From: Candidatus Uhrbacteria bacterium
Lineage (GTDB): Bacteria > Patescibacteriota > Patescibacteriia > UBA9934
DNA: 64,000 nucleotides
Reading direction: 5' to 3'
Assembly: GCA_963822405.1 (NCBI GenBank)
Contig: CAWGHH010000001.1
Location: forward strand, 87,296-151,295
Shown here: in pieces, positions 1-64,000 of the stretch
How the letters are laid out: every line of letters starts with the position of its first letter
Position numbering within the stretch: position 1 is the stretch's first letter
Program-made: the position numbers and the translations under genes
The notes under the pieces: model-generated
Database searches by the model: none
What the model was told of the DNA's origin: nothing
Seen by the model: the letters and a program-made list of their open reading frames with translations, nothing else

Positions 1-39
1 GTGAATTGGAGGAATTAAGCTTGCCGTTTGGTGAATCGA

Positions 40-75
40 AAAGGAGTCGCTCACGAGCGGCTCCTCATTTTATTT
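40..75. terminator. Bidirectional hairpin (GGAGTCGC...GCGGCTCC) flanked by A/T runs on both strands
   Basis: Inverted repeat read directly; a near-identical hairpin recurs at 3143-3170. Confidence 0.4.
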
Positions 76-181
76 ACCTAATAACTCACCTCTAGGCTAC
101 GCCCGAGGGTGGTTGGATTGGAGTAAAATAAAACAGCGGCCAGGGAAAGGTTCCCAGACCGCCGTAGCAACGACGTTAGCC

Positions 182-454
182 CTACCTCCACGGCTCAGAC
201 GACATATGTTCGTCCAAACTCTCTTCATATACTTCGCCATCTCGAGTCGGGTAGCAGTACCAGCCTTTCGACGCGTACTCCGTGCCTTTGTCGAGCACTG
301 TTCGATCCTTTACGATTCGGTCCAGCGTGTCCGTTGGGGCGTCAGGCTTGGCGGAGAACTCGACACAAGCCGACTGGAATTCCTTCCACAACGCCTCGCG
401 CTGTTCTGCGTGGGGATGCGGGGCAGAACAGGCCAAAAACAGGAAAATGATCAT
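182..454 (-). CDS. Hypothetical small protein
   Basis: ORF with a GGAGGG RBS about 8 nt upstream of the ATG. The overlapping + strand ORF is Arg-rich and antisense-like. Confidence 0.3.
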   Translation of the reverse strand: MIIFLFLACSAPHPHAEQREALWKEFQSACVEFSAKPDAPTDTLDRIVKDRTVLDKGTEYASKGWYCYPTRDGEVYEESLDEHMSSEPWR

Positions 455-568
455 GGTGCGACCCTCCGGTGAAAATCCACAAAGTATTTTGCGAATTTAG
501 TGAGAGGGCGCACCGTTGAAAGAATTTAATGAAGGGGCATTTGTAGCAATTCTCGTTAAAAAATGCAA

Positions 569-597
569 GCGGCGGCCGGGATTCGTCCCAGCCGCCT
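569..597 (-). terminator. Hairpin GCGGCGGCCGGGATTCGTCCCAGCCGCC downstream of the - strand gene 613..1230. It is part of a ~60-bp element repeated at 1327-1384
   Basis: Inverted repeat read in sequence. A second copy, including the CCACAAAGTATTT motif, lies downstream of the next - strand gene. Confidence 0.45.
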
Positions 598-612
598 TCG
601 TGTTTTACTGTC

Positions 613-1230
613 CTAATTTGGTCTGAGCCAGACCATGGAGTCGCGGACCTCTTTTCCGTAAAGAGACTCTACAATAGACTCGTAGCCCACACCTAATCGT
701 ACCGTCGGCAACTCGTTTTCGTTGTATGCGTCCCCGCAGACCAAGATGTGGATTCCGGAAGCTTCACAAACGCTCCGAATCTTGTCGACGAGCTCGTCTC
801 GAATGGAAAACTCATTGATGTTTTCTTTGGTTTCGAGCGCTCTGTCGATCAAGCCACTCATCGAGTCCCAGCATGTCTCGAGGAAGACGCGTTTTGTCTC
901 TCCGTACACCTCCATTTTCCAGCTGCAACAGTCCCCGCCGTAGTCGCCCCAGATGAGCTGACCGACTTTTGGTGCGCTCGGGTGGCGTAGGATGACGAGG
1001 CGATGTCCTCGGGTCCAGGCGGTAATCGCTTCGGGCCTGATGTGTTCCGGCATTCGTGCGATCACGGTTTCGATGGGTGTCTCTCGACAGTACTGAAGAT
1101 AGGTTTCGTAGACAGTCGTTTGGAGTTGCTCGTTTGACTCCTTCAGTTGTCGTTCAAGTTTTTGTAGTTCAGCTTCAGCCCTCGAAACTTCCACTCGCTT
1201 TTTTTCGGTGTATTTTTCGAGCGCCAGCAA
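613..1230 (-). CDS. Hypothetical protein with an N-terminal coiled-coil
   Basis: 205-aa ORF with no recognisable family. Confidence 0.4.
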   Translation of the reverse strand: MLALEKYTEKKRVEVSRAEAELQKLERQLKESNEQLQTTVYETYLQYCRETPIETVIARMPEHIRPEAITAWTRGHRLVILRHPSAPKVGQLIWGDYGGDCCSWKMEVYGETKRVFLETCWDSMSGLIDRALETKENINEFSIRDELVDKIRSVCEASGIHILVCGDAYNENELPTVRLGVGYESIVESLYGKEVRDSMVWLRPN

Positions 1231-1354
1231 GTCGGCCGTTATTGCGCCCAGGCTCTCCTTTTGGTGCGTATCGAGGATCGATTGGGGCGCGTTGATGTGT
1301 TTCGTTATGTGTCACCTCCCGCAAAGTCCACAAAGTATTTATGGTCTTTGTTAG

Positions 1355-1384
1355 GGTGGCGGCCGGGATTCGTCCCAGCCACCT
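1355..1384 (-). terminator. Second copy of the repeated terminator hairpin (GGTGGCGGCCGGGATTCGTCCCAGCCACC)
   Basis: Sequence repeat of 569-597, located just downstream of the gene 1390..2046. Confidence 0.45.
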
Positions 1385-1389
1385 TTCGG

Positions 1390-2046
1390 TCACAGTTTTT
1401 GCAAGGCATCGATATCCTTCATGAGTTCGTCGATGCGTCGTTTGCGCCACTCGCGAACTTCGGATTCGAAGCCATGCTTCTGTCTGCAGGCGTCATCCTT
1501 ATCATTTTTTGGCATGAACGGGATGACCGTTTCGGACAACTCGCCCATGATGACATCTGAAATCCACGGAGTATCTGGATTTGCAATGACCAACTTTTCT
1601 TTGACAGTCACGCTCCAGATGATCGGGATTTTAAAGAACCCTGACCAGTCTATCCCCCACGCACGCAAATGATTATATGCAGGGAGGTCTAGCACGTTCC
1701 TGTGCCATTTCAGGCCTAGATCGTCAGTGAGAGTTGAATACGATACATATTCAGATCCTAAGTGCCGATAGTGCTCACACCGGACCTGGACTGGTGAGAT
1801 CGTCATGCTCTGAAGTGGAACCGCCGCGGCAATGACGCGCTCCGTTTCGGTGATTACCTTCTCTGTGTGCCAATGACGGAGATCGTAGGGATCGTGGGGG
1901 TTGTTATTGTTCACGAAGGAGATGTTGTTGTTCCCGCCCACCATTTGATACCTCTGTGTGTGAAGGTTTCGACCGGCTGGTTTGCCGATCGACCCAATAT
2001 GATAGCATAAAATGTCACTAATAGCAATGTCTTTATAGACATGCAA
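1390..2046 (-). CDS. Hypothetical protein
   Basis: 218-aa ORF with no recognisable family. Confidence 0.4.
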   Translation of the reverse strand: MHVYKDIAISDILCYHIGSIGKPAGRNLHTQRYQMVGGNNNISFVNNNNPHDPYDLRHWHTEKVITETERVIAAAVPLQSMTISPVQVRCEHYRHLGSEYVSYSTLTDDLGLKWHRNVLDLPAYNHLRAWGIDWSGFFKIPIIWSVTVKEKLVIANPDTPWISDVIMGELSETVIPFMPKNDKDDACRQKHGFESEVREWRKRRIDELMKDIDALQKL

Positions 2047-2087
2047 TCATGCTATTTGTTGATATTACTAGATAAAGTTAATAATTT

Positions 2088-2110
2088 ATGATATAGTGTA
2101 AATATATCAT
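2088..2110 (+). promoter_or_regulatory. Perfect 8-bp-arm palindrome ATGATATA-N7-TATATCAT ending at the TrmB start codon; candidate autoregulatory operator
   Basis: Palindrome read in sequence within an AT-rich upstream region. Confidence 0.3.
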
Positions 2111-2848
2111 ATGAACAATATCGCAGAACAACTGGTTGCCGTTGGGCTGACCGACAATGAAATTAAGGTGTATTTGTATTTACTTGAACAAGGAATGTCG
2201 TCGCCACCGCAAGTAGCGAAAGGGACGGGGATCGCTCGACCAAATTTATATGGGCTCTTGCGGTTGTTGAAGGAGAAAGGACTTGTTGCCGAACACAAGA
2301 AGGGGACTAGAAATACATATTCGTCGACTGATCCGTCGGCTTTGGTTTCTGGGCTCGAGTCACGCACGGAAGCGATGAAACAGCTTTTGCCGGATTTGCG
2401 AGCACTTTATGCAGCGCAGGCGAACAAGCCGTCCATTAAGTTTTTTGAAGGCGTTGAACAGGTAAAAGAAATATTTTACGAGATGCTTGAAGCGAAAAGT
2501 GGACTCGGTGTGGCCTCGACCAAACAGTTATATGACGTTATGGGCTGGGACTTTATGAAATTTTATATTACCGAGATGCGAAAACGGGGAATAGTTTGGA
2601 GAGATATTATTACGCACGACTCGATCAACACTAGCGCTAAGACGCCAATTGGAATTTTGAAATCAATGTATGAGGCTCGATTATTTTCTAAAGACGTAAC
2701 AAGTCTGCCGGTTGATTTATTGATTTGGGATGATAAGATCGCCCTTATTTCAACTGAAGCGCCAGTTTTTGGCACGCTTATCAAAAATGAGGCCATCGCT
2801 AAGGTGATGCGCCTTATGTTTGAGCATACGTGGAATGACCTCGCGTAG
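2111..2848 (+). CDS. TrmB-family HTH transcriptional regulator
   Basis: N-terminal winged-HTH of TrmB type (LTDNEIKVYLYLLEQG...PPQVAKGTGIARPNLYGLL). A paralog is at 58370-59125. Confidence 0.6.
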   Translation: MNNIAEQLVAVGLTDNEIKVYLYLLEQGMSSPPQVAKGTGIARPNLYGLLRLLKEKGLVAEHKKGTRNTYSSTDPSALVSGLESRTEAMKQLLPDLRALYAAQANKPSIKFFEGVEQVKEIFYEMLEAKSGLGVASTKQLYDVMGWDFMKFYITEMRKRGIVWRDIITHDSINTSAKTPIGILKSMYEARLFSKDVTSLPVDLLIWDDKIALISTEAPVFGTLIKNEAIAKVMRLMFEHTWNDLA

Positions 2849-2919
2849 AGGCGGGGCTGGACTTTTTAGTTATTTTGTTGTATGATTTTCTGTTCGTAAA
2901 CCTGCAGTTTGGGGAGAAG

Positions 2920-3114
2920 ATGTATACCAAAGAACCAGAAGAGAAGAAGTCTGTCGGCGGCGGTTCCGACTGGGGGACGTTGTATGTCGTGTGCGTCGCC
3001 CTTGTGACTTGGTACACAGCAACGGACGGCGAGTCACGACTCGTACAACTTGTGCCGGCCATGTTCGAGAACGCCACGCACAACGTGTGGCAAGCGGTGT
3101 CCGTAATTTTCTAG
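2920..3114 (+). CDS. Small hypothetical protein
   Basis: ATG preceded by GGGGAG and followed by a strong hairpin at 3143-3170. Confidence 0.3.
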   Translation: MYTKEPEEKKSVGGGSDWGTLYVVCVALVTWYTATDGESRLVQLVPAMFENATHNVWQAVSVIF

Positions 3115-3142
3115 CCCGTGGACATCAGCCACGCGGGAAAAA

Positions 3143-3175
3143 CAAAAGGAGTCGCGCGTGCGGCTCCTTTTTTAA
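3143..3175 (+). terminator. Hairpin AAGGAGTCGCGCGTGCGGCTCCTTTTTT
   Basis: Stem and T-run read in sequence; similar to the hairpin at 40-75. Confidence 0.5.
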
Positions 3176-3232
3176 TGCTTATTTGGCGAGCATCTTTGAC
3201 CACTTTTATGTCAGCGGGTATATTTACTTTAT

Positions 3233-3436
3233 ATGGCCTCACTCGCAGTAAAATTGCGGCAGAAAGAAGTAAAGATTTTGCATCTGGAGATTGACCGCCC
3301 GCGTTTTGAACGGTTGGCGGGTATTTTTGGATTTTTCGGTCAAGGATTTTTGAATAGTATCGATCGAGCAGAGGATGACATTCGAACGGGGAAAGTAACC
3401 AAGTTAGGCTCATTGAAAGATTTACGAAAAAGTTGA
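3233..3436 (+). CDS. Putative antitoxin of a type II TA pair
   Basis: Small ORF overlapping the downstream RelE/ParE-like ORF by 4 nt. Confidence 0.35.
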   Translation: MASLAVKLRQKEVKILHLEIDRPRFERLAGIFGFFGQGFLNSIDRAEDDIRTGKVTKLGSLKDLRKS

Positions 3437-3717
3437 TACCCGCAGAAGTTTTGTTGACCGACGAATTTATTCGCCGTTACAGCGAATTGCCTTTGAGCAT
3501 TCAAAAGAAAGCTGAAGTACGAGAGGAGATTTTTCGGCATAATCCGTTTCATCCCTCACTTCATACGGAAAAGTTAAATCCACGGAAAAAGGAGATTTGG
3601 AGTTTTCGGATAGACTATAGCTATCGTATTCTTTTCCGTTTCGCCGAAGACAATACCATCTATTTTTTATCTGTTGGACCGCATAGTTGGATCTATAGAT
3701 ACATGAACCGAATTTAA
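3433..3717 (+). CDS. RelE/ParE-family toxin-like protein
   Basis: C-terminal pattern ...WSFRIDYSYRILFRF..DNTIYFLSVGPH typical of the RelE/ParE fold. Confidence 0.45.
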   Translation: MIPAEVLLTDEFIRRYSELPLSIQKKAEVREEIFRHNPFHPSLHTEKLNPRKKEIWSFRIDYSYRILFRFAEDNTIYFLSVGPHSWIYRYMNRI

Positions 3718-3817
3718 AAGACCCTCGAGAAGTCTCGAGAGCCTTTCCAATGACCCACCTCTAGACTCCTCGCCTTCGCTCGGAGACTAATGCGGTTTGA
3801 CTAGTCCTTACCGGAAT

Positions 3818-3850
3818 AACAAACACCCCCGAGATTTCTCGAGGGTGTTT
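3818..3850. terminator. Bidirectional hairpin CACCCCCGAGATTTCTCGAGGGTG followed by a T-run
   Basis: Read in sequence between convergent genes. Confidence 0.5.
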
Positions 3851-3853
3851 TTC

Positions 3854-4174
3854 TTAGTAGGCGAACCAAGGGAATGTAAAGTGGAAAATATTTGTGAGCA
3901 CTAGAGCAATGACCATGGAGATTCCGAAGCCGAGAGTCATGGCGTCACCGGATTGCATTTTACCGAACTTCGTGCCGAGATACATGGTTAGGATTGTGAT
4001 GGGCAGGAGAATGAACATTGGTCCCAGGAACGAGCTGCCACCGCGCGAACCGTGTCTAAGAGCAAATTCCCAGGGTGTAAGTATCGGTATCAGGAGAAAC
4101 GAAATAATGAGAGCCGCTAGCGCAACTTTTCCTGCAGCGGAGAACGTGAATTCTGGCGCTCCGTATCTACTCAT
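3854..4174 (-). CDS. Small integral membrane protein
   Basis: Three hydrophobic segments. Confidence 0.4.
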   Translation of the reverse strand: MSRYGAPEFTFSAAGKVALAALIISFLLIPILTPWEFALRHGSRGGSSFLGPMFILLPITILTMYLGTKFGKMQSGDAMTLGFGISMVIALVLTNIFHFTFPWFAY

Positions 4175-4176
4175 AG

Positions 4177-4587
4177 TTACCCCTCGACCAAAATCCGCAC
4201 AATGTTTGCAATGTCCATGTTTGCTAGGTTCTTTGGAATGGTTTCGCCGATGTGTTTGAGAACATCCGTGTGCATGCCTTCGGCGAAATGCGATTTGTTT
4301 ACTTCGGGGACGCAGGCGATAATTGTTTCGTAGCCTTCATGGCCAACCATCTCAAGCAGGCGAGTAGAGAGAGCGTGATAAAGTTCCTTCAAGCGATGAA
4401 TTTTCATCTTGTCGAGATCAACGTACGTTTCTTCGACGCGATCTGTCTCGGCGGTTTCCGGAGACTCAATAGTTTCGATTTCCTCAACCTCGCGATTTTC
4501 TGCCTTGAAGAGGCGAGCGCGTTCGTTGTTTGTAACTACGATCAAGGTCTTCTTCTCAAAAGGCGTATAGTGATCAGAGATTTGCAT
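4177..4587 (-). CDS. Host-attachment-protein-family-like protein (tentative)
   Basis: N-terminus KTLIVVTNNERARLF resembles the conserved start of the bacterial host-attachment family. Recalled, not searched. Confidence 0.3.
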   Translation of the reverse strand: MQISDHYTPFEKKTLIVVTNNERARLFKAENREVEEIETIESPETAETDRVEETYVDLDKMKIHRLKELYHALSTRLLEMVGHEGYETIIACVPEVNKSHFAEGMHTDVLKHIGETIPKNLANMDIANIVRILVEG

Positions 4588-4656
4588 ATTGCTTAGATAT
4601 TAGCACGAAGGGCATAGCAACGCCATGCCAGCGCATCTGAGGTATACTTTCCGTAT

Positions 4657-5349
4657 ATGGGAGGAAGATTGGGGGAAATACTTTCGGGCAGTGTCCGCGA
4701 GGTCGTTTTCGGCCTTGAGGATAGTTTTGTTTCGACTATGGGAGCCGTTTCGGGTATCGCTGTAGGGAGCGGGGACTCGCACGCGGTGGTTTTAGCGGGT
4801 TTAGTTGTGATTAGCGTCGAGGCCATTTCAATGGCGGCGAGCAGTTTTCTGTCGTCAAAAGCAGCTAAAGAGGTTTATGACGAGCGTTTCCGACAAGATG
4901 AATCGAGAATTTTGGCCGAGTTAGTTAGTGACCGTGAATCATTGCGCGACTTCCTGGCTCGCAAAGGATTTTCGAAGGTCGAAATGACTATTGCCATGAA
5001 AGCAATTGGTCGTGAACGTCGGTTGTGGCTCGACGAGGTTCATCGTTCGGAATTTAGGTTGTCGCCGGCAGCTTCTGGATCGCCCTTGTTATCGGGGATT
5101 GTGATGGGCGTGTGTTACAGCTTCGGCGGTATCGCTGTGATGTTGCCGTACATGTTTTTGCCGATTATCTTTGCGATGCCCATTACAATTTTGCTAACTG
5201 TGGTGGCACTATTCCTCCTTGGTTTTTGGAAGGCGAGTGTGGCCAACGTGAAACCGGTCAGAAGCGGTATTGAAATGGTCGCCGTCTCTCTTATCTCTGC
5301 TTTACTCGGAATATTTATTGGTCATTTGGTTTCGACGTATAATGGGTAA
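4657..5349 (+). CDS. VIT1/CCC1-family Fe/Mn transporter
   Basis: N-terminal cytosolic segment plus C-terminal TM helices with the typical VIT layout (GLEDSFVSTMGAVSGIAVG). Confidence 0.65.
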   Translation: MGGRLGEILSGSVREVVFGLEDSFVSTMGAVSGIAVGSGDSHAVVLAGLVVISVEAISMAASSFLSSKAAKEVYDERFRQDESRILAELVSDRESLRDFLARKGFSKVEMTIAMKAIGRERRLWLDEVHRSEFRLSPAASGSPLLSGIVMGVCYSFGGIAVMLPYMFLPIIFAMPITILLTVVALFLLGFWKASVANVKPVRSGIEMVAVSLISALLGIFIGHLVSTYNG

Positions 5350-6346
5350 TATGTTTTTACGACGACTCGCTAAAACTCGCGCTCCAGAATTTCCCACCGG
5401 CCTTACTTGGCTGAACGGGAAGCCTTTGAAGCTGGCCGATCTGCGAGGCAAAGTAGTGTTGGTAGATTTCTGGACATATTCTTGTATCAACTGTCAGCGA
5501 ACATTGCCACACCTTATTCGCTGGGACAAAACTTATCGAGATAAGGGTCTAGTTATTGTTGGCGTTCACACTCCAGAGTTCGCCTTCGAGAAGACCGAGG
5601 AGAACGTGAAGGCGGCCATTGTCGAGGCCGGCATTAAGTATCCCGTTGTGCTCGATCCAGATAACAAAGTGTGGAATTTGTACGCCAACAAGTATTGGCC
5701 TCAAAAATACCTCATAAATAAAAACGGGCATATTGTTTACGATCACGCTGGCGAGGGTTCGTATGCTCAGACCGAGCACGAGATTCAAAAGGCTTTGCAG
5801 GAAATTGGCGCAAAAGATTTGCCGGCCATCGGACCAGATGATTCGGTTGGTGGCAGTGTGTGTTACAGAACAACGCCCGAGACTTACCTCGGTTATCTTC
5901 GCGGTCGAATAGGGAACATGGGCGAGAATTTGCCGGACATGGAGGAGGCGTATACAGACAAGGGCGAGCATAAAGACGATACGCCGTATCTTCATGGTCA
6001 CTGGAAAATTGCGTCGGAGTTTGTCGAGCACACCAAAACACTGGCAACGCCGAATGAGTATCTCGCGCTCAAATATAACGCTTTTTCGGTGAATTTAGTA
6101 ATCGGTACAACTAACGGAAAGACAGCCACGATCATTGTCGAACTCGACGGTAAGCCACTACCAAAAGATTTTGCTGGAGAGGATGTACGTTTTGCAAAAG
6201 ATGGAACTGCTGAAATCATCGTGAAAGATTCGCGCATGTATCGGATAGTGAATGCGAAGATGTATCACAAAGGCACTCTGAAACTGAAAACAGTTAGCGG
6301 GAACGTGCGCATGTATGCCTTTACGTTCGGGGGTTGCGTGGAGTAA
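5342..6346 (+). CDS. Thioredoxin-like (redoxin/TlpA-DipZ-like) protein with a C-terminal domain of unknown function
   Basis: CxxC motif in a redoxin context (VVLVDFWTYSCINCQRTLPHL). Start chosen at the ATG overlapping the VIT stop. Confidence 0.6.
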   Translation: MGNMFLRRLAKTRAPEFPTGLTWLNGKPLKLADLRGKVVLVDFWTYSCINCQRTLPHLIRWDKTYRDKGLVIVGVHTPEFAFEKTEENVKAAIVEAGIKYPVVLDPDNKVWNLYANKYWPQKYLINKNGHIVYDHAGEGSYAQTEHEIQKALQEIGAKDLPAIGPDDSVGGSVCYRTTPETYLGYLRGRIGNMGENLPDMEEAYTDKGEHKDDTPYLHGHWKIASEFVEHTKTLATPNEYLALKYNAFSVNLVIGTTNGKTATIIVELDGKPLPKDFAGEDVRFAKDGTAEIIVKDSRMYRIVNAKMYHKGTLKLKTVSGNVRMYAFTFGGCVE

Positions 6347-6376
6347 ATAACCATAGTATTCTCAAATTAATAACCT

Positions 6377-6574
6377 ATGCGAAATGCGCTTGATATCACG
6401 CTGCCTACACATGCTCCCGAGAAACCACTTTTCGGCGGATTTCAGTTGCCGAAGTTTATTCGTCGGTGGATTTCTGGCCGTAAACTTGCCAAGGAACTTG
6501 AAGCGGGTCGACGTGAATACAAAGAAGGTAAGACGACGTCCTTTACTTCGTGGGACGATTTGCGTCGCGGTTAG
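6377..6574 (+). CDS. Putative antitoxin
   Basis: Small ORF directly upstream of the RelE/ParE-like ORF. Confidence 0.35.
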   Translation: MRNALDITLPTHAPEKPLFGGFQLPKFIRRWISGRKLAKELEAGRREYKEGKTTSFTSWDDLRRG

Positions 6575-6577
6575 TTT

Positions 6578-6835
6578 ATGGATTTGCAGCTTTCTCCTCG
6601 ATTTAAACGAGAAGCAAAAGGCCTCTCCGATCAGGTTTATGCGGAATTATCAGAGCGAGGTGATATTTTTCGAGCGAATCATTTTGATTCCAGACTCAAA
6701 ACACACAAGCTAAACGGTCCTTTGCGCGGATTTTGGGCATTTTCTGTAAATTATAGTGACAGAGTTATGTTCGAATTTTTGCCAAATGACGTTGTGCTTT
6801 TTCATTCTGTTGGCGATCATTCAATTTATGATTAA
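6578..6835 (+). CDS. RelE/ParE-family toxin-like protein
   Basis: ...GFWAFSVNYSDRVMFEFLPNDVVLFHSVGDH C-terminal signature; a paralog of 3433-3717. Confidence 0.45.
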   Translation: MDLQLSPRFKREAKGLSDQVYAELSERGDIFRANHFDSRLKTHKLNGPLRGFWAFSVNYSDRVMFEFLPNDVVLFHSVGDHSIYD

Positions 6836-7979
6836 TAAGTATCTGTACCTCGACTACGCCGCCGCCACGCCTGTACGCAAGGAAGCCCTTAAGGCGATGC
6901 TGCCATTTTTCAGGGTTTCTTTTGGTAACCCGTCGAGCATTCACAAGATGGGCGTCGAGGCGAAGAATGCAATCGAGTCGGCACGCGGTTACGTTGCGGC
7001 ACTTGTCGGTGCGCGAGCAGATGGTGTCGTGTTCACTAGCGGTGCGACCGAGTCGATCAACCTCGCCTTGTTCGGCGCACTTAAGGCGCATAGAGGTGTC
7101 GGCCGTCACGTGGTTGCGTCAGCGGTCGAGCACAAAGCTACACTCGAGGCTTTGAAGAATGAAGGATTCGAGGTTTCGCTTGTGCCGGTCGACAAAACAG
7201 GGCTCGTGAAAGTCGAGGACGTGATGTCCTTGATTCGACCAGATACAGTTATTGTCTCGATCATGGCCGTAAACAATGAAGTTGGGACCATTAATCCAAT
7301 CAATGAAATCGGCCGAGAAATTCTTCGACTAAAAAAACCAAAGAATAATTTGCCGCCTGCAAAGACCCCACTTTTTCATGTTGACGCCGCGCAAGCAGTT
7401 CAATATTTCGATCTAAACGTTGAACGTGATCATATTGACCTCATGAGTTTCGGCTCGGCGAAAATTGGCGGACCAAAAGGTGTAGGCGCTCTCATCGTCG
7501 GACCGAACGCGCGGATCGAGCCAGTAATTTTCGGCGGCAATCAAGAACGTGGCCTGCGCGCTGGCACGGAAAACGTTCCGGGCATTGTCGGTTTCGGCAA
7601 AGCGGCCGAGCTTGTACTCGCTGAGCGCGAAAAAGAGTCAAAGAAGCTCGCGCGCCTCCGCAAAGCTTTCATCCGCGAGGTCACTCGAGTAATTCCTGGC
7701 GTAGTAGTGAACGGCGACAAGAAACTTGTGGCCCCTCATATTGTAAATATCCAAATTCCTGGAAAAGATTCTGAGGAAATTGTGCTCCGGCTAGACGCGA
7801 AAGACATTTTCATCTCCTCGGCGTCTGCCTGTACGAACCCTGGAGCAAGAAGCCATGTCCTTCGAGCGATGGGATTCAATGAGGATGAGGTGAAATCTAG
7901 TATTCGGGTGTCTTTTGGTCATGGAACCCGGAGGAGGGATGTTCTTCATTTGGTACAAGAAATCCTTAAAGTTACTTAG
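6828..7979 (+). CDS. iscS: Cysteine desulfurase (class V aminotransferase, IscS/NifS type)
   Basis: LYLDYAAATP...SGATESINLA... plus a PLP-lysine region (SFGSAKIGGPKGVGAL). Confidence 0.8.
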   Translation: MINKYLYLDYAAATPVRKEALKAMLPFFRVSFGNPSSIHKMGVEAKNAIESARGYVAALVGARADGVVFTSGATESINLALFGALKAHRGVGRHVVASAVEHKATLEALKNEGFEVSLVPVDKTGLVKVEDVMSLIRPDTVIVSIMAVNNEVGTINPINEIGREILRLKKPKNNLPPAKTPLFHVDAAQAVQYFDLNVERDHIDLMSFGSAKIGGPKGVGALIVGPNARIEPVIFGGNQERGLRAGTENVPGIVGFGKAAELVLAEREKESKKLARLRKAFIREVTRVIPGVVVNGDKKLVAPHIVNIQIPGKDSEEIVLRLDAKDIFISSASACTNPGARSHVLRAMGFNEDEVKSSIRVSFGHGTRRRDVLHLVQEILKVT

Positions 7980-8095
7980 TTGCATTAAGAAAAATCGTCT
8001 CTCCCGAAAGCTCAATAGCCCACGGGCGAGCCTCGCCTACGTTCGGGAACCAACACTTTCCATAAAAGTCTCATTTCTTGTATTATTCTCCCCGT

Positions 8096-8359
8096 ATGAA
8101 ACTTCGCATAGTCGTTGATCCGGATTTGTGTATTGGGGCTGCTAGTTGTGTCACGGTAGCTCCCGATTCATTTGTGATGAACCCTGAAAATAAAGCGGAA
8201 GTACTTGATAACGGTCGCTCACCAGAAGGCCCAAAGTACGAACGAACTGTTGAGATGACGGAGGAAGAGAAGGACAATTTGATCGTCGCTGCCCAGTCTT
8301 GTCCAACGCTCGCGATTTCTATATTCGATGAAGCGGGAACTTGTTTGTACCCAAACTAG
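8096..8359 (+). CDS. 4Fe-4S ferredoxin-like protein
   Basis: CIGAASC...C cluster motif in a small acidic protein. Confidence 0.55.
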   Translation: MKLRIVVDPDLCIGAASCVTVAPDSFVMNPENKAEVLDNGRSPEGPKYERTVEMTEEEKDNLIVAAQSCPTLAISIFDEAGTCLYPN

Positions 8360-8362
8360 TAC

Positions 8363-9538
8363 ATGCGCAACATTCTCATCATCGGTGGTGGAATAGCGGG
8401 CACAACGGCGGCGGATGAGATTCGCAATCGTGATAAAGAATGCTCGATAGTTATTCTGGAAGCGGAAATTCATCCGTTATATTCGCGCGTTCTCTTGCCC
8501 CACTACATAAAGGGTTTGGTGGGTCGGGAAAAAGTGTTTTTGAAACAGCCACAGTGGTATTACGACAATAATATCGAGATCATGCTTGGCGTGCGCGCCG
8601 AGGAGATCAATTTAAAGAACAATTTTGTACTGACTAGCGAAGGCCGAGAGCTGCCGTTCGACGAGCTACTCGTCACGACCGGAACGGAAATCGACCTGCT
8701 AAACGATGATCGTCGTGGTGTATCGTATCTAAATACGCTCGACGACGCTGATGCGTTAGTGGCAATGATCGGCGACCTCAAAACTCGACCAATTGCCGAG
8801 CAACACGCTTTTATTTACGGTGGTGGATTTATTGCGCTTGAGTACGCAAACATCTTTGCGCATCATGGCATTCCGTTTAGCATTGGTATGCGCGGTAAAG
8901 GTTTTTGGTCAAAGATTCTTTCGGCTGAGAGTCAAAAAGTACTTGCTGATCACGCCGGAAAGAATAAGGTGCCAATGTATTTGAACGAATCGTCTATTGA
9001 ATTACTCGGCGACGAAGAATTAATGGGTGTTCGTTTGGCCTCGGGCAAAGAAATTCCCTGCGGCATTCTTGGTGTTGGAATCGGCCACAGGGCAAACGAA
9101 AAAGTAGTCATTGATGCCGGCATTCCAACCAATCACGGCGTCATTGCTAACGAATATCTCGAAACTAGTGTTGAGCATGTGTATACTGCTGGTGATGCGG
9201 CTGAGTTTGACGACGTAAACGTGGGGCGACGCATTCGTTACGGCAACTGGACAAACGCTCTCATGCAGGGGCGAGCTGTCGGCAAGACTATGTGCGGCGA
9301 GCGTACCGCAACTAAGTTTGTCCCAGCGTTTTCAATCGGTTTGCTCGGTTTGCAAATCGTCTTTATTGGCGACACCAGCCGGGAGCATGCTGAGGAGGTT
9401 CGTCAAACCGCCTTAGCCGACGGAAAAGCTGAGGAGGTATATCTTCGAGGAGGAAAATTAGTCGGAGCAGTGTTAATTGGCGACTTAGCTCGCCGAGGAG
9501 CACTTACAAAGAATATTGGCCAAGCCTATGTTGCTTGA
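8363..9538 (+). CDS. FAD/NAD(P)-dependent pyridine-nucleotide-disulfide oxidoreductase (ferredoxin/rubredoxin-reductase-like)
   Basis: GGGIAG dinucleotide-binding motif at the N-terminus and a second Rossmann GGGFIALE; adjacent to the ferredoxin. Confidence 0.65.
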   Translation: MRNILIIGGGIAGTTAADEIRNRDKECSIVILEAEIHPLYSRVLLPHYIKGLVGREKVFLKQPQWYYDNNIEIMLGVRAEEINLKNNFVLTSEGRELPFDELLVTTGTEIDLLNDDRRGVSYLNTLDDADALVAMIGDLKTRPIAEQHAFIYGGGFIALEYANIFAHHGIPFSIGMRGKGFWSKILSAESQKVLADHAGKNKVPMYLNESSIELLGDEELMGVRLASGKEIPCGILGVGIGHRANEKVVIDAGIPTNHGVIANEYLETSVEHVYTAGDAAEFDDVNVGRRIRYGNWTNALMQGRAVGKTMCGERTATKFVPAFSIGLLGLQIVFIGDTSREHAEEVRQTALADGKAEEVYLRGGKLVGAVLIGDLARRGALTKNIGQAYVA

Positions 9539-10591
9539 TTCAGAAGAGATTTATAAGCAGTTTGACCCTGAAGATATTGGGTATGGTATTGAGCATTTGC
9601 CAGAGCAGGCAAACATCGCTTGGCACGGCACTCGCGATCTAAAATTTCCCAAAAATTATAGTGAAATTTCGAACATCGTTATTTCCGGCATGGGCGGTTC
9701 GGCCCTGGCCCACATGTTTTGAAAAGTGTGTTTGCTGATAGACTAAATGTTCCTTTTGAACTTGTTAGCGACTACACGCTGCCACATTACGCGAATAAAG
9801 ACTCGCTAGTTATTTTATCTAGTTATTCTGGAACAACTGAGGAAACATTAGCGATTGCCGAACAGGCAAAGGCTGCGAAAGCAAAGATTGCGGTGATTTG
9901 TGCTGGCGGTAAGCTCGCCGAACTAGCTGAGGCAGAAGGCTGGCCAATATATGTTTTCGAGCCTGGCGATTTGGCCAAGCAGCCACGATACGGAACAGGT
10001 TTTTCGCTCGTTGGCATCATGGGCATGCTCGAAAAAATGGGAGTTTTGAAAATCAAAGAAGCGGAAATTTTGTCCATGATGTCAGCGATGGGCGAGGTGA
10101 TTGATAATTGCGCTACTGACGTGCCTGCAAGTGAAAATCCGGCCAAAGAAGTTGCTACAGAAATTGTAAACCGTTCAATTGTCATCATTGCCGCTGAGCA
10201 TCTTTCGGGAAATGCGCATATATTGCAGAATCAAATGAATGAGTCTGCTAAGCAGTTTGCAACCTTTCAGTTATTGCCGGAACTTAACCACCACTTTTTG
10301 GAGGGCTTGTCCTTTCCAGTCGATCAAGCGGCAAACACGACCGCAATTTTGATTAGATCAAACCACTATCATCCTCGAACGCAAAAGCGTTGTGATATTA
10401 CGGCAGACATTCTCGAGAAAAAGGGGATTACAGTGATAGAATATGCCACAAAGGGCGAATCCAGACTTGATGAAGTAGGCGAAGTCCTCCAGTTTGGCAG
10501 CTATGTTGGTCTCTACCTCGCCTTATTGAATGGTGTAGTCACGACTGATACCGCAACTGTCTTCGAACTTAAGAAACGGATGAATGAATAG
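9516..10591 (+). pseudogene. Bifunctional phosphoglucose/phosphomannose isomerase (SIS domain) interrupted by a frameshift in a T4 run near 9717-9720
   Basis: GMGGSA...VSDYTLP...SYSGTTEET SIS motifs are split across two frames. Adding one T restores ...HMFLKSVFADR... Confidence 0.55.
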
Positions 10592-10594
10592 TTT

Positions 10595-11020
10595 ATGGCC
10601 CTATCTCATCTTGTGTGGAGCAGTGACCTAGAGATTGGTGTGCCGGAGCTTGATGAACAGCACAAGTATTTTTTTGATATAGCCAATAGGATCATTGATT
10701 TACAGGACAAGCTGAATGTCACAAAGGCCGAGATACTCGATGCTATTGGGAAATTAGGTGGTTATTCCATGGATCACTTCGCTACAGAGGAAACTATGTT
10801 GAACCAGTTGGGCGAACCAGCAGTTGAGGCTCATTTAGCAAAGCATGATAAATTTAGAAAAGAAATTAAAGAGTTTATTTTATCGATTGAAGCTTCAGAC
10901 GCCGATGACAAGCAAATTGCCAGCAAGGTAGCTGAGTTTGCCTGTAGCTATGTGAACCATCACATGCTGAACGCGAGAACGGAAAATATTCTGAAGCAAT
11001 TACGAGAATTAAAGAAATAA
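10595..11020 (+). CDS. Hemerythrin-like metal-binding protein
   Basis: W..DL.IGV.ELDEQHK motif. Confidence 0.6.
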   Translation: MALSHLVWSSDLEIGVPELDEQHKYFFDIANRIIDLQDKLNVTKAEILDAIGKLGGYSMDHFATEETMLNQLGEPAVEAHLAKHDKFRKEIKEFILSIEASDADDKQIASKVAEFACSYVNHHMLNARTENILKQLRELKK

Positions 11021-11026
11021 ACTATT

Positions 11027-11452
11027 ATGAAATTTCCCCGCTTTGTTTGGACTACTGATCTAGAAATTGGCATGCCTGAACTTGATGAACAGCACAAGTA
11101 TTTTTATGACATTGGCAACATGATTTTGGACCTTCAAGAGAAGCCAGATGTCACGAAGTCAGAAATGCTAACAGCTGTTGGCAAGATGGGTGATTATGCT
11201 TTTTATCACTTTGATACCGAGGAGGTCATGCTAAAACAGCTTAGTGGACCAGATGTTGAAGCTCACTTGGCGAAGCACGTGGCTTTTCGTAAGGAGATTA
11301 AAGATTTCATCGCCTCAATCGAAAGCAAGGACGCTGATGATAAGCAGATCGCCGACGAGGTTGCGGAATTCGCCCATACATACGTCACGAAGCACATGCT
11401 GAGCGCGAGCAAGGAGAATATCCTTAAACAGTTACAAGCGCTAAAGAAATAG
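11027..11452 (+). CDS. Hemerythrin-like metal-binding protein (tandem paralog)
   Basis: Same length as 10595-11020 and about 60% identical. Confidence 0.6.
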   Translation: MKFPRFVWTTDLEIGMPELDEQHKYFYDIGNMILDLQEKPDVTKSEMLTAVGKMGDYAFYHFDTEEVMLKQLSGPDVEAHLAKHVAFRKEIKDFIASIESKDADDKQIADEVAEFAHTYVTKHMLSASKENILKQLQALKK

Positions 11453-11472
11453 AAGAAAGTTACAAAAGAAAG

Positions 11473-11503
11473 ACCCCCGTCAGCCGATGCTGCGGGGGTT
11501 TTT
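11473..11503 (+). terminator. Hairpin CCCCCG...CGGGGG plus T5
   Basis: Read in sequence. Confidence 0.65.
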
Positions 11504-11522
11504 GCATGAGTACGCGCAGCTG

Positions 11523-12017
11523 TTACGCCGAGGCACTCATGCGAGAGCGGATCTCCATCAGGAGGACATCCGGCGCGATTGGCATGAAGATCATGCCGTT
11601 CCGCCTGAGCGAGGTGGTGGTTTTTGCATCCACCACCTGCATCTCTTTGTTGTTGATGACGTATGACGCGATGGTAGCCATGAAGACCGGATCAAGCGTT
11701 TCGCGGATGAGGCTGATGTCGGGCTCATCCGGTGGCAGACCGGAGAGTTTCTTCAACGCTGCGCCCGGGCGAACGATGATGAAGAGCTGATCAGGTCCGA
11801 TATCCCGATGGATCTTCCGGCAGTCGCGGACTGCGAGGTCGCTGTAGACCAACCGTTTACCACGTTCGTCATAGCAGGCGCACTGGCGCATGAACAGGTG
11901 CATCGAGTCCACCCTGCGGCCATTTGCCAGGCCATAGGGGATGTTCTCGGGTTTTGGGGTCTTAGGCATGGGGCCTCTGAAGGTGGGAGTAACAGGCACC
12001 TTGTCCGGGATGGACAA
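11523..12017 (-). CDS. Hypothetical protein
   Basis: 164-aa ORF. Confidence 0.4.
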   Translation of the reverse strand: MSIPDKVPVTPTFRGPMPKTPKPENIPYGLANGRRVDSMHLFMRQCACYDERGKRLVYSDLAVRDCRKIHRDIGPDQLFIIVRPGAALKKLSGLPPDEPDISLIRETLDPVFMATIASYVINNKEMQVVDAKTTTSLRRNGMIFMPIAPDVLLMEIRSRMSASA

Positions 12018-12121
12018 GATGGAAGGTTAGCGGAAATTTGAATTAATAGCAAGCTTAGTAACTTGGAGCATAGCTTGTCAGTATTATAAAAAAACGTTAC
12101 TCTGCTTCTGTTTTAGACCAT

Positions 12122-12212
12122 GGAAGGGTCGCATAGTTGGTCTAGTGCGCGGCACTCGAAATGCCGTGTACCCGTAAGGGTACCGCGAGTTCGAATCTCG
12201 CCCCTTCCGCCA
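12122..12212 (+). tRNA. tRNA-Ser (anticodon CGA), with a long variable arm and encoded CCA
   Basis: Acceptor GGAAGGG/CCCTTCC; anticodon stem CGGCA/TGCCG with loop CTCGAAA; T-arm GCGAGTTCGAATCTCGC. Confidence 0.8.
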
Positions 12213-12214
12213 CA

Positions 12215-12243
12215 AAAATACAACCGCGAGGTTGTATTTTTGT
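12215..12243 (+). terminator. Hairpin ACAACC-GCGA-GGTTGT plus T5
   Basis: Read in sequence. Confidence 0.6.
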
Positions 12244-12271
12244 GTCCAAGGTTGATACACTCGAAACATCT

Positions 12272-12727
12272 ATGTCTAATAAGGAGTCAATACCCTGGAA
12301 AATGCTTGCTGGCGTGCCGTTCGTTTTGTTATTGGCGGCGATCGTTGTTCCAATCCAATACGTCTTCCGGCTACTTACGGGAAAATCTTGGGAGACAAAA
12401 GATTTGTTCTTTACGGACGATGAGCTGGTAATTTTGGAGAATGCGACTAATAGTGGAGCCCCGATTTTCGTAAACGGTATCGTTCGCGCGCTCAAGCCGT
12501 TCGAAATAAAATCGTACATTCGTCACTCATGTGAAAGTTGTCCTGATGAATTATATGTAAACGATGTATTTGATCGACCTTGTTTGAGTGCTTCGCGAGA
12601 GATCGGTGCTAATCTTTGGAAAATTAGTTGTTCGCAGCCAGTATTGTGGGGATTGCTCGGCCACATCGGCGCCGACCTTGAGACTTTGAGTGTTGAGGGC
12701 AGGTCACTTGGAAAAACTGAGATTTAG
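12272..12727 (+). CDS. Membrane-anchored hypothetical protein
   Basis: ATG after the tRNA terminator; the N-terminal TM segment follows; cysteines include a CESC pair. Confidence 0.45.
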   Translation: MSNKESIPWKMLAGVPFVLLLAAIVVPIQYVFRLLTGKSWETKDLFFTDDELVILENATNSGAPIFVNGIVRALKPFEIKSYIRHSCESCPDELYVNDVFDRPCLSASREIGANLWKISCSQPVLWGLLGHIGADLETLSVEGRSLGKTEI

Positions 12728-12728
12728 T

Positions 12729-13805
12729 ATGCGTCGATTGTTATTTGTATGTTTAGTGATTGCGGGACTTGTCGGTAGTTTTGTGATCGGAGCATTTTGG
12801 TCGAAGCATAATTCGCCATCAGCGATTAATACTATTCAAATCCCATCCCTTGCCGATCAAATTATTCGTGACGCACCGCCAATCTGGCAAACGGTGGAGT
12901 TGGATGGATTTAGTGTTGAAGTCCCATATTCGCCAGATTGGACTGTCAGTGGCATCGGGATTTCTGTTGATGACAAATATGATTCAGAGGTATACGGAAT
13001 AAATTTTGGGCGACCGATAAATAATTCGCATAGTGTTGGTAGAGAATATACTTTAACTCAATATCCGCGAGAGGATCTCGACAACGGCCCGGGCGTGATG
13101 GATCATTCCGGTTGTTATGGAGCATCTTCGAGAGCTACGGTTGGAAATGCACGTGGCGTCATGTTTTTTCAAGGTGGTGCCACATGGTGTAGTTTGAATT
13201 TTGCGTTTACGGTTGGTAGTCATACGTATTATTTAGAACAGCGAGTGGACAAATTTGGGTTACCACCAAAAGAGATCGGTGATGAGATGTCGAGAATCAT
13301 TCAGAGCGTCGCCGAACCGGTATATTTGTCACGCGCGACCAAGCAGCTCACTAAAGAACAAGTGTTGAACGGCTTTGACCCATGTGGAGTTCAGTTTTTT
13401 AACGGTTCAATCAGTTTGGACTGGAACGAATTTTTGCGTATCGACGATGAACATCGAAGGACCATCGGTTCGTCTTGGGAGTCGTGGCGAGATTCTTGTG
13501 ATGCGGGGTCATATCTCGAAGCTGATAATATTAAATTCACAGATTTGGACGGTGACGGCATGAATGAGGCGTTAGTTCCGGCGAGAGTAGTCCAAGCATC
13601 AAGTGGCGGGGTAATTTATGTATTTAAGAATGTCGCCGGAGACGCGCGAGTTGTTGATCGTATAGAATTGGGCAAAGGAAACGGCGAAATAACCCTCGTG
13701 AACAAAAATCTAGTGAAGGTTGATTATCAGGAGTTTACCGCTAGCGGATTGATTCCCGCGAAAGCGACATACCGATTCGTTAATGGACATTTCATTAAAC
13801 AATAG
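12729..13805 (+). CDS. Membrane-anchored or secreted hypothetical protein
   Basis: N-terminal hydrophobic anchor and a large extracytoplasmic domain. Confidence 0.45.
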   Translation: MRRLLFVCLVIAGLVGSFVIGAFWSKHNSPSAINTIQIPSLADQIIRDAPPIWQTVELDGFSVEVPYSPDWTVSGIGISVDDKYDSEVYGINFGRPINNSHSVGREYTLTQYPREDLDNGPGVMDHSGCYGASSRATVGNARGVMFFQGGATWCSLNFAFTVGSHTYYLEQRVDKFGLPPKEIGDEMSRIIQSVAEPVYLSRATKQLTKEQVLNGFDPCGVQFFNGSISLDWNEFLRIDDEHRRTIGSSWESWRDSCDAGSYLEADNIKFTDLDGDGMNEALVPARVVQASSGGVIYVFKNVAGDARVVDRIELGKGNGEITLVNKNLVKVDYQEFTASGLIPAKATYRFVNGHFIKQ

Positions 13806-13816
13806 ATCGGACTAAT

Positions 13817-14446
13817 ATGCCTCCTAAAATTCTGCTTATTCACGGTTTTGCGGTTGGGTTAAGCTCGCCAATTTTACGGTGCAAGCTTGGACCAGAGGCG
13901 GAGTTTTTAGCATTTAAGGATGACATAGCAGATGGTTTGGCGCGAGTTTTCAAGTGGGGGATTCAGGCGAGAGTTGCTTGGAGCCAGCTATTAAACCCAT
14001 TTTACATCTATCGTCACTATAAATTGGAACGTGCCATGGCACTCGATGAGGCGACCCATGAACAATTGCAGATCGAGCTCGAACAAATGCAACCAGAAGT
14101 TATTGTTTGTCATTCAATGGGCTGTGTACTTTTGCAAGCGCATTTATTGGCCTTCAAGCTTCCGTCGAGCGTTCGGGCGATTGTGTTTGTGCAGTCTGAT
14201 TCGGAATTTGGCGCGCGCGTTGATGTGTCTGTACCTGTATACAATTTGTATTGTCCGTGGGATCCAACACTAATTGCCTCTTCACTTACTCGTGGCCAAT
14301 GGTGTGCAGGCTTGCGACCAATGAAGTCACGCGGAACACATAATAGATTGTTTCCTCTTTATCGGTTGCCAAATTTACATACGTCGAGTATCAGGGGAGC
14401 CCAATTGAAACAGTTCGTTCGAACATTGAATCAGAAACATGTCTAA
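13817..14446 (+). CDS. Alpha/beta-hydrolase-fold protein
   Basis: LLIHGF at the N-terminus and a nucleophile elbow CHSMGC. Confidence 0.45.
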   Translation: MPPKILLIHGFAVGLSSPILRCKLGPEAEFLAFKDDIADGLARVFKWGIQARVAWSQLLNPFYIYRHYKLERAMALDEATHEQLQIELEQMQPEVIVCHSMGCVLLQAHLLAFKLPSSVRAIVFVQSDSEFGARVDVSVPVYNLYCPWDPTLIASSLTRGQWCAGLRPMKSRGTHNRLFPLYRLPNLHTSSIRGAQLKQFVRTLNQKHV

Positions 14447-14690
14447 TAACACCGAGTGGTCTGTATACATTGTCCGTTGTTGCGACGGTAGTTTGTATAC
14501 TGGAATTTCAACGGATGTTGAGGCGCGCATAAAAAAGCATAACTCCGGTAAAGGGGCGGCGTACACCAGGAGTCATTTGCCGGTTACTCTTGTTTGGTGC
14601 GAGCTTGCTGATTCGGGATCAGCCGCTCGAAAAAGGGAGGTTGAAATCAAGAAATTATCAAAGGTTGAAAAAGAACGTTTAGTTAAATAG
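14439..14690 (+). CDS. GIY-YIG nuclease-domain protein (UPF0213/YhbQ-like)
   Basis: WSVYIVRCCDGSLYTGISTDVEARIKKHNSGKGAAYT matches the GIY-YIG core. Confidence 0.6.
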   Translation: MSNNTEWSVYIVRCCDGSLYTGISTDVEARIKKHNSGKGAAYTRSHLPVTLVWCELADSGSAARKREVEIKKLSKVEKERLVK

Positions 14691-14729
14691 AGAAGCCCCA
14701 CGTCGAATTTCGGCGAGGGGCTAGCAAGG

Positions 14730-15077
14730 TCACGATGCTTCGACGTGGTATTTGGCGAGCGCCACGTGTTCGTAGAGCGCGGCTGGTTCGATCATGACCA
14801 CGGGGTCTGCGACGTACTTCCAGGGGCCTTCGTACCTGGTCGTCACTTTGACGAGCAACGGGAAGGCGTTGTCTTTTGCGTCTTCCAAACTGCGCGTCCA
14901 GACGGCTCGGATGCCATCCTTGTCGCACAACACAAAGGCGACGAGAGGGCGGGGACCGCCATCTTCCCGACCAGACACAAGGTCAACTATCCACTTCTCC
15001 GCCTTGCGATCACTGTCTGCCATGGCCGTGCCCATGCACGAATTGGCAACATCTTCACAGAAGAGAAACAGTTTCAT
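14730..15077 (-). CDS. Hypothetical protein in a locally G+C-rich patch
   Basis: ORF with a GGAG RBS. The opposite-strand ORFs look antisense. Confidence 0.35.
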   Translation of the reverse strand: MKLFLFCEDVANSCMGTAMADSDRKAEKWIVDLVSGREDGGPRPLVAFVLCDKDGIRAVWTRSLEDAKDNAFPLLVKVTTRYEGPWKYVADPVVMIEPAALYEHVALAKYHVEAS

Positions 15078-15159
15078 TGTGTTCTCCGGTTGGTGGTTGG
15101 TCAGAAAGGTTAGTCGCCGACGGGGGACGTTAGTCGAGTTTTGCCTTGAAGTCAATTCG

Positions 15160-15858
15160 TTAATCGCTATTCGTGTTTGAATGCCACCACAACTGCGCTT
15201 CACTAGGTTTTGTATAAATGGTCGGCTTGGTGGTTGGTCGAGTATCGGTATCGTCAATCATACCAAGTACGCGCATGGTTGTTTCGACCCAGGCAATATG
15301 TCGAGCGATTGCTGCCTCATCACGTTGTCCAAGTTCACCCGACTCAGCCATGATGTAGTTTTTGCCTTGGCGGGCGAGTTGTCCTGGTTTTGAGAATCTA
15401 CCTGTACGCTCGAAAACAATTTTGTCGGTGTCGAGTCGTTCGATGAGTGTACGGGTCAAGGCGTCGACCTCGCTAACTCCAGTTTCAAACAGCCAAACGA
15501 ACGGAATTAGTCTTTCGTCGCTCGCACCACCGTGGAGGTCGTGCCAAACGTCGGCTTGCGAAACGAAATTGGTTGATAGACGGTGCACGAGTCTTGACGT
15601 CGACGATCCCCACGAGCGACCGGGGTAGATATTCTTTGGAAATTTTCCGTCGAGTGGATTCTGGCTACTCTTGTTTTTGAAACCAGCGACATTAACAATC
15701 GGGATCACAATTAATCGACCAGAAAAATTTCCGGCTTTGTATTGATCCGCAATTTGCTTAGCCGCCTCTATCCCGGCATACTCATCACCATCCATTCCAC
15801 CGGTCACAAGCAATGTTTTACCTGGTCGAATACCTGGAATTACAATAGACTCGAACAT
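15160..15858 (-). CDS. Succinylglutamate desuccinylase/aspartoacylase (AstE/AspA) family zinc hydrolase
   Basis: TGGMDGDEYAG resembles the GG.HG.E motif of this family. Confidence 0.45.
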   Translation of the reverse strand: MFESIVIPGIRPGKTLLVTGGMDGDEYAGIEAAKQIADQYKAGNFSGRLIVIPIVNVAGFKNKSSQNPLDGKFPKNIYPGRSWGSSTSRLVHRLSTNFVSQADVWHDLHGGASDERLIPFVWLFETGVSEVDALTRTLIERLDTDKIVFERTGRFSKPGQLARQGKNYIMAESGELGQRDEAAIARHIAWVETTMRVLGMIDDTDTRPTTKPTIYTKPSEAQLWWHSNTNSD

Positions 15859-15880
15859 AGTTGCCTCATTTTACTCCATT

Positions 15881-17278
15881 ATGGACGAAGCTGGTCAAGA
15901 ATTACGGTTTCTGGCCGAATCCCAAGCCGACCGCCTGCGACTATTTAGACGTTGGGTTGAAAAGAATCCCGACTCGACCAGAAAAGGTGCCCGCGAGACC
16001 GCGTTATCGGTAGTCGTCAGACTCGAAGAATATGTCACGGCAATCATTCAGGAACTCGACAATGGTTCATTTGACACGGCCGATTTATCAGCTCGACTAC
16101 GCACTTTACAGGGTTTAGTCGCCGCCGTTTGTGCCTCACTCGACTGGCAGTCGCCGTCATTTTTACACTCGCTCAATTCCGAAGCTGGTACGCAAACGGG
16201 GATTGTCGAGGGAACAATCAGCGACTACAAGCGCGATCATCATTTTGACGCGGAAGAGTACGAGCGTAAGTTTGTTAGGGCGTACGTCGACAAGCTTTCG
16301 CCGTTGCCAGTTCATGCTTTTGTTACTTCGAGCGGTATGTCAGCGTTTACAACGCTCGTGGTGGGTTTGCAAATGGAAGGCGTACTTCCTGGGCCGATAA
16401 TTCTTGGACGATCATGTTACTTTGAAAATAAAATGGTGCTTCACAAGATGTTTCAAGGTTGTATTACCGAAGTCGACGAACAGAATATCAACGAGATACT
16501 TGAGGCGGTTAAAACTAAACAACCGGCGGTAATTTTTCTTGATTCGATTTGTAACACGGAGACTTTGGCAATGCCAGATTTAGCCAAGCTTCTTCCTGCA
16601 CTTGTCTCGGCCTGTTCGAAGAACACATATCTCGTTCTTGATAATAGCGGCCTCGGCCCCGTTTGCCAGCCGTTGCGGCTCATGCCAATTTTGCCATCTA
16701 AACTAAAGCTTTATGTTTTTGAAAGCCTAAATAAACATCATCAATTTGGACTTGATCGAGTGACCGGTGGAATTATTTGGACGCAGGAAATTTTCTCCGG
16801 TTGGTTACAGAGCGCGCGTATGCATCTTGGGACGAATATTCCAGACGCTAGCGTGCTCGCGTTACCGGAACCAAATCGTCAGCTACTAGATACTCGACTA
16901 GCTTTGATAGAGCGAAATGCCCTGTTGGTCGCGCGAGCACTTGATGAACATATCAAAGCTTTACCGAATACTTCGTTCTTGCAAGCTGTTTGCCCTGGTC
17001 GTGGCGCGAGTTTGGTGCTCAAGTTCAAAGTAGATAAGAACGTTGTTCGGCTTTCTAAACAATTTATCGACCTCGCTATTAAGGAAGCTCGAGGGAGCGG
17101 CATCGACCTAACGGCTGGCACAAGTTTTGGTCTGAACACGACCCGGGTTTATCTGACGGCTTTATACGGTACAAAAGTAACTTCGCCCTTTCTTCGCCTT
17201 TCAATTGGCACCGAGTCACCGGCCGACCTTGAAAAATTGATTGAAGTATTCAAGCGTGTAATTATTGACTTGCGATAG
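15881..17278 (+). CDS. PLP-dependent enzyme of the Cys/Met-metabolism (trans-sulfuration) family with an N-terminal extension
   Basis: SGMSAF...LVLDNS...ESLNKHHQFG pattern (PLP lysine) as in cystathionine gamma-synthase/beta-lyase. Confidence 0.5.
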   Translation: MDEAGQELRFLAESQADRLRLFRRWVEKNPDSTRKGARETALSVVVRLEEYVTAIIQELDNGSFDTADLSARLRTLQGLVAAVCASLDWQSPSFLHSLNSEAGTQTGIVEGTISDYKRDHHFDAEEYERKFVRAYVDKLSPLPVHAFVTSSGMSAFTTLVVGLQMEGVLPGPIILGRSCYFENKMVLHKMFQGCITEVDEQNINEILEAVKTKQPAVIFLDSICNTETLAMPDLAKLLPALVSACSKNTYLVLDNSGLGPVCQPLRLMPILPSKLKLYVFESLNKHHQFGLDRVTGGIIWTQEIFSGWLQSARMHLGTNIPDASVLALPEPNRQLLDTRLALIERNALLVARALDEHIKALPNTSFLQAVCPGRGASLVLKFKVDKNVVRLSKQFIDLAIKEARGSGIDLTAGTSFGLNTTRVYLTALYGTKVTSPFLRLSIGTESPADLEKLIEVFKRVIIDLR

Positions 17279-17320
17279 TTTTTTCGCTAAGGTCAGCCAG
17301 GCTTAATCACGGGGGCTAAG

Positions 17321-18019
17321 ATGATTCATGCTTGGGGGGCTTCTGCTAAGACGCAATATAGGGAAAAAGAGGAAAATGAGGACGCCTTCGCTATTGGCAA
17401 GAACGTTTTTGCGGTGGCGGATGGCGTGGGGAGTTCGGTGAATGCCCACTTGGCCAGTCGGCTGACGGCCGATGAGCTGGTGAGACAGGTGCCGTTGCAA
17501 GCTTTTCCACCTGATCAAACCGTGTTTTTGCGGATGATGAAGGGGTTGAGCAAACAAGTTGAGGAACAGTGCCCAAAGGGGAAGTCTACCGGTGTGGCTG
17601 CCTGGTTTCCTCAGCTTGATGGGCCAGAGCTTCCGTTTCTTGGTCTTTCGCTTGGGGATTCACGAGCGTATTTGCTCAAGCCGAGTTCGGGAATGATGAC
17701 GCAACTCTCCAAAGACCAGATCATCAACAAGAAAGATGAAACGGGGAAGATGCGGAAGTACGTCACTTCAACTTTTGGTGGGTTCGCTTGGTCGCCTTAC
17801 ACAAGCCCACTTTTTCACGGAACGCTTCGTCAGGGGGAGTGGTTACTTCTCATGACTGACGGGGTGTGGGGCTATGTTGAACGTCACCGCGAGCGATTTC
17901 TGAACGGTTGCGTGAACGGGATAAGACGAAAACCGCAGAGAACGCTGAATCAGTTTGTGATCACCGCTTCAAACAGCCGCTGCGATGACGCAACTATCGT
18001 CGTCATCAAGCACGAGTGA
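17321..18019 (+). CDS. PP2C-family Ser/Thr protein phosphatase
   Basis: EDAF...FAVADGVGS...LSLGDSRAYL...TDGVW motifs. Confidence 0.55.
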   Translation: MIHAWGASAKTQYREKEENEDAFAIGKNVFAVADGVGSSVNAHLASRLTADELVRQVPLQAFPPDQTVFLRMMKGLSKQVEEQCPKGKSTGVAAWFPQLDGPELPFLGLSLGDSRAYLLKPSSGMMTQLSKDQIINKKDETGKMRKYVTSTFGGFAWSPYTSPLFHGTLRQGEWLLLMTDGVWGYVERHRERFLNGCVNGIRRKPQRTLNQFVITASNSRCDDATIVVIKHE

Positions 18020-18652
18020 GGCGCGCGTGTCCGGCCGGGGCTTTGCCTCGGTCGGCTTTTGTTTATAGAGAGCAAGGGCGTTATATTGGAAGGTCCAGGA
18101 ACTTTCGCGCGTAAAGCGCTGGTCGAATTTTGCAAAGAGAGAGGAATTCTCGAAAGCATTTATTAAGAGTTTGCCACTTGGCGAAAGTTTTTGGGAAATT
18201 GCGTTCAGAAATTCTGCTTGTTCTAAAATTGGAGCAGTTTTGTTTCCTTTATAGAGGTCGACGACTATAAGATCGAACTCGTCATTAAGCTTTGGCACAA
18301 CGTCAGTTACGTCGCCAATAATCACTTCGCAAGCTGATCGGTCGAATAATTCTAGCTCTTTCGCTATGTTCACCATGATTGCATCGTAATCAACGGCGAT
18401 GATTGACGGATTTTTAAATCGGGAATGTAGGTCGTTAACAATGCTGCCCGCGCCGAGGCCAAGGAGAAGGACTCGACCAGTTATAAAGTTTGGTGGCAAT
18501 CTACGTAGCGCATCTCGCCACATTTTTCTGATGTAGGGAGACGATTGATCATAACCCTCTACAAACACCCACCATTGACCAAAGAATCTCCGACAAACAA
18601 TAAACCCGTTGTTCGGGGAGTAGTAATGTTTACCTTCAAAAAGCCAGGACAT
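17969..18652 (-). CDS. Spermidine-synthase-like class I SAM-dependent methyltransferase
   Basis: VLLLGLGAGS...IAVDYD...VDLY pattern. Confidence 0.45.
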   Translation of the reverse strand: MSWLFEGKHYYSPNNGFIVCRRFFGQWWVFVEGYDQSSPYIRKMWRDALRRLPPNFITGRVLLLGLGAGSIVNDLHSRFKNPSIIAVDYDAIMVNIAKELELFDRSACEVIIGDVTDVVPKLNDEFDLIVVDLYKGNKTAPILEQAEFLNAISQKLSPSGKLLINAFENSSLFAKFDQRFTRESSWTFQYNALALYKQKPTEAKPRPDTRASLVLDDDDSCVIAAAV

Positions 18653-18677
18653 GCAAAGAATGTTACACTGTTAGCAT

Positions 18678-19553
18678 ATGTTGCGACAATTGTTTTACTG
18701 GTGGCTTGGGTTAGGAATTTTGTTTGCGAATAAAATTCGCTATAGAATCACTGGCTATCACCGCCCGCGCGAGTTCTCTATTGATGATACAAATCGGGCA
18801 GTAAAATATGACCATGAGATAGTAGAGGGTTGGGAGAAAACACTGGCTGAAAAAGGTTTTGGCTCCGATCCCTTTGCCGGCAAGCGAATCCTTGAGCTTG
18901 GACCAGGCGCTGACCTTGGCGTAGGCCTAATTTTAGTGGCGAAGGGCGCAGATTCCTATACCGCTTATGACAAAAACCCACTGGCCGACCGTGCGCCAAA
19001 GGAATTGCATAACGCCGTGATTGATTCGATTAATAATGCCGGTGCCAGAGCGCGAGCCGCCGAGGCACTTTCAGCTTATGAGCTTAAACAGCCAACCGCC
19101 CTTAACTTTAAGCAGGACGATTCGTTTTCATTGAAGTGGGTTCCTGATGAAAGTGTCGATTTGGTAGTTAGTAACGCCGCCTTTGAACATTTTGAACGCG
19201 TGCCAGAAATTTTGACTCAGGTTGCTCGCGCTTTAGCTCCAGGCGGTGCTTTTGTTGCCAAGGTCGATCTCCAGACTCACACTCGAGTGCTACGCGACCG
19301 GGATCCGCTGAATGTTTACAGATATCCTCGCCTACTTTATAGACTGGCAAAGTTTTCTGGTATTCCGAATCGTGTTCGACCAGCAGTGTATGAGAAGACT
19401 TTAAAGGATCTTGGCTTAACACTTGTAGAGATTATTCCAGACGGCGTGATGGACGAGCAACAACTCAGGCGGGACAAGCCATATATGCGACGTCGTTTTA
19501 GAAAAGATCCCACCCTCGGCTATTTAAGTTTCACCGTGATCGGGAAGAAGTGA
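18678..19553 (+). CDS. Class I SAM-dependent methyltransferase
   Basis: Motif I ILELGPGAD and motif post-I AYDKNP. Confidence 0.55.
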   Translation: MLRQLFYWWLGLGILFANKIRYRITGYHRPREFSIDDTNRAVKYDHEIVEGWEKTLAEKGFGSDPFAGKRILELGPGADLGVGLILVAKGADSYTAYDKNPLADRAPKELHNAVIDSINNAGARARAAEALSAYELKQPTALNFKQDDSFSLKWVPDESVDLVVSNAAFEHFERVPEILTQVARALAPGGAFVAKVDLQTHTRVLRDRDPLNVYRYPRLLYRLAKFSGIPNRVRPAVYEKTLKDLGLTLVEIIPDGVMDEQQLRRDKPYMRRRFRKDPTLGYLSFTVIGKK

Positions 19554-19568
19554 TAGAATGAACTCAAT

Positions 19569-20450
19569 ATGTCTGTAAAAAAAGCACAAAAAATTCGCAA
19601 GGCAATTATTCCGGTAGCTGGAATGGGAACCAGGTTTTTGCCAGCTACTAAGGCTCAGCCAAAGGAAATGTTGGCGGTTGTAGACAAACCAGTGATTCAA
19701 TATATCGTCGAGGAAGCAGTGGCCGCTGGAATAGAGGAGATCATCTTCGTCACGGCCATGGGCAAGCGGGCACTTGAAGATCACTTTGATCGCAACTTCG
19801 AGTTGGAGTATCGCTTAGAGCAAAAAAAGAAGATGGCCGAGCTAAAAGCCATTCAAGCCATTGGCAAACTTGCTAAATTTGCCTTCGTCCGTCAGCAAAA
19901 ACCAATGGGGGATGGGCACGCGTTACTTGCCGCTGCACCTTTTGTTGGAAGCGATGAAACCGTAGCAATTTTTACGGGGGATGACATTTTTTCCGGAGAT
20001 AGACCAGCTATTGGCGAGCTCATGGAGACATACGCTAAGTTCGGCGCGCCTGTTGTTGGCGTCCAAGAGGTGCCTCACGAGAAAGTTTCTAGTTATGGAA
20101 TTATTGATGGCGTTGAAATTGCTGGTAACACTTGGGAAGTGAAGAGGTTCGTGGAAAAGCCTTCACCAGAAGACGCGCCATCAAACCTAGCTTCAGTTGG
20201 TCGATACATTATTACTCCAGAAATTTTGCGGATGCTTGAAAAGCAGAAGCCGGGAAAAGACGGAGAAATTCGACTAGCCGACGCATTTACTACATATGTT
20301 GATGCCGGAAAGCAATTATTCGGCCAAGTATTAACTGGTAAGCGGTATGATTGTGGCAATAAACTCCAGTTCATCATCGCTCAAATCGAGCTTGGTTTAA
20401 TGCATCCAGAGGTGAAAGAAGGCTTAGCCGAATACCTAAGGTCCAGATAG
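19569..20450 (+). CDS. galU: UTP--glucose-1-phosphate uridylyltransferase
   Basis: KAIIPVAGMGTRFLPATKAQPKEML...VRQQKPMGDGHA signature. Confidence 0.85.
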   Translation: MSVKKAQKIRKAIIPVAGMGTRFLPATKAQPKEMLAVVDKPVIQYIVEEAVAAGIEEIIFVTAMGKRALEDHFDRNFELEYRLEQKKKMAELKAIQAIGKLAKFAFVRQQKPMGDGHALLAAAPFVGSDETVAIFTGDDIFSGDRPAIGELMETYAKFGAPVVGVQEVPHEKVSSYGIIDGVEIAGNTWEVKRFVEKPSPEDAPSNLASVGRYIITPEILRMLEKQKPGKDGEIRLADAFTTYVDAGKQLFGQVLTGKRYDCGNKLQFIIAQIELGLMHPEVKEGLAEYLRSR

Positions 20451-20473
20451 CCGAGAACCCACTATTTATTTCT

Positions 20474-21859
20474 ATGATTAAGCGCTTTCTCTCTTTTTTC
20501 CTCCTGGTTTCTACGCTAGCCATGGTTGGTGCCGGATGTTCTGGCGGTACTACATCGGCACCGGTTGCTAAGACGGTCACCTTGAAATTTTGGAGTGTAT
20601 TTGATGAGCAAGACGCCTATAAGGATCTTTTTTCAGCATATAGGGCAGCGCACCCTAACGTGACTATTGAGTATCGAAAATTCCGACCAGAAGAATATGA
20701 GAAAGAGTTGATCCGGGCGTTAGCTGACGGCACCGGACCAGATATTTTCTCAGTGCATAGCACTAAGATGGCCGAATTCCAGACGTTACTTTCCCCAATG
20801 CCAACGCAGATTAATATCAGCAATCTGGTTACTCAAGGAACTCTCCAAAAACAGACTGTACTTGTAGCTAAACAGGAGACGACCATTTCGCAAAAGGCTT
20901 TCAAGCAACAATTTATAGATGCAGTTTCTGAAGATGCATTCTTGAATTATTCAGCTGATCCAAAGGTAGCGGCCACTCCTCGGATCTACGGTTTTCCATT
21001 TGCCATGGATACGCTTTCACTTTTTTACAACAAAGATTTGCTAAACGCAGCCGGGATCGCTGAGCCTCCTACTGACTGGGATCTGTTCAATGCGTCAGTC
21101 ATGAAGCTTACTAAGTACAATGCGAACGGTGGCATCGCCCAATCCGGTGCGGCTCTTGGCACGGTCAAGAATGTAGATCGTTCTGGCGACATCATTTCTG
21201 TGCTCATGATGCAGAACGGCGCTCAGATGGCAGATCCAACCGGTATCGCCACCTTCGACAAAGTTCCTCAAGGCACGCCACAGGGAGTTTCCCCGGGTCT
21301 CGACGCTGTCACGTTCTACACAGACTTCGCCAACCCAGTAAAAGAGGTTTACACCTGGAATGACGGCTTCCCAAATTCCGTTGACTCTTTTGCTCGTGGA
21401 CAAACGGCCTACATGCTTGGCTATAGTTACGATATTCCAGTTCTGACTGCCTCAGCGCCAAAGTTAAATTACGGTATTGCGCCATTGCCGCAGATTGCCG
21501 GAGGGAAAGTAGTTAATTATCCAAACTATTGGTTACAGGGCGTATCAAAGACTAGCAAGTTTGGAGATTACGCCTGGAATTTCTTACAGTTTGCCTCTAG
21601 CCCTACAAATGTCACTAAATATTTGGGCAAGTCCGGTCATCCTACGGCTGTTCGCGGCCTTATTGCTGCTCAGCTTGAAGATGAAAAAATTGGCGTCTTT
21701 GCTGGTCAGCTTTTGACTGCTCAGAGCTGGTATCACGGTTTGGATTCAGACGCAGCTTTCAAAGCCTTGAACGATCTTTCTACTGCTATTCTGGTTGGTA
21801 CCGCAGAACCAAAGAAAGCCGTTTCTCAAGCTGCACAGATAGTCAGCCAAACGTACTAA
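20474..21859 (+). CDS. ABC-transporter-type extracellular solute-binding lipoprotein (family 1), with no adjacent permease genes
   Basis: Lipobox LAMVGAGC plus an SBP_bac_1-like N-terminus (KFWSVFDEQDAYKDLFSAY...GTGPDIFSVH). Confidence 0.65.
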   Translation: MIKRFLSFFLLVSTLAMVGAGCSGGTTSAPVAKTVTLKFWSVFDEQDAYKDLFSAYRAAHPNVTIEYRKFRPEEYEKELIRALADGTGPDIFSVHSTKMAEFQTLLSPMPTQINISNLVTQGTLQKQTVLVAKQETTISQKAFKQQFIDAVSEDAFLNYSADPKVAATPRIYGFPFAMDTLSLFYNKDLLNAAGIAEPPTDWDLFNASVMKLTKYNANGGIAQSGAALGTVKNVDRSGDIISVLMMQNGAQMADPTGIATFDKVPQGTPQGVSPGLDAVTFYTDFANPVKEVYTWNDGFPNSVDSFARGQTAYMLGYSYDIPVLTASAPKLNYGIAPLPQIAGGKVVNYPNYWLQGVSKTSKFGDYAWNFLQFASSPTNVTKYLGKSGHPTAVRGLIAAQLEDEKIGVFAGQLLTAQSWYHGLDSDAAFKALNDLSTAILVGTAEPKKAVSQAAQIVSQTY

Positions 21860-21898
21860 GAGGAGGCGACGGCGGTTTGTGTTATCATTCTTTTAGTT

Positions 21899-22393
21899 AT
21901 GCGCTTCCTCCGAAACTATATTCTCGCCTTTGGCCTTCTTGCTACTTTTTGGTTGCCTTCCGTGGCTCACGCAGCAACGTCGAGTGTTGAATCAGGCTAT
22001 GCGGATATTCTTTCCCAGGGTTTAATCTTTGCAAATATCTGTTCAGCTCCAGCGCCGGCGGCTTGTGCTTGTAGAGATTCTGGAAATTGTCAGCTTTCTG
22101 ACATGCTCCAAATTTTCGTTAACATTTCTATTGGTATTTTAGCTATTAGTGGTTCAGTTGCCTTGCTCATGTTCTTTTACGGCGGATTTACTTGGACAAC
22201 TTCCATGGGCAATCCTAAAAAGATTGAAACCGGTAAGGAAATTATCGTTCGAGCCGTAATTGGTCTCGCCATTATCTTTGGCGCCTACGCTTTTGTGAAT
22301 TTCTTAGTCGCTGCTATTTCTGGCAAGGCTCCTCAAGCCACCATTGAGCAAACTATTGGCGGCGGTTCAGAAAACGTTATTCAAACACAGTAA
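21899..22393 (+). CDS. T4SS-pilin-like (TrbC/VirB2-type) small secreted membrane protein; Cys-rich variable region
   Basis: Signal peptide, then the conserved core NISIGILAISGSVALLMFFYGGFTWTTSMGNPKK...AVIGLAIIFGAY. Confidence 0.55.
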   Translation: MRFLRNYILAFGLLATFWLPSVAHAATSSVESGYADILSQGLIFANICSAPAPAACACRDSGNCQLSDMLQIFVNISIGILAISGSVALLMFFYGGFTWTTSMGNPKKIETGKEIIVRAVIGLAIIFGAYAFVNFLVAAISGKAPQATIEQTIGGGSENVIQTQ

Positions 22394-22395
22394 TT

Positions 22396-22959
22396 ATGCG
22401 GATTAAATCGCTGATTGTTCTTGCTGTAGCCTGCTGCATTTTCCTTGTGCCGAGAGCGAGTGTATTTGCAAGTTGTCGATCAGTGCTCGATGCTTGTTTA
22501 GCTGCGCCAGGCTGTAAGGATTCTGGTTCCTCAGACACACTTACGATCGTAGCCGAAGCTGATTGTCGAGCTGCGTGCGCCACAACGTTTGATGGTTGTC
22601 ACGATACCGTTGCTCCGCCACCCCCAGCCAGTCCGTCCCAAAACCAAAGCAGTTCTGGTGGCACGGCCTCGACTAGCAAAGTGGTGTCAGTGATTAACCC
22701 TTTAGGTATTACCGATCCAACTGTCATCATCGGAAATTTGATTCGCGCCATTTTGTCGATCGTCGGCTCACTGACTCTTCTTATGTTTATTTATGGTGGG
22801 GTGCTTTGGATAACTTCGATGGGGAATGACAAAACCGTTCATAAAGCTAAATCGGTTTTAACTTGGACAGTTATTGGTTTAGCCGTTATTGCTGGTGCGT
22901 ATACGCTAACGAACGCCGTGATTACTAGCTTGACCAGCGGTTCGGCACTTGGTATTTAA
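22396..22959 (+). CDS. T4SS-pilin-like protein (paralog 2), with Cys-rich and Ser-rich variable regions
   Basis: Core IGNLIRAILSIVGSLTLLMFIYGGVLWITSMGNDKT..KAK. Confidence 0.55.
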   Translation: MRIKSLIVLAVACCIFLVPRASVFASCRSVLDACLAAPGCKDSGSSDTLTIVAEADCRAACATTFDGCHDTVAPPPPASPSQNQSSSGGTASTSKVVSVINPLGITDPTVIIGNLIRAILSIVGSLTLLMFIYGGVLWITSMGNDKTVHKAKSVLTWTVIGLAVIAGAYTLTNAVITSLTSGSALGI

Positions 22960-22990
22960 TTATCCTGTCGGCTTGCCCTTAACCAGAAGT

Positions 22991-23467
22991 ATGCGAATTA
23001 AACCGTTTTTGATCGTTGCTACTTTCCTCCTAGCCTTCTTCATTCCGCAGGCTCACGTACTTGCAGATTGTGTGTCAGATTGTAATAGCAACATGGTTTG
23101 GACGGCGTCTAAGCGAGCGGAATGTGTCGCGTCGTGCTCGCAAGGTAACTTTGTGCAAACCGATCCTAATGGGGCATCGACAGATACAACTATCAGACTC
23201 GACAATCCATTAGTTTCTGGAGACCCGCGAGTAATTGCTGGAAATCTTATTCGAGCGATGCTTTCTATTACGGGCTCGATCTCGTTACTTATGTTTGTTT
23301 ACGGTGGCGTATTGTGGATCACGGCGATGGGAAATGAGAAAACAATCGATAAAGGAAAGAAGGTGTTAATTTGGGCGGTGATTGGACTTGCAGTAATTGC
23401 TGGGGCATATACGCTGACAAATGCGGTCATCTACGGTTTGACCACAGGATCCGTGTCTGGTCTTTAA
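22991..23467 (+). CDS. T4SS-pilin-like protein (paralog 3)
   Basis: Core AGNLIRAMLSITGSISLLMFVYGGVLWITAMGNEKT. Confidence 0.55.
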   Translation: MRIKPFLIVATFLLAFFIPQAHVLADCVSDCNSNMVWTASKRAECVASCSQGNFVQTDPNGASTDTTIRLDNPLVSGDPRVIAGNLIRAMLSITGSISLLMFVYGGVLWITAMGNEKTIDKGKKVLIWAVIGLAVIAGAYTLTNAVIYGLTTGSVSGL

Positions 23468-23521
23468 GCTGGTGTATAATATCTTGGAGATTTATTAGTT
23501 TTAATTTCTTTAACCATTCCT

Positions 23522-23932
23522 ATGGTGAAATCACTTATCAGATTCGGGATGAGCGCAGTCTTGGGCCTGGCACTCGCACTTCCTTTTGTGCGTTTGGTTC
23601 CAGCTTTTGCTCCAGTTGCTCACGCTCAGCCACTTGGTTCTGAGGACATCATCAGCTCAGACTTTGGCAACGCCACTGGTCTTGGCCAGGGTGATTTGAA
23701 GCAAACCATTGGAAACCTTATCCGTGTAGCGCTTGGTTTCCTAGGAGTAGTAGCAGTGGTTATTGTTCTTTACGGAGGTTTCAAGTGGATGGTATCCGGT
23801 GGTAGCGATGAGAAAGTGGGCGAAGCTAAGAAACTCATCATCAGCGGTATCATTGGTCTCGCAATTATTCTCTCTGCATACGCCATCACCACGTTCGTCA
23901 TTTCGAACCTGATGACGGCCGCGAACGGTTAG
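23522..23932 (+). CDS. T4SS-pilin-like protein (paralog 4)
   Basis: Core IGNLIRVALGFLGVVAVVIVLYGGFKWMVSGGSDEK. Confidence 0.55.
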   Translation: MVKSLIRFGMSAVLGLALALPFVRLVPAFAPVAHAQPLGSEDIISSDFGNATGLGQGDLKQTIGNLIRVALGFLGVVAVVIVLYGGFKWMVSGGSDEKVGEAKKLIISGIIGLAIILSAYAITTFVISNLMTAANG

Positions 23933-23980
23933 TTGTCTCATGTCTCCGTCCGCATCTTCCACGGAAGGTGCGGGCACGAT

Positions 23981-24370
23981 ATGCGAAAACTGGCAGCCGC
24001 TGGGCTAATGTCACTATCACTCTTGTTGCCGCTAAGTGCCGGCGCCGCTTTTAATGCGGGAGATTCTGGTTTGAATAAGACTGCTGAAGGTGCTTTTGGC
24101 GCTGGCTACACGGGCTCAAGAGGTAATATCGGAACTTTCGTTGGAACGTATATCATTAAGCCAGTTCTCGGCCTGCTTGGTTTAGTTTTCTTGATGCTCA
24201 TGGTTTACGCTGGCGGCATGTGGATGACGGCCATGGGAAATGAAAAACGCGTAGCAAAAGCAAAAGAGATTATGATTGCTGCGGTGATTGGGTCAGTAAT
24301 CATTGTAGCCGCATACACACTAACTAACGCGTTGTTCTCGGCTTTGAGTACAGGAACTCCAACCGGCTAG
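23981..24370 (+). CDS. T4SS-pilin-like protein (paralog 5)
   Basis: Core LGLLGLVFLMLMVYAGGMWMTAMGNEKRVAKAK. Confidence 0.55.
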   Translation: MRKLAAAGLMSLSLLLPLSAGAAFNAGDSGLNKTAEGAFGAGYTGSRGNIGTFVGTYIIKPVLGLLGLVFLMLMVYAGGMWMTAMGNEKRVAKAKEIMIAAVIGSVIIVAAYTLTNALFSALSTGTPTG

Positions 24371-24381
24371 TTAGGATTTTT

Positions 24382-24708
24382 ATGTCTACACTTTTGGCGA
24401 TTAACACTACCACAGGATTATCCGACGCCGGTCAAGGCGCCGGTTATTCTTTAACTCAAACTCCAGCAGAACTTTTGGGTTTTGGCATCCAACTAGTTAT
24501 TGGTCTTTTGGGGGTCGTTTTTTTGATCCTCGTTCTCTACGCTGGATTCACTTGGATGACTTCAATGGGGAACGAAAAAACAGTGGGAAAAGCTAAGGAT
24601 ATATTAGTTCGAGCCACTGTTGGATTAGTGATTATGATTTCGGCTTATGCTATTTCTTCCTATGTCATTGGCGCATTAGATGTGGCAGTGAACGGACCAG
24701 GTGCATAG
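24382..24708 (+). CDS. T4SS-pilin-like protein (paralog 6), apparently without an N-terminal signal peptide
   Basis: Core LVIGLLGVVFLILVLYAGFTWMTSMGNEKTVGKAK. A stop codon lies immediately upstream of the ATG. Confidence 0.5.
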   Translation: MSTLLAINTTTGLSDAGQGAGYSLTQTPAELLGFGIQLVIGLLGVVFLILVLYAGFTWMTSMGNEKTVGKAKDILVRATVGLVIMISAYAISSYVIGALDVAVNGPGA

Positions 24709-24778
24709 ACTGTCCACATCATTTAGTTAAGCTAGGAATTAATAGGTGTATAATTTCTGTAACATTCATTAATTTATT

Positions 24779-25174
24779 ATGAACAAGCTAAAGAAACTTC
24801 TCATTGGTGCGGCGTTGGTAGTAGTGCCATTCTCAACTGCAGTCATGAACGTTAGCGCTCAGACTAGCAAGATTGGCGATAGCTTGGGACAAGTCGGGAA
24901 TGCGGCTCAATTGGGTGGTGGCGGTGAAGACCAGTTGGTTAATACGGTTGGTAGCTTGATTACTACATTCCTTGGAATTTTAGGTATTGTTTTCTTGGTT
25001 CTTGTTCTCTACGCCGGATTCACTTGGATGACAGCTATGGGTGAAGAGAAGAAAATTGCATCTGCTAAGAATATTCTCATCTCTGCTGTTGTTGGTCTTG
25101 TGGTTATCATGTCGGCTTATGCGATTAGTAGTTTCGTGATCGCTCAATTGCAACATGCCACAACAGGAGTCTAG
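24779..25174 (+). CDS. T4SS-pilin-like protein (paralog 7)
   Basis: Core FLGILGIVFLVLVLYAGFTWMTAMGEEKKIASAK. Confidence 0.55.
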   Translation: MNKLKKLLIGAALVVVPFSTAVMNVSAQTSKIGDSLGQVGNAAQLGGGGEDQLVNTVGSLITTFLGILGIVFLVLVLYAGFTWMTAMGEEKKIASAKNILISAVVGLVVIMSAYAISSFVIAQLQHATTGV

Positions 25175-25182
25175 TTATAAAT

Positions 25183-25232
25183 AAAACCCCCGTCTTCTCG
25201 TCGGTTAGCCGATGGGGAGGCGGGTTTTTTGT
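25183..25232 (+). terminator. Imperfect G/C hairpin plus T6, ending the pilin-like array
   Basis: Read in sequence. Confidence 0.4.
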
Positions 25233-25246
25233 TTGCGAGTAATGCA

Positions 25247-25277
25247 AAACCCCACACCTTCATCAGGTGTGGGGCGA
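25247..25277 (-). terminator. 10-bp stem CCCCACACCT/AGGTGTGGGG, with a T-run on the - strand
   Basis: Read in sequence downstream of the - strand gene 25360-25966. Confidence 0.5.
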
Positions 25278-25359
25278 ATGACCTCGATTCCCCTTTTAGG
25301 GGCTCGCCCGTAGGGCGGTCTACGCCCGAGGGGACAAAGGGGTCGAGCGCGGGACGGTG

Positions 25360-25966
25360 TCAGTTCCGGGTGCACGACGAGTTGAGCGGTTGATCGCTGT
25401 AGACGATCATTTTGACCTTGGTGACTTCGTCCGGCTGGAGGTCAGAGGGTTCACGGGTGATCACCTTGCAGGTGAACACGCGGGCGGCCTTTGCCGGTGC
25501 GAATCCGTTGCCAGCGTCTGCGTCGTTCATGACGCGCACGGGGCGGTATTGCCCGGGCGCGACCTGAACCGTCATCGGGATGCCGTCTGTCCAGGACTTG
25601 TTCGGATCTACCTCGTAGCCAATGGCGCCGAGGGCGTCACTGCTGGGAGCGATCCCGAACACGCTCGCTTGGGAGGGGAGGCAGTACCTCCAGCCGTCGA
25701 CGGTGAATTCCCCGACGCCGACCATATTCGGGCCATCAAAGGCCGTAACCGTCATGGTCGAGAGCCCCGTGTTCAGCCAGAGACAAGTTCGCGATTCGTT
25801 CTTGATGACGGTGTAGTGCGGCTTGAGCCGACAATTTTCGTTCGGCTCTTGGAGCATGAACGGTCCAGCCGGCAACTGCATGTTGGCGCAGCTGATTGAT
25901 TCGGGGCCGGTGATCATGTCCTGTGCGGAAGCGAGGGACAGGGCGAAGAGCATGTAAGTGAACATG
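25360..25966 (-). CDS. Secreted hypothetical protein (G+C-rich island)
   Basis: Signal peptide MFTYMLFALSLASAQD; RBS GGAG; six Cys. Confidence 0.45.
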
Positions 25967-26098
25967 GCGCACTCCAAAGTTGGGAAGGGATCTGACGGAT
26001 CTGAGGGCGACCAACGGAATATTCCGTGAGTCGCTCTGTAGATCCGGTCTCCATATACGCATTTTCATGCATTTATGGAGACCGTTCAAGTCGTGTGC

Positions 26099-26940
26099 CT
26101 AGTATCCCCAGAACCGATCCCACCAGGACTTGTTGACCTGGGCGTCGAGTTCCTTCTGCTTGGCGGTGAGCTGCGTCTGCAGGTCAGTTGCGTCCGCCAT
26201 GCTGGCGTCCAGCAGCTTCTGCGTGGTGTCGTCGACGATGGGCGCGGCGACCGGCTTGGTGACGCGGTCAACGTGCCGAACCGGCTCGTCGAGCACAGGG
26301 TACTGACCGCCAGTCTGACCGAACGCCATGAGCTGACCCATGCCGTTGCCGTAGCCGAAGGCCTGGCTCATCGGCATTTGGTTGCCGTAGATCGCCGTGG
26401 CCGTGGCCGCGGGCCAGTGGCTGCCGTGGTCGTGCCGTCCGGATTCGTGGTGATGACCACGGCCGGCGTAACGACACCGCTGTTGTTCGCGGTGATGGCC
26501 TCGAACGTGCCGGGCTGGAGAGCCGCGATCTGGGCAGGGGTCAACGTATGCAGGTCGACCGTCTTGGCCTTCGCGAGATCGTACGCGCCCTGGATGGCCA
26601 GCTTTCGCGTGTCGGCGTCGGTCTGATCGATCGCGGTGCGTCCGACGGATTCGAACCAGAGGGACTCCTCATGCGCACGCGCGATGTCGAGCGCGCCCTG
26701 GACTTCGATTCGGCTGGTGGCCGCGTCGTAGCCCTGGATTTGGATCCGTCCGCCCTCCAGGCACTGAGCCTGCATGAGGGCGAATTTCTCGGGGGAGACG
26801 TGGCCTTGGTAGGCACCGTTGGCGCAGTCGATCGTGCCCTCTCCCCGGCCGACAACGGAACCGTTCGGTTCGTTGTGGCGGTCCTGCGCGTTCGCAATGG
26901 AGAGCATCGAGAAGATAACGAACAACATTGTCCACCTCAT
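26099..26940 (-). pseudogene. Secreted hypothetical protein, apparently split by a frameshift near 26395-26420
   Basis: Signal peptide MRWTMLFVIFSMLSIANAQD. A protein-like translation continues in another frame (…ATATAIYGNQMPMSQAFGYGNGMG…) past a GCCGTGGCC repeat. Confidence 0.35.
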
Positions 26941-27011
26941 GAAAGCGTTCGCCGGAACAGCTGTGGAAACTATTCCATCAGCCCATCCGGACCGATAAGA
27001 ATAGCAGAAAA

Positions 27012-27026
27012 TTGACGTTTTGTCAA
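27012..27026 (+). promoter_or_regulatory. Palindrome TTGAC-G-TTTT-GTCAA containing a -35-like TTGACG in the AT-rich region upstream of the 771-aa gene
   Basis: Read in sequence. I could not place the -10 with confidence. Confidence 0.25.
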
Positions 27027-27189
27027 CCGTTATTCAATATATTATGGCTAAGGTTTGAGAGATCTATGATGATGGAGACCATTGACTTTTTCCCCTTTTT
27101 CTGCTAATCTCACCTGTCCTTAGGCGGCAAGAACCGTAAGGGACATTCTTTAACAATTCGCATCAATTTCTCACTAAACGAGGTGTCCC

Positions 27190-29505
27190 ATGATGGATTG
27201 GACGCGTCTGTTGACGCAACAGTTGCAAGAGTTTATGAAGGAAGAGGGGATCACTCCCCTTAACATTCATGAAAAACTGACCGGGGAAGTGCTCAAACGC
27301 TTCCTTGAAAAGTTTGCCGGTACGGCTGATCCCGTGCAGTTGCGCAAGCAGCTGGCGGATGCCCCTGGCGCCGCCGGTTTCTTCATTTCCCTCATGCTGG
27401 CTATGCCGGTTGAGGGACGGCTAGCCACCCTTCTCGTCCTTTCGGAAGTGATGAAGGCAGCGGGCTTGCCAATTCCCACCAGTGCCAGAACTGCAGTCAT
27501 TGCAGCTTTTGGTGCAATGGGCGAGGCCGGAGTAACTGACGCAGATGTGCGCCGGTACCGTTCTCGCGTGCTCTCGTATTTCAACAGCTCGGCCATTCCG
27601 GCTGAGTCAGTTCCTGTTCCCATCGAACCCATCACCGGGGCCTCGGCAGTGCCGACTCCAAAGGATACGAACATGAGTCCCCTGATCAATCCGTTGTGTC
27701 TCACTTGGCCGGTCACTCCGGTCGCAGTTGAGCAGCCGGGATTCCATGTGTTCGCCGTGCCGGGTGTCATTCATCAGGACTTCGGGCCGTCCGCGTCCGC
27801 GCAGACTCCCGAAACCGTCGCCGCGAGCACGACCCAGAATCCGTTGCCTGGTTCCGCTGAACCGCCTCCCTCGGGTGGCGATCCGGTGGTCCCGCCGAGC
27901 AATCCGCCGGAGCCCGTGACCGTGAACAACGTTCCGGTCACGCCTCCGTCCGGTGGTGGTGGGGCAATCCCTCCGTCCACCGGTCTCACTCCGCGCCGCG
28001 AAGGCCCGGATGGTAACCGGTGGCGGTACTTGGACTTCATCATCAATGACGTCCTGCCGTTGCGCGAAAACGAGACTTTGACTTTGCCCGATGGCCAGCT
28101 CAAATATCGATTTGGGTTGGCCTGGGTACAGGAGCACTTGGGAGAAGATTCCGCATTCGGCAAGCAGGCGCGTGAAGCGTTCTCGCTGTTGCCGGAGATG
28201 ACGGAATTGGAGCGTGCGACACTTGAGCCTCACCTTGTGGTGCTCAGGCGGGTGCACGCCCCGAAGAGCACGGTCACGAAGGCGGAGCGCAATCTCGCCA
28301 CCGTGCCTGTGAACGACGCGATCCACCTGTCGCACGCCTGGGACGTGCGGATCCGGGTCATTGCCCAGGCCAACGCCTGGTTCTGGCGCCGGTGGTTCTT
28401 GTTCGGCCTCGCGGATCTCGCGGACGATAAAAACGATGACGAGTTCCGTGAGTGGCGCAATGGAATCTTGAAGATCTTCGGATTCGGTTCCGCCACCACC
28501 ACGGCCGTTATCGCGATCGGCGCGCTCATGCTCGGTCGCAAGGCGTACAACTGGCTCACCAAAAAACCGGAGGCAATCACGAGTACAACGTCAGGTACAG
28601 GAGGCGGCGGCGGAAATTCCGGCGGCACTTCTCCGGGATCGACTCCGGCGAAAGAACCCACTCCGTTTGTGACCGTACTCGGATGGTTTCTGATCGTGGT
28701 GTGTCTGATCATGGTCATCCCATGGATTGCGAGCTGGTTCGTCGAGGGCATGTCCATTCGTGCTCTGATGGTGACTGCTCCGATCGTGACGATCTGGTGT
28801 GCCAAGTATCTCCCCTTCATCCATGATCCATGGGTGTGGCCGAGGGAGAGCGTCGTGCTAAACGACGACACCAACGCGCTCGTGAAAGGGCGAGTTGACG
28901 TGAAGTCGAGGATCTTCGAGGCGATCAACGAACGCAATTTGAAGTTGTTGCTCGTAACGCCAGGCATCTGGCGGCGGCTGCTTCTGAAGATTGCTCTCGG
29001 GGCCGTGTTGATTGGCGGTATCATCATGAACTTCGTCTTCATCTTCACGGGTGACTCACACATCGCGCAAGCCTCGATAACGGTCGGGATACTCGCGGCG
29101 GGATTTTTCCTTGATCTCGCCCAGCTCTTCAATGCATATTTCACGTTCTCAGAGATCGCGGATATGCTCAAGCCGGTGTTCAGGCCGGCGCTCAAGCTGA
29201 TCGTTGGCGTGATCGTGGTGGGTTTGGGGAGTGAGCTTCTCTTCCCGGGCATCGGTCAAGTCGGTTTGCTCGCTAAGGTTCAATCAACAACCAGAGCCTG
29301 GGCTCCGGTTTCCAAGGAAATGGTGAAGACGGGGTTCCTCACTGCTCCAGTTGGTGACCTGTGGTTCCGATCGGAACCCGTAACCAAGCCTTTGATCGCA
29401 TCCGTTTCCGGTACCTGCGCGTCGCGGGATCGGATGGAGGCGCGGATGGCTGGTTACTGCAGTAACGCCCAGACGAAGAACGACGGGCGTTGTAAGTGCG
29501 AGTGA
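27190..29505 (+). CDS. Large multi-pass membrane protein with Pro/Gly-rich linkers; function unknown
   Basis: 771-aa ORF in a G+C-rich segment with several TM helices in the C-terminal half. Confidence 0.5.
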   Translation: MMDWTRLLTQQLQEFMKEEGITPLNIHEKLTGEVLKRFLEKFAGTADPVQLRKQLADAPGAAGFFISLMLAMPVEGRLATLLVLSEVMKAAGLPIPTSARTAVIAAFGAMGEAGVTDADVRRYRSRVLSYFNSSAIPAESVPVPIEPITGASAVPTPKDTNMSPLINPLCLTWPVTPVAVEQPGFHVFAVPGVIHQDFGPSASAQTPETVAASTTQNPLPGSAEPPPSGGDPVVPPSNPPEPVTVNNVPVTPPSGGGGAIPPSTGLTPRREGPDGNRWRYLDFIINDVLPLRENETLTLPDGQLKYRFGLAWVQEHLGEDSAFGKQAREAFSLLPEMTELERATLEPHLVVLRRVHAPKSTVTKAERNLATVPVNDAIHLSHAWDVRIRVIAQANAWFWRRWFLFGLADLADDKNDDEFREWRNGILKIFGFGSATTTAVIAIGALMLGRKAYNWLTKKPEAITSTTSGTGGGGGNSGGTSPGSTPAKEPTPFVTVLGWFLIVVCLIMVIPWIASWFVEGMSIRALMVTAPIVTIWCAKYLPFIHDPWVWPRESVVLNDDTNALVKGRVDVKSRIFEAINERNLKLLLVTPGIWRRLLLKIALGAVLIGGIIMNFVFIFTGDSHIAQASITVGILAAGFFLDLAQLFNAYFTFSEIADMLKPVFRPALKLIVGVIVVGLGSELLFPGIGQVGLLAKVQSTTRAWAPVSKEMVKTGFLTAPVGDLWFRSEPVTKPLIASVSGTCASRDRMEARMAGYCSNAQTKNDGRCKCE

Positions 29506-29518
29506 CTTCGGCGTAATG

Positions 29519-29568
29519 GCCGGTGTGCGGTGGGTTCCAATCCCCACTGCGCACCGGTCGCTTTTTTT
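29519..29568 (+). terminator. Long hairpin plus T7
   Basis: CCGGTGTGCGGTGGG...CCCACTGCGCACCGG followed by TTTTTTT. Confidence 0.6.
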
Positions 29569-29603
29569 ACGGAAGGTTTTACGTGGGGTATGCTTAGTCA
29601 TAT

Positions 29604-31063
29604 ATGTCAGCTCTCGCAAAAAATTCAGCTTTACAAATTGGCGGTAAATTATTTGGGACAGTTTTTGGCCTCATCACTTTTTTCTTACTGCTTCAGTACT
29701 TCGGCACAGAGGGTTACGGTTTGCTGACTACGGCCATGACTTACGTGGCTATTTTTGGAGTGGTGGTGGACTTTGGTTTGACCTTGACTACTACGCAGAT
29801 GATTTCTGAGCGTGGGGCAGATGAGGAGAAGATTTTGGGGAACTTACTAACTTTGCGTGTGCTGTCGGCTTTGGTTTTTATGGCCATTGCGCCAGTGACT
29901 GCGCTCTTTGTGCCGGGTGTTAAGGAGGTTGTACTTTTGGTATGCATAGCTACTGGCTCGTCATTTTTTGCATCAGTTGGCCAGACGTATATTGGAGTTT
30001 TTCAAAAACGTTTACAGCTTGGCGCACCAGTTTTGGGCGAGATGCTGAATAGGTTGATCGCTTTGAGCTGGGTTATTGCTGCCGGCGTTTTACACCTCAC
30101 ATTATTTTACGCATCACTCGGATTCTTCGTGGGTGGCTTCGTCCAGCTTTGCATTATGCTTCTTGGGACGGCTCGATTTGTAAAACTTCGTCCTAGATTT
30201 GAATGGCATGTTTGGCGAGATGTTCTAGTTAGAAGTTGGCCGATTGGCATTTCTATCTTTTTTAATCTTTTGTACTTGAAGGGCGATATTCTGTTCATGG
30301 CCGTTCTGCTGGATCCAGCCAGGCGGTTTATTGAAATCGGACAGTATGGTTCCGCGTATAAAGTGGTAGACGTGATGACCATGGTGCCAGTTACTTTCAT
30401 GGGTCTCATGTTGCCGATCTTAACTTTGGCCTGGAGCGAGAGGAACCGGGAGAAATTTGATCGTAGCCTCCAAAACACATTTGATATTTTTGCGCTGATT
30501 GCCATTCCGTTTGCAGTTGGCGCAGTTATGCTCGGCGTGCCGGTAATGACAGCGGTCAAGCCTGACTTGATCCTTGCTGGTCAGGTGTTGGCGATTCTTG
30601 GTCGGCAGCCGCCATTGTATTCTTCAACTCGCTGTACGGCCATGCGGTGGTAGCTGTAAAGAAACAGAAGATTATGACTTTGGCGTACTTAGTGGTGGCC
30701 GTAGTTGCCATAGTTGGCTACGTCCTTTACATTCCTATTTACGGCGCCTGGGCAGCGGCTTGGGTGACCTTGCTGTCCGAGTCATTGATCGGTCTGTTTG
30801 CGTTCATAGTTGTTTCAATGACTACCAAGCGTTTGCCGAACTTGAAAATGACCGCTCGTGCAGTTGTCTCGACCATTGCTATGGCGGGGGTGATCGGATT
30901 TTTCACTTCTCGGTATGACGCTACGGCAAACCCAGCCTTAGCAGCCTTTATTGTAGTGACCGGTATCATTGTTTACGCTGCAGCTATTTCTGTTTTAGGC
31001 GGACCACGGCCACAAATGATTGCTAAATTGTTCCTACCCGAGAAACCAACAGGGAGTGTATGA
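29604..31063 (+). pseudogene. wzx: Wzx-type polysaccharide/oligosaccharide flippase (MOP superfamily) split by a -1 frameshift near 30597-30602
   Basis: Polysaccharide-biosynthesis-protein N-terminus plus the typical C-terminal helices. Frames join as ...LAILG|SAAAIVFFNSLYGHA...; the two parts total about 487 aa. Confidence 0.55.
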
Positions 31064-32279
31064 CCATGATTATTGTTCTTCTCGTTTCAATTTCTTTTGC
31101 ATATTTAACATATCGCGACTTTAAGCTCGCGCTTTTTGTTCTCTTGGCGCTCTTGCCAACCTACCTGATTCGTTTTTCGATCGGCCCCGTGCCGACTACA
31201 TTACTCGAGTGCCTAGTGCTCATAGCTATCGGGTTTTGGTTCGTTCGAGAGAATGGTTTTAAGCTCGATTTCTTACGGACAATGGCCCGTATCGAGTTCC
31301 GATTTTGCTTCTGCTCGCCGCTTCCTGTTTTTCGGTAGTCGTCGCGCCTGATGTATTTTCCGCACTTGGTATTTGGAAAGCCTATTTTATCGAGCCGATA
31401 CTTTTGTTCTTCGTGTTTCGGTCTACGTTTACCGAACGCAAAGATTGGGAATACGGATTTTTCGCTCTTGGTGGTACGGTTATCGTTTTGTCGATCTTCG
31501 CAGTCGTCCAACGACTCACTGGCTTTGGTATCCCAACCCCCTGGGACATTGAACTCAGGGCTACGAGTTTCTTCGATTTCCCCAACGCTCTCGGATTATT
31601 CGCCGCACCAATTACATCCGCGGCCTTGGTGTATGGGTTTGGCGTCGCCAAACCCGTACGCCGCGGATTTGCTTTCGCCATCGCTCTCCTCGGCTTCCTC
31701 GCCTGCCTCCTCTCCCAAACTGAGGCAGCTTTTGTTGCGATCCCCGCATCTCTCCTTTTGGTTCTCTTTGCGTCGAGCGTCCCTTCGGGATACAAAGCGT
31801 GGATCGGCTCGGCGGTTCTTCTCCTCGGTTTTGTTGCCTTCATGTTTGTTCCCATCATTCACGAGAAACTTCTTCTCCAGGATTTATCTGGTCAGGCTCG
31901 CTTAGCCCAGTGGAGCGAAACTTCATCGTACCTGAAGACTCACTGGTTAACGGGCGCTGGTCTTTCCGGCTATCCCTCGGCCATTAAGCCGTATCACGAT
32001 CCTCGAGTGTTCGAAATCTTCCAGTTCCCGCATAATGTCATTTTGAATTTCTGGGTCGAGCTTGGATTGCTCGGCGTTATCGCATTCGTCGCGTTTATTG
32101 TGGTGGTGGTGCGACGAATGGTCACGGCAAGTCGCGACCGTACAACGCAGGCAGATATATTCGTCCTCATGGCCTTCGCCGCTCTTTCGACAATGTTCAT
32201 CCACGGCCTCGTTGACGTGCCATTTTTCAAGAATGATCTAGCGATACTCGCAGCATTTTTCTTGGCAATGGTGTTATAA
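31060..32279 (+). pseudogene. O-antigen ligase/polymerase (Wzy/WaaL) family membrane protein, probably frameshifted near 31263-31300
   Basis: Multiple TM helices and an ETAAFVAIP-like loop. The 92-aa and 324-aa ORFs overlap in two open frames, and the second starts at TTG. Confidence 0.4.
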
Positions 32280-32291
32280 TCGACCGGTAAT

Positions 32292-34127
32292 ATGATCCCT
32301 CTTCTTCGCCGAGCTTTTTCAGGTATTTTATTGCTTTCTACGCTTTTTCTTGGCGTTCCTCTCTCAGTTTCAGCTGCGTCAATGCCATATTCGGCTCTTC
32401 GAGTTACAACGACCGGTGGCGGGAATATTTCGATGACTCCAGGCGAAGTTAAGAATATCGCGGTTACTTTCCAAAACAAGGGCTCGCAAACATGGGTGAA
32501 TGACGGCAACGGTTATATTTCGCTTTACACCTACGGTCCAAAGTATCGGGCGAGTGTTTTTGATCCCGGTTCTTGGCTTTCGCCATCGCAGGTCAAGCGG
32601 CTGAGCGAGTCGACAGTTAAAACTGGAGCTGTTGGAACTATTTCGTTTACCTTGAAAGCACCAAAGACAGTTGGGAGCTATAAGGAAACCTTTGCTCTTG
32701 CCGCTGAGAATCTTAACTGGGTTTCGGGCGGTGATTTTACGTTTAATATCACGGTTGCTAACAAGACCGTGTCGACTCCGGTAGTTTCGGCAACTCCGTC
32801 GACGCCTATCGCGCCATCTACTTCTGGTATTTCTGGTTACTCCGCCTCTATCGTCACCCAATCGGCGACGAAACTAAAGGTTCTGGCTAAGAAACCTGTT
32901 TCATTTTCGGTCGTCGTCAAAAATACCGGGACAACTACCTGGAAAGATGTCGGCATAACGGCGCCAGATCTCAATATGGCCTCGGGCGCGAGTGATTTTC
33001 GACACGCCAGTTGGCAAGGTCAACAAGTCGTTCTTTTGACGCAGAAAGTTAAGCCTGGCGAGACCGCGGCCATGCAATTTTTCTTCACCGCACCAAATGT
33101 AAATGGTATTTCAACCGCGAAGTTCCAAATAATGGCGGACGATTTGAATATCCCTGGTACTTTTGTCGAGATACCCGTTGAGGTGACGGGCGGCTCGGCT
33201 GAAGCGGTCGTCGCGCCGACCAACGAGAATATCACGCCGGCATTGCAACAGATCGACGAGCCAACTATCCGCGTTGGCGTCTTAATTGTCGACGATGAAA
33301 CGAAAGATGAGGTGGTGATTACGTCGTATGAAAGCGATTTCGATCTGACCGACGACGCAGGTACGGCGCTTGGTTCATACTCGAAGGGCACAGAGGTGCA
33401 CGCGGCTTGGGACGGCTCGAACTACTTATACAATGACGGCGCACACAAGAAGAGCGCTAAACCTCTGCGCTTTGTTCCGAAAACTCCGAACGCGGTCATG
33501 ACGATTACGAATTTTGATCGTCGAGTAACTCGCGGCACGTCATTCGCCAACAATACATTCCGCAATGTCCTCGAGCTTCGTTACAACGTCCCAAATGATC
33601 GAACCTGGGTAATAAATGAACTGCCCGTCGAGTTCTATCTTCGCGGTTTGGCCGAAACTTCTGATTTGTCGCATCCAGAATTTCAGAAAACTCTTTTAAC
33701 TGCCGCTCGAACTTACGCGTTTTATCACTGGACCCACGCCACCAAGCACAAATCAGAAGGCTTTCACGTAGACGCCTACCAGGATCAAGTTTATTGGGGC
33801 TACGGACAGGAAGAACGAACGCCTCGAATAACTGCTGGCGTCATCGCGACTCGCGGAATGATCGTCACTTATAACGGCGACACCGCGGTCACTTCTTTCT
33901 TCTCGCGTTCCGATGGCAGAACTCGTAATTGGTCAGAAGTTTGGGGCGGTAACGTTCCGTATGCAGTGTCCGTTCCAGTTCCTTGTGACGTCGGCAAAAC
34001 CCTCTGGGGACATGGTGTGGGTATGTCCGCTTCCGGCGCTCTCTGCATGGCCAAAGATGGCCAGGACTGGAAATCTATCCTGAAATACTTTTATACGGGA
34101 GTTGAGGTGAACCAGAAATGGCAATAA
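32292..34127 (+). CDS. Secreted SpoIID/LytB-domain protein with N-terminal Ig-like repeats
   Basis: C-terminal ...AARTYAFYH...GFHVDAYQDQVYWGY...SFFSRSDGRTRNWSEVWGG...HGVGMSASGALCMA matches the SpoIID/LytB domain. Confidence 0.65.
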   Translation: MIPLLRRAFSGILLLSTLFLGVPLSVSAASMPYSALRVTTTGGGNISMTPGEVKNIAVTFQNKGSQTWVNDGNGYISLYTYGPKYRASVFDPGSWLSPSQVKRLSESTVKTGAVGTISFTLKAPKTVGSYKETFALAAENLNWVSGGDFTFNITVANKTVSTPVVSATPSTPIAPSTSGISGYSASIVTQSATKLKVLAKKPVSFSVVVKNTGTTTWKDVGITAPDLNMASGASDFRHASWQGQQVVLLTQKVKPGETAAMQFFFTAPNVNGISTAKFQIMADDLNIPGTFVEIPVEVTGGSAEAVVAPTNENITPALQQIDEPTIRVGVLIVDDETKDEVVITSYESDFDLTDDAGTALGSYSKGTEVHAAWDGSNYLYNDGAHKKSAKPLRFVPKTPNAVMTITNFDRRVTRGTSFANNTFRNVLELRYNVPNDRTWVINELPVEFYLRGLAETSDLSHPEFQKTLLTAARTYAFYHWTHATKHKSEGFHVDAYQDQVYWGYGQEERTPRITAGVIATRGMIVTYNGDTAVTSFFSRSDGRTRNWSEVWGGNVPYAVSVPVPCDVGKTLWGHGVGMSASGALCMAKDGQDWKSILKYFYTGVEVNQKWQ

Positions 34128-34129
34128 CA

Positions 34130-34163
34130 AAAACGAGCTCCTCGCGGGGCTCGTTTTAATTTT
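34130..34163. terminator. Bidirectional hairpin AACGAGC...GCTCGTT
   Basis: Between convergent genes. Confidence 0.5.
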
Positions 34164-34737
34164 AGTTTCTTTCCAACTTCTCTTCGTATGACATTTCTCG
34201 GTGACGATGGGTCGTTTTGCAGGTTTCGACCATGCCACTGATTAATACTTTGATCTCGTCTGGGTTATCAATATTTTTGAACTGGAACCTTTCTTTCTCG
34301 GCGGCTGTTTGAATGTAGACATTGCCGAAGGTAAGAAAGGTTTGGAGAGGGCCGGTCATTTCGCTCGTAATATCTTGAATCTGGCGCAGGTGCATTTCCG
34401 AGATAACTCGGTGAAACAGACCGAACTGTTCTGTATTAATGATGCGCTCGGTAGTTACAATCCAGACGTCCAGCCAGTAATCAGTAATTTCAGTGATCGT
34501 GAGCATGAAGACAATGAGCAGGTAGCCCATGAAAACTATACTCGCCACAGGACCCCAGATAGGATCAGCAAAAACGTCATTTTTTGTGAAAGAGAAGAAG
34601 ATCAGCACGGCAATAGGCACTACCATGAGCATGGCCGTGAAGACGAACATGCGGACTACCTCAACCCAATGTCGGCGTAGCATGATAACGGATTTTTCTT
34701 CGGGCTGACTGTTTGGCAGTTCTGTTAAGCGCATCAT
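34162..34737 (-). CDS. Membrane protein with a bacterial PH (YdbS/bPH_2-like) domain
   Basis: Two TM helices followed by a soluble domain, the usual layout of this family. Confidence 0.35.
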   Translation of the reverse strand: MMRLTELPNSQPEEKSVIMLRRHWVEVVRMFVFTAMLMVVPIAVLIFFSFTKNDVFADPIWGPVASIVFMGYLLIVFMLTITEITDYWLDVWIVTTERIINTEQFGLFHRVISEMHLRQIQDITSEMTGPLQTFLTFGNVYIQTAAEKERFQFKNIDNPDEIKVLISGMVETCKTTHRHREMSYEEKLERN

Positions 34738-35003
34738 AAGCCGTAGATATTGGTTGCCGGAGTATTGATGTTGAGGATGGCAATCGGATCAATCTTTTGA
34801 TTCCAGTCATATCTACTGAACAGAAGCGTGCTGGTCCCGATGATGAATGCAAAGCCAATGATGTAAACCGCAACGATGGCTTGCGTGGCTGTAGACTCGA
34901 TACCAAATCTGACTATGTGAAAGACGTTAAAGAAAACAAATAAAGCTGAAACTAGCACAACAACCACGAACGGAATAAGAAAATACACTACAGGGAAGGG
35001 CAT
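34734..35003 (-). CDS. Small membrane protein
   Basis: ATGA overlap with the downstream gene; three hydrophobic helices. Confidence 0.4.
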   Translation of the reverse strand: MPFPVVYFLIPFVVVVLVSALFVFFNVFHIVRFGIESTATQAIVAVYIIGFAFIIGTSTLLFSRYDWNQKIDPIAILNINTPATNIYGL

Positions 35004-35027
35004 ATATACAAGAATTGTAGCACGCGG

Positions 35028-35621
35028 TTACCCATTGTTCCGACAGAACTCCTCGATTAGTGTTCTGACCGTATTTACGCGTTCTTCCCAATATGGTGTT
35101 TGAGGAACAATTCGCAAAGCAGGATGAGCTGACCAGGCGCGTAGAGTTCGTTTGCCACTTTCAAGCGCAGATTCATGGGTTAACTCTTGGCGTTGGGGGT
35201 TATTTGAGGCGTATCGACTGAATATTTCTTTGTCAGGCATTTCAAGATAAATGACCAGATCATACCTGGCATATGCTTGATCAATAGTCATTCCGGTCAC
35301 TTGAAGGAATTCCTCTGGTCCACTCATGTACGCCATGGTGTCTGGCAGAGCTCGATCTAAAACGATGAACGATTTGCCGGTATTTTGAGCGTGAACATCT
35401 CCAAGATGTTCGAACGTTAAGAGTGCCTCACCAAAGTGACGGTTAAAAGCTAGTAGAGGTTGGCCGACCGTTGGCGAGACTACCCCCAAACCAAAAATTA
35501 GTGACGCGCCTTCTTTTTGAAAATATAGTTGAGGCATTTCTGCGCGCAGTAGATCCGTAGCGGCTGTTTTTCCGCTACATGGTTCGCCGGTAATCACTAT
35601 TCGTCGTAGACGATTCCTCAT
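35028..35621 (-). CDS. P-loop NTPase (AAA_28/kinase-like)
   Basis: Walker A motif [10 protein letters not shown]. Confidence 0.45.
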
Positions 35622-36654
35622 AGCAACGAATCTTTTGAAGCAGTTTTGATCCCAAGATGTTCGTAGGCACGTGACGTGGCCATTCGACCGCGAGGGGTGC
35701 GTTCGAGAAATCCTAATTGCAATAAGAACGGTTCGTAAATTTCTTCGATTGTCTCCGTTTCTTCCTGGGTGGCAGCGGCGAGGGTGCCGAGACCGACTGG
35801 TCCGCCATTAAACTTTTCGATTAGCGTTAAAAGTAGATGTCGGTCTACATTGTCGAGTCCAAGCGGGTCGATCGACAGCATAGTTAGTGCGTCATTGGCG
35901 ACCGCTTCCGTAATAGACCCGTCGTGTTTGATTTGGGCGAAGTCGCGAACACGCTTGAGGAGTCGATTCGCAATGCGCGGGGTTCGACGCGCGCGGTCAG
36001 CAATGGCTTGAGCAGCGGGGGAGTCAATTTCAACTTCGAGGATCCCGGCTGAGCGCGTAACGATTCTTCCCATGTCCTCTTGGTTGTAGAAGTTAAGGTG
36101 GAAGGTCGAGCCGAACCGGTCGCGCAGTGGTGACGACAAGAGCGAGAGGCGAGTTGTCGCGCCGATGATGGTGAATGGTTCGAGGCCGAGCCGCAGCGTT
36201 CGCGCCGAAGCGTCCTTTGCCGACGACTAAGTCAAGCGCGTAATCCTCCATGGCCGGATAAAGTACTTCTTCGATCGTCTTATTCATCCGGTGAATTTCG
36301 TCGATAAACAATACGTCACCTTTGGCTAGATTCGACAAAATAGCCGCCAGATCACCGACTCTTTCGAGTGCCTGCCCGCTCGTAATCCGCACATTCGCGC
36401 CCATCTCGCGTGCAATAATATGGGCGAGTGTAGTTTTTCCGAGGCCAGGATTTCCGTATAACAAAATGTGTTCAAGTGGTTCGTTCTCGTTGCTTTGCGG
36501 CTTCGATGAATATGCCCAGGTTCGTCTTCAGTTCATCTTGCCCAATGAAATCACAAAGCCTCTCTGGCCGCAGGCCGAGTTCAATCTTCTGTTCTTCCTC
36601 GACCGCTTCTGGTGCTACTGCTCGAGGTTCTTCATTTACCTGCTCTTCAATCAT
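35618..36654 (-). pseudogene. ruvB: Holliday-junction helicase RuvB, in three ORF pieces separated by two +/-1 frameshifts (about 36200 and 36470)
   Basis: Pieces read ...[22 protein letters not shown] | [22 protein letters not shown]...DLVVGKG | [32 protein letters not shown]... when the frames are joined. Confidence 0.8.
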
Positions 36655-36736
36655 ACTTAGCTGAAGTTTACCCCAGTTTGGCTTTAATATAAAAACTTTT
36701 GTGTTCTTCTCCTACCTTTGGTAGTATTTCATCCAT

Positions 36737-36822
36737 GCCGGGATGGTGAAATGGCAGACACGAGGGCCTTAAGAGCCCTTATCCGAAAGGGTGTGCGGGT
36801 TCGAGTCCCGCTCCCGGTACCA
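36737..36822 (+). tRNA. tRNA-Leu (anticodon TAA), with a long variable arm and encoded CCA
   Basis: Acceptor GCCGGGA/TCCCGGT; anticodon stem AGGGC/GCCCT with loop CTTAAGA. Confidence 0.8.
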
Positions 36823-36928
36823 GAAGACCGAGCAGTAATGCGCGGTTTTTTGTATAGATGGGGTCAGGTCGGGATATGGAGCATTTGTGTTTTCGGTAGA
36901 TTTGTATTTCTGCTACACTCCTCCAGGT

Positions 36929-37402
36929 ATGCTAGCCGCTGAACCAAAATACCGCCCGAACGCCGCCATAATTGTGACGGATGGAAAGGGACATGTGCTC
37001 ATGTGTGAACGTAATGATTTGCAGTATGAGGGGACGTGGCAAACGCCCCAGGGAGGCATTGATAAAGGGGAAACTGCTCGCCAAGCAGCTGAACGAGAAC
37101 TTGCCGAAGAGCTCGGGCTCGCACCGGAAGAATTCGACATCATTGCAGAGTCGACGAAGAAATATAAGTATGAGTGGACAGCCACTTATCAGCTTTTGAA
37201 TCCATATCGTGAATTTGTTGGACAAGAACAGCAGTTTTTCTTAGCAAAAGTTCATCCAGACGCGCAATTTTATTTGGACACAGCCGGTCACGGTGAATTT
37301 AAGCAGGTAAAGTGGGGGAGTCCGGCCGATTTAGTTAAGTATTGTTGGTCCGCAAAACGCCCCGGAATCGAGGCGTCATTGCGCGAATTCGGATTATTGT
37401 AA
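36929..37402 (+). CDS. NUDIX hydrolase (RppH/NudH-like)
   Basis: Nudix box GGIDKGETARQAAERELAEELGL. Confidence 0.7.
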   Translation: MLAAEPKYRPNAAIIVTDGKGHVLMCERNDLQYEGTWQTPQGGIDKGETARQAAERELAEELGLAPEEFDIIAESTKKYKYEWTATYQLLNPYREFVGQEQQFFLAKVHPDAQFYLDTAGHGEFKQVKWGSPADLVKYCWSAKRPGIEASLREFGLL

Positions 37403-38473
37403 TTCTGTGGTAGGGGTCGACCCATGCGTCGACCCTCTTTGTATTTCGAGAATTCCCGTCGGCACGCCCAAATCGTCCATCATTGTCTGTGCCTTGTCAC
37501 CCGCGGCCGGCGACATCTGTCTCTTCTCCAGGTACATTGGTTCAAATTTAAGCGTCAATTTGTCAGCCTCAACAGTCATGCGTAACGCCATGCCCCTTTT
37601 TGTTTGCTCTGACCAATCTTGGTCGAATAGAAAATTTCCGAGCGAGTAAACAATCGGCACGCCGTTGTAGGTTTCGTAGGTTTCGACTATATGCGGATGT
37701 CCGCCAATAACTGCATCTGCGCCGGCGTCGACGAAGGCGTGCGCGGTTTTAACCTGCGAGCTCGACGGGTCATGTTCGTACTCCACGCCCCAGTGAGGCA
37801 TGACAATCACGAAATTTCCGGCTGCTTTTTCAGTTTTGATCGTCGCGAGAACTCCTTCCGAGGTTTCGTTGAAAGCGTGAAAACCGATGAACGCGAAGTT
37901 AATCCCGTTTACAGTTTTGTGGGCGACGAAATCACCGCTTTTCCACGGGTCGCCAAACGGCGTCATGCCATTGTCGATAATTGTTTGTCGAGTTAATTCT
38001 GTGGTCGTGTTTCCAAAATCATCAGTGTGGTTATTTGATAATGACAGGACGTCGAATCCGTGGCTCGCCAGCATTGTTACGTTGTTAGGAGTTGTATCGA
38101 ACAGCATGACATTTGTAACCTCAATGTTTTGTTTTTCGCGAACTGAACTTTCGAAATTACCAATCAACAAATCATTATTCGAAAGTAAATCCCCGACCTT
38201 TTCAAATATATAATCTTGTCCGTAAGTTTTGATGTATTGTTCAACGTTCCGCGCCATCATGATATCGCCCACAAATTCCAACGTCGTCGAGGTCGCGGTA
38301 GGGGTCGACCCATGCGTCGACCCTTCCTCACCCCGCATCCCCGCCACCTTCAGGTAATGGGTTTGAATGTGTTTGATTGGTTTTGCAATGGTAGTAAATG
38401 GGTCGACCAAAAGAAATCCGACGAGAATAGTCGAACCGAGACCAGTTAAGAGAAGCGAGGAGTTCTTGTTCAT
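37394..38473 (-). CDS. CapA/PgsA-family metallophosphatase, membrane anchored, with in-frame GSTHGSTP repeat insertions near both termini
   Basis: FVGDIM...NFES...SNNH..D.G...GGHPHIV...YSLGNFLFDQ motifs. The hairpin repeat occurs at 37413-37435 and 38301-38323. Confidence 0.65.
   Translation of the reverse strand: MNKNSSLLLTGLGSTILVGFLLVDPFTTIAKPIKHIQTHYLKVAGMRGEEGSTHGSTPTATSTTLEFVGDIMMARNVEQYIKTYGQDYIFEKVGDLLSNNDLLIGNFESSVREKQNIEVTNVMLFDTTPNNVTMLASHGFDVLSLSNNHTDDFGNTTTELTRQTIIDNGMTPFGDPWKSGDFVAHKTVNGINFAFIGFHAFNETSEGVLATIKTEKAAGNFVIVMPHWGVEYEHDPSSSQVKTAHAFVDAGADAVIGGHPHIVETYETYNGVPIVYSLGNFLFDQDWSEQTKRGMALRMTVEADKLTLKFEPMYLEKRQMSPAAGDKAQTMMDDLGVPTGILEIQRGSTHGSTPTTELQ
37413..37435. repeat. 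Hairpin repeat GGGGTCGACCCATGCGTCGACCC, copy 1 (inside the CapA ORF 3' end)
   Basis: 8-bp stem GGGTCGAC/GTCGACCC with loop CCATGC. Confidence 0.8.
38301..38323. repeat. Hairpin repeat, copy 2 (inside the CapA ORF 5' region)
   Basis: Same 23-mer preceded by GTA. Confidence 0.8.
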
Positions 38474-38485
38474 GAATAGAAAAGC

Positions 38486-39202
38486 CTACTCTGTTGGCGG
38501 AATAAATTCAATGCTTTTCACTAGTCGCTCAATATTTTCGGCTGGTTTATCGAACCCAGCTTTTCCCATAAAACGTTCATCAGATGCTGAATACATGTCG
38601 AGTGATACGCTGTCGATAGTCGTGTTAAACGCGGGGATCAGATAGGAAGAGCTACCAGCGCCTGAGAGTTTGGCAATTCCACCGGTTGCGATAGTTAGGT
38701 TTGAGCAGGTTGAGCTAGTGATGAAATTACCAGCCCAAGATGGCATGGTTGAACTTGATTCTCTTAGTAACGAACAAACATCAGCTTGGTTAACTTGATC
38801 CATCCACCGAGGGTCTGGTTGTACAAACCAAGAAAGGTCGCCCCAGTATCCCGCGTGACCAGTCGGCTCGACATATTCTGCCCCCATGAAGTACACCCGT
38901 TTAGGGTCATTCGATAAGCCGGTTTGCGAAAACGAGAAGAATACGCCACCATCACGCTTTTCAACGACGACCGTTCCATAGCTCTTCGGATAACCAAATC
39001 TGATGCCAAGAGCTGAGTTCTCATAAAGCATGGCCTCTGTTCCGGGAAGCTGATGCGCCGTGCCAACATTATACACAAGTGATTCGGCCGGTAATTCAGC
39101 GGGTGAAGTTGGCTTTGTCTTTGGGCCAAGGTTCGTATACATGATGAGAGCCAAGCCGGCGAGTATGCCCACGATCCCGAACAATAGAGAATAGCGCTTC
39201 AT
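38486..39202 (-). CDS. Membrane-anchored hypothetical protein
   Basis: Start placed at MKRYSLLFGIVGIL so that it does not overlap the tRNA. Confidence 0.45.
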   Translation of the reverse strand: MKRYSLLFGIVGILAGLALIMYTNLGPKTKPTSPAELPAESLVYNVGTAHQLPGTEAMLYENSALGIRFGYPKSYGTVVVEKRDGGVFFSFSQTGLSNDPKRVYFMGAEYVEPTGHAGYWGDLSWFVQPDPRWMDQVNQADVCSLLRESSSTMPSWAGNFITSSTCSNLTIATGGIAKLSGAGSSSYLIPAFNTTIDSVSLDMYSASDERFMGKAGFDKPAENIERLVKSIEFIPPTE

Positions 39203-39255
39203 ATATTTGTTTTCTCTATCATAACAAAAATACCTCGTTACCGAGATATTTTTGG

Positions 39256-39330
<75 letters not shown>

Positions 39331-39383
39331 GTTTCGGTCAATACATTAACATGCGACGTTTTCAGCGTCAAACGTTAGAAATA

Positions 39384-39824
39384 TTAGCGGTCTGCGAGTA
39401 GGCGAAGACGCGAGTTTGATCGTTCGAGCGTGCTGATACGAACTTCGTGGTTTAGGTGGCTCGATTCTAGGCGTTCGACAATTCCATGAGTTTTTATGGC
39501 GTAAACAGCCACTTCATCAAGGCACTCATCTATGCGGTCGATTTTTATCTCTAGTTGATCAACTTTTGTTTCTAGCTGGTCGAATCTCTGATCCATGATG
39601 TCGAATCTACAGTCCATTTTGTCAAATCTCTGATCCGTCACATCAAATCTCTGATCCATCACATCAAATCTCTGATCCATTACATCAAATCGCTGATCCA
39701 TCCGATCGAATTTGTGATCAACCAGATTGAATTTTTGATCAACAAGATCAAATCTCGAATTCATGTCTGACCGAAGATCGGTGATGCTTTTGAGAATTTC
39801 TTGATTAAGGGAAATTTCGTTCAT
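39384..39824 (-). CDS. Repetitive coiled-coil protein with about 8 heptad repeats (M/T)DQRFD(V/K/I)
   Basis: The ORF contains 21-bp tandem DNA repeats. Confidence 0.5.
   Translation of the reverse strand: MNEISLNQEILKSITDLRSDMNSRFDLVDQKFNLVDHKFDRMDQRFDVMDQRFDVMDQRFDVTDQRFDKMDCRFDIMDQRFDQLETKVDQLEIKIDRIDECLDEVAVYAIKTHGIVERLESSHLNHEVRISTLERSNSRLRLLADR
39598..39765. repeat. About 8 tandem copies of a 21-bp unit (CACATCAAATCTCTGATCCAT-like) within the CDS
   Basis: Read in sequence. Confidence 0.7.
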
Positions 39825-39913
39825 AGGAATATTTTCAGTCTACACGATCTATTTAGGCGAGTATAGCACCAGTTTAGGGCCGGAAAATCCGGCCCCTATT
39901 TGTGCGGAGAGGG

Positions 39914-40159
39914 CTATGCGGCGACAGGTACGGTGACGAAGTTGCGTGGGCGTATTCCTTCGATAGCTTGTTTCTTTAAGAGCCAGCTGATGCCTTGTTT
40001 GTTGCCACTCTTGTATTGTTCACGAGCAATTTCGTTAATGAAGCTGTAAATTTCATGCGCTATGTCTTCCGGCATGTCGAACTTCACCATTAATGCATTG
40101 TAGCGTTCTTCGAGAATGTCATACCAGGATTTCTTTGGGGTCTTGATTGAGTCGGTCAT
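39914..40159 (-). CDS. Small hypothetical protein
   Basis: 81-aa ORF. Confidence 0.35.
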   Translation of the reverse strand: MTDSIKTPKKSWYDILEERYNALMVKFDMPEDIAHEIYSFINEIAREQYKSGNKQGISWLLKKQAIEGIRPRNFVTVPVAA

Positions 40160-40169
40160 ATTTGAGGTT

Positions 40170-40192
40170 GGGGTCGACCCATGCGTCGACCC
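40170..40192. repeat. Hairpin repeat, copy 3 (intergenic, preceded by GAGGTT)
   Basis: Same 23-mer. Confidence 0.8.
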
Positions 40193-40204
40193 TTAGAATA
40201 ATTA

Positions 40205-42394
40205 TTAGGAGATTAAAGGTATCGTTATGCCTTTTGCTTTGGCGAACCAATAGGCTAGGGCACCAAGGCTAGTTGTCAGTAATCCTCCTCCTACCCACGG
40301 AACCGGTTTGGTCGGTGAATTAATCGAGGTTGGGGTCGACCCATGCGTCGACCCTGCTGGTGGTAGGGTGGCTCCCCCTCCTTTCGAAGGAGGGGGTAGG
40401 GGGGAGGTGATTGGTCCGCTTTCGGTTCCCATCGACCCATTCAGGATGGTCAACCCCGTCTGGTCGAGGATCGTCACCGTCCACGCTCCCTTCACTAGTC
40501 GAACAATTCCGGTTACGGCTACGCGGTCATCAAAGGCGAGGTTAGAGAAGTCTACGGCTGTTGTTTTAGACGAGTTCGCAACGATCAGTTCTCCATTGTC
40601 GAGGCCGATTGTTAGACTCTTACCGGTAAGGTCAACAACCGAACCGCTGAGGCTCATGAGAAGACCGTGCGTTGCATCGTCGAGTGTTTCAAGCGCATCT
40701 GGCGCAATAGAGTCATCGCCGACAATTTGGATGTTTGATCGCTTGGATATTTTTAGTCGAGTGTACCCATCTTTCGGATCAACCACGCCTGTTACTCGAA
40801 TGCGCGTCATGGGCGAAAGTTTCGGCCAATCAGCTTTATTGAAGTAGATTTCTAGTCCGTCTATGTACGCCAGTTGTTTTCCAAACATGCCGGGGAGTCC
40901 AACCAGGACTCCCTCCACGGTAACCGTAGTCTTTGCGGCATAGTTCGTAATCTCCGATGCATCGATAACTGGAATTGCGGGTTCTGATTGGTTCGCTCCT
41001 CCCTCTCCACGAAGTGGAGAGGGCCGGGGTGAGGTCAGGGGTGGCTCGATCTGCGTACTCGCAGCTACTACGCCCGTTGCCACTTGAGGTTCGCGCTCCA
41101 CCCGAATAGGGGATGCGGTTCCGGTAGAATTGTCAGTCCCTGTATTTGATCCCGAATTGGTTTCAGGATTGCTGATAACGGTCGTAGTGTCGTTTGCTGT
41201 CTCATATGTGATGTTGGGGTCGACCCATGCGTCGACCCTTGAATTAGTACCAAGTGGCGTTGGATTAGTTTCTGCCCATGTGTCAGTGAATCTTGAGAAC
41301 GACCTTCCTTTTTTCGGCGCACTCGTTTTGTCATACGAGATTGCGTCGATCGTCGCTCCGGTTCCATCGAACAAGAAGATGCTGTCGCCATCATTATTCA
41401 GTTTGCTTTTTGGATTTTGCAGGACAAAGAATGAATGAGCTTCGAGTGTCTGTGTCGGCAACATTGTTTTACTTGTCGTTGCATCTTTTTCCGTCCAGCC
41501 TGTGAGGTCGATCGGTCCATCTGTCGTATTAAGGATTTCGATCCACTCTGTTCCGTCGACGGGATCCGACACAAACTCGTTGATGACTACGGAGTGTGCG
41601 GGGTACGAGTGGAACATGGGTGAGTCGGTGGCCGCAGGTGCGGTCGAAGGTATCGTTAGCGACGCTTTGCATTCAGGGGCGGCCGCCTCAACCGTCACGA
41701 TCCGTACCGGACAAATCAAGCACGGATCCGCAATCGGTACAGTCTTCTCAACCAGATCCACAACTAATGGCGGTTCTGGCTCGGGCGTGATCAGGAGTGG
41801 CTCGCTTCCCCCTTCCAGGGGGACAAAGGGGGTCGTGATCGGGGTGGTCAGGAATGGTTCGCTTACTCCCCCTCCTTCCGAAGGAGGCTCGCCCGTAGGG
41901 CTGGTAGTCAGGGCTACGCCCGAGGGGGGTAGGGGGGTGGTCGAAAACGCCGCCACCGGCGCCTCAAACTCAGGGGTGGTCGGGTAATGGTCAACTTCCG
42001 TCCCATCACTCGCAATCAGTGTGAGGTCCAGGGCAGAGTTCGACAGCGACACCGCAGTCGTCACCACATCAGGTTTTATGGTCAGCGTCGTTTTCGGGTC
42101 GCCGAGGTCGTAGTTGCTGATGAGGAACGTTCCGTTCGCTGGAATAGTCGAGTTTGTCGGGAGGGGGAGTGGTTTGCCCACTCCCGCCCCGCCTAGAATC
42201 GACCAGCCCGTAAGATCAATCAATGTGTCGCTTAGGTTTTTTAGTTCTAGCCATTCGTCCGCGGTGCTCGCTTCGCTGCCTGCCCAGTTGATTTGGCCAA
42301 AGGTGGCTTTGGGTGCTGCATCCGCACGGGCGGATAAAGGAGACAGAGCGGGCATGAGGGCGATGATTCCCAAGAGTCCATATGCTAGTTTCAT
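40205..42394 (-). CDS. Large secreted protein with two lamin-tail (LTD) domains and a C-terminal TM anchor, carrying at least 7 in-frame hairpin-repeat insertions
   Basis: LTD-like segments (INWAGSEASTADEWLELKNLSDTLIDLTGWSI; VVINEFVSDPVDGTEWIEILNTTDGPIDLTGWT). The repeats encode PPPSKGGG, GSTHGSTP, SPLRGEGG, RVDAWVDP, PLEGGSEP and PPSEGGG. Confidence 0.5.
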   Translation of the reverse strand: MKLAYGLLGIIALMPALSPLSARADAAPKATFGQINWAGSEASTADEWLELKNLSDTLIDLTGWSILGGAGVGKPLPLPTNSTIPANGTFLISNYDLGDPKTTLTIKPDVVTTAVSLSNSALDLTLIASDGTEVDHYPTTPEFEAPVAAFSTTPLPPSGVALTTSPTGEPPSEGGGVSEPFLTTPITTPFVPLEGGSEPLLITPEPEPPLVVDLVEKTVPIADPCLICPVRIVTVEAAAPECKASLTIPSTAPAATDSPMFHSYPAHSVVINEFVSDPVDGTEWIEILNTTDGPIDLTGWTEKDATTSKTMLPTQTLEAHSFFVLQNPKSKLNNDGDSIFLFDGTGATIDAISYDKTSAPKKGRSFSRFTDTWAETNPTPLGTNSRVDAWVDPNITYETANDTTTVISNPETNSGSNTGTDNSTGTASPIRVEREPQVATGVVAASTQIEPPLTSPRPSPLRGEGGANQSEPAIPVIDASEITNYAAKTTVTVEGVLVGLPGMFGKQLAYIDGLEIYFNKADWPKLSPMTRIRVTGVVDPKDGYTRLKISKRSNIQIVGDDSIAPDALETLDDATHGLLMSLSGSVVDLTGKSLTIGLDNGELIVANSSKTTAVDFSNLAFDDRVAVTGIVRLVKGAWTVTILDQTGLTILNGSMGTESGPITSPLPPPSKGGGATLPPAGSTHGSTPTSINSPTKPVPWVGGGLLTTSLGALAYWFAKAKGITIPLIS
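40332..40354. repeat. Hairpin repeat, copy 4 (inside the LTD ORF; encodes GSTHGST)
   Basis: Same 23-mer preceded by GAGGTT. Confidence 0.8.
41217..41238. repeat. Hairpin repeat, copy 5 (inside the LTD ORF in another frame; encodes RVDAWVDP)
   Basis: Same motif preceded by GATGTT. Confidence 0.8.
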
Positions 42395-42605
42395 AGTTAA
42401 TTATTAAGGATCAGCGAACCGGATTCATCAAACGCGCGTGTAAACAACAAACCCCAGGGCTTGCCTCTGGGGAGAGGAAGCTCTGGGGGTTTTGTTTACC
42501 CATATATTGCACCACACTATCCGATCTCTTCTGATTTTGCGGTGGGGATAACTAAAAAAATCGGCATTATACCGATGTTTTTTACAAAGTTCTATTTAGA
42601 TTCTC

Positions 42606-42690
42606 TGGTGGGCGAGGGGGGACTCGAACCCCCACGGATTGCTCCACATGCTCCTAAGGCATGCGTGTATGCCAATTTCACCACTCGCCC
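42606..42690 (-). tRNA. tRNA-Leu (anticodon TAG), with a long variable arm and encoded CCA
   Basis: Reverse complement gives acceptor GGGCGAG/CTCGCCC, anticodon stem CATGC/GCATG, loop CTTAGGA. Confidence 0.75.
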
Positions 42691-42787
42691 GTGAAAAGGA
42701 GTGTATTTGAAAAATAGTTCTTTTGCAATGTTAGAATGTATCAATCGAATTAGGTGCGAGTATAATGGTGAAAAATCAATAATTTTT

Positions 42788-43969
42788 ATGAAAAAGGTCC
42801 ACGGTTTCGTTTTTTCGCAAACTCAAAAAGTGTTTCTCGGCATTTCGGTAGTCCTGTTGTTCATTGCTGGAGCCGGATATTTATTCACTTCACAAAATGA
42901 GGCATCACTAACCGTGATTGTTCCAGCAGTAAAGAATGAAGCTTTCATTGTCGAGCTAGATTACGGTAAAAAACAGCTAACAACCACAACTTATAGCGCT
43001 GAAGCAAAAAAAATTCTTTCAACAAAACAAATTCCATTGGATGATTATCTCGCCTCATCGAGTACGAATGTGCTCGGAGCAAACGATGCAGTGCAATACA
43101 ACCCGACAACAAAAGATATTTTCTTTTTAACAAACGGTTCCGCGGACATGGGTGGGATATGCGTGAATAAAGATGGTTCATGTGTTTCTCGTCTCTATAG
43201 AATCGGAAACGACGAGAGCTTTCCAAAAGTTATCTTCGAATCAGAAAAGATTTCCCTAAATTGGGTGGTAAATAGTTTTGATGACTCTATTCTTCTTAGT
43301 CATTCTGAAGCGAGTGGCAGTTATCTCACAAAAATCAGCGCCGAAACCGGGAAGGTTATTTTTGCTAGAAATTTAGAGGTAGGGGATCATGAAGGGCTGG
43401 GGAACTTTGTTGTTTCTGCAGATGGGAAATACACCTACCAGGCAAGTACGGACAGAGGTGATGGCGCCTCTAGCGCGCATCTTCGGCTTAGAATAATAGA
43501 TAATACAAACGGAAATCTTACGAATAAAGAGATATTTACTGGTTCGGTTCTCGCCGAAACGAACATTTCTCCAGATAACCGGTATTTCGCTTTTTATGTG
43601 GAAGGAGCTTCGATTTTTACCCCCAAGCTTAATGTCTTCGATCTTAAGAACACAAAACTTGCGGAAATCCCTTATGAAGGCGAGGTAGTCAATAGGGGTT
43701 TGCGTTGGTCGGGTGACAGCTCGAAATTAATCCAAATACTGAGACAAGGACTTGTAAGTTACGACCTCACCACGAAGACAACCGCAAAGCTCCCCGTGGA
43801 TTCGACAAAGGCACCCTATGTTTTCGCTTGGGGACCATCAAAGGATCTCATCCTTTACATGTCCACGGACAAATTAATCAAAATGTTTGACGTGAATAGC
43901 GGTTCGTCGACTATTATCCCGATTGCCACTACCGACACCTCCGGCGTAAATTCTGCCACTTGGTACTAA
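42788..43969 (+). CDS. Membrane-anchored or secreted beta-propeller-like (TolB/WD40-like) hypothetical protein
   Basis: N-terminal anchor and repeated beta-strand-rich segments; no confident family. Confidence 0.35.
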   Translation: MKKVHGFVFSQTQKVFLGISVVLLFIAGAGYLFTSQNEASLTVIVPAVKNEAFIVELDYGKKQLTTTTYSAEAKKILSTKQIPLDDYLASSSTNVLGANDAVQYNPTTKDIFFLTNGSADMGGICVNKDGSCVSRLYRIGNDESFPKVIFESEKISLNWVVNSFDDSILLSHSEASGSYLTKISAETGKVIFARNLEVGDHEGLGNFVVSADGKYTYQASTDRGDGASSAHLRLRIIDNTNGNLTNKEIFTGSVLAETNISPDNRYFAFYVEGASIFTPKLNVFDLKNTKLAEIPYEGEVVNRGLRWSGDSSKLIQILRQGLVSYDLTTKTTAKLPVDSTKAPYVFAWGPSKDLILYMSTDKLIKMFDVNSGSSTIIPIATTDTSGVNSATWY

Positions 43970-43971
43970 GT

Positions 43972-44007
43972 AAAAAAACTGACCGTAAAAAGCGGTCAGT
44001 TTTTTTG
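43972..44007 (+). terminator. Hairpin CTGACCG-TAAAAAG-CGGTCAG plus T7
   Basis: Read in sequence. Confidence 0.7.
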
Positions 44008-44050
44008 TTGCAATTTTCTGATATCAATCGCGCTAATTTTATAGTGTAGA

Positions 44051-45058
44051 ATGACTGATATGGTTTTTTCCCTCGCCGCACTTGTTCTCGCCCATCAATT
44101 GTCTGGTCGAATTCTTTTAGCGGTCGAAGACTCGGGAAAGGCTTGGTATGTGAATCCTGTGAATGAACAGCGTTATTCTCTCGGTTCGCCAGATGACGCT
44201 TGGTTTCTTATGCGTTCATTAGCGCTCGGCATCTCAAATGTCGATTTAGCTCAGCCCATTCCATCACGTCTTGCTGGTCGAATTCTGCTTGCAGTCGAGG
44301 ATCATGGCAAAGCTTATTACGTTAATTCTCTCACGTTGGAGTTGCATTATCTCGGTCGCCCCGCTGACGCTTTTAAAGTTATGTCCGAGCTAGGTCTTGG
44401 TATTACGGATGCTAACCTTGCAAAAGTGCCATTGGCGAGTGGCTCGCTTCCCCCTTCCAGGGGGACACAGGGGGTTCAGGGTGGTGCGTTGGTCCAGTTC
44501 ACCTCCCAAGCTCCCCTCGGCGAATGGTCAGACCCTCGCCAGCAAGAAGGTTGTGAGGAGGCATCCGCATTTATGGCGGTAAAGTGGGCGAAGGGTGAAT
44601 CATTCACTCCGGAGGAAGCGAAAAATGCGATCATCGGGATGAGTGATTGGGAGGATAAAACATTTTTGACTTATTTCGACACCTCGTCGGATGACACGGC
44701 GGATCGACTGGTGCGTCAATATTTGCAGTATGACAACTTCCAGGTACTAAAAAATATTACTACAAATGATATTAACGATCAGCTCGTGCGCGGGAATATT
44801 GTGATCGTGCCGGTAGACGGGCAGAAGCTTCAGAACCCAAATTATTCGAATGGCGGTCCGGTTCGTCACATGATTGTGGTGATCGGGTTTGATGCTCAGA
44901 CGAACGAGTTCATTACAAATGACCCAGGCACAAGAAACGGGGCAGGATATAGATACTCGACGTCGACCCTGGCCAACGCTCTTATGGATTATCCGTCAGG
45001 AAATCATTCAGCGCTCTCAGATTTACCCACGGCCATGATTGTGGTTTCAAAGAAATAA
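44051..45058 (+). CDS. Protein with two N-terminal ~45-aa repeats and a C-terminal C39-like (papain-fold) peptidase-like domain (tentative)
   Basis: Repeats GRILLAVED.GKA.YVN...; a Cys-containing segment EGCEEASAFMAVKW. Contains an in-frame G/C hairpin encoding GSLPPSRGTQG. Confidence 0.3.
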   Translation: MTDMVFSLAALVLAHQLSGRILLAVEDSGKAWYVNPVNEQRYSLGSPDDAWFLMRSLALGISNVDLAQPIPSRLAGRILLAVEDHGKAYYVNSLTLELHYLGRPADAFKVMSELGLGITDANLAKVPLASGSLPPSRGTQGVQGGALVQFTSQAPLGEWSDPRQQEGCEEASAFMAVKWAKGESFTPEEAKNAIIGMSDWEDKTFLTYFDTSSDDTADRLVRQYLQYDNFQVLKNITTNDINDQLVRGNIVIVPVDGQKLQNPNYSNGGPVRHMIVVIGFDAQTNEFITNDPGTRNGAGYRYSTSTLANALMDYPSGNHSALSDLPTAMIVVSKK

Positions 45059-45093
45059 TGTAAAATAGTTTAGAAAATAAGTAATATTCTCCT

Positions 45094-46260
45094 ATGTCTG
45101 ACCAGTTCACAACAGTGACCACAAAAGGTTACGGCTCGCGCATAATGTCATCCATTCAGGGGGTATTGATTGGTTTTGTGCTATTTATTGTCTCTTTTGG
45201 TGTTTTATACTGGAATGAAGGTCGAGTTGATCTGTCGACAATTGCAAAAAAGTCCGTTGAAATTAGCGGAACAGAATTAGCCAAAGACCAGGATGGTACA
45301 TTTGTGTCAGCGAGCGGCACAGTAACGAGCGAAGAATCACTTGGTGACGGCACAATGCTTGTTCCTGGTAAGTATCTCTCTGTAACTCGAAAAGCTGAGA
45401 TGTACGCTTGGGTAGAAGACAAGAAAGAAGAAACAAAGAGCAATACTGGCGGATCGGAAACTACCACGACCACCTACACTTACAAAAAAGAGTGGACTTC
45501 TAACCCGGCAGATTCCAGTTCATTCAAGGAACAGACTGGTCACCAGAACCCAGCTTTGACCGCTCAGGCTGGAGACTATCAAGTAGGCACATTGAAGGTT
45601 GGCGTATATGCCGTTGACGGAAAGACCGTTTCTCTTCCAGGTGAATCCGATGTGTCATTGACGACTACGAACATTGTTGCCCCAGCTGGCGCAACAGTTT
45701 CTGGCAACGCCGTTTACTTGAATAACGCTAATGCATCCTCACCTATAGTAGGCGATCAGCGCATTTCTTACACCGCGCTTGATTCGGGATTTGACGGAAC
45801 AGTGTTTGGTGAGCTTCATGGCGCTAAGATTACCAAGTACTCGGACGCTAAGGGCAACGAGATCTACCGTATCTTCACCGGTAACCGCGCCGCCGCTCTC
45901 GCTACCATGCACGGCGAATTTGTGATGATGCTTTGGATCTTCCGTTTGGTTGGTTTCTTCATGATGTGGTCAGGTCTCTCGATGATTCTTGCGCCAATCG
46001 CAATTATCTTGGACTTCTTCCCAATCTTGGGCAGCCTTGGCAAGATGGCGATTAACCTTGTGACTTTGGTTGTCGCCTTGCCACTTGCAATCATCACGAT
46101 CATCGTTTCGGCGGTCTTGCACTCCATTGTTGCTCTTTTGATCGTTCTCGCTCTCGCGCTTGGTGGCATCGGTTACTTGATCTACAAAAATAAGGACAAA
46201 GTAAAAATGCCAGCTATGCCTTCCATGTCAGACGTGGCCGGTAAGATGATGGGTAAATAA
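45094..46260 (+). CDS. Membrane protein (N-terminal TM, large extracytoplasmic domain, C-terminal TM bundle; TMEM43/DUF1625-like topology)
   Basis: Hydrophobicity pattern only. Confidence 0.35.
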   Translation: MSDQFTTVTTKGYGSRIMSSIQGVLIGFVLFIVSFGVLYWNEGRVDLSTIAKKSVEISGTELAKDQDGTFVSASGTVTSEESLGDGTMLVPGKYLSVTRKAEMYAWVEDKKEETKSNTGGSETTTTTYTYKKEWTSNPADSSSFKEQTGHQNPALTAQAGDYQVGTLKVGVYAVDGKTVSLPGESDVSLTTTNIVAPAGATVSGNAVYLNNANASSPIVGDQRISYTALDSGFDGTVFGELHGAKITKYSDAKGNEIYRIFTGNRAAALATMHGEFVMMLWIFRLVGFFMMWSGLSMILAPIAIILDFFPILGSLGKMAINLVTLVVALPLAIITIIVSAVLHSIVALLIVLALALGGIGYLIYKNKDKVKMPAMPSMSDVAGKMMGK

Positions 46261-46269
46261 TTTGTCGTA

Positions 46270-46292
46270 GGGGTCGACTTCTATGTCGACCC
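46270..46292. repeat. Hairpin repeat, copy 6 (degenerate: GGGGTCGACTTCTATGTCGACCC)
   Basis: Same stems with a diverged loop. Confidence 0.6.
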
Positions 46293-46322
46293 TCTCAATT
46301 CATCCGGTTAAATCCGGATGTT

Positions 46323-46959
46323 TTGTTTTATTTACAAATTCCCTATACCCTATGGGTACGTATGCGCGCAATCTTGATCCACGGTTACAAATCTTCCCCC
46401 GATTCCAATTTTTGGCCTTGGTTAAGGGACGAGTTGGTCGATAGACGGTTTGACGTTGTCATGCCCGAGCTCCCTAATCCCGCCGAGCCGGATCGCGATG
46501 CCTGGATTAAGGCTGTTCTCGACTCCGTTCTGCCCTTTGACGCACGAGGACATAATTGTCGGTCACTCCCTTGGTGGCGCGACAGCTTTGCAGTTTCTCG
46601 AAGCGGCTGAAGCGAGAACAACACCTCATGCTTGTGTGTTGATCTCGACTCCTTGGATGATCAAGGAAGAGCGTTTTCGCGGTTTCTTTTTGACCGAGCT
46701 CGACCATGACGTCCTTATGTGGCGCGCTAGTAAGTTCGTTATTATTCACGCCAAGGACGATCCAGTCATTCCTTTCGAGCATGCCAAACGCTATGCCGAA
46801 GTTTTTCACGCAAAGTTGGTAGATCCCGACACAGGTGGCCACTTCGACGGTCCACAGTATCCGGTAATTCTCGACGCTATTCTCGAAGTTTCCCGTGAGC
46901 CTATTGAATTCGCCCCTGGGGCATCTCTCCCAGACCAGTTCGCCGATATGATAAAGTAG
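46323..46959 (+). pseudogene. YdeN/RBBP9-family serine hydrolase (alpha/beta fold) split by a frameshift near 46535-46545
   Basis: ILIHGYKSSPDSNFWPWL ... IVGHSLGG ... spread over two frames; joined as ...AVLDSVLPF|THEDIIVGHSLGG. Confidence 0.5.
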
Positions 46960-46960
46960 T

Positions 46961-46980
46961 GCTCGACCCATGCGTCGACC
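46961..46980. repeat. Hairpin repeat, copy 7 (partial: GCTCGACCCATGCGTCGACC)
   Basis: Read in sequence. Confidence 0.6.
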
Positions 46981-47006
46981 TTACGACGCCTACATGATTT
47001 TCTTTT

Positions 47007-47519
47007 ATGCGCGCACGATACATCGCCTTGGCCTCAGCTTCACTTCTTTTCCTTGGTGCCGGATGCTTGCCTTCACCACAAAATTTAATTCAGGGCGCTA
47101 TTGAGAATAAAATCAATAACGAACTCGGCACGGACGGCTCAGTAAAGATCAATGACGATGGCGTTTCGGTTACTGACAAGAAGGACGGCTCGACAACTAG
47201 TTTCGGCGAGAACGTTGCCCTTCCAGAGAACTTTCCAAAGGACGTCCCAATCATGGATGGCGCAAAAGTTGCCGGTGTAGCTGTCACAAAAGACCAGGGA
47301 TCTTGGATCACAATGACAACTGGCAAGTCTGTTGATGAGGTAGTGGCCTGGTATCAGGACAAGCTGACGGCCGGTGGATTCGAAATGATCTCAACATATT
47401 CCGGTGACGGCATGACCACAAAATCCTACACGAAGGGCACAATTGCTATCGACTTCGTTGTCAGCGCCGGTTCCGAAGGAGATCCAACTAGCATCATGCT
47501 GACGGAGACGACAGAGTAA
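47007..47519 (+). CDS. Lipoprotein, function unknown
   Basis: Signal peptide with lipobox LGAGC. Confidence 0.5.
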   Translation: MRARYIALASASLLFLGAGCLPSPQNLIQGAIENKINNELGTDGSVKINDDGVSVTDKKDGSTTSFGENVALPENFPKDVPIMDGAKVAGVAVTKDQGSWITMTTGKSVDEVVAWYQDKLTAGGFEMISTYSGDGMTTKSYTKGTIAIDFVVSAGSEGDPTSIMLTETTE

Positions 47520-47626
47520 TGATTCCAACCAATAACCCGGCCAGCAATGGTCGGGTTTTTGGTTGACGAGAGTTCATTTTATTGCTAGCTTACCTGGCTC
47601 GAGCATCACAATAGTGTGGAGGTCTT

Positions 47627-48112
47627 ATGACTTGGCTCCGAAAGGGAAAGATCCCGCTCAACGTACTCCGCACTCTGGAGGAGCTTCATTTCCAGAACTA
47701 TCGGACCGAGAACAACGCGTGTAAGAGCGACGAGCCCGAGGAATATCGGGAAAAAGCAGAGTTTCTGGGACGCGTGGTGCTTTTCGACCGTGAAGAAGCC
47801 TACGATCAGCAGTTGGGCTTGCACGTTGTCTGGCACAAGCTCGGGCTGCCATTCGCCTTTGACTTCGGTGATTCGAATTTCACCTGTGGTCGTACGGTTA
47901 TTCCCGCCGATCTGCTCAGTCAGCTCGTCGGGCAGAAGATCGAATTCGGCATGAAAGTCGTCGACAGCGGCGTCGAGTGCTACGTGGTGGGTCTCGAATC
48001 CAAGGACCACGCGTTCCATCGGCTCATCGGAAAGTGCATCTCTCACGAGCATCTTTCGCTCGTGGACACCGTCTACGGCGTAGATGCTCGACTGATTGAC
48101 ATCAACGCCTGA
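47627..48112 (+). CDS. Hypothetical protein
   Basis: GGAGG RBS 8 nt upstream. The opposite-strand ORF was judged antisense. Confidence 0.4.
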   Translation: MTWLRKGKIPLNVLRTLEELHFQNYRTENNACKSDEPEEYREKAEFLGRVVLFDREEAYDQQLGLHVVWHKLGLPFAFDFGDSNFTCGRTVIPADLLSQLVGQKIEFGMKVVDSGVECYVVGLESKDHAFHRLIGKCISHEHLSLVDTVYGVDARLIDINA

Positions 48113-48167
48113 AGCACGTGCGGAACATATCTGGGTCGGCAGCCATCTGGCAGCCGACCCATCATTT

Positions 48168-48590
48168 TTAATAATGGTATGTCACGCCCTTCACAATCGT
48201 AAACGCCCGGTATAACTGCTCAAGGAAGAATACATGGGCCAAATCATGCGTCGTTGTCATCTGAGAAAGCGAAAGGCAGAGATGTGCTCGCTTTTTCAAT
48301 TCGTCGGATAGGCCGTGGGGGCCTCCAAGGATGAATACCAGCTTGTCGCCGGCGTCTATATATGAGGAGAGCTTGCTCGCAAGGGTCTCGCTGCTCATTT
48401 CCTTGCCAAGAGCTTCAAGAACAATGATCACTGAGTCGGACGGAATGGCCTCGACCAGCTTCTCTTCGTCTTTGAAGGGACGCTCGACAAAATCACAGAA
48501 CTTTCCGAGGCGTTTTTGATACTCTGAGGCGATTTCTAAAAATGGTCCCTTGGGGATAGAACCGACCGTGAATAAAGAGACTTTGAACAT
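48168..48590 (-). CDS. rlmH: 23S rRNA (pseudouridine1915-N3)-methyltransferase RlmH (SPOUT)
   Basis: ...ILGGPHGLSDELKKRA...LSLSQMTTTHDLAHVFFLEQLYRAFTI matches the RlmH C-terminus. Confidence 0.75.
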   Translation of the reverse strand: MFKVSLFTVGSIPKGPFLEIASEYQKRLGKFCDFVERPFKDEEKLVEAIPSDSVIIVLEALGKEMSSETLASKLSSYIDAGDKLVFILGGPHGLSDELKKRAHLCLSLSQMTTTHDLAHVFFLEQLYRAFTIVKGVTYHY

Positions 48591-48779
48591 ATGTCCTTGA
48601 TCTTAGCCAAAAATTCGTTGTGTAACAAGTGTTGAAAAGTAGGGGAAGTCCAATCTTGACAGTACTTTCAGTGTTCTGTACTATTCCGCCGTTGATCGTT
48701 CACAATTTCATACGTCACGAAACGTATTACATAGAGAAATGTACTCACTGTACAAATACCCACAACTGTTGAAGTTGTG

Positions 48780-51845
<3,066 letters not shown>

Positions 51846-51907
51846 CTAAGCATCAGTAAGTGCAGATCTCTATACAAAATAATACGAAGTTAAACAATGA
51901 AAGATCG

Positions 51908-52027
51908 CAGTGTCTTGGTGGCACTTTCTGCAGGGTCACACCCGTTCCCATCCCGAACACGGCCGTTAAGCCTGCATGAGCCGATGGTAGTTAAGTGTAG
52001 CGAGAGTAGGTGGCCGCCAGGACACTG
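51908..52027 (+). rRNA. rrf: 5S ribosomal RNA
   Basis: Helix I CAGTGTCTTGGTGGC/GCCGCCAGGACACTG; internal CCGAACACGGCCGTTAAG and CGAGAGTAGG. Confidence 0.8.
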
Positions 52028-52046
52028 CGATTTTTCAAACAAAGAA

Positions 52047-52072
52047 CCCGATTCGAAAGAGTCGGTTTTTTT
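52047..52072 (+). terminator. Hairpin CCGATTC-GAAA-GAGTCGG plus T7 (module copy 1), followed by a TATACT -10-like element
   Basis: Read in sequence; repeated at 53222, 54679 and 55435 with T5, G11 and G8 runs. Confidence 0.6.
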
Positions 52073-52089
52073 GTTATACTGCGTACACT

Positions 52090-52608
52090 ATGTATTCACG
52101 AGCACAGGTGGCGACTCGATTGTTTGGGATGATGGGAACATTTATTGCGCTCGGCGTAGCATTGTCGTTTGGCGTCCCGTATGTTCCTGCGGGTACTTTG
52201 GCGATACTCGGCGAATCGGCGTTTGGGTTGTTGATTGTTTTATTGATTCTAGGGGAACTCCATAATCCACCAAAGCCTTACCAAGACGAGCTTCTGACGA
52301 GGCGTGATGAGGTATGGATTAATAAATGTGAAGCTGTCTCCTTGTTGTTGCTCATTGTGTCCGTTCTTTTGTTCCCCGTAATGACACAGTTTGCGATTCC
52401 CTATGCGGTTAGCGTTGGGGTGTATGGGGGATGTGTACTAGTACTTTTAGGGTCGTCGAGCTTCATTATTGGTCGAATAACTCTAGGGAAACACGGATTA
52501 CGACGCCCATCATTTACCGGAAATTCCGCAAAAGTGGTTTCGATTTTTTTGTGCGTATGCGGTTCTGGCTGCATCTCATTCTTTTTGCATTTGTTGATCG
52601 GAGCATAG
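52090..52608 (+). CDS. Integral membrane protein, function unknown
   Basis: About 5 TM helices; follows the module promoter. Confidence 0.4.
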   Translation: MYSRAQVATRLFGMMGTFIALGVALSFGVPYVPAGTLAILGESAFGLLIVLLILGELHNPPKPYQDELLTRRDEVWINKCEAVSLLLLIVSVLLFPVMTQFAIPYAVSVGVYGGCVLVLLGSSSFIIGRITLGKHGLRRPSFTGNSAKVVSIFLCVCGSGCISFFLHLLIGA

Positions 52609-52686
52609 ATAGATATTCCGAGTCGAAAGGCTCGGCTTTTTTGTTGGTTGACTTCTGGGATGCGAGTCGATATTATCTTGATAAGT

Positions 52687-52839
52687 ATGGCTACGAAGAA
52701 TAAGCAATACAGTTCGGTTGAAGCAAAGAAGATTGTCGATGAGTATATCGATCAATCGGCTGTTCGATTGGCTCAAAGATTGAAGAAGGGATATGCCGTG
52801 CAGAAGAAGCAAGTGGCCAAGGCGCATGCCTATGCCTAG
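52687..52839 (+). CDS. Putative antitoxin
   Basis: Small basic ORF overlapping the toxin-like ORF. Confidence 0.3.
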   Translation: MATKNKQYSSVEAKKIVDEYIDQSAVRLAQRLKKGYAVQKKQVAKAHAYA

Positions 52840-53179
52840 GGTGTACTTCAGTGAATCGGCTATTTCATCCATTAAGGGCTTCATCCGTGCGTACGAGGAG
52901 GCCTTTTTTGAATTGTATCGAGATGGCGGTTTGGCGGATGAGCGGTTGATTGTCGAAAACTACCGATTGTCTGCAAAACAGATAAGCACCCAGATATTTA
53001 TTGAGATCGAAATGCATCTGGGTAGTAAAAAGGTATTTGGGCGAAAAGAGCATACGCAGTGGCAGGAACTTACGTTTTACGTCGGGAGTCGCTTGATAAC
53101 TGTGTATTACACTGACAACGAAGATAATTCGAGACTAGTCGAGGTTATCGGCATTGAGAGAAAACCGATTATATTTTAG
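52832..53179 (+). CDS. ParE/RelE-fold toxin-like protein
   Basis: ...SRLITVYYTDNEDNSRLVEVIGIERKP C-terminal pattern. Confidence 0.35.
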   Translation: MPRVYFSESAISSIKGFIRAYEEAFFELYRDGGLADERLIVENYRLSAKQISTQIFIEIEMHLGSKKVFGRKEHTQWQELTFYVGSRLITVYYTDNEDNSRLVEVIGIERKPIIF

Positions 53180-53221
53180 CGACCGTTGGTATTAGGACAC
53201 GGTGATTTTTCAAACAAAGAA

Positions 53222-53245
53222 CCCGATTCGTAAGAGTCGGTTTTT
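53222..53245 (+). terminator. Module copy 2: hairpin CCGATTCGTAAGAGTCGG plus T5
   Basis: Read in sequence. Confidence 0.5.
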
Positions 53246-53262
53246 GATATACTGCGTTTACT

Positions 53263-54648
53263 ATGGAACACGGAAAATCTTTGGGGGATGTATTGAGGCC
53301 TGAATGGGTTCGAAATCGTAAAGAGTCGACCGCAGAAGAGCATCCATCGAACGACAGAAAGGAACAGGAAATCAGTAGAGAAGTGGGGGAAAGGTATGTC
53401 CTCATCGTTGATGAAGTTGTTCCGGGCTCGGCGATGGAGCTAGCCGGAGTACAGGCGGGTGATCAAATTTTCGCGATAGGTGAGAAGGCTATTAGAAATA
53501 AGTTTCTTGCCTCGTCTGTTCAGGAGTGGGCGGGGGAACCAAAAGTCTTTAATATTTTTAGGGACGAAGAGTACGTTGATGTCACAGTTCAGCCTGTCTG
53601 GAATGCACAAACAAATCTATGGTCGCTTGGTGCACGTTTCACCGCTGCAATTGTCACAGTGGAGTCAGAGAAAGAAATTGAACAGACGGAAGTTCAGCGT
53701 GTAGCAATTGAAGCATACGGTGCCCGCGGGTATGCGGATCTTGGTCCAAGTGAAGAGGTACAAGGTGAGTCCGGAAAATATAGAAAAGAGATACGCGCTT
53801 TTGTACTTTTTGGACTAGATAAGGAAGGAAACCCTACCGAACTCGATCTTCTCAAACGTTTTAACCCTACGAATGTTAAGGTGTATGAGCAGAAAAGCAT
53901 TGAAAGCGCGGGTTTATGTACGAGAACGGACATCCAGGTCAAGAGCGTTACATCGAAGAATGCTCCTCACATCATCTTGCATGAATTACGCCATGCGAAT
54001 CAATACGAAACGGGAATGTTTGGAGACATTGAAAGTCGCTATCGGAGTACGTCTGACGAGAGCTATCAACAAAACGACACCTGGAAGCTTACTAACGGAA
54101 ATTTCCTTACGTTTTTAAAAATTCTCGAGCACTTTTTCTCCGATGAACAGATAGATGACATTTTGAAGAATTATCAAAAAAAGAGCCGGCGGGTTATGAA
54201 GATTAGTAACATGTTGAGTGATCCGAACCATCGGGGATCTTCAGATGATAAGGTATTAGAAGAAGAACTTGTGAAGGCCAAGGCGGAGTTTGATCGTGTC
54301 TCCGCTCCTGACGCAGAAATGATACCCGGTGTGACGATACGGGACGTTTTCCGGCTTCCTACGCTCCTCATGGAACGAGACGCGGAATACGGAGCGCTTG
54401 TGGCTATACGAGCGATCAAACGAGAAATCGGCACTGATCTTTTTGAGGACGATGCAACAAAGAAAATGCTAAAATTCTTTGATAAAGAGGGGAAGTCGGG
54501 CTCCAAAGAAGGAGTTATAACCATGCAAAAATTACGAGGCAAAATTCAAACACTCGCGAACATCGAGCATTACATGCAAATGATAGGCGTCCCGGAAAAT
54601 TGTTTGAGGGACATTCGTTCCGCGGCAAAACAAACGATCAAGGCGTAG
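53263..54648 (+). CDS. PDZ-domain protein with an HExxH motif (putative metallopeptidase-like); novel architecture
   Basis: PDZ-like YVLIVDEVVPGSAMELAGVQAGDQIFAIGEKAI; HELRH at ILHELRHANQYE. Confidence 0.4.
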   Translation: MEHGKSLGDVLRPEWVRNRKESTAEEHPSNDRKEQEISREVGERYVLIVDEVVPGSAMELAGVQAGDQIFAIGEKAIRNKFLASSVQEWAGEPKVFNIFRDEEYVDVTVQPVWNAQTNLWSLGARFTAAIVTVESEKEIEQTEVQRVAIEAYGARGYADLGPSEEVQGESGKYRKEIRAFVLFGLDKEGNPTELDLLKRFNPTNVKVYEQKSIESAGLCTRTDIQVKSVTSKNAPHIILHELRHANQYETGMFGDIESRYRSTSDESYQQNDTWKLTNGNFLTFLKILEHFFSDEQIDDILKNYQKKSRRVMKISNMLSDPNHRGSSDDKVLEEELVKAKAEFDRVSAPDAEMIPGVTIRDVFRLPTLLMERDAEYGALVAIRAIKREIGTDLFEDDATKKMLKFFDKEGKSGSKEGVITMQKLRGKIQTLANIEHYMQMIGVPENCLRDIRSAAKQTIKA

Positions 54649-54678
54649 CTCGGTGTTTTGTTTTGCACAAGCATTCCT

Positions 54679-54703
54679 CGACTCGAAGAGTCGGGGGGGG
54701 GGG
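54679..54703 (+). promoter_or_regulatory. Module copy 3: hairpin CGACTC-GAA-GAGTCG followed by a G11 homopolymer and an AT-rich promoter-like sequence
   Basis: G-run at 54693-54703, read in sequence. Confidence 0.45.
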
Positions 54704-54736
54704 TAATATAGGAGAAAAGTTACTAACATATTTAAT

Positions 54737-55375
54737 ATGGGCGTTGAGAAAGAAGATAAAGATCCCAATGCTAGGCATTGGATAGCATCGAGAAAGCCTG
54801 AGCCGACAATTGAAAGTACGCAAGAATATGCTAAAGAGAAACCTGTAATTGAAAGCAGGCTGGGTAGTCTCTATAAACCAACAGCTGCTGAGGAAACTGA
54901 GCGTAAATTACATCCTGAATTACATGAGGAGGGTGGTTTAGACGCAGTTAAAAAGAGGATCGCGAATTTGAAGAAAGGTCACGGTAAATTGATAATTCCT
55001 CCCGGGTACATTACTGACAGAGAGATGGAATCAAATAGAGTTTTAGGCGAGCGTTATCAAGAATCATCAAATGAAATTAAAAGATTAGAAGGAATAATAC
55101 GGGATTCCGAATTGAACGATGAGAATGAAGCAAATAGTTTGCGTGTGGCTGAAGTAGAGAGAATCAAGGAGTCCGCGGATCTTTCAGCAAGAAATAAAAG
55201 GGATAGCGCAATGTTAGACGAACGAAAACAAAAAGCTGAGAAAGAGCATTGGGCCGAATATCAAAGACGACTTTACGAGGCGCAGATAAAACTTCAAACG
55301 GCGTGGTTTTGGCAACGCGCTGGTCTTCAGAAGACAATTGATTTCTATGAGGCAGAATTTAAGAACAGGAAATAA
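54737..55375 (+). CDS. Highly charged coiled-coil protein, paralog A (conserved AWFWQR C-terminal motif)
   Basis: 212-aa ORF; a paralog of 55493-56218. Confidence 0.45.
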   Translation: MGVEKEDKDPNARHWIASRKPEPTIESTQEYAKEKPVIESRLGSLYKPTAAEETERKLHPELHEEGGLDAVKKRIANLKKGHGKLIIPPGYITDREMESNRVLGERYQESSNEIKRLEGIIRDSELNDENEANSLRVAEVERIKESADLSARNKRDSAMLDERKQKAEKEHWAEYQRRLYEAQIKLQTAWFWQRAGLQKTIDFYEAEFKNRK

Positions 55376-55434
55376 TCTTTACATTTTGATTAAGAAGTAG
55401 TCAAAAAATGATTGTATTGATTTTTTAAGCAAAG

Positions 55435-55459
55435 CCCGATTCGAAAGAGTCGGGGGGGG
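55435..55459 (+). promoter_or_regulatory. Module copy 4: hairpin CCGATTCGAAAGAGTCGG followed by a G8 homopolymer
   Basis: Read in sequence. Confidence 0.45.
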
Positions 55460-55492
55460 TAAAATTAGAACAAAGTCACGAACATAATTAAT

Positions 55493-56218
55493 ATGGCCGT
55501 TGAGAAAGAAGGAGGAGACCCGAAGGCTAAAGATTGGAAGGCGCCGGAAAAAGCGCCGAAAAAATACGATGAGATTAAACGCATTGAAGACTCTATAGCG
55601 TCCATGAGGAAGGGTTACGGCGGTAAGAAGGAAGACGATCCAAAAATATCTGAATTTGAAAAGATGCTCGTTAGGGCAAAAGAAAGAAAGGCGCAAGATG
55701 ATGCTTGGCTTGAGCAGTCCCCCGAACTTCGGGCTGTGGGTGGTTTAAAAGCAGCTAACGAAAAACTTACGAAGTTAAGGGAAGAGATGAATAAAATGTC
55801 AAAAATACTTAGTATATCTCCTCATCCTGATTTTATTGAAGCGGGCGTGTACGAGCGTAGTGATGGTCAGAAAAGAGCATCGGAACGATACGATATAATG
55901 AATACTGAAGTACGAAGGTTGGAAGGGATAATTAAGGGTCAAGAATCGTATACGTTTGATGAAGAGAAAAAGAAGAAAACGTTAGAGGTGCAACAGGAGG
56001 AAGATAGAGGGCGTGAACTTAAAAAGGAATGGAAGGAGCTGCAAAAAAGAAGGGATGATGCTAAGGATAAACTTGATCAGGCTTGGTTTTGGCAACGCCG
56101 CGCAATACAAGAAGAGATCGAGTCTATAGATACAGAATTAGAAAATTTGAGAAAACGAATAGAGAAGGAGGATAAAATAAGGAAAGAAAGAGTAGACAAA
56201 GCAATTTACGGTAAGTAG
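55493..56218 (+). CDS. Highly charged coiled-coil protein, paralog B
   Basis: Shares the N-terminus M(G/A)VEKE..DP.A..W, a central ...RRLEGII..., and the C-terminal AWFWQR. Confidence 0.45.
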   Translation: MAVEKEGGDPKAKDWKAPEKAPKKYDEIKRIEDSIASMRKGYGGKKEDDPKISEFEKMLVRAKERKAQDDAWLEQSPELRAVGGLKAANEKLTKLREEMNKMSKILSISPHPDFIEAGVYERSDGQKRASERYDIMNTEVRRLEGIIKGQESYTFDEEKKKKTLEVQQEEDRGRELKKEWKELQKRRDDAKDKLDQAWFWQRRAIQEEIESIDTELENLRKRIEKEDKIRKERVDKAIYGK

Positions 56219-56396
56219 TTCTAAATAATCCAACAATTACCCGGCCCCATAAAGGTTGGGTATTTGTTATACTCGACGAAACATAAATTCTATGGACAAT
56301 TTGCCAGGTGAAGGTCGGGGTTTTTGTTTTCGAGCAAAATAAGTCCCCCGCACCAAGATGGTCGGGGGATTTGGCGTGCGGCGAGGTGGACGCGAG

Positions 56397-56874
56397 TCAT
56401 GAGGGGCTGTACGTGAGGAAGGCGCGGACCAGGGAATCAATCCAGACGAGAGCGCGTTTGTTGTCTGGAGAGTTGAGATTGGGACGGTAGTGAATGTCAT
56501 TTTTGTCCCAGCCTTGAAGCTTCGAGAGAGCGCTGACGATGCGGACTTCGGTGTCATTTTCCGCGTCATCCCTGAGGAGCCTGTCTGTACCAGTGAGCAA
56601 TGCCATCGAGGTTGAGTTCGTAGCAGATATTGAAGAGGCGATCCGTGTTGCTATCTTCGTTCCGGGAGAGGCAGACCTCTATCTCTGGAAGGCCTGTCGA
56701 TGTATCAACGCTATCCCCCCATGAGAGACGCAGGTTATTCTGGCTCGTACTCCAGATCATTCCGCCAGCGCGGGATTCACAGAGGATTATTTTTCCGATA
56801 CAGGCTTTGTCGATTGGAATCTTGACTAGGTTTCTTATCCTTCGAACGTGCGTTACGACTTCCAGCTTATTCAT
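56397..56874 (-). pseudogene. Hypothetical protein (paralog of 56978-57436), apparently frameshifted near 56600
   Basis: Two overlapping ORFs. The C-terminal ALVWIDSLVRAFLTYSP matches AFEWIDAMLRSFLNYEP of the neighbour. Confidence 0.35.
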
Positions 56875-56977
56875 TGGAATATCCTCCCGGCTCAATTTAC
56901 CCTAAATAAACAAAGAGCGCATCCGGAAGGCATGGCCAGCCGGATGGCTGTGGCTCTTTGCCCCGCGGATGCGCGAG

Positions 56978-57436
56978 TTAGGCGGTGACTGGCTCGTAGT
57001 TCAGGAACGAGCGCAGCATGGCGTCAATCCATTCGAACGCCTGGGCGTCGGAAGTTGCGATGGTCGGGCCGGGTTCCCAGGCTTTCAGCTCGGGGAGACG
57101 CGCGAGAAGATCCTTCAGATCTTCATCTTGTTCGTTCTCCGGTTCGGGCCCTTGTTGCGACCAGACCATGCCATGCGACCCGTCTTCGGAGTAGCTGACG
57201 GTCACGATCCAGAATTGCTGATTCCATTCGGCGACTTCGATCATCAGCGCCTGGATGGAATCTTTCTCTGCCGAGAGAAACCAACGAATGCACAGGCCGT
57301 TCTTGGAGATCTCCCAACCCTTGCCGTGCCCGTCTTCGAACGGGGTAATCAACGGCACCTTCTTTCCCGCGTTAATTACGCGGTCTCGCAGTTGATCAGT
57401 CACGTCCAGAATCTGTTCGTTAAACGGTTGAACCAT
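56978..57436 (-). CDS. Hypothetical protein (paralog family)
   Basis: GGGAGGG RBS 7 nt upstream of the ATG at 57436. Confidence 0.4.
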   Translation of the reverse strand: MVQPFNEQILDVTDQLRDRVINAGKKVPLITPFEDGHGKGWEISKNGLCIRWFLSAEKDSIQALMIEVAEWNQQFWIVTVSYSEDGSHGMVWSQQGPEPENEQDEDLKDLLARLPELKAWEPGPTIATSDAQAFEWIDAMLRSFLNYEPVTA

Positions 57437-57596
57437 GTTTGTTACCCTCCCAAGCATGCCGGAACCCCCGGCGGATTGCTGTCTTTCGACCAAAGATATT
57501 GCCATAAATGAGTAGGAAAGTCCAGTTTGGGCTGTTATGGACTTTAAAACTTTACGTCTTTACAACTTTATAACTTCCCCTCATACTGTCACCAAT

Positions 57597-58373
57597 ATGA
57601 ATGACACCAAAGTGGTGATTCTGGCGGCGGGGAAGGGAAAGCGCATGGGCGCTAATGTTCCGAAACCCCTTGTGAAGATAGCGGGAAAGGCCATGATTTC
57701 GCATTTACTGGAAAGGGTGCGGGCGTCTGGGCTCGACCAAAAGCCAGTTGTCATAGTTTCTGTTGACGGAAAAGCTGATTTTGAAGCCGAACTTGGCGAT
57801 TCTGTAGATTTTGCGGTACAAGTTGAACAAAATGGGACGGGCGATGCTTTGCGGTATGCCGAGGAAGCTTGCAAGGGCGCATCGAGAATCATTGTTCTAT
57901 ACGGCGATCATCCATTTATTAGTGCGGACGTTTTGAAGCAACTCGCCGATCTATCTTCGAAGAATCATGGAGATATCGCTATGTTGACGGCGACCGTGCC
58001 AAACTTTGAAGGAGATTTTGGGATGTTTGTGAAGTGGGGGAAAATCATTCGTGAAAATTCGGCGAAGGGGCATGGCGGCGCCATGCCCGTACAAGCGTTG
58101 CGCGAGGTTAAGGATTGCTCGCCGGAAGAGCTGGCGATCACAGAAGTAAATCCAGGGATTTATGCTTTTCCGGTTCCTTGGGTATTCGACAGATTGAAAG
58201 ATGTGAAGAACGAGAATGCCAGCGGTGAATATTATTTGACGGACTTGATTGGGCTTGCTATGCAAGAAGGAAGAAAGATTGTGACTGCGTCAGTAGATCC
58301 TTTGCAGGTTGTTGGGATCAATACGCCTGATGAGCTCATCAAAGCTGAAGAGCTGTTAACTAAATATATATGA
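57597..58373 (+). CDS. Sugar-phosphate nucleotidyltransferase resembling the GlmU N-terminal uridylyltransferase domain
   Basis: VVILAAGKGKRMGANVPKPLVKIAGKAMISHLLERV nucleotidyltransferase signature; no LbH acetyltransferase domain. Confidence 0.55.
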   Translation: MNDTKVVILAAGKGKRMGANVPKPLVKIAGKAMISHLLERVRASGLDQKPVVIVSVDGKADFEAELGDSVDFAVQVEQNGTGDALRYAEEACKGASRIIVLYGDHPFISADVLKQLADLSSKNHGDIAMLTATVPNFEGDFGMFVKWGKIIRENSAKGHGGAMPVQALREVKDCSPEELAITEVNPGIYAFPVPWVFDRLKDVKNENASGEYYLTDLIGLAMQEGRKIVTASVDPLQVVGINTPDELIKAEELLTKYI

Positions 58374-59125
58374 GCACCATAAGACCCGCGGAGGACGTGC
58401 TTGAGAAGCTCGGGCTATCGCCCAAAGAAACGCGCGTGTACATCACCCTTTTGAAGGAGGGGCCGTCCAGCGTTCGCCAAATGGCAGCGGCTACGGGCAT
58501 CAATCGGGGGACGGTTTATGATTCGCTCAAGAACCTGCAAGTCATGGGACTTGCTCGTTTTTATAATAAGGAGACAAAACAGTATTTTGTAGCTGCACCG
58601 CCGGTGAAACTTGAGGAACTCGCCCAAGAGAAGATGGATGATTTGAAGCGCGCAAACGAGAAATTGTCGCACGTAATTGCCGAGCTCGACAGCGTATATG
58701 ACGGGGGAGGAACGGATCCGGTTGCGCGGATGTACGAGGGTCCAGAAGGAATTAAAGTGATTTTGCAGGATGTTTTGGCGAGTATGGAGGCAGCCAAGGA
58801 GAAAGAATATTACGTGTATTCGTCGAGTGCCGTGCGCGAGGCTGGTTTGTACTCGGCATTTTCCACATACACCGCAGAACGACTCGACGCGCGGATTCGG
58901 GTGAAGAACATTTCGCTTGGCAAGGGCGGATCTACGGCTGGACTAGACGAACGTAAATGGATTCCCGCTACGGAAGGCTCGCCAACATATATTTTGATTT
59001 ACGCCGGAAAAGTGGCGAACATTTTCTTAGACAAAAAGGGCGAGCTGGTTGGTTTGATCATTGAAAATAAGGGCATTTATCAAACTCAGAAGATTTTGTT
59101 CGCGTCACTTTGGGAGAGGTTGTAG
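58370..59125 (+). CDS. TrmB-family HTH transcriptional regulator (second copy)
   Basis: LGLSPKETRVYITLLKEGPSSVRQMAAATGINRGTVYDSLKNL. Confidence 0.6.
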   Translation: MSTIRPAEDVLEKLGLSPKETRVYITLLKEGPSSVRQMAAATGINRGTVYDSLKNLQVMGLARFYNKETKQYFVAAPPVKLEELAQEKMDDLKRANEKLSHVIAELDSVYDGGGTDPVARMYEGPEGIKVILQDVLASMEAAKEKEYYVYSSSAVREAGLYSAFSTYTAERLDARIRVKNISLGKGGSTAGLDERKWIPATEGSPTYILIYAGKVANIFLDKKGELVGLIIENKGIYQTQKILFASLWERL

Positions 59126-59781
59126 AATGGGCGAGTATGATCGACGTTGCCACGGTGCAATCATTTTTCATTGATAGCCTTAAATCAGCGCGTGAAGACG
59201 TTGAATTATTTGCGTTAGATTTCTTCAAACTAGTTAGGGCTTTGGGGGTGTGGGCGGTGCCGTTCGTATTGTCGATTATTGCTATCGCTGCGCTTCCTGC
59301 GGTGTTTGCGACGCACATTGGCAAGCTGACCGATGCAATTATCGGTGCTCGAGGTGTGGGAACAATGACGATCGATGTGACGCGCGCGATTCGAATTCTT
59401 ACTGGTGCAACGATCGTTGGTTTTCTTGCTGAAATGTTTTTGAGCAGGTTTGAAGGGAAGGCGGGGGTCATGGCGAGTACGGCGTACGGCCTTGGTGTTC
59501 TCGTTGTTCTGGCGATAATGCTCGGGAATCTAGGGTGGTACGGTGTCGCCCTTTGGCCGATTGTTTTGCTTGTCACTCGAACTATTTTGAAGAAAATTCC
59601 GTATCTGCAGTTTGTTTTCGTGATTCCTGTTGTTCTGTTATTTTTGTCATGTGCGACGAATGTGATTCAGTACGCGACGATCCGTGCGATCACTGTCGGT
59701 GCGGCTATGTCGACGGTAGCGGCGGCGGGGATGTATGCGGTGGTGGTGGCGGTGGTGATGTTGAAACGTGATTCAGCCTGA
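59110..59781 (+). CDS. Integral membrane protein, function unknown
   Basis: About 6 TM helices. Confidence 0.4.
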   Translation: MGEVVEWASMIDVATVQSFFIDSLKSAREDVELFALDFFKLVRALGVWAVPFVLSIIAIAALPAVFATHIGKLTDAIIGARGVGTMTIDVTRAIRILTGATIVGFLAEMFLSRFEGKAGVMASTAYGLGVLVVLAIMLGNLGWYGVALWPIVLLVTRTILKKIPYLQFVFVIPVVLLFLSCATNVIQYATIRAITVGAAMSTVAAAGMYAVVVAVVMLKRDSA

Positions 59782-59874
59782 ACCACCGAGGCCCTTCGGG
59801 GCAGACCAACCACCTCCCCCTACCCCCTCCTTAGAAAGGAGGGGAGGCGAACCATCCTGACCATTAAATACCGT

Positions 59875-60282
59875 ATGCCCAACCATCTCATCGCCGACAT
59901 CCCCGTGAAGGCTCTCATTCGTAAAGACGATAAAATTTTGTTGATCCAGCAGGCGGATGGCAAGGAAGACTGGTGCTTACCGGGTGGTCGTCTGAATAAT
60001 GGTGAACAGCCGAGAGAAGGTTTGCGTCGCGAGATATTGGAAGAAATCGGCGCCGAGATTGAGATCGGTAGGCTCGTCGACTGTACAGTTTTCACGAGTA
60101 AATCCGGCATGAACCATTTTGTGGTAGTTTTCGAGGCGACTCTCGTCGGTAATAGCCAACCAAAGCCGGACGGTGTAGAAATCAAAGATGTTAAATGGGT
60201 TACGCTCGAGGAGGCGTTGAAGATGGAGTTGAGAAGTGAATATCGGGTAATTCTCGAAGGACTCGCCGCCAGGATCAAATAA
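59875..60282 (+). CDS. NUDIX hydrolase
   Basis: Nudix box GGRLNNGEQPREGLRREILEEIG. Confidence 0.7.
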   Translation: MPNHLIADIPVKALIRKDDKILLIQQADGKEDWCLPGGRLNNGEQPREGLRREILEEIGAEIEIGRLVDCTVFTSKSGMNHFVVVFEATLVGNSQPKPDGVEIKDVKWVTLEEALKMELRSEYRVILEGLAARIK

Positions 60283-60322
60283 CACCACCTCTAGGCCCCT
60301 CCTAACGTCGGGGACCAATGCT

Positions 60323-61564
60323 ATGAAAATAATCGCCGATCTACATGTTCACTCCCGTTTTTCGCGTGCATGTTCGCAGGATTTAACACTCGAAAATAAC
60401 GCGTTGTGGTGCGAGAAGAAGGGGGTGAATGTTTTGGGGACGGGGGATTTTACGCATCCACTTTGGTTCAAAGAAATAGAAGAGAAACTCGTCGAAGCCG
60501 AGTCAGGACTCTACAAGTTGAAGAGTGGAGAGTTTTCGAAAATGCGGTTCATGATGACGACCGAAGTCTCGCAGATCTATAAGAGGGGAGGAAAAGTACG
60601 ACGCGTGCACAATTTAATTTTTGCACCAAACATTGAGTGCGTGAAAAAAATAAATGCGTGGCTCGACGAACATAAATTTAATCGGCGGAATGATGGTCGG
60701 CCAATTTTAGGAATTGATTCGGAAGATTTATATCGCGAACTAAAAAACCTCGACGATAAAATTATTCTTGTACCGGCGCACGCGTGGACACCGTGGTATT
60801 CGGTATTTGGTTCGAAGAGCGGGTTTGATTCGCTCGAAGAATGTTTTGGTGAGATGACGAAAGAAATTTTTGCGATCGAGACGGGATTGTCGAGCGACCC
60901 CGCGATGAATCGAACACTTAGTGTACTCGACGACATTTCTTTGATCTCAAACTCTGATGCGCACTCGCCTAAAAACTTTGGAAGAGAAGCGAATGTCTTT
61001 GAAATTGATGAAAAGAAATTATCTTACGATGAAATTATTCGCACGATTCGTGAGCGAGATATTGCACACTTTTTGTATACGATCGAGTTTTATCCGGGGG
61101 AGGGAAAGTACTATGCGGATGGGCATGCACCCTGTGGGCTGACCTTTGAGACTAAGGAGACTTTGAGACTGGGAGGGAGATGCCCGAAATGCGGAGGACC
61201 AATAACGGTGGGGGTTTTGTCGAGAGTTGAGGAGTTGGGGGATCGCCCCACTTTCGACCCCCTCTATCCCCCTAGAAGGGGGAAGGAGCAATCCATTCCA
61301 TTCAAATCCATTGTGCCACTGCCGGAAATACTTGCGCAGTGTTTGGGGGTGTCGAGTGTGTCGTCGAAGAAGGTGATGACGTTGTACGAGGAGATGATAA
61401 AAACATTAGGCAGCGAGTTTAATATTTTATTAGAAGTTTCTGTTTTAGAAATTCGTTCGCAGTTTGGTAACACTGTCGCTGAAGCGATTGCACGAGTGCG
61501 CGCGGGAAAAGTTTCCGTTACTCCTGGTTATGACGGAATATTTGGTGTAGTAAAAATATTTTAA
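60323..61564 (+). CDS. PHP-domain protein of the endonuclease Q / TIGR00375-like family, with a C-terminal CxxC zinc ribbon
   Basis: N-terminus ADLHVHSRFSRACS...LGTGDFTHPLW; CPKCGG. Contains an in-frame hairpin CCCCCTAGAAGGGGG encoding PPRRG. Confidence 0.5.
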   Translation: MKIIADLHVHSRFSRACSQDLTLENNALWCEKKGVNVLGTGDFTHPLWFKEIEEKLVEAESGLYKLKSGEFSKMRFMMTTEVSQIYKRGGKVRRVHNLIFAPNIECVKKINAWLDEHKFNRRNDGRPILGIDSEDLYRELKNLDDKIILVPAHAWTPWYSVFGSKSGFDSLEECFGEMTKEIFAIETGLSSDPAMNRTLSVLDDISLISNSDAHSPKNFGREANVFEIDEKKLSYDEIIRTIRERDIAHFLYTIEFYPGEGKYYADGHAPCGLTFETKETLRLGGRCPKCGGPITVGVLSRVEELGDRPTFDPLYPPRRGKEQSIPFKSIVPLPEILAQCLGVSSVSSKKVMTLYEEMIKTLGSEFNILLEVSVLEIRSQFGNTVAEAIARVRAGKVSVTPGYDGIFGVVKIF

Positions 61565-61577
61565 TTTTTAAACTTTT

Positions 61578-61618
61578 TTCCCGGCAAAGCCGGGCTCGGC
61601 TACGCCGGAAACTTTTTT
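61578..61618 (+). terminator. Hairpin CCCGGCAAAGCCGGG and a second small hairpin, followed by T6
   Basis: Read in sequence. Confidence 0.4.
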
Positions 61619-61732
61619 ACAGCTAAAGTTGTGCACAGCTTGTGTGAATAAAAATGGATGTGTGTTGAAAACTCGATATACTAGTAGCAAGTCAAGCATT
61701 ACTTGACCCGAAGATTTTTAACTCTACGTATA

Positions 61733-61839
61733 TGGCAGTCGCAAAAAAGGCGAAGAAGCCAGCTAAGAAGGTAGCAGCAAAGCGCAAGCCAGCCGCACGC
61801 AAGCCAGCTAAGAAGGCAGCAGCTAAGAAGCGCCGCTAG
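61733..61839 (+). CDS. 35-aa lysine/alanine-rich histone-H1-like basic protein (KKPAKK repeats); absent from the ORF track
   Basis: ATG GCA GTC GCA AAA AAG ... AAG CGC CGC TAG. A TTGACC -35-like element and inverted repeat GTCAAG/CTTGAC lie upstream; a terminator lies downstream. Confidence 0.4.
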
Positions 61840-61881
61840 TTTCTCAGACGAGCATGTCCTTGGAGGAGATGCTGGTCAAAC

Positions 61882-61909
61882 AAAAAATTCCCGTGAGGGA
61901 ATTTTTTTA
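61882..61909 (+). terminator. Hairpin AATTCCC-GTGA-GGGAATT plus T7
   Basis: Read in sequence. Confidence 0.6.
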
Positions 61910-61911
61910 TT

Positions 61912-62030
61912 GTCCTCATCTGATCACTCAAGGGAGAGAGTCCTTAAGTGATCGGATGAGGGGACGACGGCTGTGCAAGCGCATCGTCCACGAGTCACTT
62001 TGCTGTTCTGGCACAGAAAGTGAGAAATAT
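61912..62030. repeat. Structured repeat R1 (three consecutive stem-loops; lacks the 45-nt prefix)
   Basis: About 90% identical to 63890-63999. Confidence 0.7.
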
Positions 62031-62036
62031 GCCGGA

Positions 62037-62333
62037 TCAGTGGCGCTTGATCCAGCCACCGTTATTCGTGCGGTGTCCCTCTGCGTGGATCTTTTTGATT
62101 TCATCCCACAAAGTGGCGCGAGCCGTCTTGGGCGTCATGTCAGCCGGAGCGGCCAGCAGGACGAAGTCGTAGACGGCCTTCCTGTGACAATCGCCACAGT
62201 AGCCGTCATCCCAGCAACAGCACGGGCCTCGCCCGTGGTCCAGGCTCCGGGACTCGGCCCGGCCAGGGTGAAGCCCCGGGCGAGCAACTGCTCGCGAACA
62301 AGGTTCGAGCGCGTTTTGATGATGGGCATGTGC
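62037..62333 (-). CDS. Hypothetical Cys/Gly-rich protein, possibly frameshifted (G+C-rich region)
   Basis: ATG with GGAGGG lies inside the repeat prefix. Two overlapping - strand frames are both protein-like. Confidence 0.3.
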   Translation of the reverse strand, partial: AHAHHQNALEPCSRAVARPGLHPGRAESRSLDHGRGPCCCWDDGYCGDCHRKAVYDFVLLAAPADMTPKTARATLWDEIKKIHAEGHRTNNGGWIKRH

Positions 62334-62335
62334 CC

Positions 62336-62440
62336 TCCAATCGAGCAACGCGATCGCGCATGAGCTGCGCAGTGATCGGTCCTCATCTGATCACTCAAGG
62401 GAGAGAGTCCTTAAGTGATCGGATAAGGAGAGAGCTCAAC
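62336..62440. repeat. Structured repeat R2 (45-nt prefix containing CGCGATCGCG, then the first stem-loop, then diverged)
   Basis: Prefix identical to 63847-63890. Confidence 0.7.
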
Positions 62441-62543
62441 CGCGCGTGTATGGCGGGAGCTCTCTACTGAGTGCTAAGATTTCTGTTTCTACTTGGAACT
62501 TCACCGCGCGAATCTGAGAGCGCGGATAATGAACAACGAATCG

Positions 62544-63089
62544 CTACTTGCGGTAGCCACCAGCGAACCCGAGGGCCGGGTCGCCGTACAGATCGGTGAG
62601 TCCCTGGCTCGCCGCCCAACCGCCGAGGAATGCCTCGATCGGGGCGCGGCCGGGCGCCGTCCCATCTCCGGCTCCACCAAGAATGATCTTCCGGCGCGGG
62701 TCCTCGGGTGTTTCCGGGATTTCGGCCAGGTAGGCCACGCCAATGCGGTGGGCCGCCTCGGACAGTTCCGGGATGCTGTTACCCGGGACAACGGCGGGTA
62801 CGATGATGCACCGCCCGGCTCCGGTTGGGGTGGTGTGGTATCCGTCCTCACACGTGGCGCACCCGGCCGCCACGTGGTTTAGGCGCGCGCCAGTCCGCAG
62901 GTCGGCGACCTGGATGGGCGCCACCTCTCCATGGATGAATCCATGACTTTCGTCGTGGATTCCCTCCATGAACCAGTCAGGCCGCTCGCCCGACCGGTAA
63001 CCGTCGTTGCCCTCTCGCAGGGTGATCCGCGGAGCCGCCGCGATCGCGCAGACCGCGGTTATTATAAGGTGTTCCGTTTCTTCGGACAT
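62544..63089 (-). CDS. Hypothetical protein
   Basis: Strong RBS GGAGGTAA before the ATG at 63089. Confidence 0.4.
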   Translation of the reverse strand: MSEETEHLIITAVCAIAAAPRITLREGNDGYRSGERPDWFMEGIHDESHGFIHGEVAPIQVADLRTGARLNHVAAGCATCEDGYHTTPTGAGRCIIVPAVVPGNSIPELSEAAHRIGVAYLAEIPETPEDPRRKIILGGAGDGTAPGRAPIEAFLGGWAASQGLTDLYGDPALGFAGGYRK

Positions 63090-63299
63090 TTTACCTCCAA
63101 TGCGCCAAAGACGCGGGTTGTCGAAGCAGTTTCCGCTTCGACATAATCTGTCATTCATGATGAAAGATTGTGTCGAAGGGCGAGGAAGAGAGCGTGCGTT
63201 TGCTCCATCCTCCTCGCCATTACGAATGCAGTGTCAAAGAACAATCCACCATTTCTTTTTATGGAAGAAACGGTGACAAAGAAACCGACGCAGGCTATG

Positions 63300-63838
63300 T
63301 TAACGGAAAAGCTTTTCGAGTTCCTCCGTTTGATAGCGGGTGAGGGGCCCGATGATGGACATGGATACATCCATTCCCTCCACGTCCATTCCCTCGACCA
63401 CGTCCCAGAGAGTGATGAGCCCCCAGCAGACGGCCCCCTGCCCGTAGGTGAAGGGGGTGCCGGGTACGGCGATTTCTTCCATCATTCCTATTTTGCAGAG
63501 TGTGGGGAATACCACCACTCCATACAACGAGCTCAGGGAGAACCAGTCTCCCGTCCATCCTTCCTGGGCCTCGTCCGTGGCAACTAGGAGAGCCTCACGG
63601 CTCCCGTCCGGCCGGGTGTAGACCCAGAGGGCCACCCCCGCTCCGCAACCCCGGGGGCGGGTTTCATCCGTGATCCCGAGGTGGGCCAGATGGCCCGCTT
63701 TCCGGTTTCCGAGTAGTGCAGGATTTCCTCCCGCATTCCCAGGAGTAGGTGTGGAGCCACCTCTCGAATTTTTTCTTCGAGGTCATAGACCCAGAAGAGC
63801 TTCCCATCCAAATTTTTATTCAAGTAGACATGGGCCAT
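63300..63838 (-). pseudogene. Hypothetical protein, apparently frameshifted near 63590-63635
   Basis: The ATG at 63838 with GGAGG lies at the edge of the repeat prefix; two overlapping ORFs. Confidence 0.3.
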
Positions 63839-63846
63839 GGCGGCCT

Positions 63847-64000
63847 CCAATCGAGCAACGCGATCGCGCATGAGCTGCGCAGTGATCGGTCCTCATCTGA
63901 TCACTCCAACGAGAGAGTGTTGAAGTGATCGGATGAAGAGGACGACGGCTGTGCAAGCGCATCGTCCACGAGTCACTTTGCTTTTCAGGCGAAAGAAAGT
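63847..64000. repeat. Structured repeat R3 (prefix plus three stem-loops), running to the window end
   Basis: Matches R2 (prefix) and R1 (stem-loops). Confidence 0.7.

Follow-up and report, generated by a model that had tools for sequence, protein, structure and literature searches.

Frame breaks in conserved genes of an uncultured Patescibacteria genome are very probably consensus errors clustered at GGNCC sites

The frame breaks that interrupt conserved genes in the window, i.e. the whole stretch of 64,000 nucleotides analyzed here, are most probably consensus errors clustered at GGNCC, and most likely methylation-linked nanopore miscalls in a genome of low coverage; we put the probability of this reading at roughly 0.93. 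The organism, an uncultured bacterium of the Patescibacteria (CPR) related to Uhrbacteria and Magasanikbacteria, would thus carry intact PGI/PMI, wzx, wzy, ruvB and hydrolase genes. The first-pass annotation had reported ten frame breaks. Eight of them are present and can be placed to the base (in the PGI/PMI gene, the gene for a protein at 26.4 kb, wzx, wzy, twice in ruvB, in a gene for a YdeN-like hydrolase and in one gene of a paralog pair), a ninth, in a terminal gene referred to as gene A, is plausible, and the tenth, in terminal gene B, is unsupported.

A second reconstruction of the same population is available in the k-mer (Logan) contigs assembled per run from ERR12037365; a search of the literature for this accession gave no match. 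The Logan contigs extend over 46.6 kb (73%) of the window and may share reads with it, in which case the two reconstructions are independent by their algorithms only. Over this length, they differ from the window by only 14 events, comprising 10 indels and 4 pure substitutions, which is the opposite of real strain divergence. Stretches of 5.2, 3.2 and 2.8 kb are free of differences and another of 12.9 kb contains a single one. The Logan contigs keep the reading frame at all seven of the window frameshifts that they span, with intact gene calls of 486, 406, 276 and 158 aa and a read-through of the hydrolase gene, and the eighth (PGI/PMI) coincides exactly with a contig break. The absence from the second reconstruction of every window frameshift that it spans bears out the reading preferred at first pass, namely consensus errors of the indel type in a metagenome assembly built from long reads or at low coverage. 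In addition, Pfam domains that are interrupted at the breaks become continuous upon repair, and the repaired proteins recover junction residues conserved in relatives (GMGGSALGP; VGKGPSARTLRL). No further frameshift was found either with the Logan contigs, over 73% of the window, or with Pfam on the other ORFs checked, whose domains are full-length or absent. Start and stop calls outside the sites described below, as well as long homopolymers, appear reliable over the cross-checked 73%.

The PGI/PMI gene (9528–10591, + strand) has lost one G at 9707..9708, which turns CTGGGCCCA into CTGGCCCA (GGGCCC to GGCCC). The split itself, previously ascribed to the T4 run at 9717–9720, is real, but it lies 10 nt upstream of that run. 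PGI/PMI homologs are single proteins of 353–356 aa with an invariant GMGGSxLG motif followed by P, and the addition of a G at 9707–9708 is the sole repair that yields ...GGSALGPHVLK. Repair leaves the SIS domain unbroken across the junction (Pfam). The Logan reconstruction breaks exactly at the PGI/PMI lesion, with the boundary between contigs L002 and L087 at 9706. This site, which relies on homology and on the contig break, is more weakly supported than the others, as is that of terminal gene A, which relies on composition.

Three further genes have each lost one base. At 26.4 kb, an orphan, secreted-looking protein (gene 26099–26928) is interrupted at 26413, where the window reads GCGG-GCCAG and the Logan contig GCGGAACCAG, the true sequence being possibly GCGGGACCAG; Logan contig L005 contains an intact ORF of 276 aa, so that the reported split is confirmed, although its strand had to be corrected, as the gene lies on the - strand. 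No att-like direct repeats were found bounding the G+C-rich island at 25–29.5 kb beside a tRNA-like hairpin. The gene of the Wzx flippase (29604–31063, + strand), reported as split at about 30.6 kb, lacks a T at 30602 (GGTTCGG to GGTCGG), and contig L001 encodes an intact Polysacc_synt protein of 486 aa, to which relatives align in a single frame over residues 2–481. Similarly, the wzy gene (O-antigen-ligase-like; 31060–32279, + strand), reported as split at about 31.28 kb, lacks a G at 31284 (GGGCCC to GGCCC); L001 encodes an intact Wzy_C protein of 406 aa, to which relatives align in a single frame over residues 5–405.

The ruvB gene (35618–36654, - strand) is broken twice, as first noticed at about 36.2 and 36.47 kb: by a spurious extra C at 36211, within GGTCC/GGACC, and by a spurious extra T at 36484 (CGTCTC to CGTTCTC), both bases being absent from L001. 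Once 36211 is repaired, the junction reads VVGKGPSARTLRL and matches ten relatives; the junction previously built by hand, with GKG directly followed by ARTLRL, was wrong and reads GKGPSARTLRL. Repair of 36484 gives KQRDEPLEH, in agreement with the EP(L/I/V/M)EH motif conserved in ten relatives. A hidden GGTCC site at 36484 was considered and rejected: the GGTTC present there is genuine because relatives conserve E at that codon. The repaired protein matches RuvB_N over positions 1–159 of 159 in one stretch (Pfam). Its closest relatives are 79% identical in metagenome contigs and 69% identical in species-representative genomes, and an exact-pattern scan of metagenome contigs did not find the same species in other public data.

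The Logan contigs have errors of their own where the window is intact. In L001, a 4-base deletion at 36374..36380 (- strand) breaks ruvB and an extra C at 37609–37611 breaks the gene at 37394–38473; both reconstructions are therefore noisy, at different positions. The two also differ by a cluster of three substitutions at 31182–31186, where relatives favor the window reading, IRFSIGPVP.

These data bear on the possibility that the frameshifts are real mutations by which a reduced symbiont sheds ruvB, pgi, the O-antigen genes and others. CPR genomes are reduced, and the loss of recombination and envelope genes is known from some symbionts. The share of genes hit is also high, as about 11% of the window genes (about one in nine) are affected, for an indel density of about 15 per 100 kb. 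The window resembles symbionts undergoing reductive evolution in that many genes are frameshifted, DNA-repair and envelope genes included. However, pseudogenes of such symbionts are reproducible across data sets and gain substitutions and deletions, whereas the lesions of the window are missing from a second reconstruction that shows just 14 differences from it over 46.6 kb and that carries different lesions in the same ruvB gene. Moreover, one-base repair leaves all conserved motifs and full Pfam domains, with no other damage, and indels exceed substitutions (10 versus 4) and fall at one sequence motif. Ongoing gene decay, which had been kept as an alternative at first pass, is effectively excluded.

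The two remaining breaks placed to the base also correspond to surplus bases in the window. The gene of the YdeN-like serine hydrolase (46362–46959, + strand), reported as split at about 46.54 kb, contains an extra base and two substitutions at 46530..46533, where the window reads GTTCTGCCC and the Logan contig GTTGGTCC. Logan contig L003 reads through this site in frame, and the repaired protein (198 aa) matches Ser_hydrolase over positions 2–155 of 172 in one stretch. As had been noted for one member of the paralog pair at 56.4–57.4 kb, the gene at 56397–56874 (- strand) is split; a spurious extra G is present at 56579, within GGACC, and L004 contains an intact ORF of 158 aa, which shares 24% identity (E 3e-8) with the neighboring 152-aa gene product. 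Decoding of the split genes by programmed ribosomal frameshifting or transcriptional slippage, in favor of which there is nothing beyond the frame breaks themselves, has a negligible probability: no slippery heptamer or homopolymer is present at any junction, RuvB is one continuous, single-frame match across the 160 related loci retained from two scans, the Wzx, Wzy and PGI homologs are likewise encoded in a single frame, and the Logan contigs lack the breaks.

The differences between the two reconstructions are strongly associated with one motif. Nine of the 14 events overlap GGNCC (binomial P ~1e-13) and six overlap GGWCC (P ~1e-9), with a motif background of 0.7–1.5% of positions. Three of the four pure substitution events are C/T discordances at the fourth base of GGTCC, the window reading GGTCC and the Logan contig GGTTC at 18095 (+ strand) and 37350, and the reverse at 35584. 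The Logan contigs are also interrupted at such contexts, with breaks at two GGTCC sites (44496 and 46853), one GG(G)CCC site (9706) and a G11 run, which hints indirectly at disagreement among the reads. Discordance is seen at only about 10% of the GGNCC sites, and no recognizable motif accompanies five of the 14 events. One indel, an extra G at 61592 (GCCGGC to GCCGGGC, L004 versus window), falls in an intergenic spacer and affects no reading frame.

Contig breaks at several sites are also what true variant bubbles would give, and surface-polysaccharide genes often vary between strains, both of which are compatible with a population in which intact and frameshifted alleles coexist and from which the assemblers chose different ones. 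Such a polymorphism is very unlikely. It needs at least eight frameshifted alleles accompanied by hardly any point differences over 46.6 kb, all of these alleles on one haplotype, housekeeping ruvB and pgi included, and population genetics explains neither the association with GGNCC nor the C/T exchanges at the fourth base of GGTCC. It is just as hard to credit that some of the frameshifts, e.g. those of wzx and wzy, are genuine alleles present beside intact ones in the natural population; if they were, these alleles would amount to on/off variation of a surface polysaccharide in an episymbiotic CPR bacterium. A milder version of this reading would take the error pattern as a usable footprint of GGNCC/GGWCC cytosine methylation in an uncultured Patescibacteria lineage.

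The association with GGNCC also weighs against ordinary homopolymer-length or random low-coverage errors in which base modification plays no role, which we consider unlikely, if conceivable. Four indels do alter runs of 2–3 bases (GGG/GG at 9707, 31284 and 61592; TT/T at 30602), and low coverage by itself raises consensus indel rates (PMC9262707). However, runs longer than three bases contain no indel, none of the 19 runs of at least seven bases is discordant, apart from the contig junction at the G11 run, and neither the GGNCC enrichment nor the repeated C/T swap is expected at random. The confinement of the indels to short runs, with long runs unaffected, also means that the earlier warning about homopolymer lengths, said to be unreliable everywhere in the window, is not borne out.

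Consensus errors at GGNCC could arise as follows. A cytosine methyltransferase of the SinI, AvaII or Sau96I type would modify the inner C of GGNCC or GGWCC, and the underlying reads would be ambiguous at short contexts, chiefly GGNCC (GGTCC, GGACC, GGGCCC). At these contexts, where reads were modest in depth and short reads were not used for polishing, the consensus caller would have lost or gained one base or exchanged C and T. We infer that the platform was nanopore, that the motif is methylated and that coverage was low. An error pattern bound to a motif is the known nanopore signature at methylated bases, and a cytosine methyltransferase is therefore its most likely cause. No DNA methyltransferase gene or domain was found among the annotated genes of the window. 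GGWCC is mildly under-represented in the window, with 61 sites observed versus about 92 expected.

Two published situations offer points of comparison. In R10.4.1 nanopore data, native bacterial DNA modifications lead to systematic C-to-T and G-to-A errors, both in the reads and in the assemblies (Liu et al. 2024, Genome Res, PMC11610603). As in that study, the errors of the window recur at one short motif and persist into the consensus, they include C-to-T changes, or G-to-A on the opposite strand, at one set position within the motif, and two consensus methods disagree at the motif sites. In contrast, the modification-linked errors published there are mainly substitutions, whereas the events of the window are mostly one-base indels; moreover, GGNCC/GGWCC is not a motif reported in that study, and the platform and the modification are presumed ones in the case of the window. 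Below about 40-fold coverage, gene calls are fragmented by indels that persist in nanopore genome bins (Sereika et al. 2022, PMC9262707; proovframe preprint, 10.1101/2021.08.23.457338). Here too, single-base indels divide conserved genes for single polypeptides between two frames, and such breaks can be repaired by polishing or with homologous proteins. Unlike these cases, for which long homopolymers are the classical cause, the indels of the window lie in runs of at most three bases and the long runs agree between the two reconstructions.

The frame breaks being consensus errors rather than gene decay, they represent an ordinary data-quality artefact, and the value of their analysis lies in quality control, not in biology. 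It would be wrong to infer from the window that RuvB, PGI or O-antigen functions are missing or decayed in this CPR genome. Homopolymer correction would be no remedy, whereas motif- or modification-aware polishing, short-read correction or protein-guided correction would work. As a by-product, the error pattern predicts a GGNCC/GGWCC cytosine methyltransferase in the organism.

Both genes of the terminal G+C-rich region had been described as frameshifted. In gene A, an orphan gene (63300–63871, - strand), the candidate lost base lies at 63683..63687, in the context ATCTGGCCCAC, which on the - strand is identical to the context of the PGI/PMI site. The codon-position G+C indicates a phase switch near 63.70–63.64 kb, and the addition of one base at 63683–63687 creates a single ORF of 190 aa. 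A homolog search found no relatives of gene A and no Logan contig is present there; because of the lack of homologs, we rate this frameshift as plausible and no higher. Gene B (63158 to 62544, - strand) has only two homologs, distant and partial, which are colinear with it in one frame; the claimed frameshift is therefore unsupported, and a tblastn search with its hits displays no second frame.

Other candidate ORF pairs were suggested by a codon-usage scan together with the ORF list, the scan alone being too noisy. Six of these frame-switch candidates (613–2046, 2111–3114, 4657–6346, 12236–13805, 14730–15870 and 52075–53179) turned out to be separate genes or intact according to Pfam and the Logan gene calls. 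Exact look-ups gave no match for 10595–11020, 40205–42394 and 61854–62363, in the first case because the gene caller picked a different start, giving 135 aa versus 141 aa.

The gene splits described in the first-pass annotation are visible in the ORF list and in three-frame translations of the window, and Pfam matches show that conserved domains are severed at the frame breaks. RuvB_N, the AAA lid and RuvB_C are found in three different frames of the - strand, the Polysacc_synt (Wzx) and Wzy_C ORFs each adjoin an orphan ORF in another frame, and the ORF ahead of bact-PGI_C is short and out of frame with it. Eight of the ten frameshifts claimed were confirmed, one (terminal gene A) is plausible and one (terminal gene B) is unsupported.

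A second reconstruction was provided by Logan contigs, which were retrieved by exact-protein look-ups and all come from one sequencing run, ERR12037365. In Logan, each run is assembled on its own from 31-mers with two or more occurrences, giving Cuttlefish2 unitigs and Minia3 contigs (PMC12424806), so that the consensus method is unrelated to that of the window. Eight contigs cover 46.6 kb (73%) of the window, at positions 1–5162, 6533–22566, 25305–29533, 29539–38322, 44496–46853 and 51943–61941. Only 14 difference events occur over these 46.6 kb, indicating that both reconstructions represent the same population. All seven claimed frameshifts that are spanned appear in Logan in the in-frame version, which supports the consensus-error interpretation preferred in the first-pass annotation. 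Compared to Logan, the window (i) lacks one base at 26413 in the 26.4 kb orphan gene (- strand), a T at 30602 in the Wzx gene and a G at 31284 in the Wzy gene; (ii) contains an extra C at 36211 and an extra T at 36484 in the RuvB gene, and an extra G at 56579 in the 56.4 kb paralog; (iii) displays an extra base together with two substitutions at 46530–46533 in the YdeN-like hydrolase gene. Gene calling on the Logan contigs yields intact Wzx (486 aa), Wzy_C (406 aa), 26.4 kb (276 aa, - strand) and paralog (158 aa) products, and the hydrolase site is read through.

Frameshifts absent from the window occur in one Logan contig, L001, where RuvB is split by a 4-base deletion (36374–36380) and gene 37394–38473, unbroken in the window, by an extra C at 37609. 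Where three clustered substitutions separate the two reconstructions (31182–31186), relatives favor the window (IRFSIGPVP; IRFHIGPIP in L007). Both versions are noisy, at different positions, as predicted by sequencing error and not by real mutation. Gene decay, the alternative put forward in the first-pass annotation, is rejected, as the lesions are not reproduced by Logan and the affected genes show no other damage. The uncovered 38.3–44.5 kb stretch probably holds more differences, since the Logan gene products include no exact match to the 729-aa protein encoded at 40205–42394, which carries two Lamin-tail domains; the window ORFs within this stretch are intact.

The break in PGI had been placed at the T4 run 9717–9720, about 10 nt away from the position to which homologs and frames point (9707–9708). 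PGI homologs are single proteins of 353–356 aa with an invariant GMGGSxLG followed by P; in the window, GGSAL and GPHVLKSVF fall in consecutive frames, one G being common to both, and GGSALGPHVLK is restored only by adding a G at 9707–9708 (CTGGCCCA to CTGGGCCCA). The lesion is thus a collapse of GGGCCC to GGCCC, as at 31284. Logan contig L002 ends and L087 starts exactly at 9706, and this contig break suggests that the reads disagree there. In the terminal G+C-rich region, neither a Logan contig nor a useful homolog was found. The codon-position G+C of gene A (63871 to 63300, - strand) changes phase near 63.70–63.64 kb, and a single 190-aa ORF results once one base is added at the third CTGGCCCAC context (63683–63687); judging from the sequence, a frameshift here is plausible but not proven. 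The frameshift proposed for gene B (63158 to 62544) has no support, since the alignments with its two distant homologs stay colinear and in a single frame.

Repair restores canonical proteins. RuvB_N is matched in one stretch (1–159/159), and the repaired RuvB junctions, KQRDEPLEH among them, agree with ten relatives; Ser_hydrolase is matched over 2–155/172, the SIS domain is unbroken across the PGI junction, and the Wzx and Wzy relatives match across the junctions in one frame. Programmed frameshifting fails, given that there are no slippery sites and that the homologs are all single-frame. Intact and frameshifted alleles coexisting in the population would have to include at least eight frameshift alleles, almost without linked point differences, and would leave unexplained the sequence motif at which the differences gather.

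Of the 14 differences, 10 are indel events and 4 are pure substitution events, the reverse of the ratio expected from real strain divergence. No indel lies in a run of more than 3 bases, and none of the 19 homopolymers of 7 or more in the window is discordant. The G11 run at 54693–54703, 34 nt upstream of ORF 54737–55375, is only a junction between two Logan contigs; as these overlap by G11 alone, its true length is uncertain. When either version is counted, an overlap with GGNCC is seen for 9 of the 14 events and one with GGWCC for 6, against a chance overlap of ~0.7–1.5% of positions (binomial P ~1e-13 and ~1e-9, respectively). Three of the four substitutions (18095, 35584 and 37350) oppose GGTCC to GGTTC, and two more Logan contig ends (44496 and 46853) lie directly at GGTCC. 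Such an enrichment is not accounted for by simple random or homopolymer errors; low coverage probably contributes. Residual indels break up gene calls in nanopore bins under ~40-fold coverage (PMC9262707). The split genes represent a familiar type of assembly artefact, with the useful refinement that the errors follow GGNCC, not homopolymers.

The base that flips to T in the substitutions is the inner cytosine of the motif. This is the base modified by SinI/AvaII-type (GGWCC) and Sau96I-type (GGNCC) methyltransferases. Native bacterial DNA modification leads to C-as-T and G-as-A miscalls at the modified motif in R10.4.1 nanopore reads and assemblies (PMC11610603). No methyltransferase gene was seen among the annotated genes of the window. 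From the motif enrichment, the C/T flips, the published modification-linked miscalls and the existence of inner-cytosine methyltransferases, it is inferred that the window goes back to nanopore reads, probably of DNA carrying methylation at GGNCC or GGWCC, which would have been of modest coverage and left unpolished. GGACC (28 sites) and GGTCC (33 sites) are under-represented in the window compared to the ~46 each expected from tetramer counts, a shortage that would fit restriction-site avoidance or site loss via the same consensus errors.

The window is a bacterial chromosome segment of 47% G+C with 23S and 5S rRNA genes and four tRNA genes. The best relatives of repaired RuvB are metagenome-assembled genomes of Candidatus Uhrbacteria, Magasanikbacteria and other Patescibacteria, with identities peaking at 69% for species-representative genomes and at 79% for metagenome contigs, hence an uncultured CPR bacterium without a close sequenced relative. 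The rRNA region (48792–52022) contains a 23S gene of 3032 nt, ~100 nucleotides longer than the 2925-nt model, with 5S alongside; no 16S gene is present anywhere in the 64 kb, so the rRNA genes are unlinked, as is common in Patescibacteria. Two islands (c. 25000–29500 and 62000–64000) reach 59–60% G+C inside this 47% G+C genome and encode orphan proteins without Pfam match. The proteins of the first island are 201, 276 and 771 aa long, the N-termini of the first two being signal-peptide-like; flanking direct repeats were looked for at this island and none was found. Between this island and wzx lies a tRNA T-arm-like hairpin (GGTGGGTTCCAATCCCCACTGC, c. 29525–29550), at which ARAGORN called no tRNA and where L005 and L001 leave a 5-nt gap (29534–29538). 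Seven small same-strand genes stand in a row at 21899–25174, the first matching PF18895 (T4SS_pilin); internal repeats (24500–24654 and 24972–25126) identify at least the final two as paralogs. Finally, two adjoining hemerythrin-domain paralogs of 135–141 aa each are found at 10595–11452.

Follow-up and report, generated by a model that had tools for sequence, protein, structure and literature searches.

Arrays of tandem genes for small VirB2-like proteins are already published for the Patescibacteria. A survey of that group catalogued 441 VirB2/PF18895 arrays (Quinonero-Coronel et al. 2025, PMC12102498), and a six-pilin array is essential in Southlakia epibionticum (Wang et al. [quoted passage not shown] Published arrays have about six structurally similar, divergent copies, with identities that average 25% and reach at most 54%. 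Bartonella and Anaplasma phagocytophilum also have tandemly amplified VirB2-like genes, and these, as cited in the survey (PMC12102498), are read as serving antigenic or host-interaction variation.

The window, the whole 64-kb stretch of DNA analysed here, belongs to an ultra-small, Uhrbacteria-like member of the Patescibacteria and carries an array of the patescibacterial kind, with tandem, chromosomal PF18895/VirB2-like genes and no relaxase context (Table 1). Unlike what is described for the published arrays, its genes fall into six types in fixed order with orthologs across species. That order, divergence at rates near those of the adjacent solute-binding protein (SBP) lipoprotein, linkage to that SBP and the distance to VirB4 are what is new for the Ca. 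Uhrbacteria-like lineage. The preferred reading, given a probability a little above one half (about 0.55), is that the array encodes non-redundant VirB2-like subunits (PF18895) of a single heteromeric structure, at the surface or in the membrane.

Table 1. Features of the module and of the genes downstream of it (window positions; boxes and genes in order of position)
Feature	Position	Strand	Description
GalU-like UTP-glucose-1-phosphate uridylyltransferase	19569-20450	+	first gene of the module; PF00483, E = 3e-29
SBP lipoprotein (SBP_bac_1)	20474-21859	+	PF01547, 74 bits
T1 pilin-like (copy 1)	21899-22393	+	PF18895, 30.7 bits; signal peptide, 4-Cys ectodomain, hairpin, C-terminal tail
T2 copy a pilin-like (copy 2)	22396-22959	+	PF18895, 36.1 bits; long 6-Cys ectodomain, Pro/Ser-rich linker
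T2 copy b pilin-like, extra duplicate (copy 3)	22991-23467	+	PF18895, 35.3 bits; T2 clade; 4-Cys ectodomain
GGTGTATAAT box ahead of T3	23471-23480		
T3 pilin-like (copy 4)	23522-23932	+	PF18895, 39.4 bits; best-conserved type
T4 pilin-like (copy 5)	23981-24370	+	PF18895, 29.2 bits
T5 pilin-like (copy 6)	24382-24708	+	PF18895, 26.8 bits; no signal peptide; 11-nt gap from T4
GGTGTATAAT box ahead of T6	24745-24754		
T6 pilin-like (copy 7)	24779-25174	+	PF18895, 39.6 bits; last gene; orthologs 55-71% identical
Intrinsic terminator, array end	25189-25224	+	16-bp stem, 10 G-C pairs, then TTTTTTGTTT
mA	25360-25977	-	trio gene, conserved position
mB	26099-26940	-	trio gene, conserved position; apparently split
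Big	27190-29505	+	variable N-terminal region, then polytopic membrane region

An earlier note on this DNA had described seven consecutive genes with a T4SS_pilin identity, and had likened them to pilin-like subunits reported from ultra-small bacteria; arrays of this very kind are indeed on record for such bacteria (PMC12102498, PMC10633639). All seven same-strand ORFs are present on the forward strand at 21899-25174, and in a profile search all seven products pass the gathering cut-off of PF18895 (26.6 bits) with 26.8-39.6 bits, which supports that identity. Local alignments give pairwise identities of 28-59% among the copies. The shared C-terminal core that the note pointed to also holds, in the form of a hydrophobic helix, a basic loop and a second hydrophobic helix in all seven copies, with Y, G, W, G, K, G, A and Y invariant, but its YGG motif reads YAG in three copies. 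The N-terminal regions are strongly different between copies. Cys modules are indeed present in copies 1-3, with total Cys counts of 4, 8 and 4 (the signal peptide of copy 2 holds two of its eight) and not the 6-8 each that had been given, while copies 4-7 have 0 Cys, as claimed; the basic loop has two to four Lys or Arg residues and ectodomain Cys numbers are even. The exception among otherwise signal-bearing copies is copy 6 (T5), as the note had suspected, and its start cannot move upstream because the previous stop is only 11 nt away. One T5 ortholog, L003_2, likewise has no signal peptide and two others, L004_5 and L010_5, carry one; overall the signal-like segment is missing in 14 of 43 T5 genes versus at most 10% in other types. 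Probable true starts of copies 3 and 5 are ATG 22991 and ATG 23981, the listed ORFs opening at upstream TTGs.

One strong terminator closes the array, in keeping with the earlier description, but the single operon drawn from it is not assured, because extended -10-like boxes (TGTATAAT) occur in the gaps upstream of copies 4 and 7. An identical box precedes T3 in L002, one of the loci compared, and in L012 a copy lies at roughly the corresponding position. An assembly artefact is rejected: the copies have at most 74% DNA identity over a 103-nt core, with zero tandem repeats. An independent Logan assembly has the last five array genes and part of a sixth in identical order.

With the VirB2/TrbC/TraA pilins (PF04956; the T-pilus 8exh and F-family pili) the window proteins share a signal peptide, two hydrophobic helices and a short basic loop. 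Profile similarity is weak and repeated: 24 of 40 T1 orthologs match PF04956 TrbC/VirB2 (best E = 1.2e-6), and in the published survey the MPF-T VirB2 profile picked up Uhrbacteria copies, the survey's criteria finding only one or two per Uhrbacteria genome. The window's own array proteins stay below the PF04956 threshold (15 bits), which counts against the preferred reading. Taken together, the PF18895 scores and the T1 ortholog matches support the earlier note's placing of these proteins in the T4SS_pilin / VirB2 superfamily. Further differences are the long, variable and partly Cys-rich ectodomains, several fixed paralogs in place of one major pilin, VirB3-VirB11 genes that are not adjacent, and a monoderm host. 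AF2 models of T1 (helices 66-100 and 106-141) and T6 (helices 50-85 and 90-129) are helical hairpins with core pLDDT of at least 90. For the T1 model the top Foldseek match, 8dfu, is a conjugative pilin, and 8exh, the T-pilin of Agrobacterium, is also listed; neither is significant. Fold searches are non-discriminating for a hairpin, and no PDB pilin was matched by sequence by the array proteins, which also counts against the preferred reading. Copies 4-7 also match NCBIfam NF045849 (Mbov_0395 / MMCAP2_0565) below threshold, at 23-34 bits against a cut-off of 40; on both sides the proteins are small, with two TM segments, and the bacteria wall-less or monoderm, but unlike the window array Mbov_0395 / MMCAP2_0565 is a single gene in a Mycoplasma ICE conjugation module.

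Six of the seven copies carry a signal peptide, which would also suit secreted effectors or small toxins, in line with an earlier annotation of TM7x genes as a 'Sec-secreted array / putative effector'; the TM7x transcriptome paper names the equivalent genes putative effectors. Against this, the pair of long hydrophobic helices and the basic loop predict stable membrane insertion and not release, and both the PF18895 and the VirB2 profile match these sequences, which makes this explanation highly improbable.

Reciprocal best hits and an NJ tree resolve six clades, T1-T6. Their order 1-2-3-... is kept in 80 of 80 species-level loci, with '123456' in about 30, but T4, T5 and T6 are difficult to tell apart in more distant genomes, which counts against reading them as a fixed set. 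T1 is always the first array gene in the loci compared, and 40 orthologs all keep its C48, C58, R59, G62 and C64; T3 is 90% identical to its counterpart in L002 and 56-62% to those of distant loci; T4 finds its reciprocal best hit at the corresponding array position in every locus compared. T2 copy a groups with the T2 clade. Most T2 orthologs lack a Cys module, 53 of 64 being free of Cys. Judged from these sequence relationships, the seven copies of the window are six types plus one T2 duplicate and not ongoing diversification; a '1223...' duplication pattern is also found in L054, L056, L064, L068, L071, L079 and L086. For the same genome pairs, identities are 35-62% for the pilins, 49-55% for the SBP and 68-72% for GalU; the pilin types diverge about as fast as the adjacent SBP and are therefore not hypervariable.

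The earlier note had favored antigenic or receptor-specificity diversification, that is, interchangeable pilins with divergent ectodomains for evasion or for different hosts, and the literature speculates along the same lines. Strongly divergent N-terminal regions, the scattered gains of Cys-rich modules and recurrent duplication seen in T2, array copy numbers of 4 to 9 across loci, and the Bartonella and Anaplasma VirB2 paralogs, cited as a precedent in PMC12102498, all speak for it. Yet orthologs of every type recur at the same array position in dozens of species, T1 and T3 ectodomains are conserved, divergence is no faster than that of the SBP, gene-conversion-like DNA similarity is confined to a moderate 74% in the T5/T6 cores, and the truly hypervariable genes at the locus are an adjacent trio and not the pilins. 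Such variation is accordingly improbable here, and orthology, order and rates favor fixed, non-redundant types over the interpretation given for the Bartonella and Anaplasma arrays; the six subunit types are best read as an ancient and fixed set rather than as an antigenic repertoire in rapid change.

GalU is immediately 5′ of the SBP gene in L002, L006, L008, L010 and a 586-kb JGI contig, its stop overlapping the SBP start by 4 nt in L006 and L008, and a GalU-like ORF was found in 79 of 80 loci. The SBP has a lipobox G21-C22 that is invariant in 25 orthologs and relatives in more than 100 clusters at 49-83% identity, many labelled Ca. Uhrbacteria. In 57 of 57 informative loci (those species-level loci that offer 4 kb or more of flank) the array follows it and GalU is upstream, so that the SBP, far from being the 'orphan' it had been called, is a conserved companion of the array. 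It has neither a permease nor an ATPase next to it. The coupling to GalU and SBP, constant at this array, goes unmentioned in the published survey (PMC12102498). Conserved synteny within one order could partly reflect phylogenetic inertia, a point against the preferred reading.

The absence of VirB4, VirB6 and an ATPase from the window, another claim of the earlier note, was confirmed by a scan of all ORFs of at least 400 aa, which has no VirB4-, VirD4- or TrbL-type protein among them; VirB4, VirD4 and VirB6 are absent from the 64-kb window and from within 9 kb of the array in 80 loci. No support was found for its suggested link to competence-related pili. In the published Table S1, VirB4 was scored negative in four of seven array-bearing assemblies; among Uhrbacteria it went undetected in 18 of 36 assemblies, compared with 6 of 50 from other classes (Fisher p = 2e-4), with assembly size equal for VirB4-negative and VirB4-positive assemblies; the calls rest on draft MAGs and one HMM protocol, so that absence of VirB4 is not proven. 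One Uhrbacteria genome scored positive for VirB4 has the two apart, with virB4 at gene 3 and the VirB2 call at gene 584. In contrast to S. epibionticum, then, the window array is outside a T4SS cluster and virB4-distal, with VirB4-negative assemblies among its relatives, and assembly of the array subunits by a T4SS in this lineage is uncertain. The lack of T4SS genes nearby and the VirB4 scores count against the preferred reading as well.

The constancy of the SBP and GalU linkage, the GalU-SBP overlap, the lack of neighboring T4SS genes, the VirB4 scores, the distance between virB4 and the VirB2 call, and an SBP without adjoining permease or ATPase together argue for a T4SS-independent membrane or surface complex working with the SBP and the GalU product, as an uptake or substrate-capture device or an envelope scaffold. 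This is the strongest of the alternatives but a rather unlikely one: besides the nature of the VirB4 calls, VirB4 is present in half of the Uhrbacteria assemblies, and the linkage could be synteny inherited within one order. We know of no transporter with VirB2-like subunits, which also counts against such a complex. The homologous S. epibionticum array, moreover, is inside an essential T4SS cluster (PMC10633639).

In the heteromeric VirB2-like structure preferred here, each subunit is a two-helix hairpin, and six of the seven are predicted to be exported via Sec with a cleavable signal peptide. Once inserted, the hairpin would have its short, Lys-rich loop on the cytoplasmic side; facing outward would be the C-terminus and the variable N-terminal ectodomain, which in T1 and T2 is probably disulfide-bonded. 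The six types would not be interchangeable, and would be transcribed with or beside GalU and the membrane-anchored solute-binding lipoprotein, which may act at or together with the pilin structure. T3, the most conserved type and one with its own promoter-like box, may be the bulk subunit, and T1 and T2, with their Cys-rich ectodomains, specialised subunits at a tip, base or adhesive site, a division of roles that would be analogous to that between major and minor subunits of other pili. Family membership, the topology features, the orthology and fixed order of the six types, the SBP linkage and the lack of T4SS genes nearby are shown by the data, whereas we infer the heteromeric assembly, these roles, a filament or conduit and dependence on a distant VirB4 machine; to our knowledge a filament has never been seen in any Patescibacteria. 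In type IV pili, as in the pseudopili of type II secretion, a conserved operon encodes several distinct small subunits that share one hydrophobic core and differ in their exposed parts; each has an ortholog across species, and together they form one fibre. The analogy is functional only, with homology not implied: these subunits have one N-terminal helix and a globular head and rely on prepilin peptidase and PilB-type ATPases, a fold and machinery unrelated to those of the window pilins.

The trio downstream is tied to the module by position, and a functional link to it is putative. Its proteins have no Pfam or PDB sequence matches. The trio positions (25360-29505) are likewise occupied in L002, L006, L008, L010 and L011, with protein identities of 17-30% where GalU has 68-93%. 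GC content is 0.56-0.71 in the trio versus 0.45-0.52 in the flanks, with GC3 of 0.65-0.91, and across 49 loci the GC excess after the array has a median of +0.10.

Arrays of this kind are already published, and what is new in the window is the Uhrbacteria variant, a distinct, virB4-distal array of six fixed types of pilin-like gene coupled to genes for a GalU-type nucleotidyltransferase (GalU) and a solute-binding lipoprotein (SBP). The ORF listing agrees with the earlier note that seven consecutive small genes lie on one strand, and alignment of the seven proteins bears out the common C-terminal core described there, about 75 residues long with eight (Y, G, W, G, K, G, A and Y) invariant in all seven. 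Membership of all seven in Pfam PF18895 (T4SS_pilin) is firm: the gathering threshold is 26.6 bits and copies 1 to 7 score 30.7, 36.1, 35.3, 39.4, 29.2, 26.8 and 39.6, copy 6 passing only narrowly. Searching the whole window with a family-derived profile turned up no other copy.

Features of the array and its surroundings (window positions, except for the four comparison loci from other genomes; T1 to T6, gene types)
Feature	Location	Strand	Remark
GalU	19569-20450	+	nucleotidyltransferase gene
SBP	20474-21859	+	461 aa; directly before the seven-gene array
TGtTATCAT box	21880-21888		ends 10 nt before T1 start codon
Copy 1 (T1)	21899-22393	+	
Copy 2 (T2)	22396-22959	+	
Copy 3 (T2)	22949-23467	+	likeliest start internal ATG 22991
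31-nt repeat	23471-23501		before T3
Copy 4 (T3)	23522-23932	+	
Copy 5 (T4)	23933-24370	+	likeliest start internal ATG 23981
Copy 6 (T5)	24382-24708	+	
31-nt repeat	24745-24775		before T6
Copy 7 (T6)	24779-25174	+	
Hairpin and T-run	25189-25224		array end
mA	25360-25977	-	secreted protein; first gene after array
mB	26099-26940	-	secreted protein; apparently split
mB, 92-aa ORF	26099-26377	-	
mB, 190-aa ORF	26368-26940	-	
Big	27190-29505	+	membrane protein, 771 aa
Flippase and Wzy_C genes	29604-32279		
Envelope/surface candidates	40205-42394	-	
Envelope/surface candidates	44051-46260		
23S and 5S rRNA genes	48792-52022		
mA-mB-Big in L002	10482-13837		
mA-mB-Big in L006	14700-18184		
mA-mB-Big in L008	14266-17793		
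mA-mB-Big in L010	14277-18201		

With the internal starts of copies 3 and 5, which give classical signal peptides, hydropathy finds two transmembrane (TM) segments in all seven proteins and a signal-like segment ahead of them in six. The exception is copy 6, with the two TM segments alone, as the earlier note had suspected. The loop between the TM segments carries two to four Lys or Arg residues in the copies. Copies 4 to 7 are free of Cys, as had been claimed, while the six to eight residues each ascribed to copies 1 to 3 are in fact 4, 8 and 4. That the array might be an assembly artefact, one of the refuters named in the earlier note, or a recent duplication is rejected: DNA identity from copy to copy is at most 74% over a 103-nt core, the array has no tandem DNA repeat, and an independent assembly has the last five genes and part of a sixth in identical order, so the array is real and old. 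Exact look-up in the contig index found paralog 7 and gave no record for paralog 2.

In a survey of 3,035 Patescibacteria genomes, based on the PF18895, PF04956 and CONJScan pilin profiles, 383 assemblies had 441 'VirB2 arrays' between them, each of 2-11 genes, an array being at least two VirB2/PF18895 genes in tandem or with one gene between; identity within arrays averages 25% with a maximum of 54%, and the authors propose that the arrays serve antigenic variation or help in adapting to host strains (Quinonero-Coronel et al. 2025, PMC12102498). The window array is like these in its seven consecutive PF18895 genes, with relatives labelled Patescibacteria or Ca. Uhrbacteria, and in its strong internal divergence (27-32% identity to the first copy in global alignment, 28-59% among copies in local BLAST alignments), and its identification as a Patescibacteria T4SS-pilin-like array agrees with what that survey describes. 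Tn-seq showed the T4SS cluster of Southlakia epibionticum to contain a series of predicted pilins that is essential (Wang et al. 2023, PMC10633639), and a 2025 review describes six VirB2-like pilins, structurally conserved yet divergent, that may build a pilus or conduit (PMC12857230). Unlike the S. epibionticum array, which is embedded in a virB4-containing T4SS cluster, that of the window has no T4SS genes nearby. A literature search on Uhrbacteria and type IV secretion returned no papers.

Homology of the copies to classical VirB2 is probable. No window protein passes the 27.9-bit threshold of the TrbC/VirB2 family PF04956 (best 15.4 bits, E = 0.022), so that of the two profile checks proposed earlier the PF18895 one is passed by all seven and the other missed; 24 of 40 T1 orthologs individually match PF04956 at E of 0.01 or below, the best at 1.2e-6, and the MPF-T VirB2 profile detects Uhrbacteria copies (PMC12102498). 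AF2 models have a long helical hairpin in T6 (core pLDDT at least 90) and in T1 (80-90), the latter with a small ordered Cys-containing ectodomain ahead of the hairpin. In Foldseek searches the T6 model had a best E of 0.6 with no pilin among the matches, and the T1 model had as its top match 8dfu, an archaeal conjugative pilus, at E = 1.1, with 8exh (VirB2) at rank 14. A pilin profile run against all PDB chains gave spurious matches to designed 'Pizza' proteins and nothing else.

SBP has relatives in over 100 clusters, 49-83% identical to it, and the orthologs of paralog 7 are 55-71% identical; Patescibacteria or Ca. Uhrbacteria is the label on many of these. All five long-contig orthologs have the module GalU, SBP, five or six PF18895 genes, mA and mB on the minus strand, and Big, in an order that persists even with flippase, Wzy and SpoIID genes on the opposite side. 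As an independent anchor, an SBP alignment was searched against one genome per species, giving 546 relatives of which the best 80 loci were fetched. Every one of the 57 among these with at least 4 kb downstream of SBP has the array, directly downstream on the same strand in 54 and inverted within about 6 kb in three, and 79 of the 80 have a GalU-like ORF; the lipoprotein can hardly be called an orphan, as it was in the earlier note. SBP matches PF01547 at 74.3 bits and its lipobox Cys is invariant, which marks it as an SBP_bac_1 protein with a lipoprotein signal; by Pfam, no BPD_transp or ABC_tran gene adjoins it in the window or in L002, L006, L008 or L010. An SBP beside such arrays is not mentioned in PMC12102498, PMC10633639 or the 2025 review PMC12857230. 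Many contigs with a typical Uhrbacteria module, L012, L015, L016, L021 and L022 among them, are titled 'uncultured Gammaproteobacteria bacterium' in bulk MAG submissions, and one module-bearing contig 'Candidatus Binatia'; the titles look like mislabelled taxonomy.

Six clades emerge from reciprocal best hits and from a neighbour-joining tree built on the core, each with one gene per genome at a matching array position, window copies 2 and 3 both being T2. When all copies in the 80 best of the 546 loci were typed with type-specific profiles, the order 1-2-3-... held without exception, with assignment margins of tens of bits for T1 to T3, while T4 to T6 are mutually closer and harder to tell apart in more distant genomes. 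About 30 of these loci read '123456', a doubled T2 ('1223...') recurs in seven besides the window, and among the 57 that extend 4 kb or more beyond SBP the modal copy number is six, with a range of 4-9. Rates were gauged by comparing identities with those of SBP and GalU in place of dN/dS, since the nearest available relatives are at about 82% SBP identity, where saturation of synonymous sites is presumed. Between the window and L006, L008 and L010, the same genome pairs throughout, identity is 68-72% for GalU, 49-55% for SBP, 47-49% for T1, 38-53% for T2, 56-62% for T3, 48-50% for T4, 41-45% for T5 and 35-50% for T6, and the pilin-like genes, ectodomains included, therefore evolve at about the rate of SBP.

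The motif C...C-x-C-R-x2-G-x-C of T1 is invariant in 40 orthologs, and ectodomain Cys numbers are even, typically four in T1, usually none and sporadically 4-28 in T2, and none in T3 to T6, which fits predicted disulfide-bonded extracellular modules. The signal peptide is absent in 14 of 43 T5 genes and in at most 10% of other types, a recurrent T5 trait that the nearest ortholog of copy 6 shares. The earlier note took seven diversified copies as a sign of antigenic or receptor-specificity diversification. Such a repertoire would have lineage-specific turnover or gene conversion, no stable one-to-one orthologs and evolution faster than that of the neighbours; the test came out negative, with no high-identity DNA tracts between copies, rates like those of SBP and six stable types in fixed order, and the idea is poorly supported. 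The fixed types, SBP-like rates, kept T1 motif, and Cys and signal-peptide patterns instead argue for the copies being non-redundant subunits of one assembly, perhaps a heteromeric structure, and not a diversifying repertoire.

The earlier note had found no VirB4, VirB6 or T4SS ATPase in the window, and a Pfam scan of every ORF of at least 400 aa and of most smaller ORFs near the array agrees, with no VirB4, VirD4 or TrbL-type protein in the 64 kb. Neither the window nor the 9 kb around any of the best 80 of 546 loci has mating-pair-formation genes of VirB3, VirB4 or VirB6 type, and a Walker-A screen over the same 9 kb gave a VirB4/VirD4 candidate in none of the 80. Ten large Walker-A ORFs were considered as T4SS ATPases and rejected, being ABC exporters, SMC, flippase, oxidoreductase and SpoIID, with two of the ten lacking a family match. 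Big was tried as a cryptic VirB6/TrbL and is not supported as such, its six positional homologs (14-27% identical) having no Pfam match and no PDB sequence match.

Seven assemblies of the locus set are in Table S1 of the survey, and its 'Presence of VirB4' column has 'No' for four, absence from an assembly not being proven gene absence where the calls come from draft MAGs and one detection protocol. In the Uhrbacteria-rich block of that table 18 of 36 Uhrbacteria are VirB4-negative vs 6 of 50 members of other classes (Fisher p = 2e-4), and within the block the median assembly size is 1.02 Mb for VirB4-positive and VirB4-negative Uhrbacteria. One VirB4-positive Uhrbacteria genome has VirB3, VirB4 and TrsD as genes 2-4 and its single VirB2 call at gene 584, and in one genome scored VirB4-negative, genes 552-553 are nonetheless called as VirB2 (PMC12102498). 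Arrays are probably under-counted there because the survey criteria evidently catch only one or two of the approximately six copies in the Uhrbacteria lineage. Dependence of the array on a T4SS is uncertain, and the contrast between a core, universally conserved array and patchy VirB4 leaves room for a T4SS-independent role.

The fast-evolving part of the module is the trio mA-mB-Big, not the pilin array. In all five genomes compared (the window, L002, L006, L008 and L010) the trio is 8-21 GC points above both flanks, and in the four with codon-position analysis its GC3 is 0.65-0.91 vs 0.39-0.58 in neighbours. Of 49 species-level loci, 38 have the post-array GC excess; its median over the 49 is +0.10, with a difference of just +0.007 on the upstream side. 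Trio proteins are nearly unalignable, 17-30% identical between species where GalU is 68-93%, and have no Pfam match and no PDB sequence match, mA and mB giving coiled-coil or low-complexity noise in Pfam and nothing else. This variability may stem from recombination accompanied by biased gene conversion, or from exchange of cassettes. The window copy of mB seems to be split or frameshifted: its 190-aa ORF is followed by the 92-aa ORF in a different frame, both frames being open across the junction near 26368-26377. The shorter ORF has high GC3 and the conserved C-terminal 'SWW..GY' end, its SWWDRFWGY matching the end of the single 257-aa L002 ortholog.

A joint reading, to which we give a probability of roughly one in eight, is that in Uhrbacteria the six-type set, SBP and GalU form one conserved, VirB4-free surface apparatus with the trio, two secreted proteins and a polytopic membrane protein, serving host recognition. 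Within this unlikely reading, one possibility is that a heteromeric membrane or filament scaffold presents SBP to capture host-derived sugars, and the trio would mediate strain-specific host recognition, kept variable via frequent recombination. If it is true, some of the Patescibacteria would put 'T4SS pilins' to a second use that does not depend on secretion.

The findings matter for the role of the T4SS and of its unexpected VirB2-like pilins in the biology of Patescibacteria, a group that makes up a large share of uncultivated bacterial diversity. VirB2-like pilins are essential in the single Patescibacteria species tested, and in the Uhrbacteria lineage the array is inseparable from SBP and GalU and persists in assemblies with no detected VirB4. 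Were that persistence confirmed in closed genomes, the 'pilins' would be separate from the secretion machine and attention would turn to a part in uptake or in the envelope. Should VirB4 turn out to be universal, the array would simply be a virB4-distal, well-ordered case of a known system.

The earlier suggestion of a single operon holds as to the terminator, a 16-bp G+C-rich hairpin followed by a T-run at the array end, and is qualified by promoter-like boxes. The sequence TGTATAAT has three exact matches in the window, two of them in the gaps before T3 and T6, where they are part of a 31-nt repeat of 77% identity beginning GGTGTATAAT. L002 also has the TGTATAAT box ahead of T3, and in L012 a copy lies at roughly the corresponding place. 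Gaps are tight between T1 and T2 (2 nt) and between T4 and T5 (11 nt). Given the boxes and the spacing, the array may be transcribed in several units, T3 being driven on its own; consensus matches are the sole basis for assigning units. The TGtTATCAT box, as a promoter, would give a near-leaderless T1 transcript.

Upstream of the array its neighbours are, by Pfam, methyltransferases and GalU, and downstream there follow in order mA, mB, Big, a polysaccharide flippase (Polysacc_synt), a Wzy_C protein, SpoIID and RuvB. GalU and the flippase and Wzy_C genes are near the array in all annotated relatives; the Wzy_C protein is of the O-antigen ligase / O-oligosaccharyltransferase type, and several pilin types end in Ser/Thr/Gly-rich tails such as LTSGSALGI and LSTGTPTG. 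One conceivable hypothesis is that the pilin-like proteins are glycosylated. Also encoded in the window are four tRNAs and the 23S and 5S rRNAs. The 23S gene is 3,032 nt long vs a 2,925-nt model, and the approximately 100 nt of excess may be a small insertion; the 48 kb preceding it have no 16S rRNA gene. Candidate envelope or surface proteins at two further places in the window are a 729-aa protein with two lamin-tail domains, a Peptidase_C39-like protein and a TMEM43-family protein.

Follow-up and report, generated by a model that had tools for sequence, protein, structure and literature searches.

This locus raises the question of how a compact block of G+C-rich coding DNA comes to lie beside a pilin gene array, and whether the block is foreign, misassembled or native. 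In the window (the whole analysed stretch of 64,000 nucleotides), positions 25280-29570 contain 59.2% G+C against 48.2% in the remainder, with many 200-nt windows at 60-70%, as expected from the original prediction of a G+C-rich 4-kb island at this site. When 2-kb windows are compared with the remainder, both G+C (z-score 3.7-4.5) and tetranucleotide distance (z-score 4.3-5.9) deviate, and the only compositional match elsewhere in the window is at 62-64 kb. Third-position G+C is 0.70-0.87 in the island versus 0.37-0.57 outside, and fourfold-site G+C is 57-92% versus 42-61% in the flanks; in the two minus-strand genes, A and B, fourfold sites are 6% A, 49% C, 37% G and 7% T. Codon use is shifted broadly towards G/C-ending codons (AAG, CAG, CCG and GTG, plus NNC), and the first and second codon positions of the island genes are likewise shifted; the pattern points to a pressure at the DNA or RNA level rather than to classic translational selection.

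Third-position G+C in the range given above, together with orthologues, supports the reading frames assigned to the three island genes A, B and C, and the opposite-strand ORFs were rightly dismissed beforehand as antisense artefacts. Gene A (25360..25965, minus strand; ORF and translation; third-position G+C 0.79) encodes a 201-aa, putatively secreted protein that carries the signal peptide MFTYMLFALSLASA followed by QD and conserved cysteines, and is predicted to be beta-rich. Gene B (26099..26928, minus strand; three-frame translation) encodes a putatively secreted protein of about 276 aa. Its signal peptide, MLFVIFSMLSIANA followed by QD, precedes an N-terminal domain that contains Cys, and after a middle part rich in Gly and Thr come a coiled-coil-like C-terminal stretch and a W-rich end closing in GY. 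Both signal peptides thus end in A-x-A before QD, and both proteins have conserved cysteines. In the window, a 1-nt indel at 26412/26413 divides gene B into ORFs 26368-26940 and 26099-26377, matching the earlier description of two secreted minus-strand proteins, one of them frameshifted. The indel behind the frameshift belongs to the assembly or to the strain; in an independently built assembly of run ERR12037365 (Logan contig L008), 99.95% identical to the window over 25305-29533, gene B is intact at 276 aa, and the orthologues of gene B are single genes of 226-299 aa at 24-40% identity.

Gene C (27190..29505, plus strand; ORF, translation and orthologues) encodes a predicted 771-aa polytopic membrane protein whose Pro/Gly linkers and multiple hydrophobic helices agree with what had been anticipated for it. 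A conserved N-terminal domain (residues 1-130) and a Pro-rich linker (135-265) precede a helical domain (270-410), 6-7 hydrophobic helices (425-692) and a C-terminal tail with an invariant four-cysteine motif, C-x12-GYC-x(8-10)-C-x-C. Both the helices and the signal peptides of A and B are sequence-based readings; AlphaFold gave models of poor quality (pLDDT 45 and 38), with the helical domain the sole confidently modelled region. An exhaustive profile search of 1.84 billion representatives recovered only 7 members of the gene C family, and an eighth was found through the conserved flank on contig L010. Six of the seven had readable context, and these and the L010 member all occupy the same syntenic slot; the seventh lies on a 1.3-kb fragment with only a short unannotated ORF downstream. 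Gene C, whose orthologues are 25-50% identical, is an orphan family with no match in Pfam, NCBIfam, PHROG, PADLOC, PDB sequences or Foldseek, and so is gene A, with none in Pfam, PHROG, PADLOC, NCBIfam or PDB. By homology or structure, none of A, B and C could be tied to a function.

Upstream of the island, and not part of it, lie seven VirB2-like T4SS_pilin (PF18895) genes on the plus strand (21899..25174; Pfam and alignment). Pfam matches were obtained for three of the seven, and all seven align on a YGG.W....G...K core with nine invariant columns (fuller consensus YGGF.WMTSMGNEK). The array ends at an intrinsic terminator (25189..25224, plus strand) that is kept in the relatives, and opposite it stands the terminator of the B-A operon (25249..25275, minus strand), where an 11-bp stem precedes a run of T on that strand; this terminator is only partially conserved in relatives. 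The two borders that had been proposed, a G/C hairpin cluster and a strong terminator, were both located. The cluster (25286..25345; fold z = -5.5), in the 3' UTR of gene A, is a copy of the dispersed CCCCCTT..AGGGGG-ACAAAGGGGGT repeat of the same genome; it aligns with repeats at 41795, 44437 and 61241 of the window, carries a nested 29-nt insert and is missing from the corresponding site in all six relatives. The right border is the gene C terminator (29517..29568, plus strand), an 18-bp stem plus T7, near-identical in all relatives. DNA identity between relatives stops and restarts abruptly at the border terminators, conservation resuming at that of gene C.

Between B and C, an A+T-rich 250-bp spacer holds two near-identical, divergent promoters of the sigma-70 type. 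That of the B-A operon (26998..27026, minus strand) consists of TTGACA, a 17-nt spacer and TATTCT, with a TG upstream, and all six loci share its conserved TTGTCAA and AATAGCA blocks; that of gene C (27082..27110, plus strand) consists of TTGACT, 17 nt and TAATCT. The -10/start region of the latter (TTTTCTGCTAATCTCACCTGTCC) repeats the B-A promoter core in inverted orientation, the two copies (26989-27011 and 27097-27119) being 83% identical. Within the operon, the B/A intercistronic region (26004..26084, minus strand) contains two palindromes, at 26004-26037 and, with an 18-bp stem, at 26045-26084. Promoters and terminators are conserved among relatives while the coding DNA is not. Since each transcription unit has its own promoter and its own terminator, the module is transcribed apart from both the pilin array upstream and the polysaccharide genes downstream.

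The same layout recurs in six other assemblies, which are independent of one another and come from different samples and pipelines (JGI, NCBI and Logan). Each of these loci (L001, L002, L004, L005, L006 and L010) has the order SBP, pilins, A(-), B(-), C(+), Polysacc_synt, Wzy and SpoIID. The island is therefore present in all seven related loci, the window included, and G+C rises in each, with third-position values of 0.64-0.93 in the island and 0.43-0.63 in the flanks. This shared layout and G+C rise show that the segment is native. The island proteins nevertheless diverge far more than their neighbours, at 16-54% identity (one exception at 80%) versus 67-89% for flank proteins, the latter spanning 76-89% within the first six genomes and 67-79% in comparison with L010. 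For gene A, the 16-54% range applies to orthologues at six loci, the exception being one pair at 80%. The divergence covers three whole genes, A, B and C, and is concentrated at the amino-acid level: between the window and L001, gene C has a dN of 0.47 and a dS of 1.70, against a dN of 0.07-0.11 and a dS of 1.6-4.3 in the flanks, so that island dN is about 4-6 times flank dN with dS the same or lower. Similarly, dN/dS for gene A between L002 and L004 is about 0.7, compared with about 0.05 in the flanks, a raised ratio below 1 that relaxed constraint would also give. The raised dN has left open reading frames, signal peptides, cysteines, membrane helices and promoters intact. In the L004/L006 pair, gene A is 80% identical and its dS is 0.56, whereas dS in the flanks is 1.8 or more and B and C reach 35-42% identity; the young gene A suggests that alleles are occasionally exchanged and that descent is not purely vertical.

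How long the G+C excess has persisted can be judged from the flanks, where fourfold sites show a median divergence of 1.54 substitutions per site. By calculation, no more than 0.41 of an initial compositional excess would survive that divergence passively. The excess observed in A and B is 26-44 points, and passive decay would thus require an ancestral fourfold G+C above 100% in these genes. Because the excess persists despite about 1.5 synonymous-site substitutions in the flanks, we infer that it is actively maintained and is no relic of a transfer. Divergence or recombination alone cannot explain the bias either, given that the divergent neighbouring pilins 2 and 3 (45-47% identity) have ordinary third-position G+C.

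The reading that we favour, with a probability of roughly 55%, is that the island is a native, vertically inherited and lineage-restricted three-gene cell-envelope module, with actively maintained G+C and a role at the surface or in host interaction. The B-A operon would encode two Sec-exported, cysteine-containing proteins, and gene C a polytopic protein with a large soluble N-terminal part and the four-cysteine C-terminal tail. C may serve as a membrane anchor or scaffold, with A and B as its exported partners in a putative complex at the cell surface. Such an assembly could act in an antagonistic or partner-specific interaction, for example contact with a host cell or a phage, and this interaction would drive the rapid amino-acid change in all three proteins by diversifying selection. 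Its G+C-richness would represent a locus-specific equilibrium, in which selection or biased conversion, working on coding DNA or on mRNA, actively keeps the level up in each lineage, rather than a foreign leftover.

Two explanations offered in the original prediction, a chimeric or contaminating assembly segment and horizontal acquisition, fare differently from its description of the locus. That a contig from a G+C-rich organism was joined here at hairpin-rich borders might be suspected from the abrupt composition shift at each border, from the 1-nt indel errors in the window, and from the independent short-read assembly of ERR12037365, in which each border coincides exactly with a contig break, L009 stopping at 25327, L008 covering 25305-29533 and L013 beginning at 29539. 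Those contigs, however, abut or overlap (23 nt on the left) in a manner consistent with the window, the border terminators are conserved between genomes, and the same joins, gene order and G+C step occur in the six other assemblies from other samples. With these junctions and a left-border hairpin that is a repeat native to the same genome, a chimera is effectively refuted. Horizontal acquisition lacks support as a recent event, given that all relatives carry the island, that it has no mobility hallmarks and that no outside homologue was found. It resembles a classical horizontally acquired island in forming a discrete block of 4 kb, set between hairpins and terminators, whose G+C, codon use and tetranucleotides deviate. 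Unlike such islands, it occurs in every relative examined and holds only A, B and C, with no integrase or recombinase, no tRNA target (the nearest tRNAs are at 12.1 and 36.7 kb) and no bracketing direct repeats of at least 14 nt. Furthermore, no homologue was found outside the lineage among the 1.84 billion representatives, phages, plasmids and viral contigs, and the excess has outlived a number of synonymous substitutions per site sufficient for passive amelioration to erase it; an ancient-transfer relic is insufficient because synonymous-site G+C has been retained. A trio derived from a G+C-rich donor could instead have been repeatedly re-imported, or swapped as whole alleles through recombination in the conserved flanks, which would preserve both foreign composition and extreme divergence. 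The strongly atypical composition and tetranucleotide signature, the fourfold-site usage of A and B, which is like that of high-G+C bacteria, the sharp stop and restart of DNA conservation at the terminators and the L004/L006 mosaic all speak for such replacement. The cell-wall island of Haloquadratum walsbyi (PMC4535781) exemplifies replacement surface islands, also called flexible or 'metagenomic' islands, that share with this locus a fixed slot with conserved flanks, divergence far above that of the genome, atypical composition, envelope or secreted products, polysaccharide (Wzx/Wzy-type) gene neighbours and hints of allele exchange. We nonetheless consider replacement unlikely here, since no donor, phage, plasmid or viral copy was found, every family member with readable context sits in this slot, and no integrase, tRNA or att-like repeat accompanies it. 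Comparable surface replacement islands include O-antigen and capsule loci and the Pseudomonas aeruginosa pilin and pyoverdine loci; replacement islands usually exchange non-homologous gene sets, often glycosyltransferases, and are typically of lower G+C than the genome. Here, by contrast, G+C is 10-15 points higher, and non-homologous slot content was not found among the loci, all genomes retaining a common set of three orthologous orphan genes with the same pair of divergent promoters. Synonymous divergence is no greater than in the flanks, gene C dS equalling flank dS as co-descent predicts, and exchange within the lineage would not stop amelioration. No repeat of at least 35 nt connects the island with any other part of the window, and a Pfam scan of 30 of the window's larger ORFs revealed no reverse transcriptase of a diversity-generating retroelement.

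The suggestion that the island is a functional partner of the pilin array stands as far as adjacency is concerned, which is conserved in seven genomes, but is weakened by the island's own promoters, the convergent terminators and the lack of pilin or VirB6 similarity. It would make the trio an accessory module of a VirB2-like pilus or type IV secretion system, in which C would be a channel or platform protein of divergent VirB6-like type, and pilus-tip adhesins or minor subunits setting host specificity would be the roles of A and B, an interpretation we regard as rather doubtful. The locus resembles VirB6/TrbL systems and the VirB2 arrays of Patescibacteria in placing a large polytopic protein, as VirB6 is, beside a multi-copy pilin array in a patescibacterial-looking genome (PMC12102498; PMC10633639). 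In some Patescibacteria classes, few or no VirB6 homologues have been reported, which was ascribed to extreme sequence divergence, and the same work describes VirB2 arrays as frequent in Saccharimonadia and Microgenomatia and the pilins as indispensable to a cultivated Saccharibacterium (PMC12102498, PMC10633639), all of which favours partnership. The array, present in all relatives, also has pilins that vary between genomes, and the island adjoins it in 7/7. These seven genomes are closely related, however, and the adjacency therefore amounts to a single observation. Moreover, A, B and C lack a PF18895 match, unlike the array genes; none of the seven gene C members matches a T4SS-related Pfam family at E up to 1, including TrbL/VirB6, TrbC and T4SS_pilin, or any NCBIfam model, and the gene C family aligns with the window's pilin alignment at an hhalign probability of only 0.2%. 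Also unlike VirB6/TrbL systems, the array is closed by its strong terminator, with gene A converging on it under a terminator of its own and the island promoters separate. Among the Pfam families matched at E up to 1e-5 by 30 of the larger window ORFs, none was a VirB4, VirD4, VirB3 or VirB8 family or another T4SS family, and 12 of the 30 had no match. Whereas VirB2 arrays are widespread, the gene C family is restricted to one narrow lineage and missing from all others bearing pilin arrays. More improbable still, in our judgement, is that the module keeps actinobacteria-like codon usage for a high-G+C host, or is governed by an undescribed locus-specific mechanism. The module would then be meant to act in or against a high-G+C host cell, and in one version the adjacent type IV secretion or pilus machinery might carry its DNA or mRNA into that cell for expression there. 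A weaker, host-independent version would have targeted biased repair or conversion, or mRNA selection, hold the G+C of the three genes, so that over more than 1.3 substitutions per site the block would stay 30-40 points above the synonymous G+C of the genome even as its proteins diversify.

The organism carrying the native module is probably a Patescibacteria/CPR-like bacterium with a small genome. One of the relatives is deposited under a Gammaproteobacteria MAG label.

The island at 25280-29570 departs sharply from the window mean of 49% G+C, with 59.2% G+C vs 48.2% in the rest of the window and many 200-nt windows at 60-70%. In 2-kb windows, its G+C exceeds that of the rest by 3.7-4.5 sd and its tetranucleotide distance by 4.3-5.9 sd, bearing out the rise that the original prediction had estimated by eye; the sole comparable compositional outlier in the window is at 62-64 kb. 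The borders fall where they had been placed, at a G/C hairpin cluster on the left (~25286-25345) and a terminator with an 18-bp stem on the right (29517-29568), with the pilin-array terminator (25189-25224) and a convergent terminator of the minus-strand genes (25275-25249, minus strand) lying just outside. Between them, as described beforehand, are two secreted minus-strand genes, A (25360-25965, 201 aa) and B (26099-26928, split in the window), and the plus-strand gene C (27190-29505, 771 aa), in which the Pro/Gly linkers quoted beforehand are found, along with 6-7 hydrophobic helices at residues 425-692. Third-position G+C is 0.70-0.87 in these frames vs 0.37-0.57 in neighbouring genes, confirming the frames, and the same bias explains the long Arg-rich antisense ORFs, already suspected to be artefacts, as shadows. 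In L010, a related locus on a metagenome contig, a 614-aa antisense ORF (8077-9921, minus strand) covering the entire gene C (8095-9885, plus strand) is an extreme shadow ORF made by this bias; the family's conserved C-terminal Cys motif sits on the plus-strand reading there. Rfam detected no known RNA in either the island or the untranslated regions of its genes.

The B-C spacer is 250 bp long and A+T-rich, and its conservation between genomes is confined to blocks matching two promoters, one for the minus-strand unit (27026-26998, minus strand; TTGACA, 17 nt, TATTCT) and one for C (27082-27110, plus strand; TTGACT, 17 nt, TAATCT). The -10/start regions of both promoters (TTTTCTGCTAWTCT...GTCC) constitute a 23-nt inverted repeat, a sequence arrangement suggesting that the two units may be under common control. 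Good Shine-Dalgarno sequences, read directly from the sequence, lie 5' of A, B and C. Both A and B carry predicted Sec-type signal peptides, ending in A-x-A before QD, as well as conserved cysteines, and paralogy between them is not detectable, their alignment being limited to the signal peptides. The N-terminal domain of C is conserved but missing from the versions in L006 and L010; it is followed by a Pro-rich linker, a helical domain, the 6-7 hydrophobic helices and an invariant C-terminal Cys motif. AlphaFold2 modelling gave a pLDDT of 45 overall for C (7-sequence alignment), with the helical domain at residues 270-400 as the sole confident part (75-85), and of 38 for A (single sequence), so that a fold cannot be assigned from either model. 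Searches against Pfam, NCBIfam, PHROGs, PADLOC and PDB-sequence profiles, and with Foldseek against the PDB, returned no family or fold match for A, B or C, which are three new protein families.

The C family is small. A word-indexed search of 5.8 billion proteins found two relatives only, a full HMMER search of 1.84 billion cluster representatives with the C profile brought the family to seven in total, and a word-index protein search with the 7-member alignment returned just three proteins, all already known. Synteny, one of the checks proposed with the original prediction, holds around the island: the six of seven members that can be placed in context share an identical order of SBP, VirB2-like pilin array, A(-), B(-), C(+) and Polysacc_synt, continued by Wzy_C and SpoIID on contigs long enough to reach them. 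The seventh, P0008, lies on a 1.3-kb fragment (L007) with a short unannotated ORF alone downstream. Scanning metagenome contigs with a conserved flank gene added one further locus of identical layout (L010) and no empty site. The G+C step is seen in all full-length loci, namely those from JGI sample 3300013232 (L001), GCA_964348985.1 (L002), JGI sample 3300064746 (L004), Logan run SRR22387838 (L005), an 897-kb contig of JGI sample 3300037810 (L006, Ga0376277_0000028) and the metagenome scan (L010). The L002/L003 contig (CAYGEQ010000019.1; 13.7 kb), syntenic with the window and with flank proteins 78-89% identical, forms part of a deposited MAG bearing the label ‘uncultured Gammaproteobacteria bacterium’, where it is probably mis-binned; gene content and the literature point to a Patescibacteria-like lineage.

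The border terminators are kept in sequence among loci, and DNA conservation ends and resumes exactly there. None of the relatives has the left hairpin cluster, which can be aligned with a short palindromic G/C-rich repeat found at scattered sites elsewhere in the window. The Logan assembly of the source run is interrupted within the hairpins at each border, but its contigs abut or overlap in agreement with the window. Together, the shared layout, G+C step, conserved terminators and consistent Logan contigs exclude chimerism and contamination, one of the two explanations initially offered for the island, and also the other, horizontal acquisition, as a recent event. Moreover, no external donor pool is visible among the 1.84 billion representatives, phages, plasmids and viral contigs: tblastn of A, B and C against phages and plasmids gave no match, nor did a scan of IMG/VR with the C family only. 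Readings of the island as a DGR, prophage or integrative element were rejected on the basis of a tRNA survey, Pfam annotation of 30 larger ORFs and a repeat search.

As noted from the sequence, B is broken by a frameshift in the window, whereas each orthologue is one unbroken gene (226-299 aa). L008, a contig from an independent Logan assembly of the source run (ERR12037365), is 99.95% identical to window positions 25305-29533, and the only difference, at 26412/26413 (GGAACC vs GG-GCC), restores an intact 276-aa B. Polysacc_synt (29604-30653 / 30647-31063) and Wzy_C (31060-31338 / 31305-32279) are likewise split, by 1-nt deletions near 30601 and 31284 respectively, and Logan contig L013 has both deletions repaired. 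Intact frames in an independent assembly of the same run indicate that the frameshifts are consensus errors or minor strain variants, ruling out pseudogenisation of the three genes. In the RuvB region (36.2-36.5 kb), it is the Logan contig that carries the indels. Given such 1-nt indels, apparent pseudogenes in the window should be read with caution.

The conserved setting surrounds rapidly changing proteins. Flank proteins are 76-89% identical between genomes (67-79% vs the more distant L010), while island proteins show 16-54% for A (with one pair at 80%), 24-40% for B and 25-50% for C. Between the window and L001, C has a dN of 0.47 and a dS of 1.70, vs 0.07-0.11 and 1.6-4.3 in the flanks; the excess change is non-synonymous, and dN/dS reaches ~0.7 for A in L002 vs L004, vs ~0.05 for flanks. 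A local mutational hotspot is ruled out, since island dS does not exceed that of the flanks. Despite the fast protein change, promoters and reading frames persist, as do signal peptides, cysteines and membrane helices. Additionally, A in L004 vs L006 has a dS of 0.56, with flanks of at least 1.8 and with B and C of the same pair 35-42% identical, which hints at occasional allele exchange.

Fourfold-site G+C reaches 81-92% in A and B together and 57-79% in C, whereas the flanks of these genomes have 42-61%. Both G-ending and C-ending codons are up, and first and second positions are shifted too, making classic translational selection an unlikely cause; no ribosomal-protein gene that could serve as a reference was identified among the window ORFs scanned. 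At fourfold sites, the flanks are a median of 1.54 substitutions per site apart (minimum 1.31), and a simple equilibrium model for a passively inherited compositional excess predicts a fall to at most 0.41 of its value per lineage. The observed synonymous-site excess is 26-44 points, for which passive inheritance would demand an ancestral fourfold G+C above 100%, so the bias must be actively maintained at the locus in all seven lineages. An excess that has survived synonymous saturation in seven lineages is beyond what amelioration of foreign DNA can account for. G+C-biased conversion from mere divergence or recombination is weakened by the divergent pilins alongside, which have normal third-position G+C; heterologous alleles, between which no heteroduplex could presumably form inside the island, would also argue against simple conversion. 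With its persistent excess and no donor seen, the locus offers an uncluttered natural example of how G+C evolves in bacteria, one in which population data from these metagenomes could directly test selection against biased conversion.

Among known loci, the closest in kind are hypervariable replacement islands for surface structures. Such islands are typically G+C-poorer than their genome; unlike them, the present locus is G+C-richer, has the same three orphan genes, all orthologous, and the same promoters in each genome, shows a normal dS, and retains a synonymous bias that ought to have been lost through amelioration. The favoured reading of the island is an autonomous envelope module in which C would serve as membrane anchor and A and B as its exported partners, exposed to antagonistic or partner-specific interaction.

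The proposal that the island is a functional partner of the pilus array appears doubtful. Pfam identifies the genes upstream as PF18895 VirB2-like pilins; arrays of this type have been described in Patescibacteria, and the pilins of one cultivated Saccharibacterium have proved essential (PMC12102498, PMC10633639). The adjacency of island and array on which the proposal drew stands, being conserved among related genomes, but the seven genomes sharing it are close relatives, array and island are transcriptionally separate units, C has no similarity to VirB6 or pilins, and no Pfam family of a T4SS component was found in a scan of 30 of the window's larger ORFs.

Small-genome epibiotic bacteria of this kind rely on host surface contact, and their specificity proteins are largely unknown. 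As the fastest-evolving genes of their neighbourhood, fixed in position and regulation beside a VirB2-like pilin array, A, B and C are clear candidate host-range or phage-interaction determinants.

Other features of the window include a second G+C-rich patch at 61850-64000 (G+C z-score 4.3, tetranucleotide z-score 5.2), which consists of small minus-strand ORFs with third-position G+C of ~0.7 and A+T-richer gaps between them. Its 100-150-nt direct repeats (61867-62012, 62334-62430 and 63844-63990; 92-94% identical) contain an imperfect hairpin (CCTCATCTGATCACTCAAGG...CCTTAAGTGATCGGATGAGG), and the layout resembles a cassette array; a 204-aa ORF in the patch has no Pfam match, and an Rfam match is also absent. 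The dispersed palindromic element (CTTCCCCCTTCCAGGGGGACAAAGGGGGT and variants) occurs at 41795-41849, 44437-44488, 61241-61285 (minus strand), 40366-40403, 59816-59853 and 25286-25345, the last copy, with a nested insert, being the island's left hairpin cluster. Several copies lie within ORFs, namely those of a Lamin Tail Domain (LTD) surface protein and a Peptidase_C39_2 protein and a 413-aa ORF (60323-61564), an arrangement that recalls palindromic elements inserting in frame into genes. The LTD gene (40205-42394, minus strand; G+C mildly up, 54%) encodes a secreted protein of 729 aa that combines two Lamin Tail Domains with Pro/Gly/Ser-rich linkers and has a membrane anchor at the C terminus, probably another surface protein. 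A tandem array with a 21-nt period (39580-39726; TCAAATCTCTGATCCATCACA-like) lies just upstream of this gene and of tRNA-Gly. Seven copies of a ~25-nt hairpin (GGGGTCGACCCATGCGTCGACCC) at 37399-46983, at several gene ends, have the appearance of a repeat family of REP-like or terminator type. Two tandem paralogues of 141 aa that look hemerythrin-like (10595-11020 and 11027-11452) are followed by a 164-aa ORF (11523-12017, minus strand) that is a compositional outlier with third-position G+C of 0.75. Finally, 23S and 5S rRNA genes lie at 48792-52022 and are not directly preceded by a 16S gene, which suggests an unlinked rRNA operon; the 23S match spans 3032 nt vs a 2925-nt model.

Follow-up and report, generated by a model that had tools for sequence, protein, structure and literature searches.

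A three-arm G/C-rich repeat resembling class II triplex motifs, within and between genes of a Candidatus Uhrbacteria genome, and its association elsewhere with DUF559 endonuclease genes

The 64,000-nucleotide stretch of Candidatus Uhrbacteria DNA analysed here (the window) contains a G/C-rich element in seven or eight copies. The open reading frame of a lamin-tail-domain (LTD) protein carries four of these motifs, one nested palindrome and two copies of another hairpin family (GGGGTCGAC), so that the seven insertions counted for it in the initial annotation are a fair number. Further copies are found in a C39-like peptidase gene, in an endonuclease-Q-family gene and between genes. The features are as follows.

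40205..42394, minus strand: gene for the 729-aa LTD protein (Pfam LTD, 1.7e-25, in two stretches; orthologue alignment)
40374..40408, plus strand: motif A1, CCCCCTCCTT-TCG-AAGGAGGGGG-TA-GGGGGGAGGT; hairpin part 40374-40396
41001..41035, plus strand: motif D, CCCTCTCCAC-GAA-GTGGAGAGGG-CC-GGGGTGAGGT; hairpin part 41001-41023
41807..41833, plus strand: motif B1, TCCCCCT-TCC-AGGGGGA-CAA-AGGGGGT; hairpin part 41807-41823
41843..41861, plus strand: lineage-specific 5' extension GGTCAGGAATGGTTCGCT before the pyrimidine arm; its reverse complement is at 59846-59863
41868..41941, plus strand: motif A3, split by a nested element, CCCCCTCCTT-CCG-AAGGAGG (insert) GGGGGG-TA-GGGGGGTGGT
41888..41924, plus strand: Type C palindrome CTCGCCCGTAGGGC...CTACGCCCGAG, a separate repeat within the G-run of the motif A3 purine arm
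44449..44475, plus strand: motif B2, in the C39-like peptidase gene (44051-45058, plus strand); hairpin TCCCCCT-TCC-AGGGGGA at 44449-44465
61257..61283, minus strand: motif B3, in the endonuclease-Q-family gene (60323-61564, plus strand); hairpin TCCCCCT-AGA-AGGGGGA at 61267-61283
59812..59844, minus strand: motif A2, intergenic; on the plus strand ACCTCCCCC-TA-CCCCCTCCTT-AGA-AAGGAGGGG
25290..25343, plus strand: Type-B-like motif split by a Type C palindrome, CCCCT-TTT-AGGGG (CTCG...CGAG) GGGACAAAGGGGT
95..113, plus strand: partial Type C, right half GGCTACGCCCGAGGG, then TGGTTGG

From 5' to 3', a unit is made up of a pyrimidine arm, then a 3-nt loop, a complementary purine arm, a linker of 2-3 nt and, as its fifth part, a G-rich third arm that mirrors the purine arm, with A to T permitted. 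Every window copy obeys this mirror rule. The stems are 7-10 bp long with 3-nt loops in all window copies, and 7-9 consecutive allowed triplets follow the linker. The G-rich strand is the plus strand in six copies and the minus strand in two. A strict three-arm search found five motifs in the window and none in each of 100 first-order Markov simulations. Three more copies go beyond the strict pattern: two are interrupted, and the Type D copy has a single A among the pyrimidines of its first arm. ViennaRNA, which models the hairpin part alone, gave -7.6 to -12 kcal/mol for the motifs. The hairpins of the initial annotation all exist, one of them about 16 nt from its assigned place (41001-41023, not about 40985), but the unit is not a plain two-arm hairpin. 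The GGGGGTAGGGGGG described as often following the hairpins is indeed present at 40392, at 41925 and, as its reverse complement, at about 59816, where it represents the linker and the third arm. A further match of a relaxed motif search, at 39287, lies inside a tRNA and was discarded as a false positive.

The same design was found well outside the window. Our genome scan used one exact pattern, and the Type A counts cover the at least 137 copies among the matches listed, from more than 100 genomes. G5-6[A/T]GGT is present on exactly one side of the exact Type A hairpin in 115 of 137 copies listed, and among these matches the linker measures 2-3 nt in 108 of 118 cases. Hairpins in the fetched loci run from pyrimidine to purine in 217 cases vs 2 in the reverse order. 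The third arm also follows changes in the purine arm. Outside the search pattern there were 77 hairpins, and in 59 of them a mirrored third arm tracks the hairpin's own purine arm, for example AAGGGGGAGA with AGAGGGGGT and AGGGAGAAGGG with GGGGATGAGGGT. When flanks were permuted among 54 distinct purine arms from many phyla, they mirrored 47 +/- 2.5% of the arm, against 74% for its own flank (z = 11). G-quadruplex and Shine-Dalgarno readings were dropped, as neither explains a mirror rule with A to T. A CRISPR-like reading of arrays with a 70-nt period in other phyla was likewise dropped, as their "spacers" are identical or homologous.

By its sequence, this hairpin family belongs to the class II purine-motif intrastrand triplex motifs, in the broad sense of BoxC/PIT/TM. 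It departs from the strict TMECO consensus, CCCTCNCCC-N3-6-GGGNGAGGG-N3-GGGNGAGGG (Holder et al., 2015; PMC4666352): in Type D the arm is 10 nt long with AC at its end and the second loop measures 2 nt, while the arms of Types A and B differ in sequence. The 2015 study defined the class II motifs; the elements were known earlier as BoxC (Bergler, 1992) and PIT elements (Hoyne et al., 2000) and are now called TM or TMECO. Like them, the window motifs consist of a pyrimidine arm, a loop of 3-6 nt, a purine arm, a loop of about 3 nt and a reverse-Hoogsteen arm. They are also G/C-rich, about 35-37 nt long, multi-copy, dispersed in both orientations and sometimes arranged as inverted pairs, and Type D (CCCTCTCCAC..GTGGAGAGGG..GGGGTGAGGT) is close to the consensus. 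A literature search for the CCCCCTCCTT and AAGGAGGGGG strings returned nothing relevant.

The resemblance suggests how the unit might fold. The first two arms would pair as a Watson-Crick hairpin on a single DNA strand, and the third would fold back into its major groove to form G.G-C, A.A-T and T.A-T reverse-Hoogsteen triplets. A TMECO single-stranded oligonucleotide does form a triplex in vitro by CD and NMR, but neither double-stranded DNA nor DMS footprinting in vivo gave evidence of one (PMC4666352). The present motifs may form a triplex in vivo.

Within the LTD gene, alignments place the motifs in inter-domain linkers, and these segments are absent from distant orthologues. As had been proposed, the protein is mosaic, composed of domains and repeat-derived linkers. 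Two of the insertion sites are common to orthologues of 50-60% identity and are therefore old rather than a sign of recent remodelling. Motif A1 reads SPLPPPSKGGG on the gene strand (residues about 663-674). Its site is also filled in the LTD orthologues at loci L001 and L002, with a three-way compensatory change in L001. Motif D, the window copy nearest to the E. coli TMECO/BoxC consensus, encodes SPRPSPLRGEGG; in the orthologous copy in L002, CCCCCTCCAC/GTGGAGGGGG/GGGGGGAGGC, one position is changed in all three arms. These concerted three-arm changes at two orthologous coding sites indicate that the triplex design is maintained or refreshed, even in genes. Motif B1 encodes TPFVPLEGG, and its conserved 5' flank, GAGTGGCTCGCT, starts at 41795. 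The GGTCAGGAATGGTTCGCT extension encodes SEPFLTTP. It is also found in L120, and in L002 it is present in inverted form on both sides of a DUF559 gene.

Motif A3 is interrupted. Its hairpin, CCTCCTT-CCG-AAGGAGG, is located at 41871-41887, and blastn-short aligns 41866-41887 together with 41925-41941 to the uninterrupted copy at 40372-40408, leaving a net insert of 39 nt, or 13 codons. Type C palindromes are nested likewise at 25303-25330 and, in L001, within the LTD orthologue (at about 10698); L001 also has an intergenic Type C copy, at 12398. The GCTCGCCCGTAGGG...CTACGCCCGAGGGG signature of the initial annotation is present at 41887-41927 and 25302-25333, whereas only its right half occurs at 97-109. 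It had been taken as related to the hairpins, but it is a separate palindromic element nested in the purine-arm G-run.

Six of the eight window copies lie in frame inside genes, in ORFs with Pfam or homologue support. The PP..GG-like peptides quoted previously are correct on translation, and alignment of the LTD, C39-like and endonuclease-Q proteins with their orthologues showed in-frame segments, some orthologues being without the insert. Motif B2, read as LPPSRGTQG, is located in a linker ahead of the C39-like peptidase domain. At this site the arms are the same in the L001 orthologue but the second loop differs, and the C39 linker of other orthologues contains several motif variants, or none. 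Motif B3 encodes PLYPPRRG at residues about 311-321 of the endonuclease-Q-family protein. This segment is a hypervariable loop, predicted as low-confidence coil (pLDDT <50) in the structure model. The loop contains a Type B motif in the window, a canonical Type A motif in the 84%-identical L135 protein and no motif in most orthologues. Some of the same-site variants may reflect divergence in situ after an old insertion, not repeated insertion. In other phyla, LigA, a MiaB-like radical-SAM enzyme, a biotin carboxylase and AcrB have in-frame copies, within Pfam domains or between them. Together with the copy in the endonuclease-Q-family enzyme, these leave nothing in support of a system dedicated to remodelling surface proteins.

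The coding copies could be read as flexible Pro-Pro-x-x-Gly-Gly linkers selected in surface proteins, their palindromy being an accident of the reverse complementarity of CCN and GGN. Indeed, the first two bases of Pro and Gly codons are complementary, and the in-gene copies are all in linkers or loops. However, the wobble positions are complementary too, and the third arm, which lies outside the hairpin, co-varies with the purine arm. A single 39-nt sequence (97% identical) is read on opposite strands as TPFVPLEGGSEP in the LTD gene and as SLPPSRGTQGV in the C39-like gene, so that the same DNA gives unrelated peptides in different frames (VPLEGG vs PPSRG). Intergenic copies exist, and the same three-arm unit is found in non-coding DNA of many phyla. 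We consider peptide selection extremely improbable. Opposite-strand and frame reading, intergenic copies and orthologue sites that are variable or empty bear out the earlier proposal of a DNA repeat, which is tolerated in linkers, rather than a selected peptide. Stop codons are confined to the loops and linkers of the motifs. Because all-purine and all-pyrimidine arms cannot hold stop codons, a frame-preserving copy in a tolerant linker or loop is simply translated. The arms are then read as Pro/Leu/Ser followed by Gly/Glu/Lys/Arg, hence the PP..GG peptides.

Outside genes, motif A2 has its hairpin part, CCCCTCCTT-AGA-AAGGAGGGG, at 59824-59844. It lies between an ORF (59110-59781) and a NUDIX gene (59875-60282), and three of its six frames contain stops. 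The copy at 25290..25343 is probably intergenic, 3' of a T4SS-pilin gene (24779-25174), and intergenic copies are also present in L001 and L002. The intergenic location proposed for the 59.8 kb element is thus established and that of the 25.3 kb element probable, but the terminator-like character ascribed to both is not borne out: no T-run follows the hairpin of any window copy on either strand, as an intrinsic terminator would have. This also counts against the idea that the motifs act in RNA, as terminators or attenuators or as hairpins hiding SD-like AAGGAGG or GGAGGT behind anti-SD-like CCTCCTT. Such signals would account for purine arms that look SD-like and pyrimidine arms that look like the 16S 3' end, for the 59.8 kb copy between two same-strand genes, and for GGGGGAGGT placed 4 nt ahead of a DUF559 start codon in L018. 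They do not account for copies in both orientations to transcription and inside ORFs. The A to T rule of the third arm fits the purine triplex motif, which does not form in RNA according to work cited by Holder et al. (2015), and E. coli PIT elements showed neither promoter nor terminator activity (PMC4666352). A search of the window against Rfam at the gathering threshold returned rRNA and tRNAs alone, with no family matching the motifs. An RNA-level function is therefore very unlikely.

Our analysis also revealed a link between the motifs and one nuclease family. In the comparison set of about 120 loci, which were chosen by pattern, all seven DUF559 ORFs lie within about 100 nt of a motif. 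Conversely, 10-11 of 11 metagenome loci picked by DUF559 similarity alone, with a single DUF559 protein as query, have motifs within about 250 nt of the gene, often on both sides, and the motif sequence at DUF559 loci tracks the genome G+C. The E. coli DUF559 gene ycjD has a BoxC about 170 nt downstream, and at one E. coli locus the ycjD-BoxC module and the eefRABCD operon occur as alternative alleles. Matches of the DUF559 profile include PDB 3hrl (7e-34) and the homing endonuclease 3r3p (1.6e-3); VSR, DUF559 and 3r3p belong to one PD-(D/E)XK clade (Steczkiewicz, 2012). All-against-all clustering of ORFs from the roughly 120 loci yielded response regulators and kinases, ABC ATPases and DUF559, and no recurrent transposase. 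DUF559 is the sole protein family that recurs right beside the motifs. The flanking motifs vary in orientation relative to the gene, which fits poorly with simple terminal inverted repeats. No DUF559 gene is found in the 64-kb window. Within the literature searched, no paper joins DUF559 or ycjD to BoxC or triplex motifs.

The best explanation of these observations, which we consider likely, is that the repeats are class II triplex motifs that are turned over at the DNA level and tolerated in genes. On this reading, units are gained, lost and homogenised as DNA, in both orientations, inside and between genes. The covarying three-arm design, the repeat's DNA-level nature, its turnover in orthologues and its DUF559 linkage are established by the data, whereas folding into a triplex in vivo and the activity of the endonuclease are inferred.

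How they spread is less certain. Y1 transposases (IS200/IS605) recognise single-strand folds, and the motifs could be REP/REPIN- or MITE-type elements moved by a transposase encoded elsewhere (RAYT/IS200-IS605 Y1), with DUF559 as cargo or neighbour. Their single-strand folding would suit such an enzyme, and their 30-60 nt size is in the REP range. In other phyla, inverted doublets with short spacers and a period of about 70 nt occur (L005, L015, L044, L087 and L090), and inverted TMECO pairs were noted before (Holder et al., 2015; PMC4666352). However, the hairpins have no conserved 5' GT[AG]G, none of the fetched loci contained a RAYT gene, and among the roughly 120 loci it is DUF559, not a transposase, that recurs beside them. 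Movement by a transposase of this type is quite improbable.

Spread by no dedicated enzyme at all is better placed, although we still regard it as rather unlikely. Replication stalling, slippage, template switching and ectopic gene conversion at G- and C-runs would generate the copies, and DUF559 would be a repair nuclease or a hitch-hiker. The motifs have been associated with instability of the genome on a local scale and, in vitro, with arrest of polymerases (Holder et al., 2015; PMC4666352). The window copies lie at Pro/Gly (C-run/G-run) codon tracts, the Type C elements are nested exactly in G-runs, and the ycjD-BoxC module alternates with eefRABCD at a single locus. Yet one 20-base variant with its own third arm recurs in many phyla, which is hard to obtain spontaneously, and the motifs flanking nearly every sampled DUF559 gene would be left unexplained.

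Within the preferred reading of DNA-level turnover, motif-flanked DUF559 genes may be master elements and solitary motifs their non-autonomous derivatives, a route that we find plausible but short of probable. DUF559, a protein of about 120 aa related to Vsr and I-Bth0305I, would act on the folded motif or on a G-run target, by recognition or nicking, after which a motif from elsewhere would be copied in through repair or template switching. The copying would have to be done by host repair, because PD-(D/E)XK nucleases hydrolyse DNA and do not join it. No empty-site/filled-site pair was found at the nucleotide level, and the triplex motifs have no defined target-site duplication. More tentatively still, the triplex motifs could be non-autonomous copies of a new kind of mobile element whose sole protein is a DUF559 nuclease of about 120 aa that recognises a single-strand triple helix. 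If so, the system would be structure-specific and not sequence-specific, which would explain the free covariation of the three arms across phyla. It would also explain the colonising of coding sequence, since the arms lack stop codons, and E. coli YcjD would be a testable model enzyme.

Three decades after their first description, BoxC/PIT/TM elements, which are present in hundreds of genomes, still await a function and a mechanism of spread. The motif-flanked DUF559 genes, from E. coli ycjD to CPR, provide a concrete candidate enzyme and make the question testable in E. coli. New here is the presence of the motifs in ultra-small Patescibacteria genomes, mostly in frame in genes, where they diversify the linkers of a surface LTD protein, a C39-like peptidase and a repair nuclease; LigA, a MiaB-like enzyme, a biotin carboxylase and AcrB are affected likewise in other phyla. 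In practice, motif segments can be mistaken for native low-complexity linkers in annotation and structure prediction.

The window copies differ from their E. coli relatives in several respects. The host is a Patescibacteria (CPR) genome, whereas TMECO is from E. coli. The density is about 8 per 64 kb vs 23 per 4.6 Mb in MG1655. The motif in MG1655 is always intergenic (PMC4666352), whereas six of the eight window copies are in frame in genes and predicted to be translated. Published BoxC/TM work reports no gene link and found no mobile-element association (PMC4666352), whereas DUF559 genes are consistently adjacent here.

Several other systems can be compared with these repeats. Rickettsia palindromic elements, reportedly described by Ogata and co-workers in 2000, are said to be selfish palindromic repeats in frame in protein genes, translated as tolerated extra peptide, with intergenic copies too. 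Like them, the present units are in-frame insertions, as alignments show orthologues without the insert. The Rickettsia elements are about 100-150 bp, are not known outside Rickettsia and are not known to have a triplex design, whereas the window units are 27-60 nt; a relationship in sequence is not expected. Vsr-like EDxHD homing endonucleases (I-Bth0305I, 3r3p) are also encoded by small selfish nuclease genes, and the DUF559 profile matches 3r3p; a homing endonuclease, however, copies itself into one cognate site, whereas dozens of short gene-less copies are scattered here. With regard to MITEs, which have terminal inverted repeats, a target-site duplication and a related autonomous element, motifs in inverted pairs lie 14-155 nt apart, and in L002 inverted units of about 50 nt stand on either side of the DUF559 gene; units next to DUF559 are variable in orientation. 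REPs and REPINs are structured repeats of 20-40 nt in singlets and inverted doublets, thought to fold as single-stranded DNA, non-autonomous and served by one gene per genome. Their partner gene is the HUH/Y1 RAYT, whereas the neighbour here is a PD-(D/E)XK (DUF559) nuclease, and they are said to be extragenic, whereas the window motifs are mostly in genes. The GT[AG]G found 5' of REP hairpins is absent from the flanks of the 137 copies listed. GTAG does appear in some copies, as a chance occurrence in the TA linker.

All of the hairpins listed in the initial annotation were found in the window sequence, one of them displaced by about 16 nt from the position given for it, and the translations agree with the peptides quoted. 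The copies were sorted into types through short-word self-comparison of the window.

Repeat types, copies and host genes in the window
Type A, CCCCCTCCTT-NNN-AAGGAGGGGG-TA-GGGGGGAGGT, three copies:
40374, plus strand
41868-41941, interrupted copy
59812-59844, minus strand, 93% identical over 42 nt
Type B, TCCCCCT-NNN-AGGGGGA-NNN-AGGGGGT, three copies:
41807
44449, 97% identical over 39 nt
61257-61283, minus strand, 90% identical
Type D, single copy:
41001
Type C, CTCGCCCGTAGGGC...CTACGCCCGAG, palindrome distinct from Types A, B and D
Host genes:
40205-42394, minus strand, LTD gene, 729 aa; two Pfam LTD stretches, signal-peptide-like N-terminus, C-terminal membrane anchor
44051-45058, plus strand, C39-like peptidase gene
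60323-61564, plus strand, endonuclease-Q-family gene

The repeats have a three-arm design, and their arms covary. It had been noted that the hairpins are often followed by GGGGGTAGGGGGG. This segment is real and is key to the structure, and the unit is not a plain hairpin but an array of three arms. A strict search for such units returned five in the window and none in 100 first-order Markov simulations. The exact Type A hairpin was searched for in 185,579 species, with one genome each, and at least 120 loci were found. Among the matches listed, the hosts belong to Ignavibacteria, Kapaibacteria, Chthonomonadaceae, Bacteroidales, Zixibacteria, Binatia, Planctomycetota, Gammaproteobacteria, Deltaproteobacteria and several CPR lineages, and include two isolates, Sandaracinomonas limnophila and Larkinella soli. 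The segment G5-6[A/T]GGT is found on exactly one side in 115 of the 137 hairpin copies among these matches, almost always after a linker of 2-3 nt. It is the purine arm mirrored, with A or T allowed opposite A. The arm order is nearly fixed, with 217 pyrimidine-first and 2 purine-first hairpins in the fetched loci. The third arm tracks the hairpin sequence: AAGGGGAGGG is paired with GGGAGGGGT, AAGGGGGAGA with AGAGGGGGT, AAGGAGAGGG with GGGGTGAGGT, and AGGGAGAAGGG with GGGGATGAGGGT. A permutation test covered 54 distinct purine arms, with the flank side picked solely by G content to avoid circularity. The own flank mirrors 74% of the purine arm, compared to 47 ± 2.5% after permutation (z = 11). 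Every window copy satisfies the mirror rule.

This is the design of a class II purine-motif intrastrand triplex, in which a 5' pyrimidine arm is followed by a purine arm and a 3' reverse-Hoogsteen arm, with G.G-C, A.A-T and T.A-T triplets (Holder et al. 2015, PMC4666352). The family was first sighted as BoxC in E. coli, and Hoyne and Maher later described it as PIT elements. Its TMECO members, CCCTCNCCC-N3-6-GGGNGAGGG-N3-GGGNGAGGG, number 3610 in 262 proteobacterial genomes, and all 23 copies in MG1655 are intergenic. CD and NMR showed that TMECO folds into a stable triplex as a single-stranded oligonucleotide; the triplex was undetected in double-stranded DNA or in vivo. TMECO motifs showed no association with mobile elements or gene classes, sequence variability is elevated around them, and earlier work on these motifs found no promoter or terminator activity (all PMC4666352). 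Type D is close to TMECO, whereas Types A and B differ from it and are other members of the broad triplex-motif class. The elements do not constitute a new hairpin family. What is new relative to the known class is the CPR host, the mostly intragenic copies, which would be translated, and the nested elements.

The proposal that a DNA-level repeat, and not a peptide motif, is inserted in the genes is upheld by its reading from opposite strands and by its intergenic copies. One 39-nt sequence is read from opposite strands: the LTD gene encodes TPFVPLEGGSEP with it, the C39-like gene SLPPSRGTQGV. Type B also encodes PLYPPRRG in the endonuclease-Q-family gene. Intergenic copies are found at 59.8 kb in the window and in both of its syntenic relatives (L001 and L002). 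The homopurine and homopyrimidine arms exclude TAA, TAG and TGA, confining stops to loops and linkers. This offers a simple reason for the survival of the units inside genes. Closed frames number zero or one for in-gene copies, and three for the Type B copy in the endonuclease-Q-family gene (B3) and for the intergenic copy. Among the matches listed, long open frames hold about 35-50% of cross-phylum copies, compared to 71-80% of random positions. In-frame motifs in genes of other phyla were confirmed with Pfam.

Canonical Type A motifs in frame in genes of other phyla
L084, about 4948: LigA, motif in the adenylation domain
L046, about 2551: LigA, motif in a linker
L108, about 6092: MiaB-like enzyme, motif in the radical-SAM domain
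L102, 964 and 1546: biotin carboxylase, motifs in the ATP-grasp domain and a linker
L079, 3708: AcrB

Their presence in frame in conserved enzymes of other phyla indicates that residence in coding sequence is general and not bound to surface proteins. With LigA, the MiaB-like enzyme, biotin carboxylase and AcrB among the hosts, the idea of a system aimed at surface proteins was not borne out.

Orthologue comparisons revealed motif turnover and tolerance of the motifs in frame. In the LTD alignment, distant orthologues have gaps at the motif-encoded segments. Close relatives (46-61% identity) share some motif sites with the window, namely SPLRGEGG and, at the C-terminus, PPPSKGGG. To judge by the alignment, the 41.8-41.95 kb cluster seems to have taken the place of the C-terminal part of LTD domain 1 in the window. 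In the C39-like protein, the linker that precedes the peptidase domain is occupied by Type B in the window and two orthologues (P0121 and P0126), by protein alignment and DNA. The same linker has a CCTCCCCCTT-type motif in P0123 and a PPPSQGGG segment in P0128, and is motif-free in several other orthologues; P0131 has a motif in another linker. One loop of the endonuclease-Q-family protein is about 9 residues long in most orthologues and 15 in the window, Type B included. In L135, an orthologue with 84% identity, that loop holds a canonical Type A motif. Residues 306-332 are coil with pLDDT below 50 in an AlphaFold model of modest quality (mean pLDDT 66).

The arms changed in concert at two orthologous LTD sites. 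At the first, CCCTCTCCAC / GTGGAGAGGG / GGGGTGAGGT in the window corresponds to CCCCCTCCAC / GTGGAGGGGG / GGGGGGAGGC in L002, converting one T-A.T triplet to C-G.G. At the second, CCCCCTCCTT / AAGGAGGGGG / GGGGGGAGGT corresponds to CCCCCTCTTT / AAAGAGGGGG / GGGGGAGT in L001. At the C39 site, the window and L001 agree at all 21 arm bases and differ in the second loop. The three arms are kept inside these genes, and the protein sequence on their flanks shares no more than 50-74% identity, so either the design is under selection or the copies are refreshed through gene conversion.

At three positions a Type C copy interrupts a triplex motif, nested precisely within its purine-arm G-run.

Type C copies
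Window 41888-41924, nested
Window 25303-25330, nested
L001 10698, in the LTD orthologue, nested
L001 12398, intergenic
Window 95-113

The extra Gs on both sides of the nested copies could be a 2-3 nt duplication. Type C looks like a small element in its own right, with triplex motifs or G-runs as its target. Similar small G/C hairpins are located in the second loop of the motif in L025, L128, L130, L133 and L134. Composite arrays were observed in L005, L015, L044, L045, L087, L090, L093 and L098 (Bacteroidales, Porphyromonadaceae and OW818688.1). Their order is third arm, hairpin, n repeats of a 47-nt spacer plus hairpin, and third arm, with a period of 70 nt. Both inside a locus and from one locus to another, the spacers are identical or homologous, and the arrays look like REPIN/MITE units or tandem amplifications of them.

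Another hairpin family, GGGGTCGAC-CCATGC-GTCGACCC(C), has seven copies of about 22 nt each in 10 kb of the window (37414, 38302, 40171, 40333, 41217, 46271 and 46960), and further copies in L001 (11502 and 14516) and L002 (11794). It is not a triplex motif. Two copies inside the LTD ORF are read in different frames as RVDAWVDP and GSTHGSTPT. Two LTD orthologues, P0004 and P0007, carry this family at different sites, with GSIHGSTPT at another position in both; P0007 also has RVDTWIDP at the window's site. A third, P0003, has PLPPPSEGGGEI at a position occupied in the window by a copy of this family.

The triplex motifs are linked with genes for DUF559 (Vsr-like) endonucleases, which they flank nearly always in several phyla. 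All seven DUF559 ORFs in the fetched loci (L002, L018, L026, L027, L079, L089 and L106) have a motif no more than about 100 nt away, and the one in L002 (4560-5085 region) is flanked by Type A units, inverted and about 50 nt long. A second sample of 11 metagenome loci (L124-L134; G+C 26-69%) was picked solely by similarity to the L002 DUF559 protein. A motif, or a motif with a nested hairpin, lies within about 250 nt in 10-11 of the 11, often on both sides, and the arm sequences track genome G+C. In E. coli K-12, the DUF559 gene ycjD (L123 4200-4761) has a degenerate motif at its end and a canonical BoxC, CCCCTCGCCCCTCTGGGGAGAGGGTTAGGGTGAGGGG, about 170 nt downstream. Between ycjD and BoxC, the 3' end of ycjD is duplicated in truncated form. 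Of 5426 complete E. coli genomes, 3346 carry the ycjD-BoxC module. In the others the interval between fabI and sapF is occupied by the efflux operon eefRABCD instead (fabI-ycjD-sapF in MG1655, L123, compared to UPEC 536, L137), and homology between the two alleles breaks about 40 nt from BoxC. This alternation was also reported in a 2026 paper, which inferred at least two independent eef losses. In a search against the PDB, the DUF559 profile matched 3hrl (7e-34) and 3r3p, the mobile-intron homing endonuclease I-Bth0305I (1.6e-3). VSR, DUF559 and 3r3p form one PD-(D/E)XK clade (Steczkiewicz 2012). No paper linking DUF559 or ycjD with BoxC or triplex motifs was found in the literature searched.

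The association suggests a testable answer to an old question on these repeats. The triplex would form transiently on single-stranded DNA in vivo, the DUF559 nuclease would recognise or nick the folded motif, and host repair or template switching would copy it into G-run or C-run targets. Several observations count against this mechanism: no DUF559 gene lies within the 64-kb window, no empty site or target duplication was defined for the motifs, motif orientation around DUF559 varies, and the triplex was not detected in vivo by Holder et al. (PMC4666352). The motifs may instead spread through replication slippage or gene conversion, with no dedicated enzyme. A conventional transposase encoded elsewhere may also be responsible, and ORF clustering across the fetched loci yielded no transposase.

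The nearest homologues of the window proteins come from source records naming Patescibacteria or Uhrbacteria. The window looks like a Patescibacteria (CPR) genome from its five T4SS-pilin paralogues, LTD surface protein and 23S-5S genes without an adjoining 16S. Five small paralogous genes at 22140-25074 have a common 103-nt repeat (61-74% identity), and the sole member tested, 24779-25174, is a T4SS pilin (PF18895). The 23S and 5S rRNA genes are located at 48792-52022, and an adjoining 16S gene is absent. The 23S match is 3032 nt long, compared to 2925 positions in the model, and may include a small insertion.

Additional repeats are found in the window. At least seven tandem 21-nt units at 39580-39726 encode 7-residue repeats in ORF 39384-39824 (minus strand), whose small product is coiled-coil-like with only weak Pfam coiled-coil matches. 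A long hairpin, GATCACTCAAGGGAGAGAGTCCTTAAGTGATC, is part of repeats of 97 nt and 54 nt at 61867-62012, 62334-62430 and 63844-63990, which lie in a stretch of high G+C (0.59). Identity between the 62.3 kb and 63.8 kb copies is 92-94%. A public 7.2-kb contig of the same sequence stops close to 61.9 kb, as a contig would at a repeat. The hairpin CCCGATTCGAAAGAGTCGG, followed by Ts, recurs at 52047, 52617, 53222 and 55435 and looks like a terminator. A 100-nt repeat beginning with GGGGGGGGTAATATAGGAG lies upstream of two paralogous genes, at 54696-54795 and 55452-55551.
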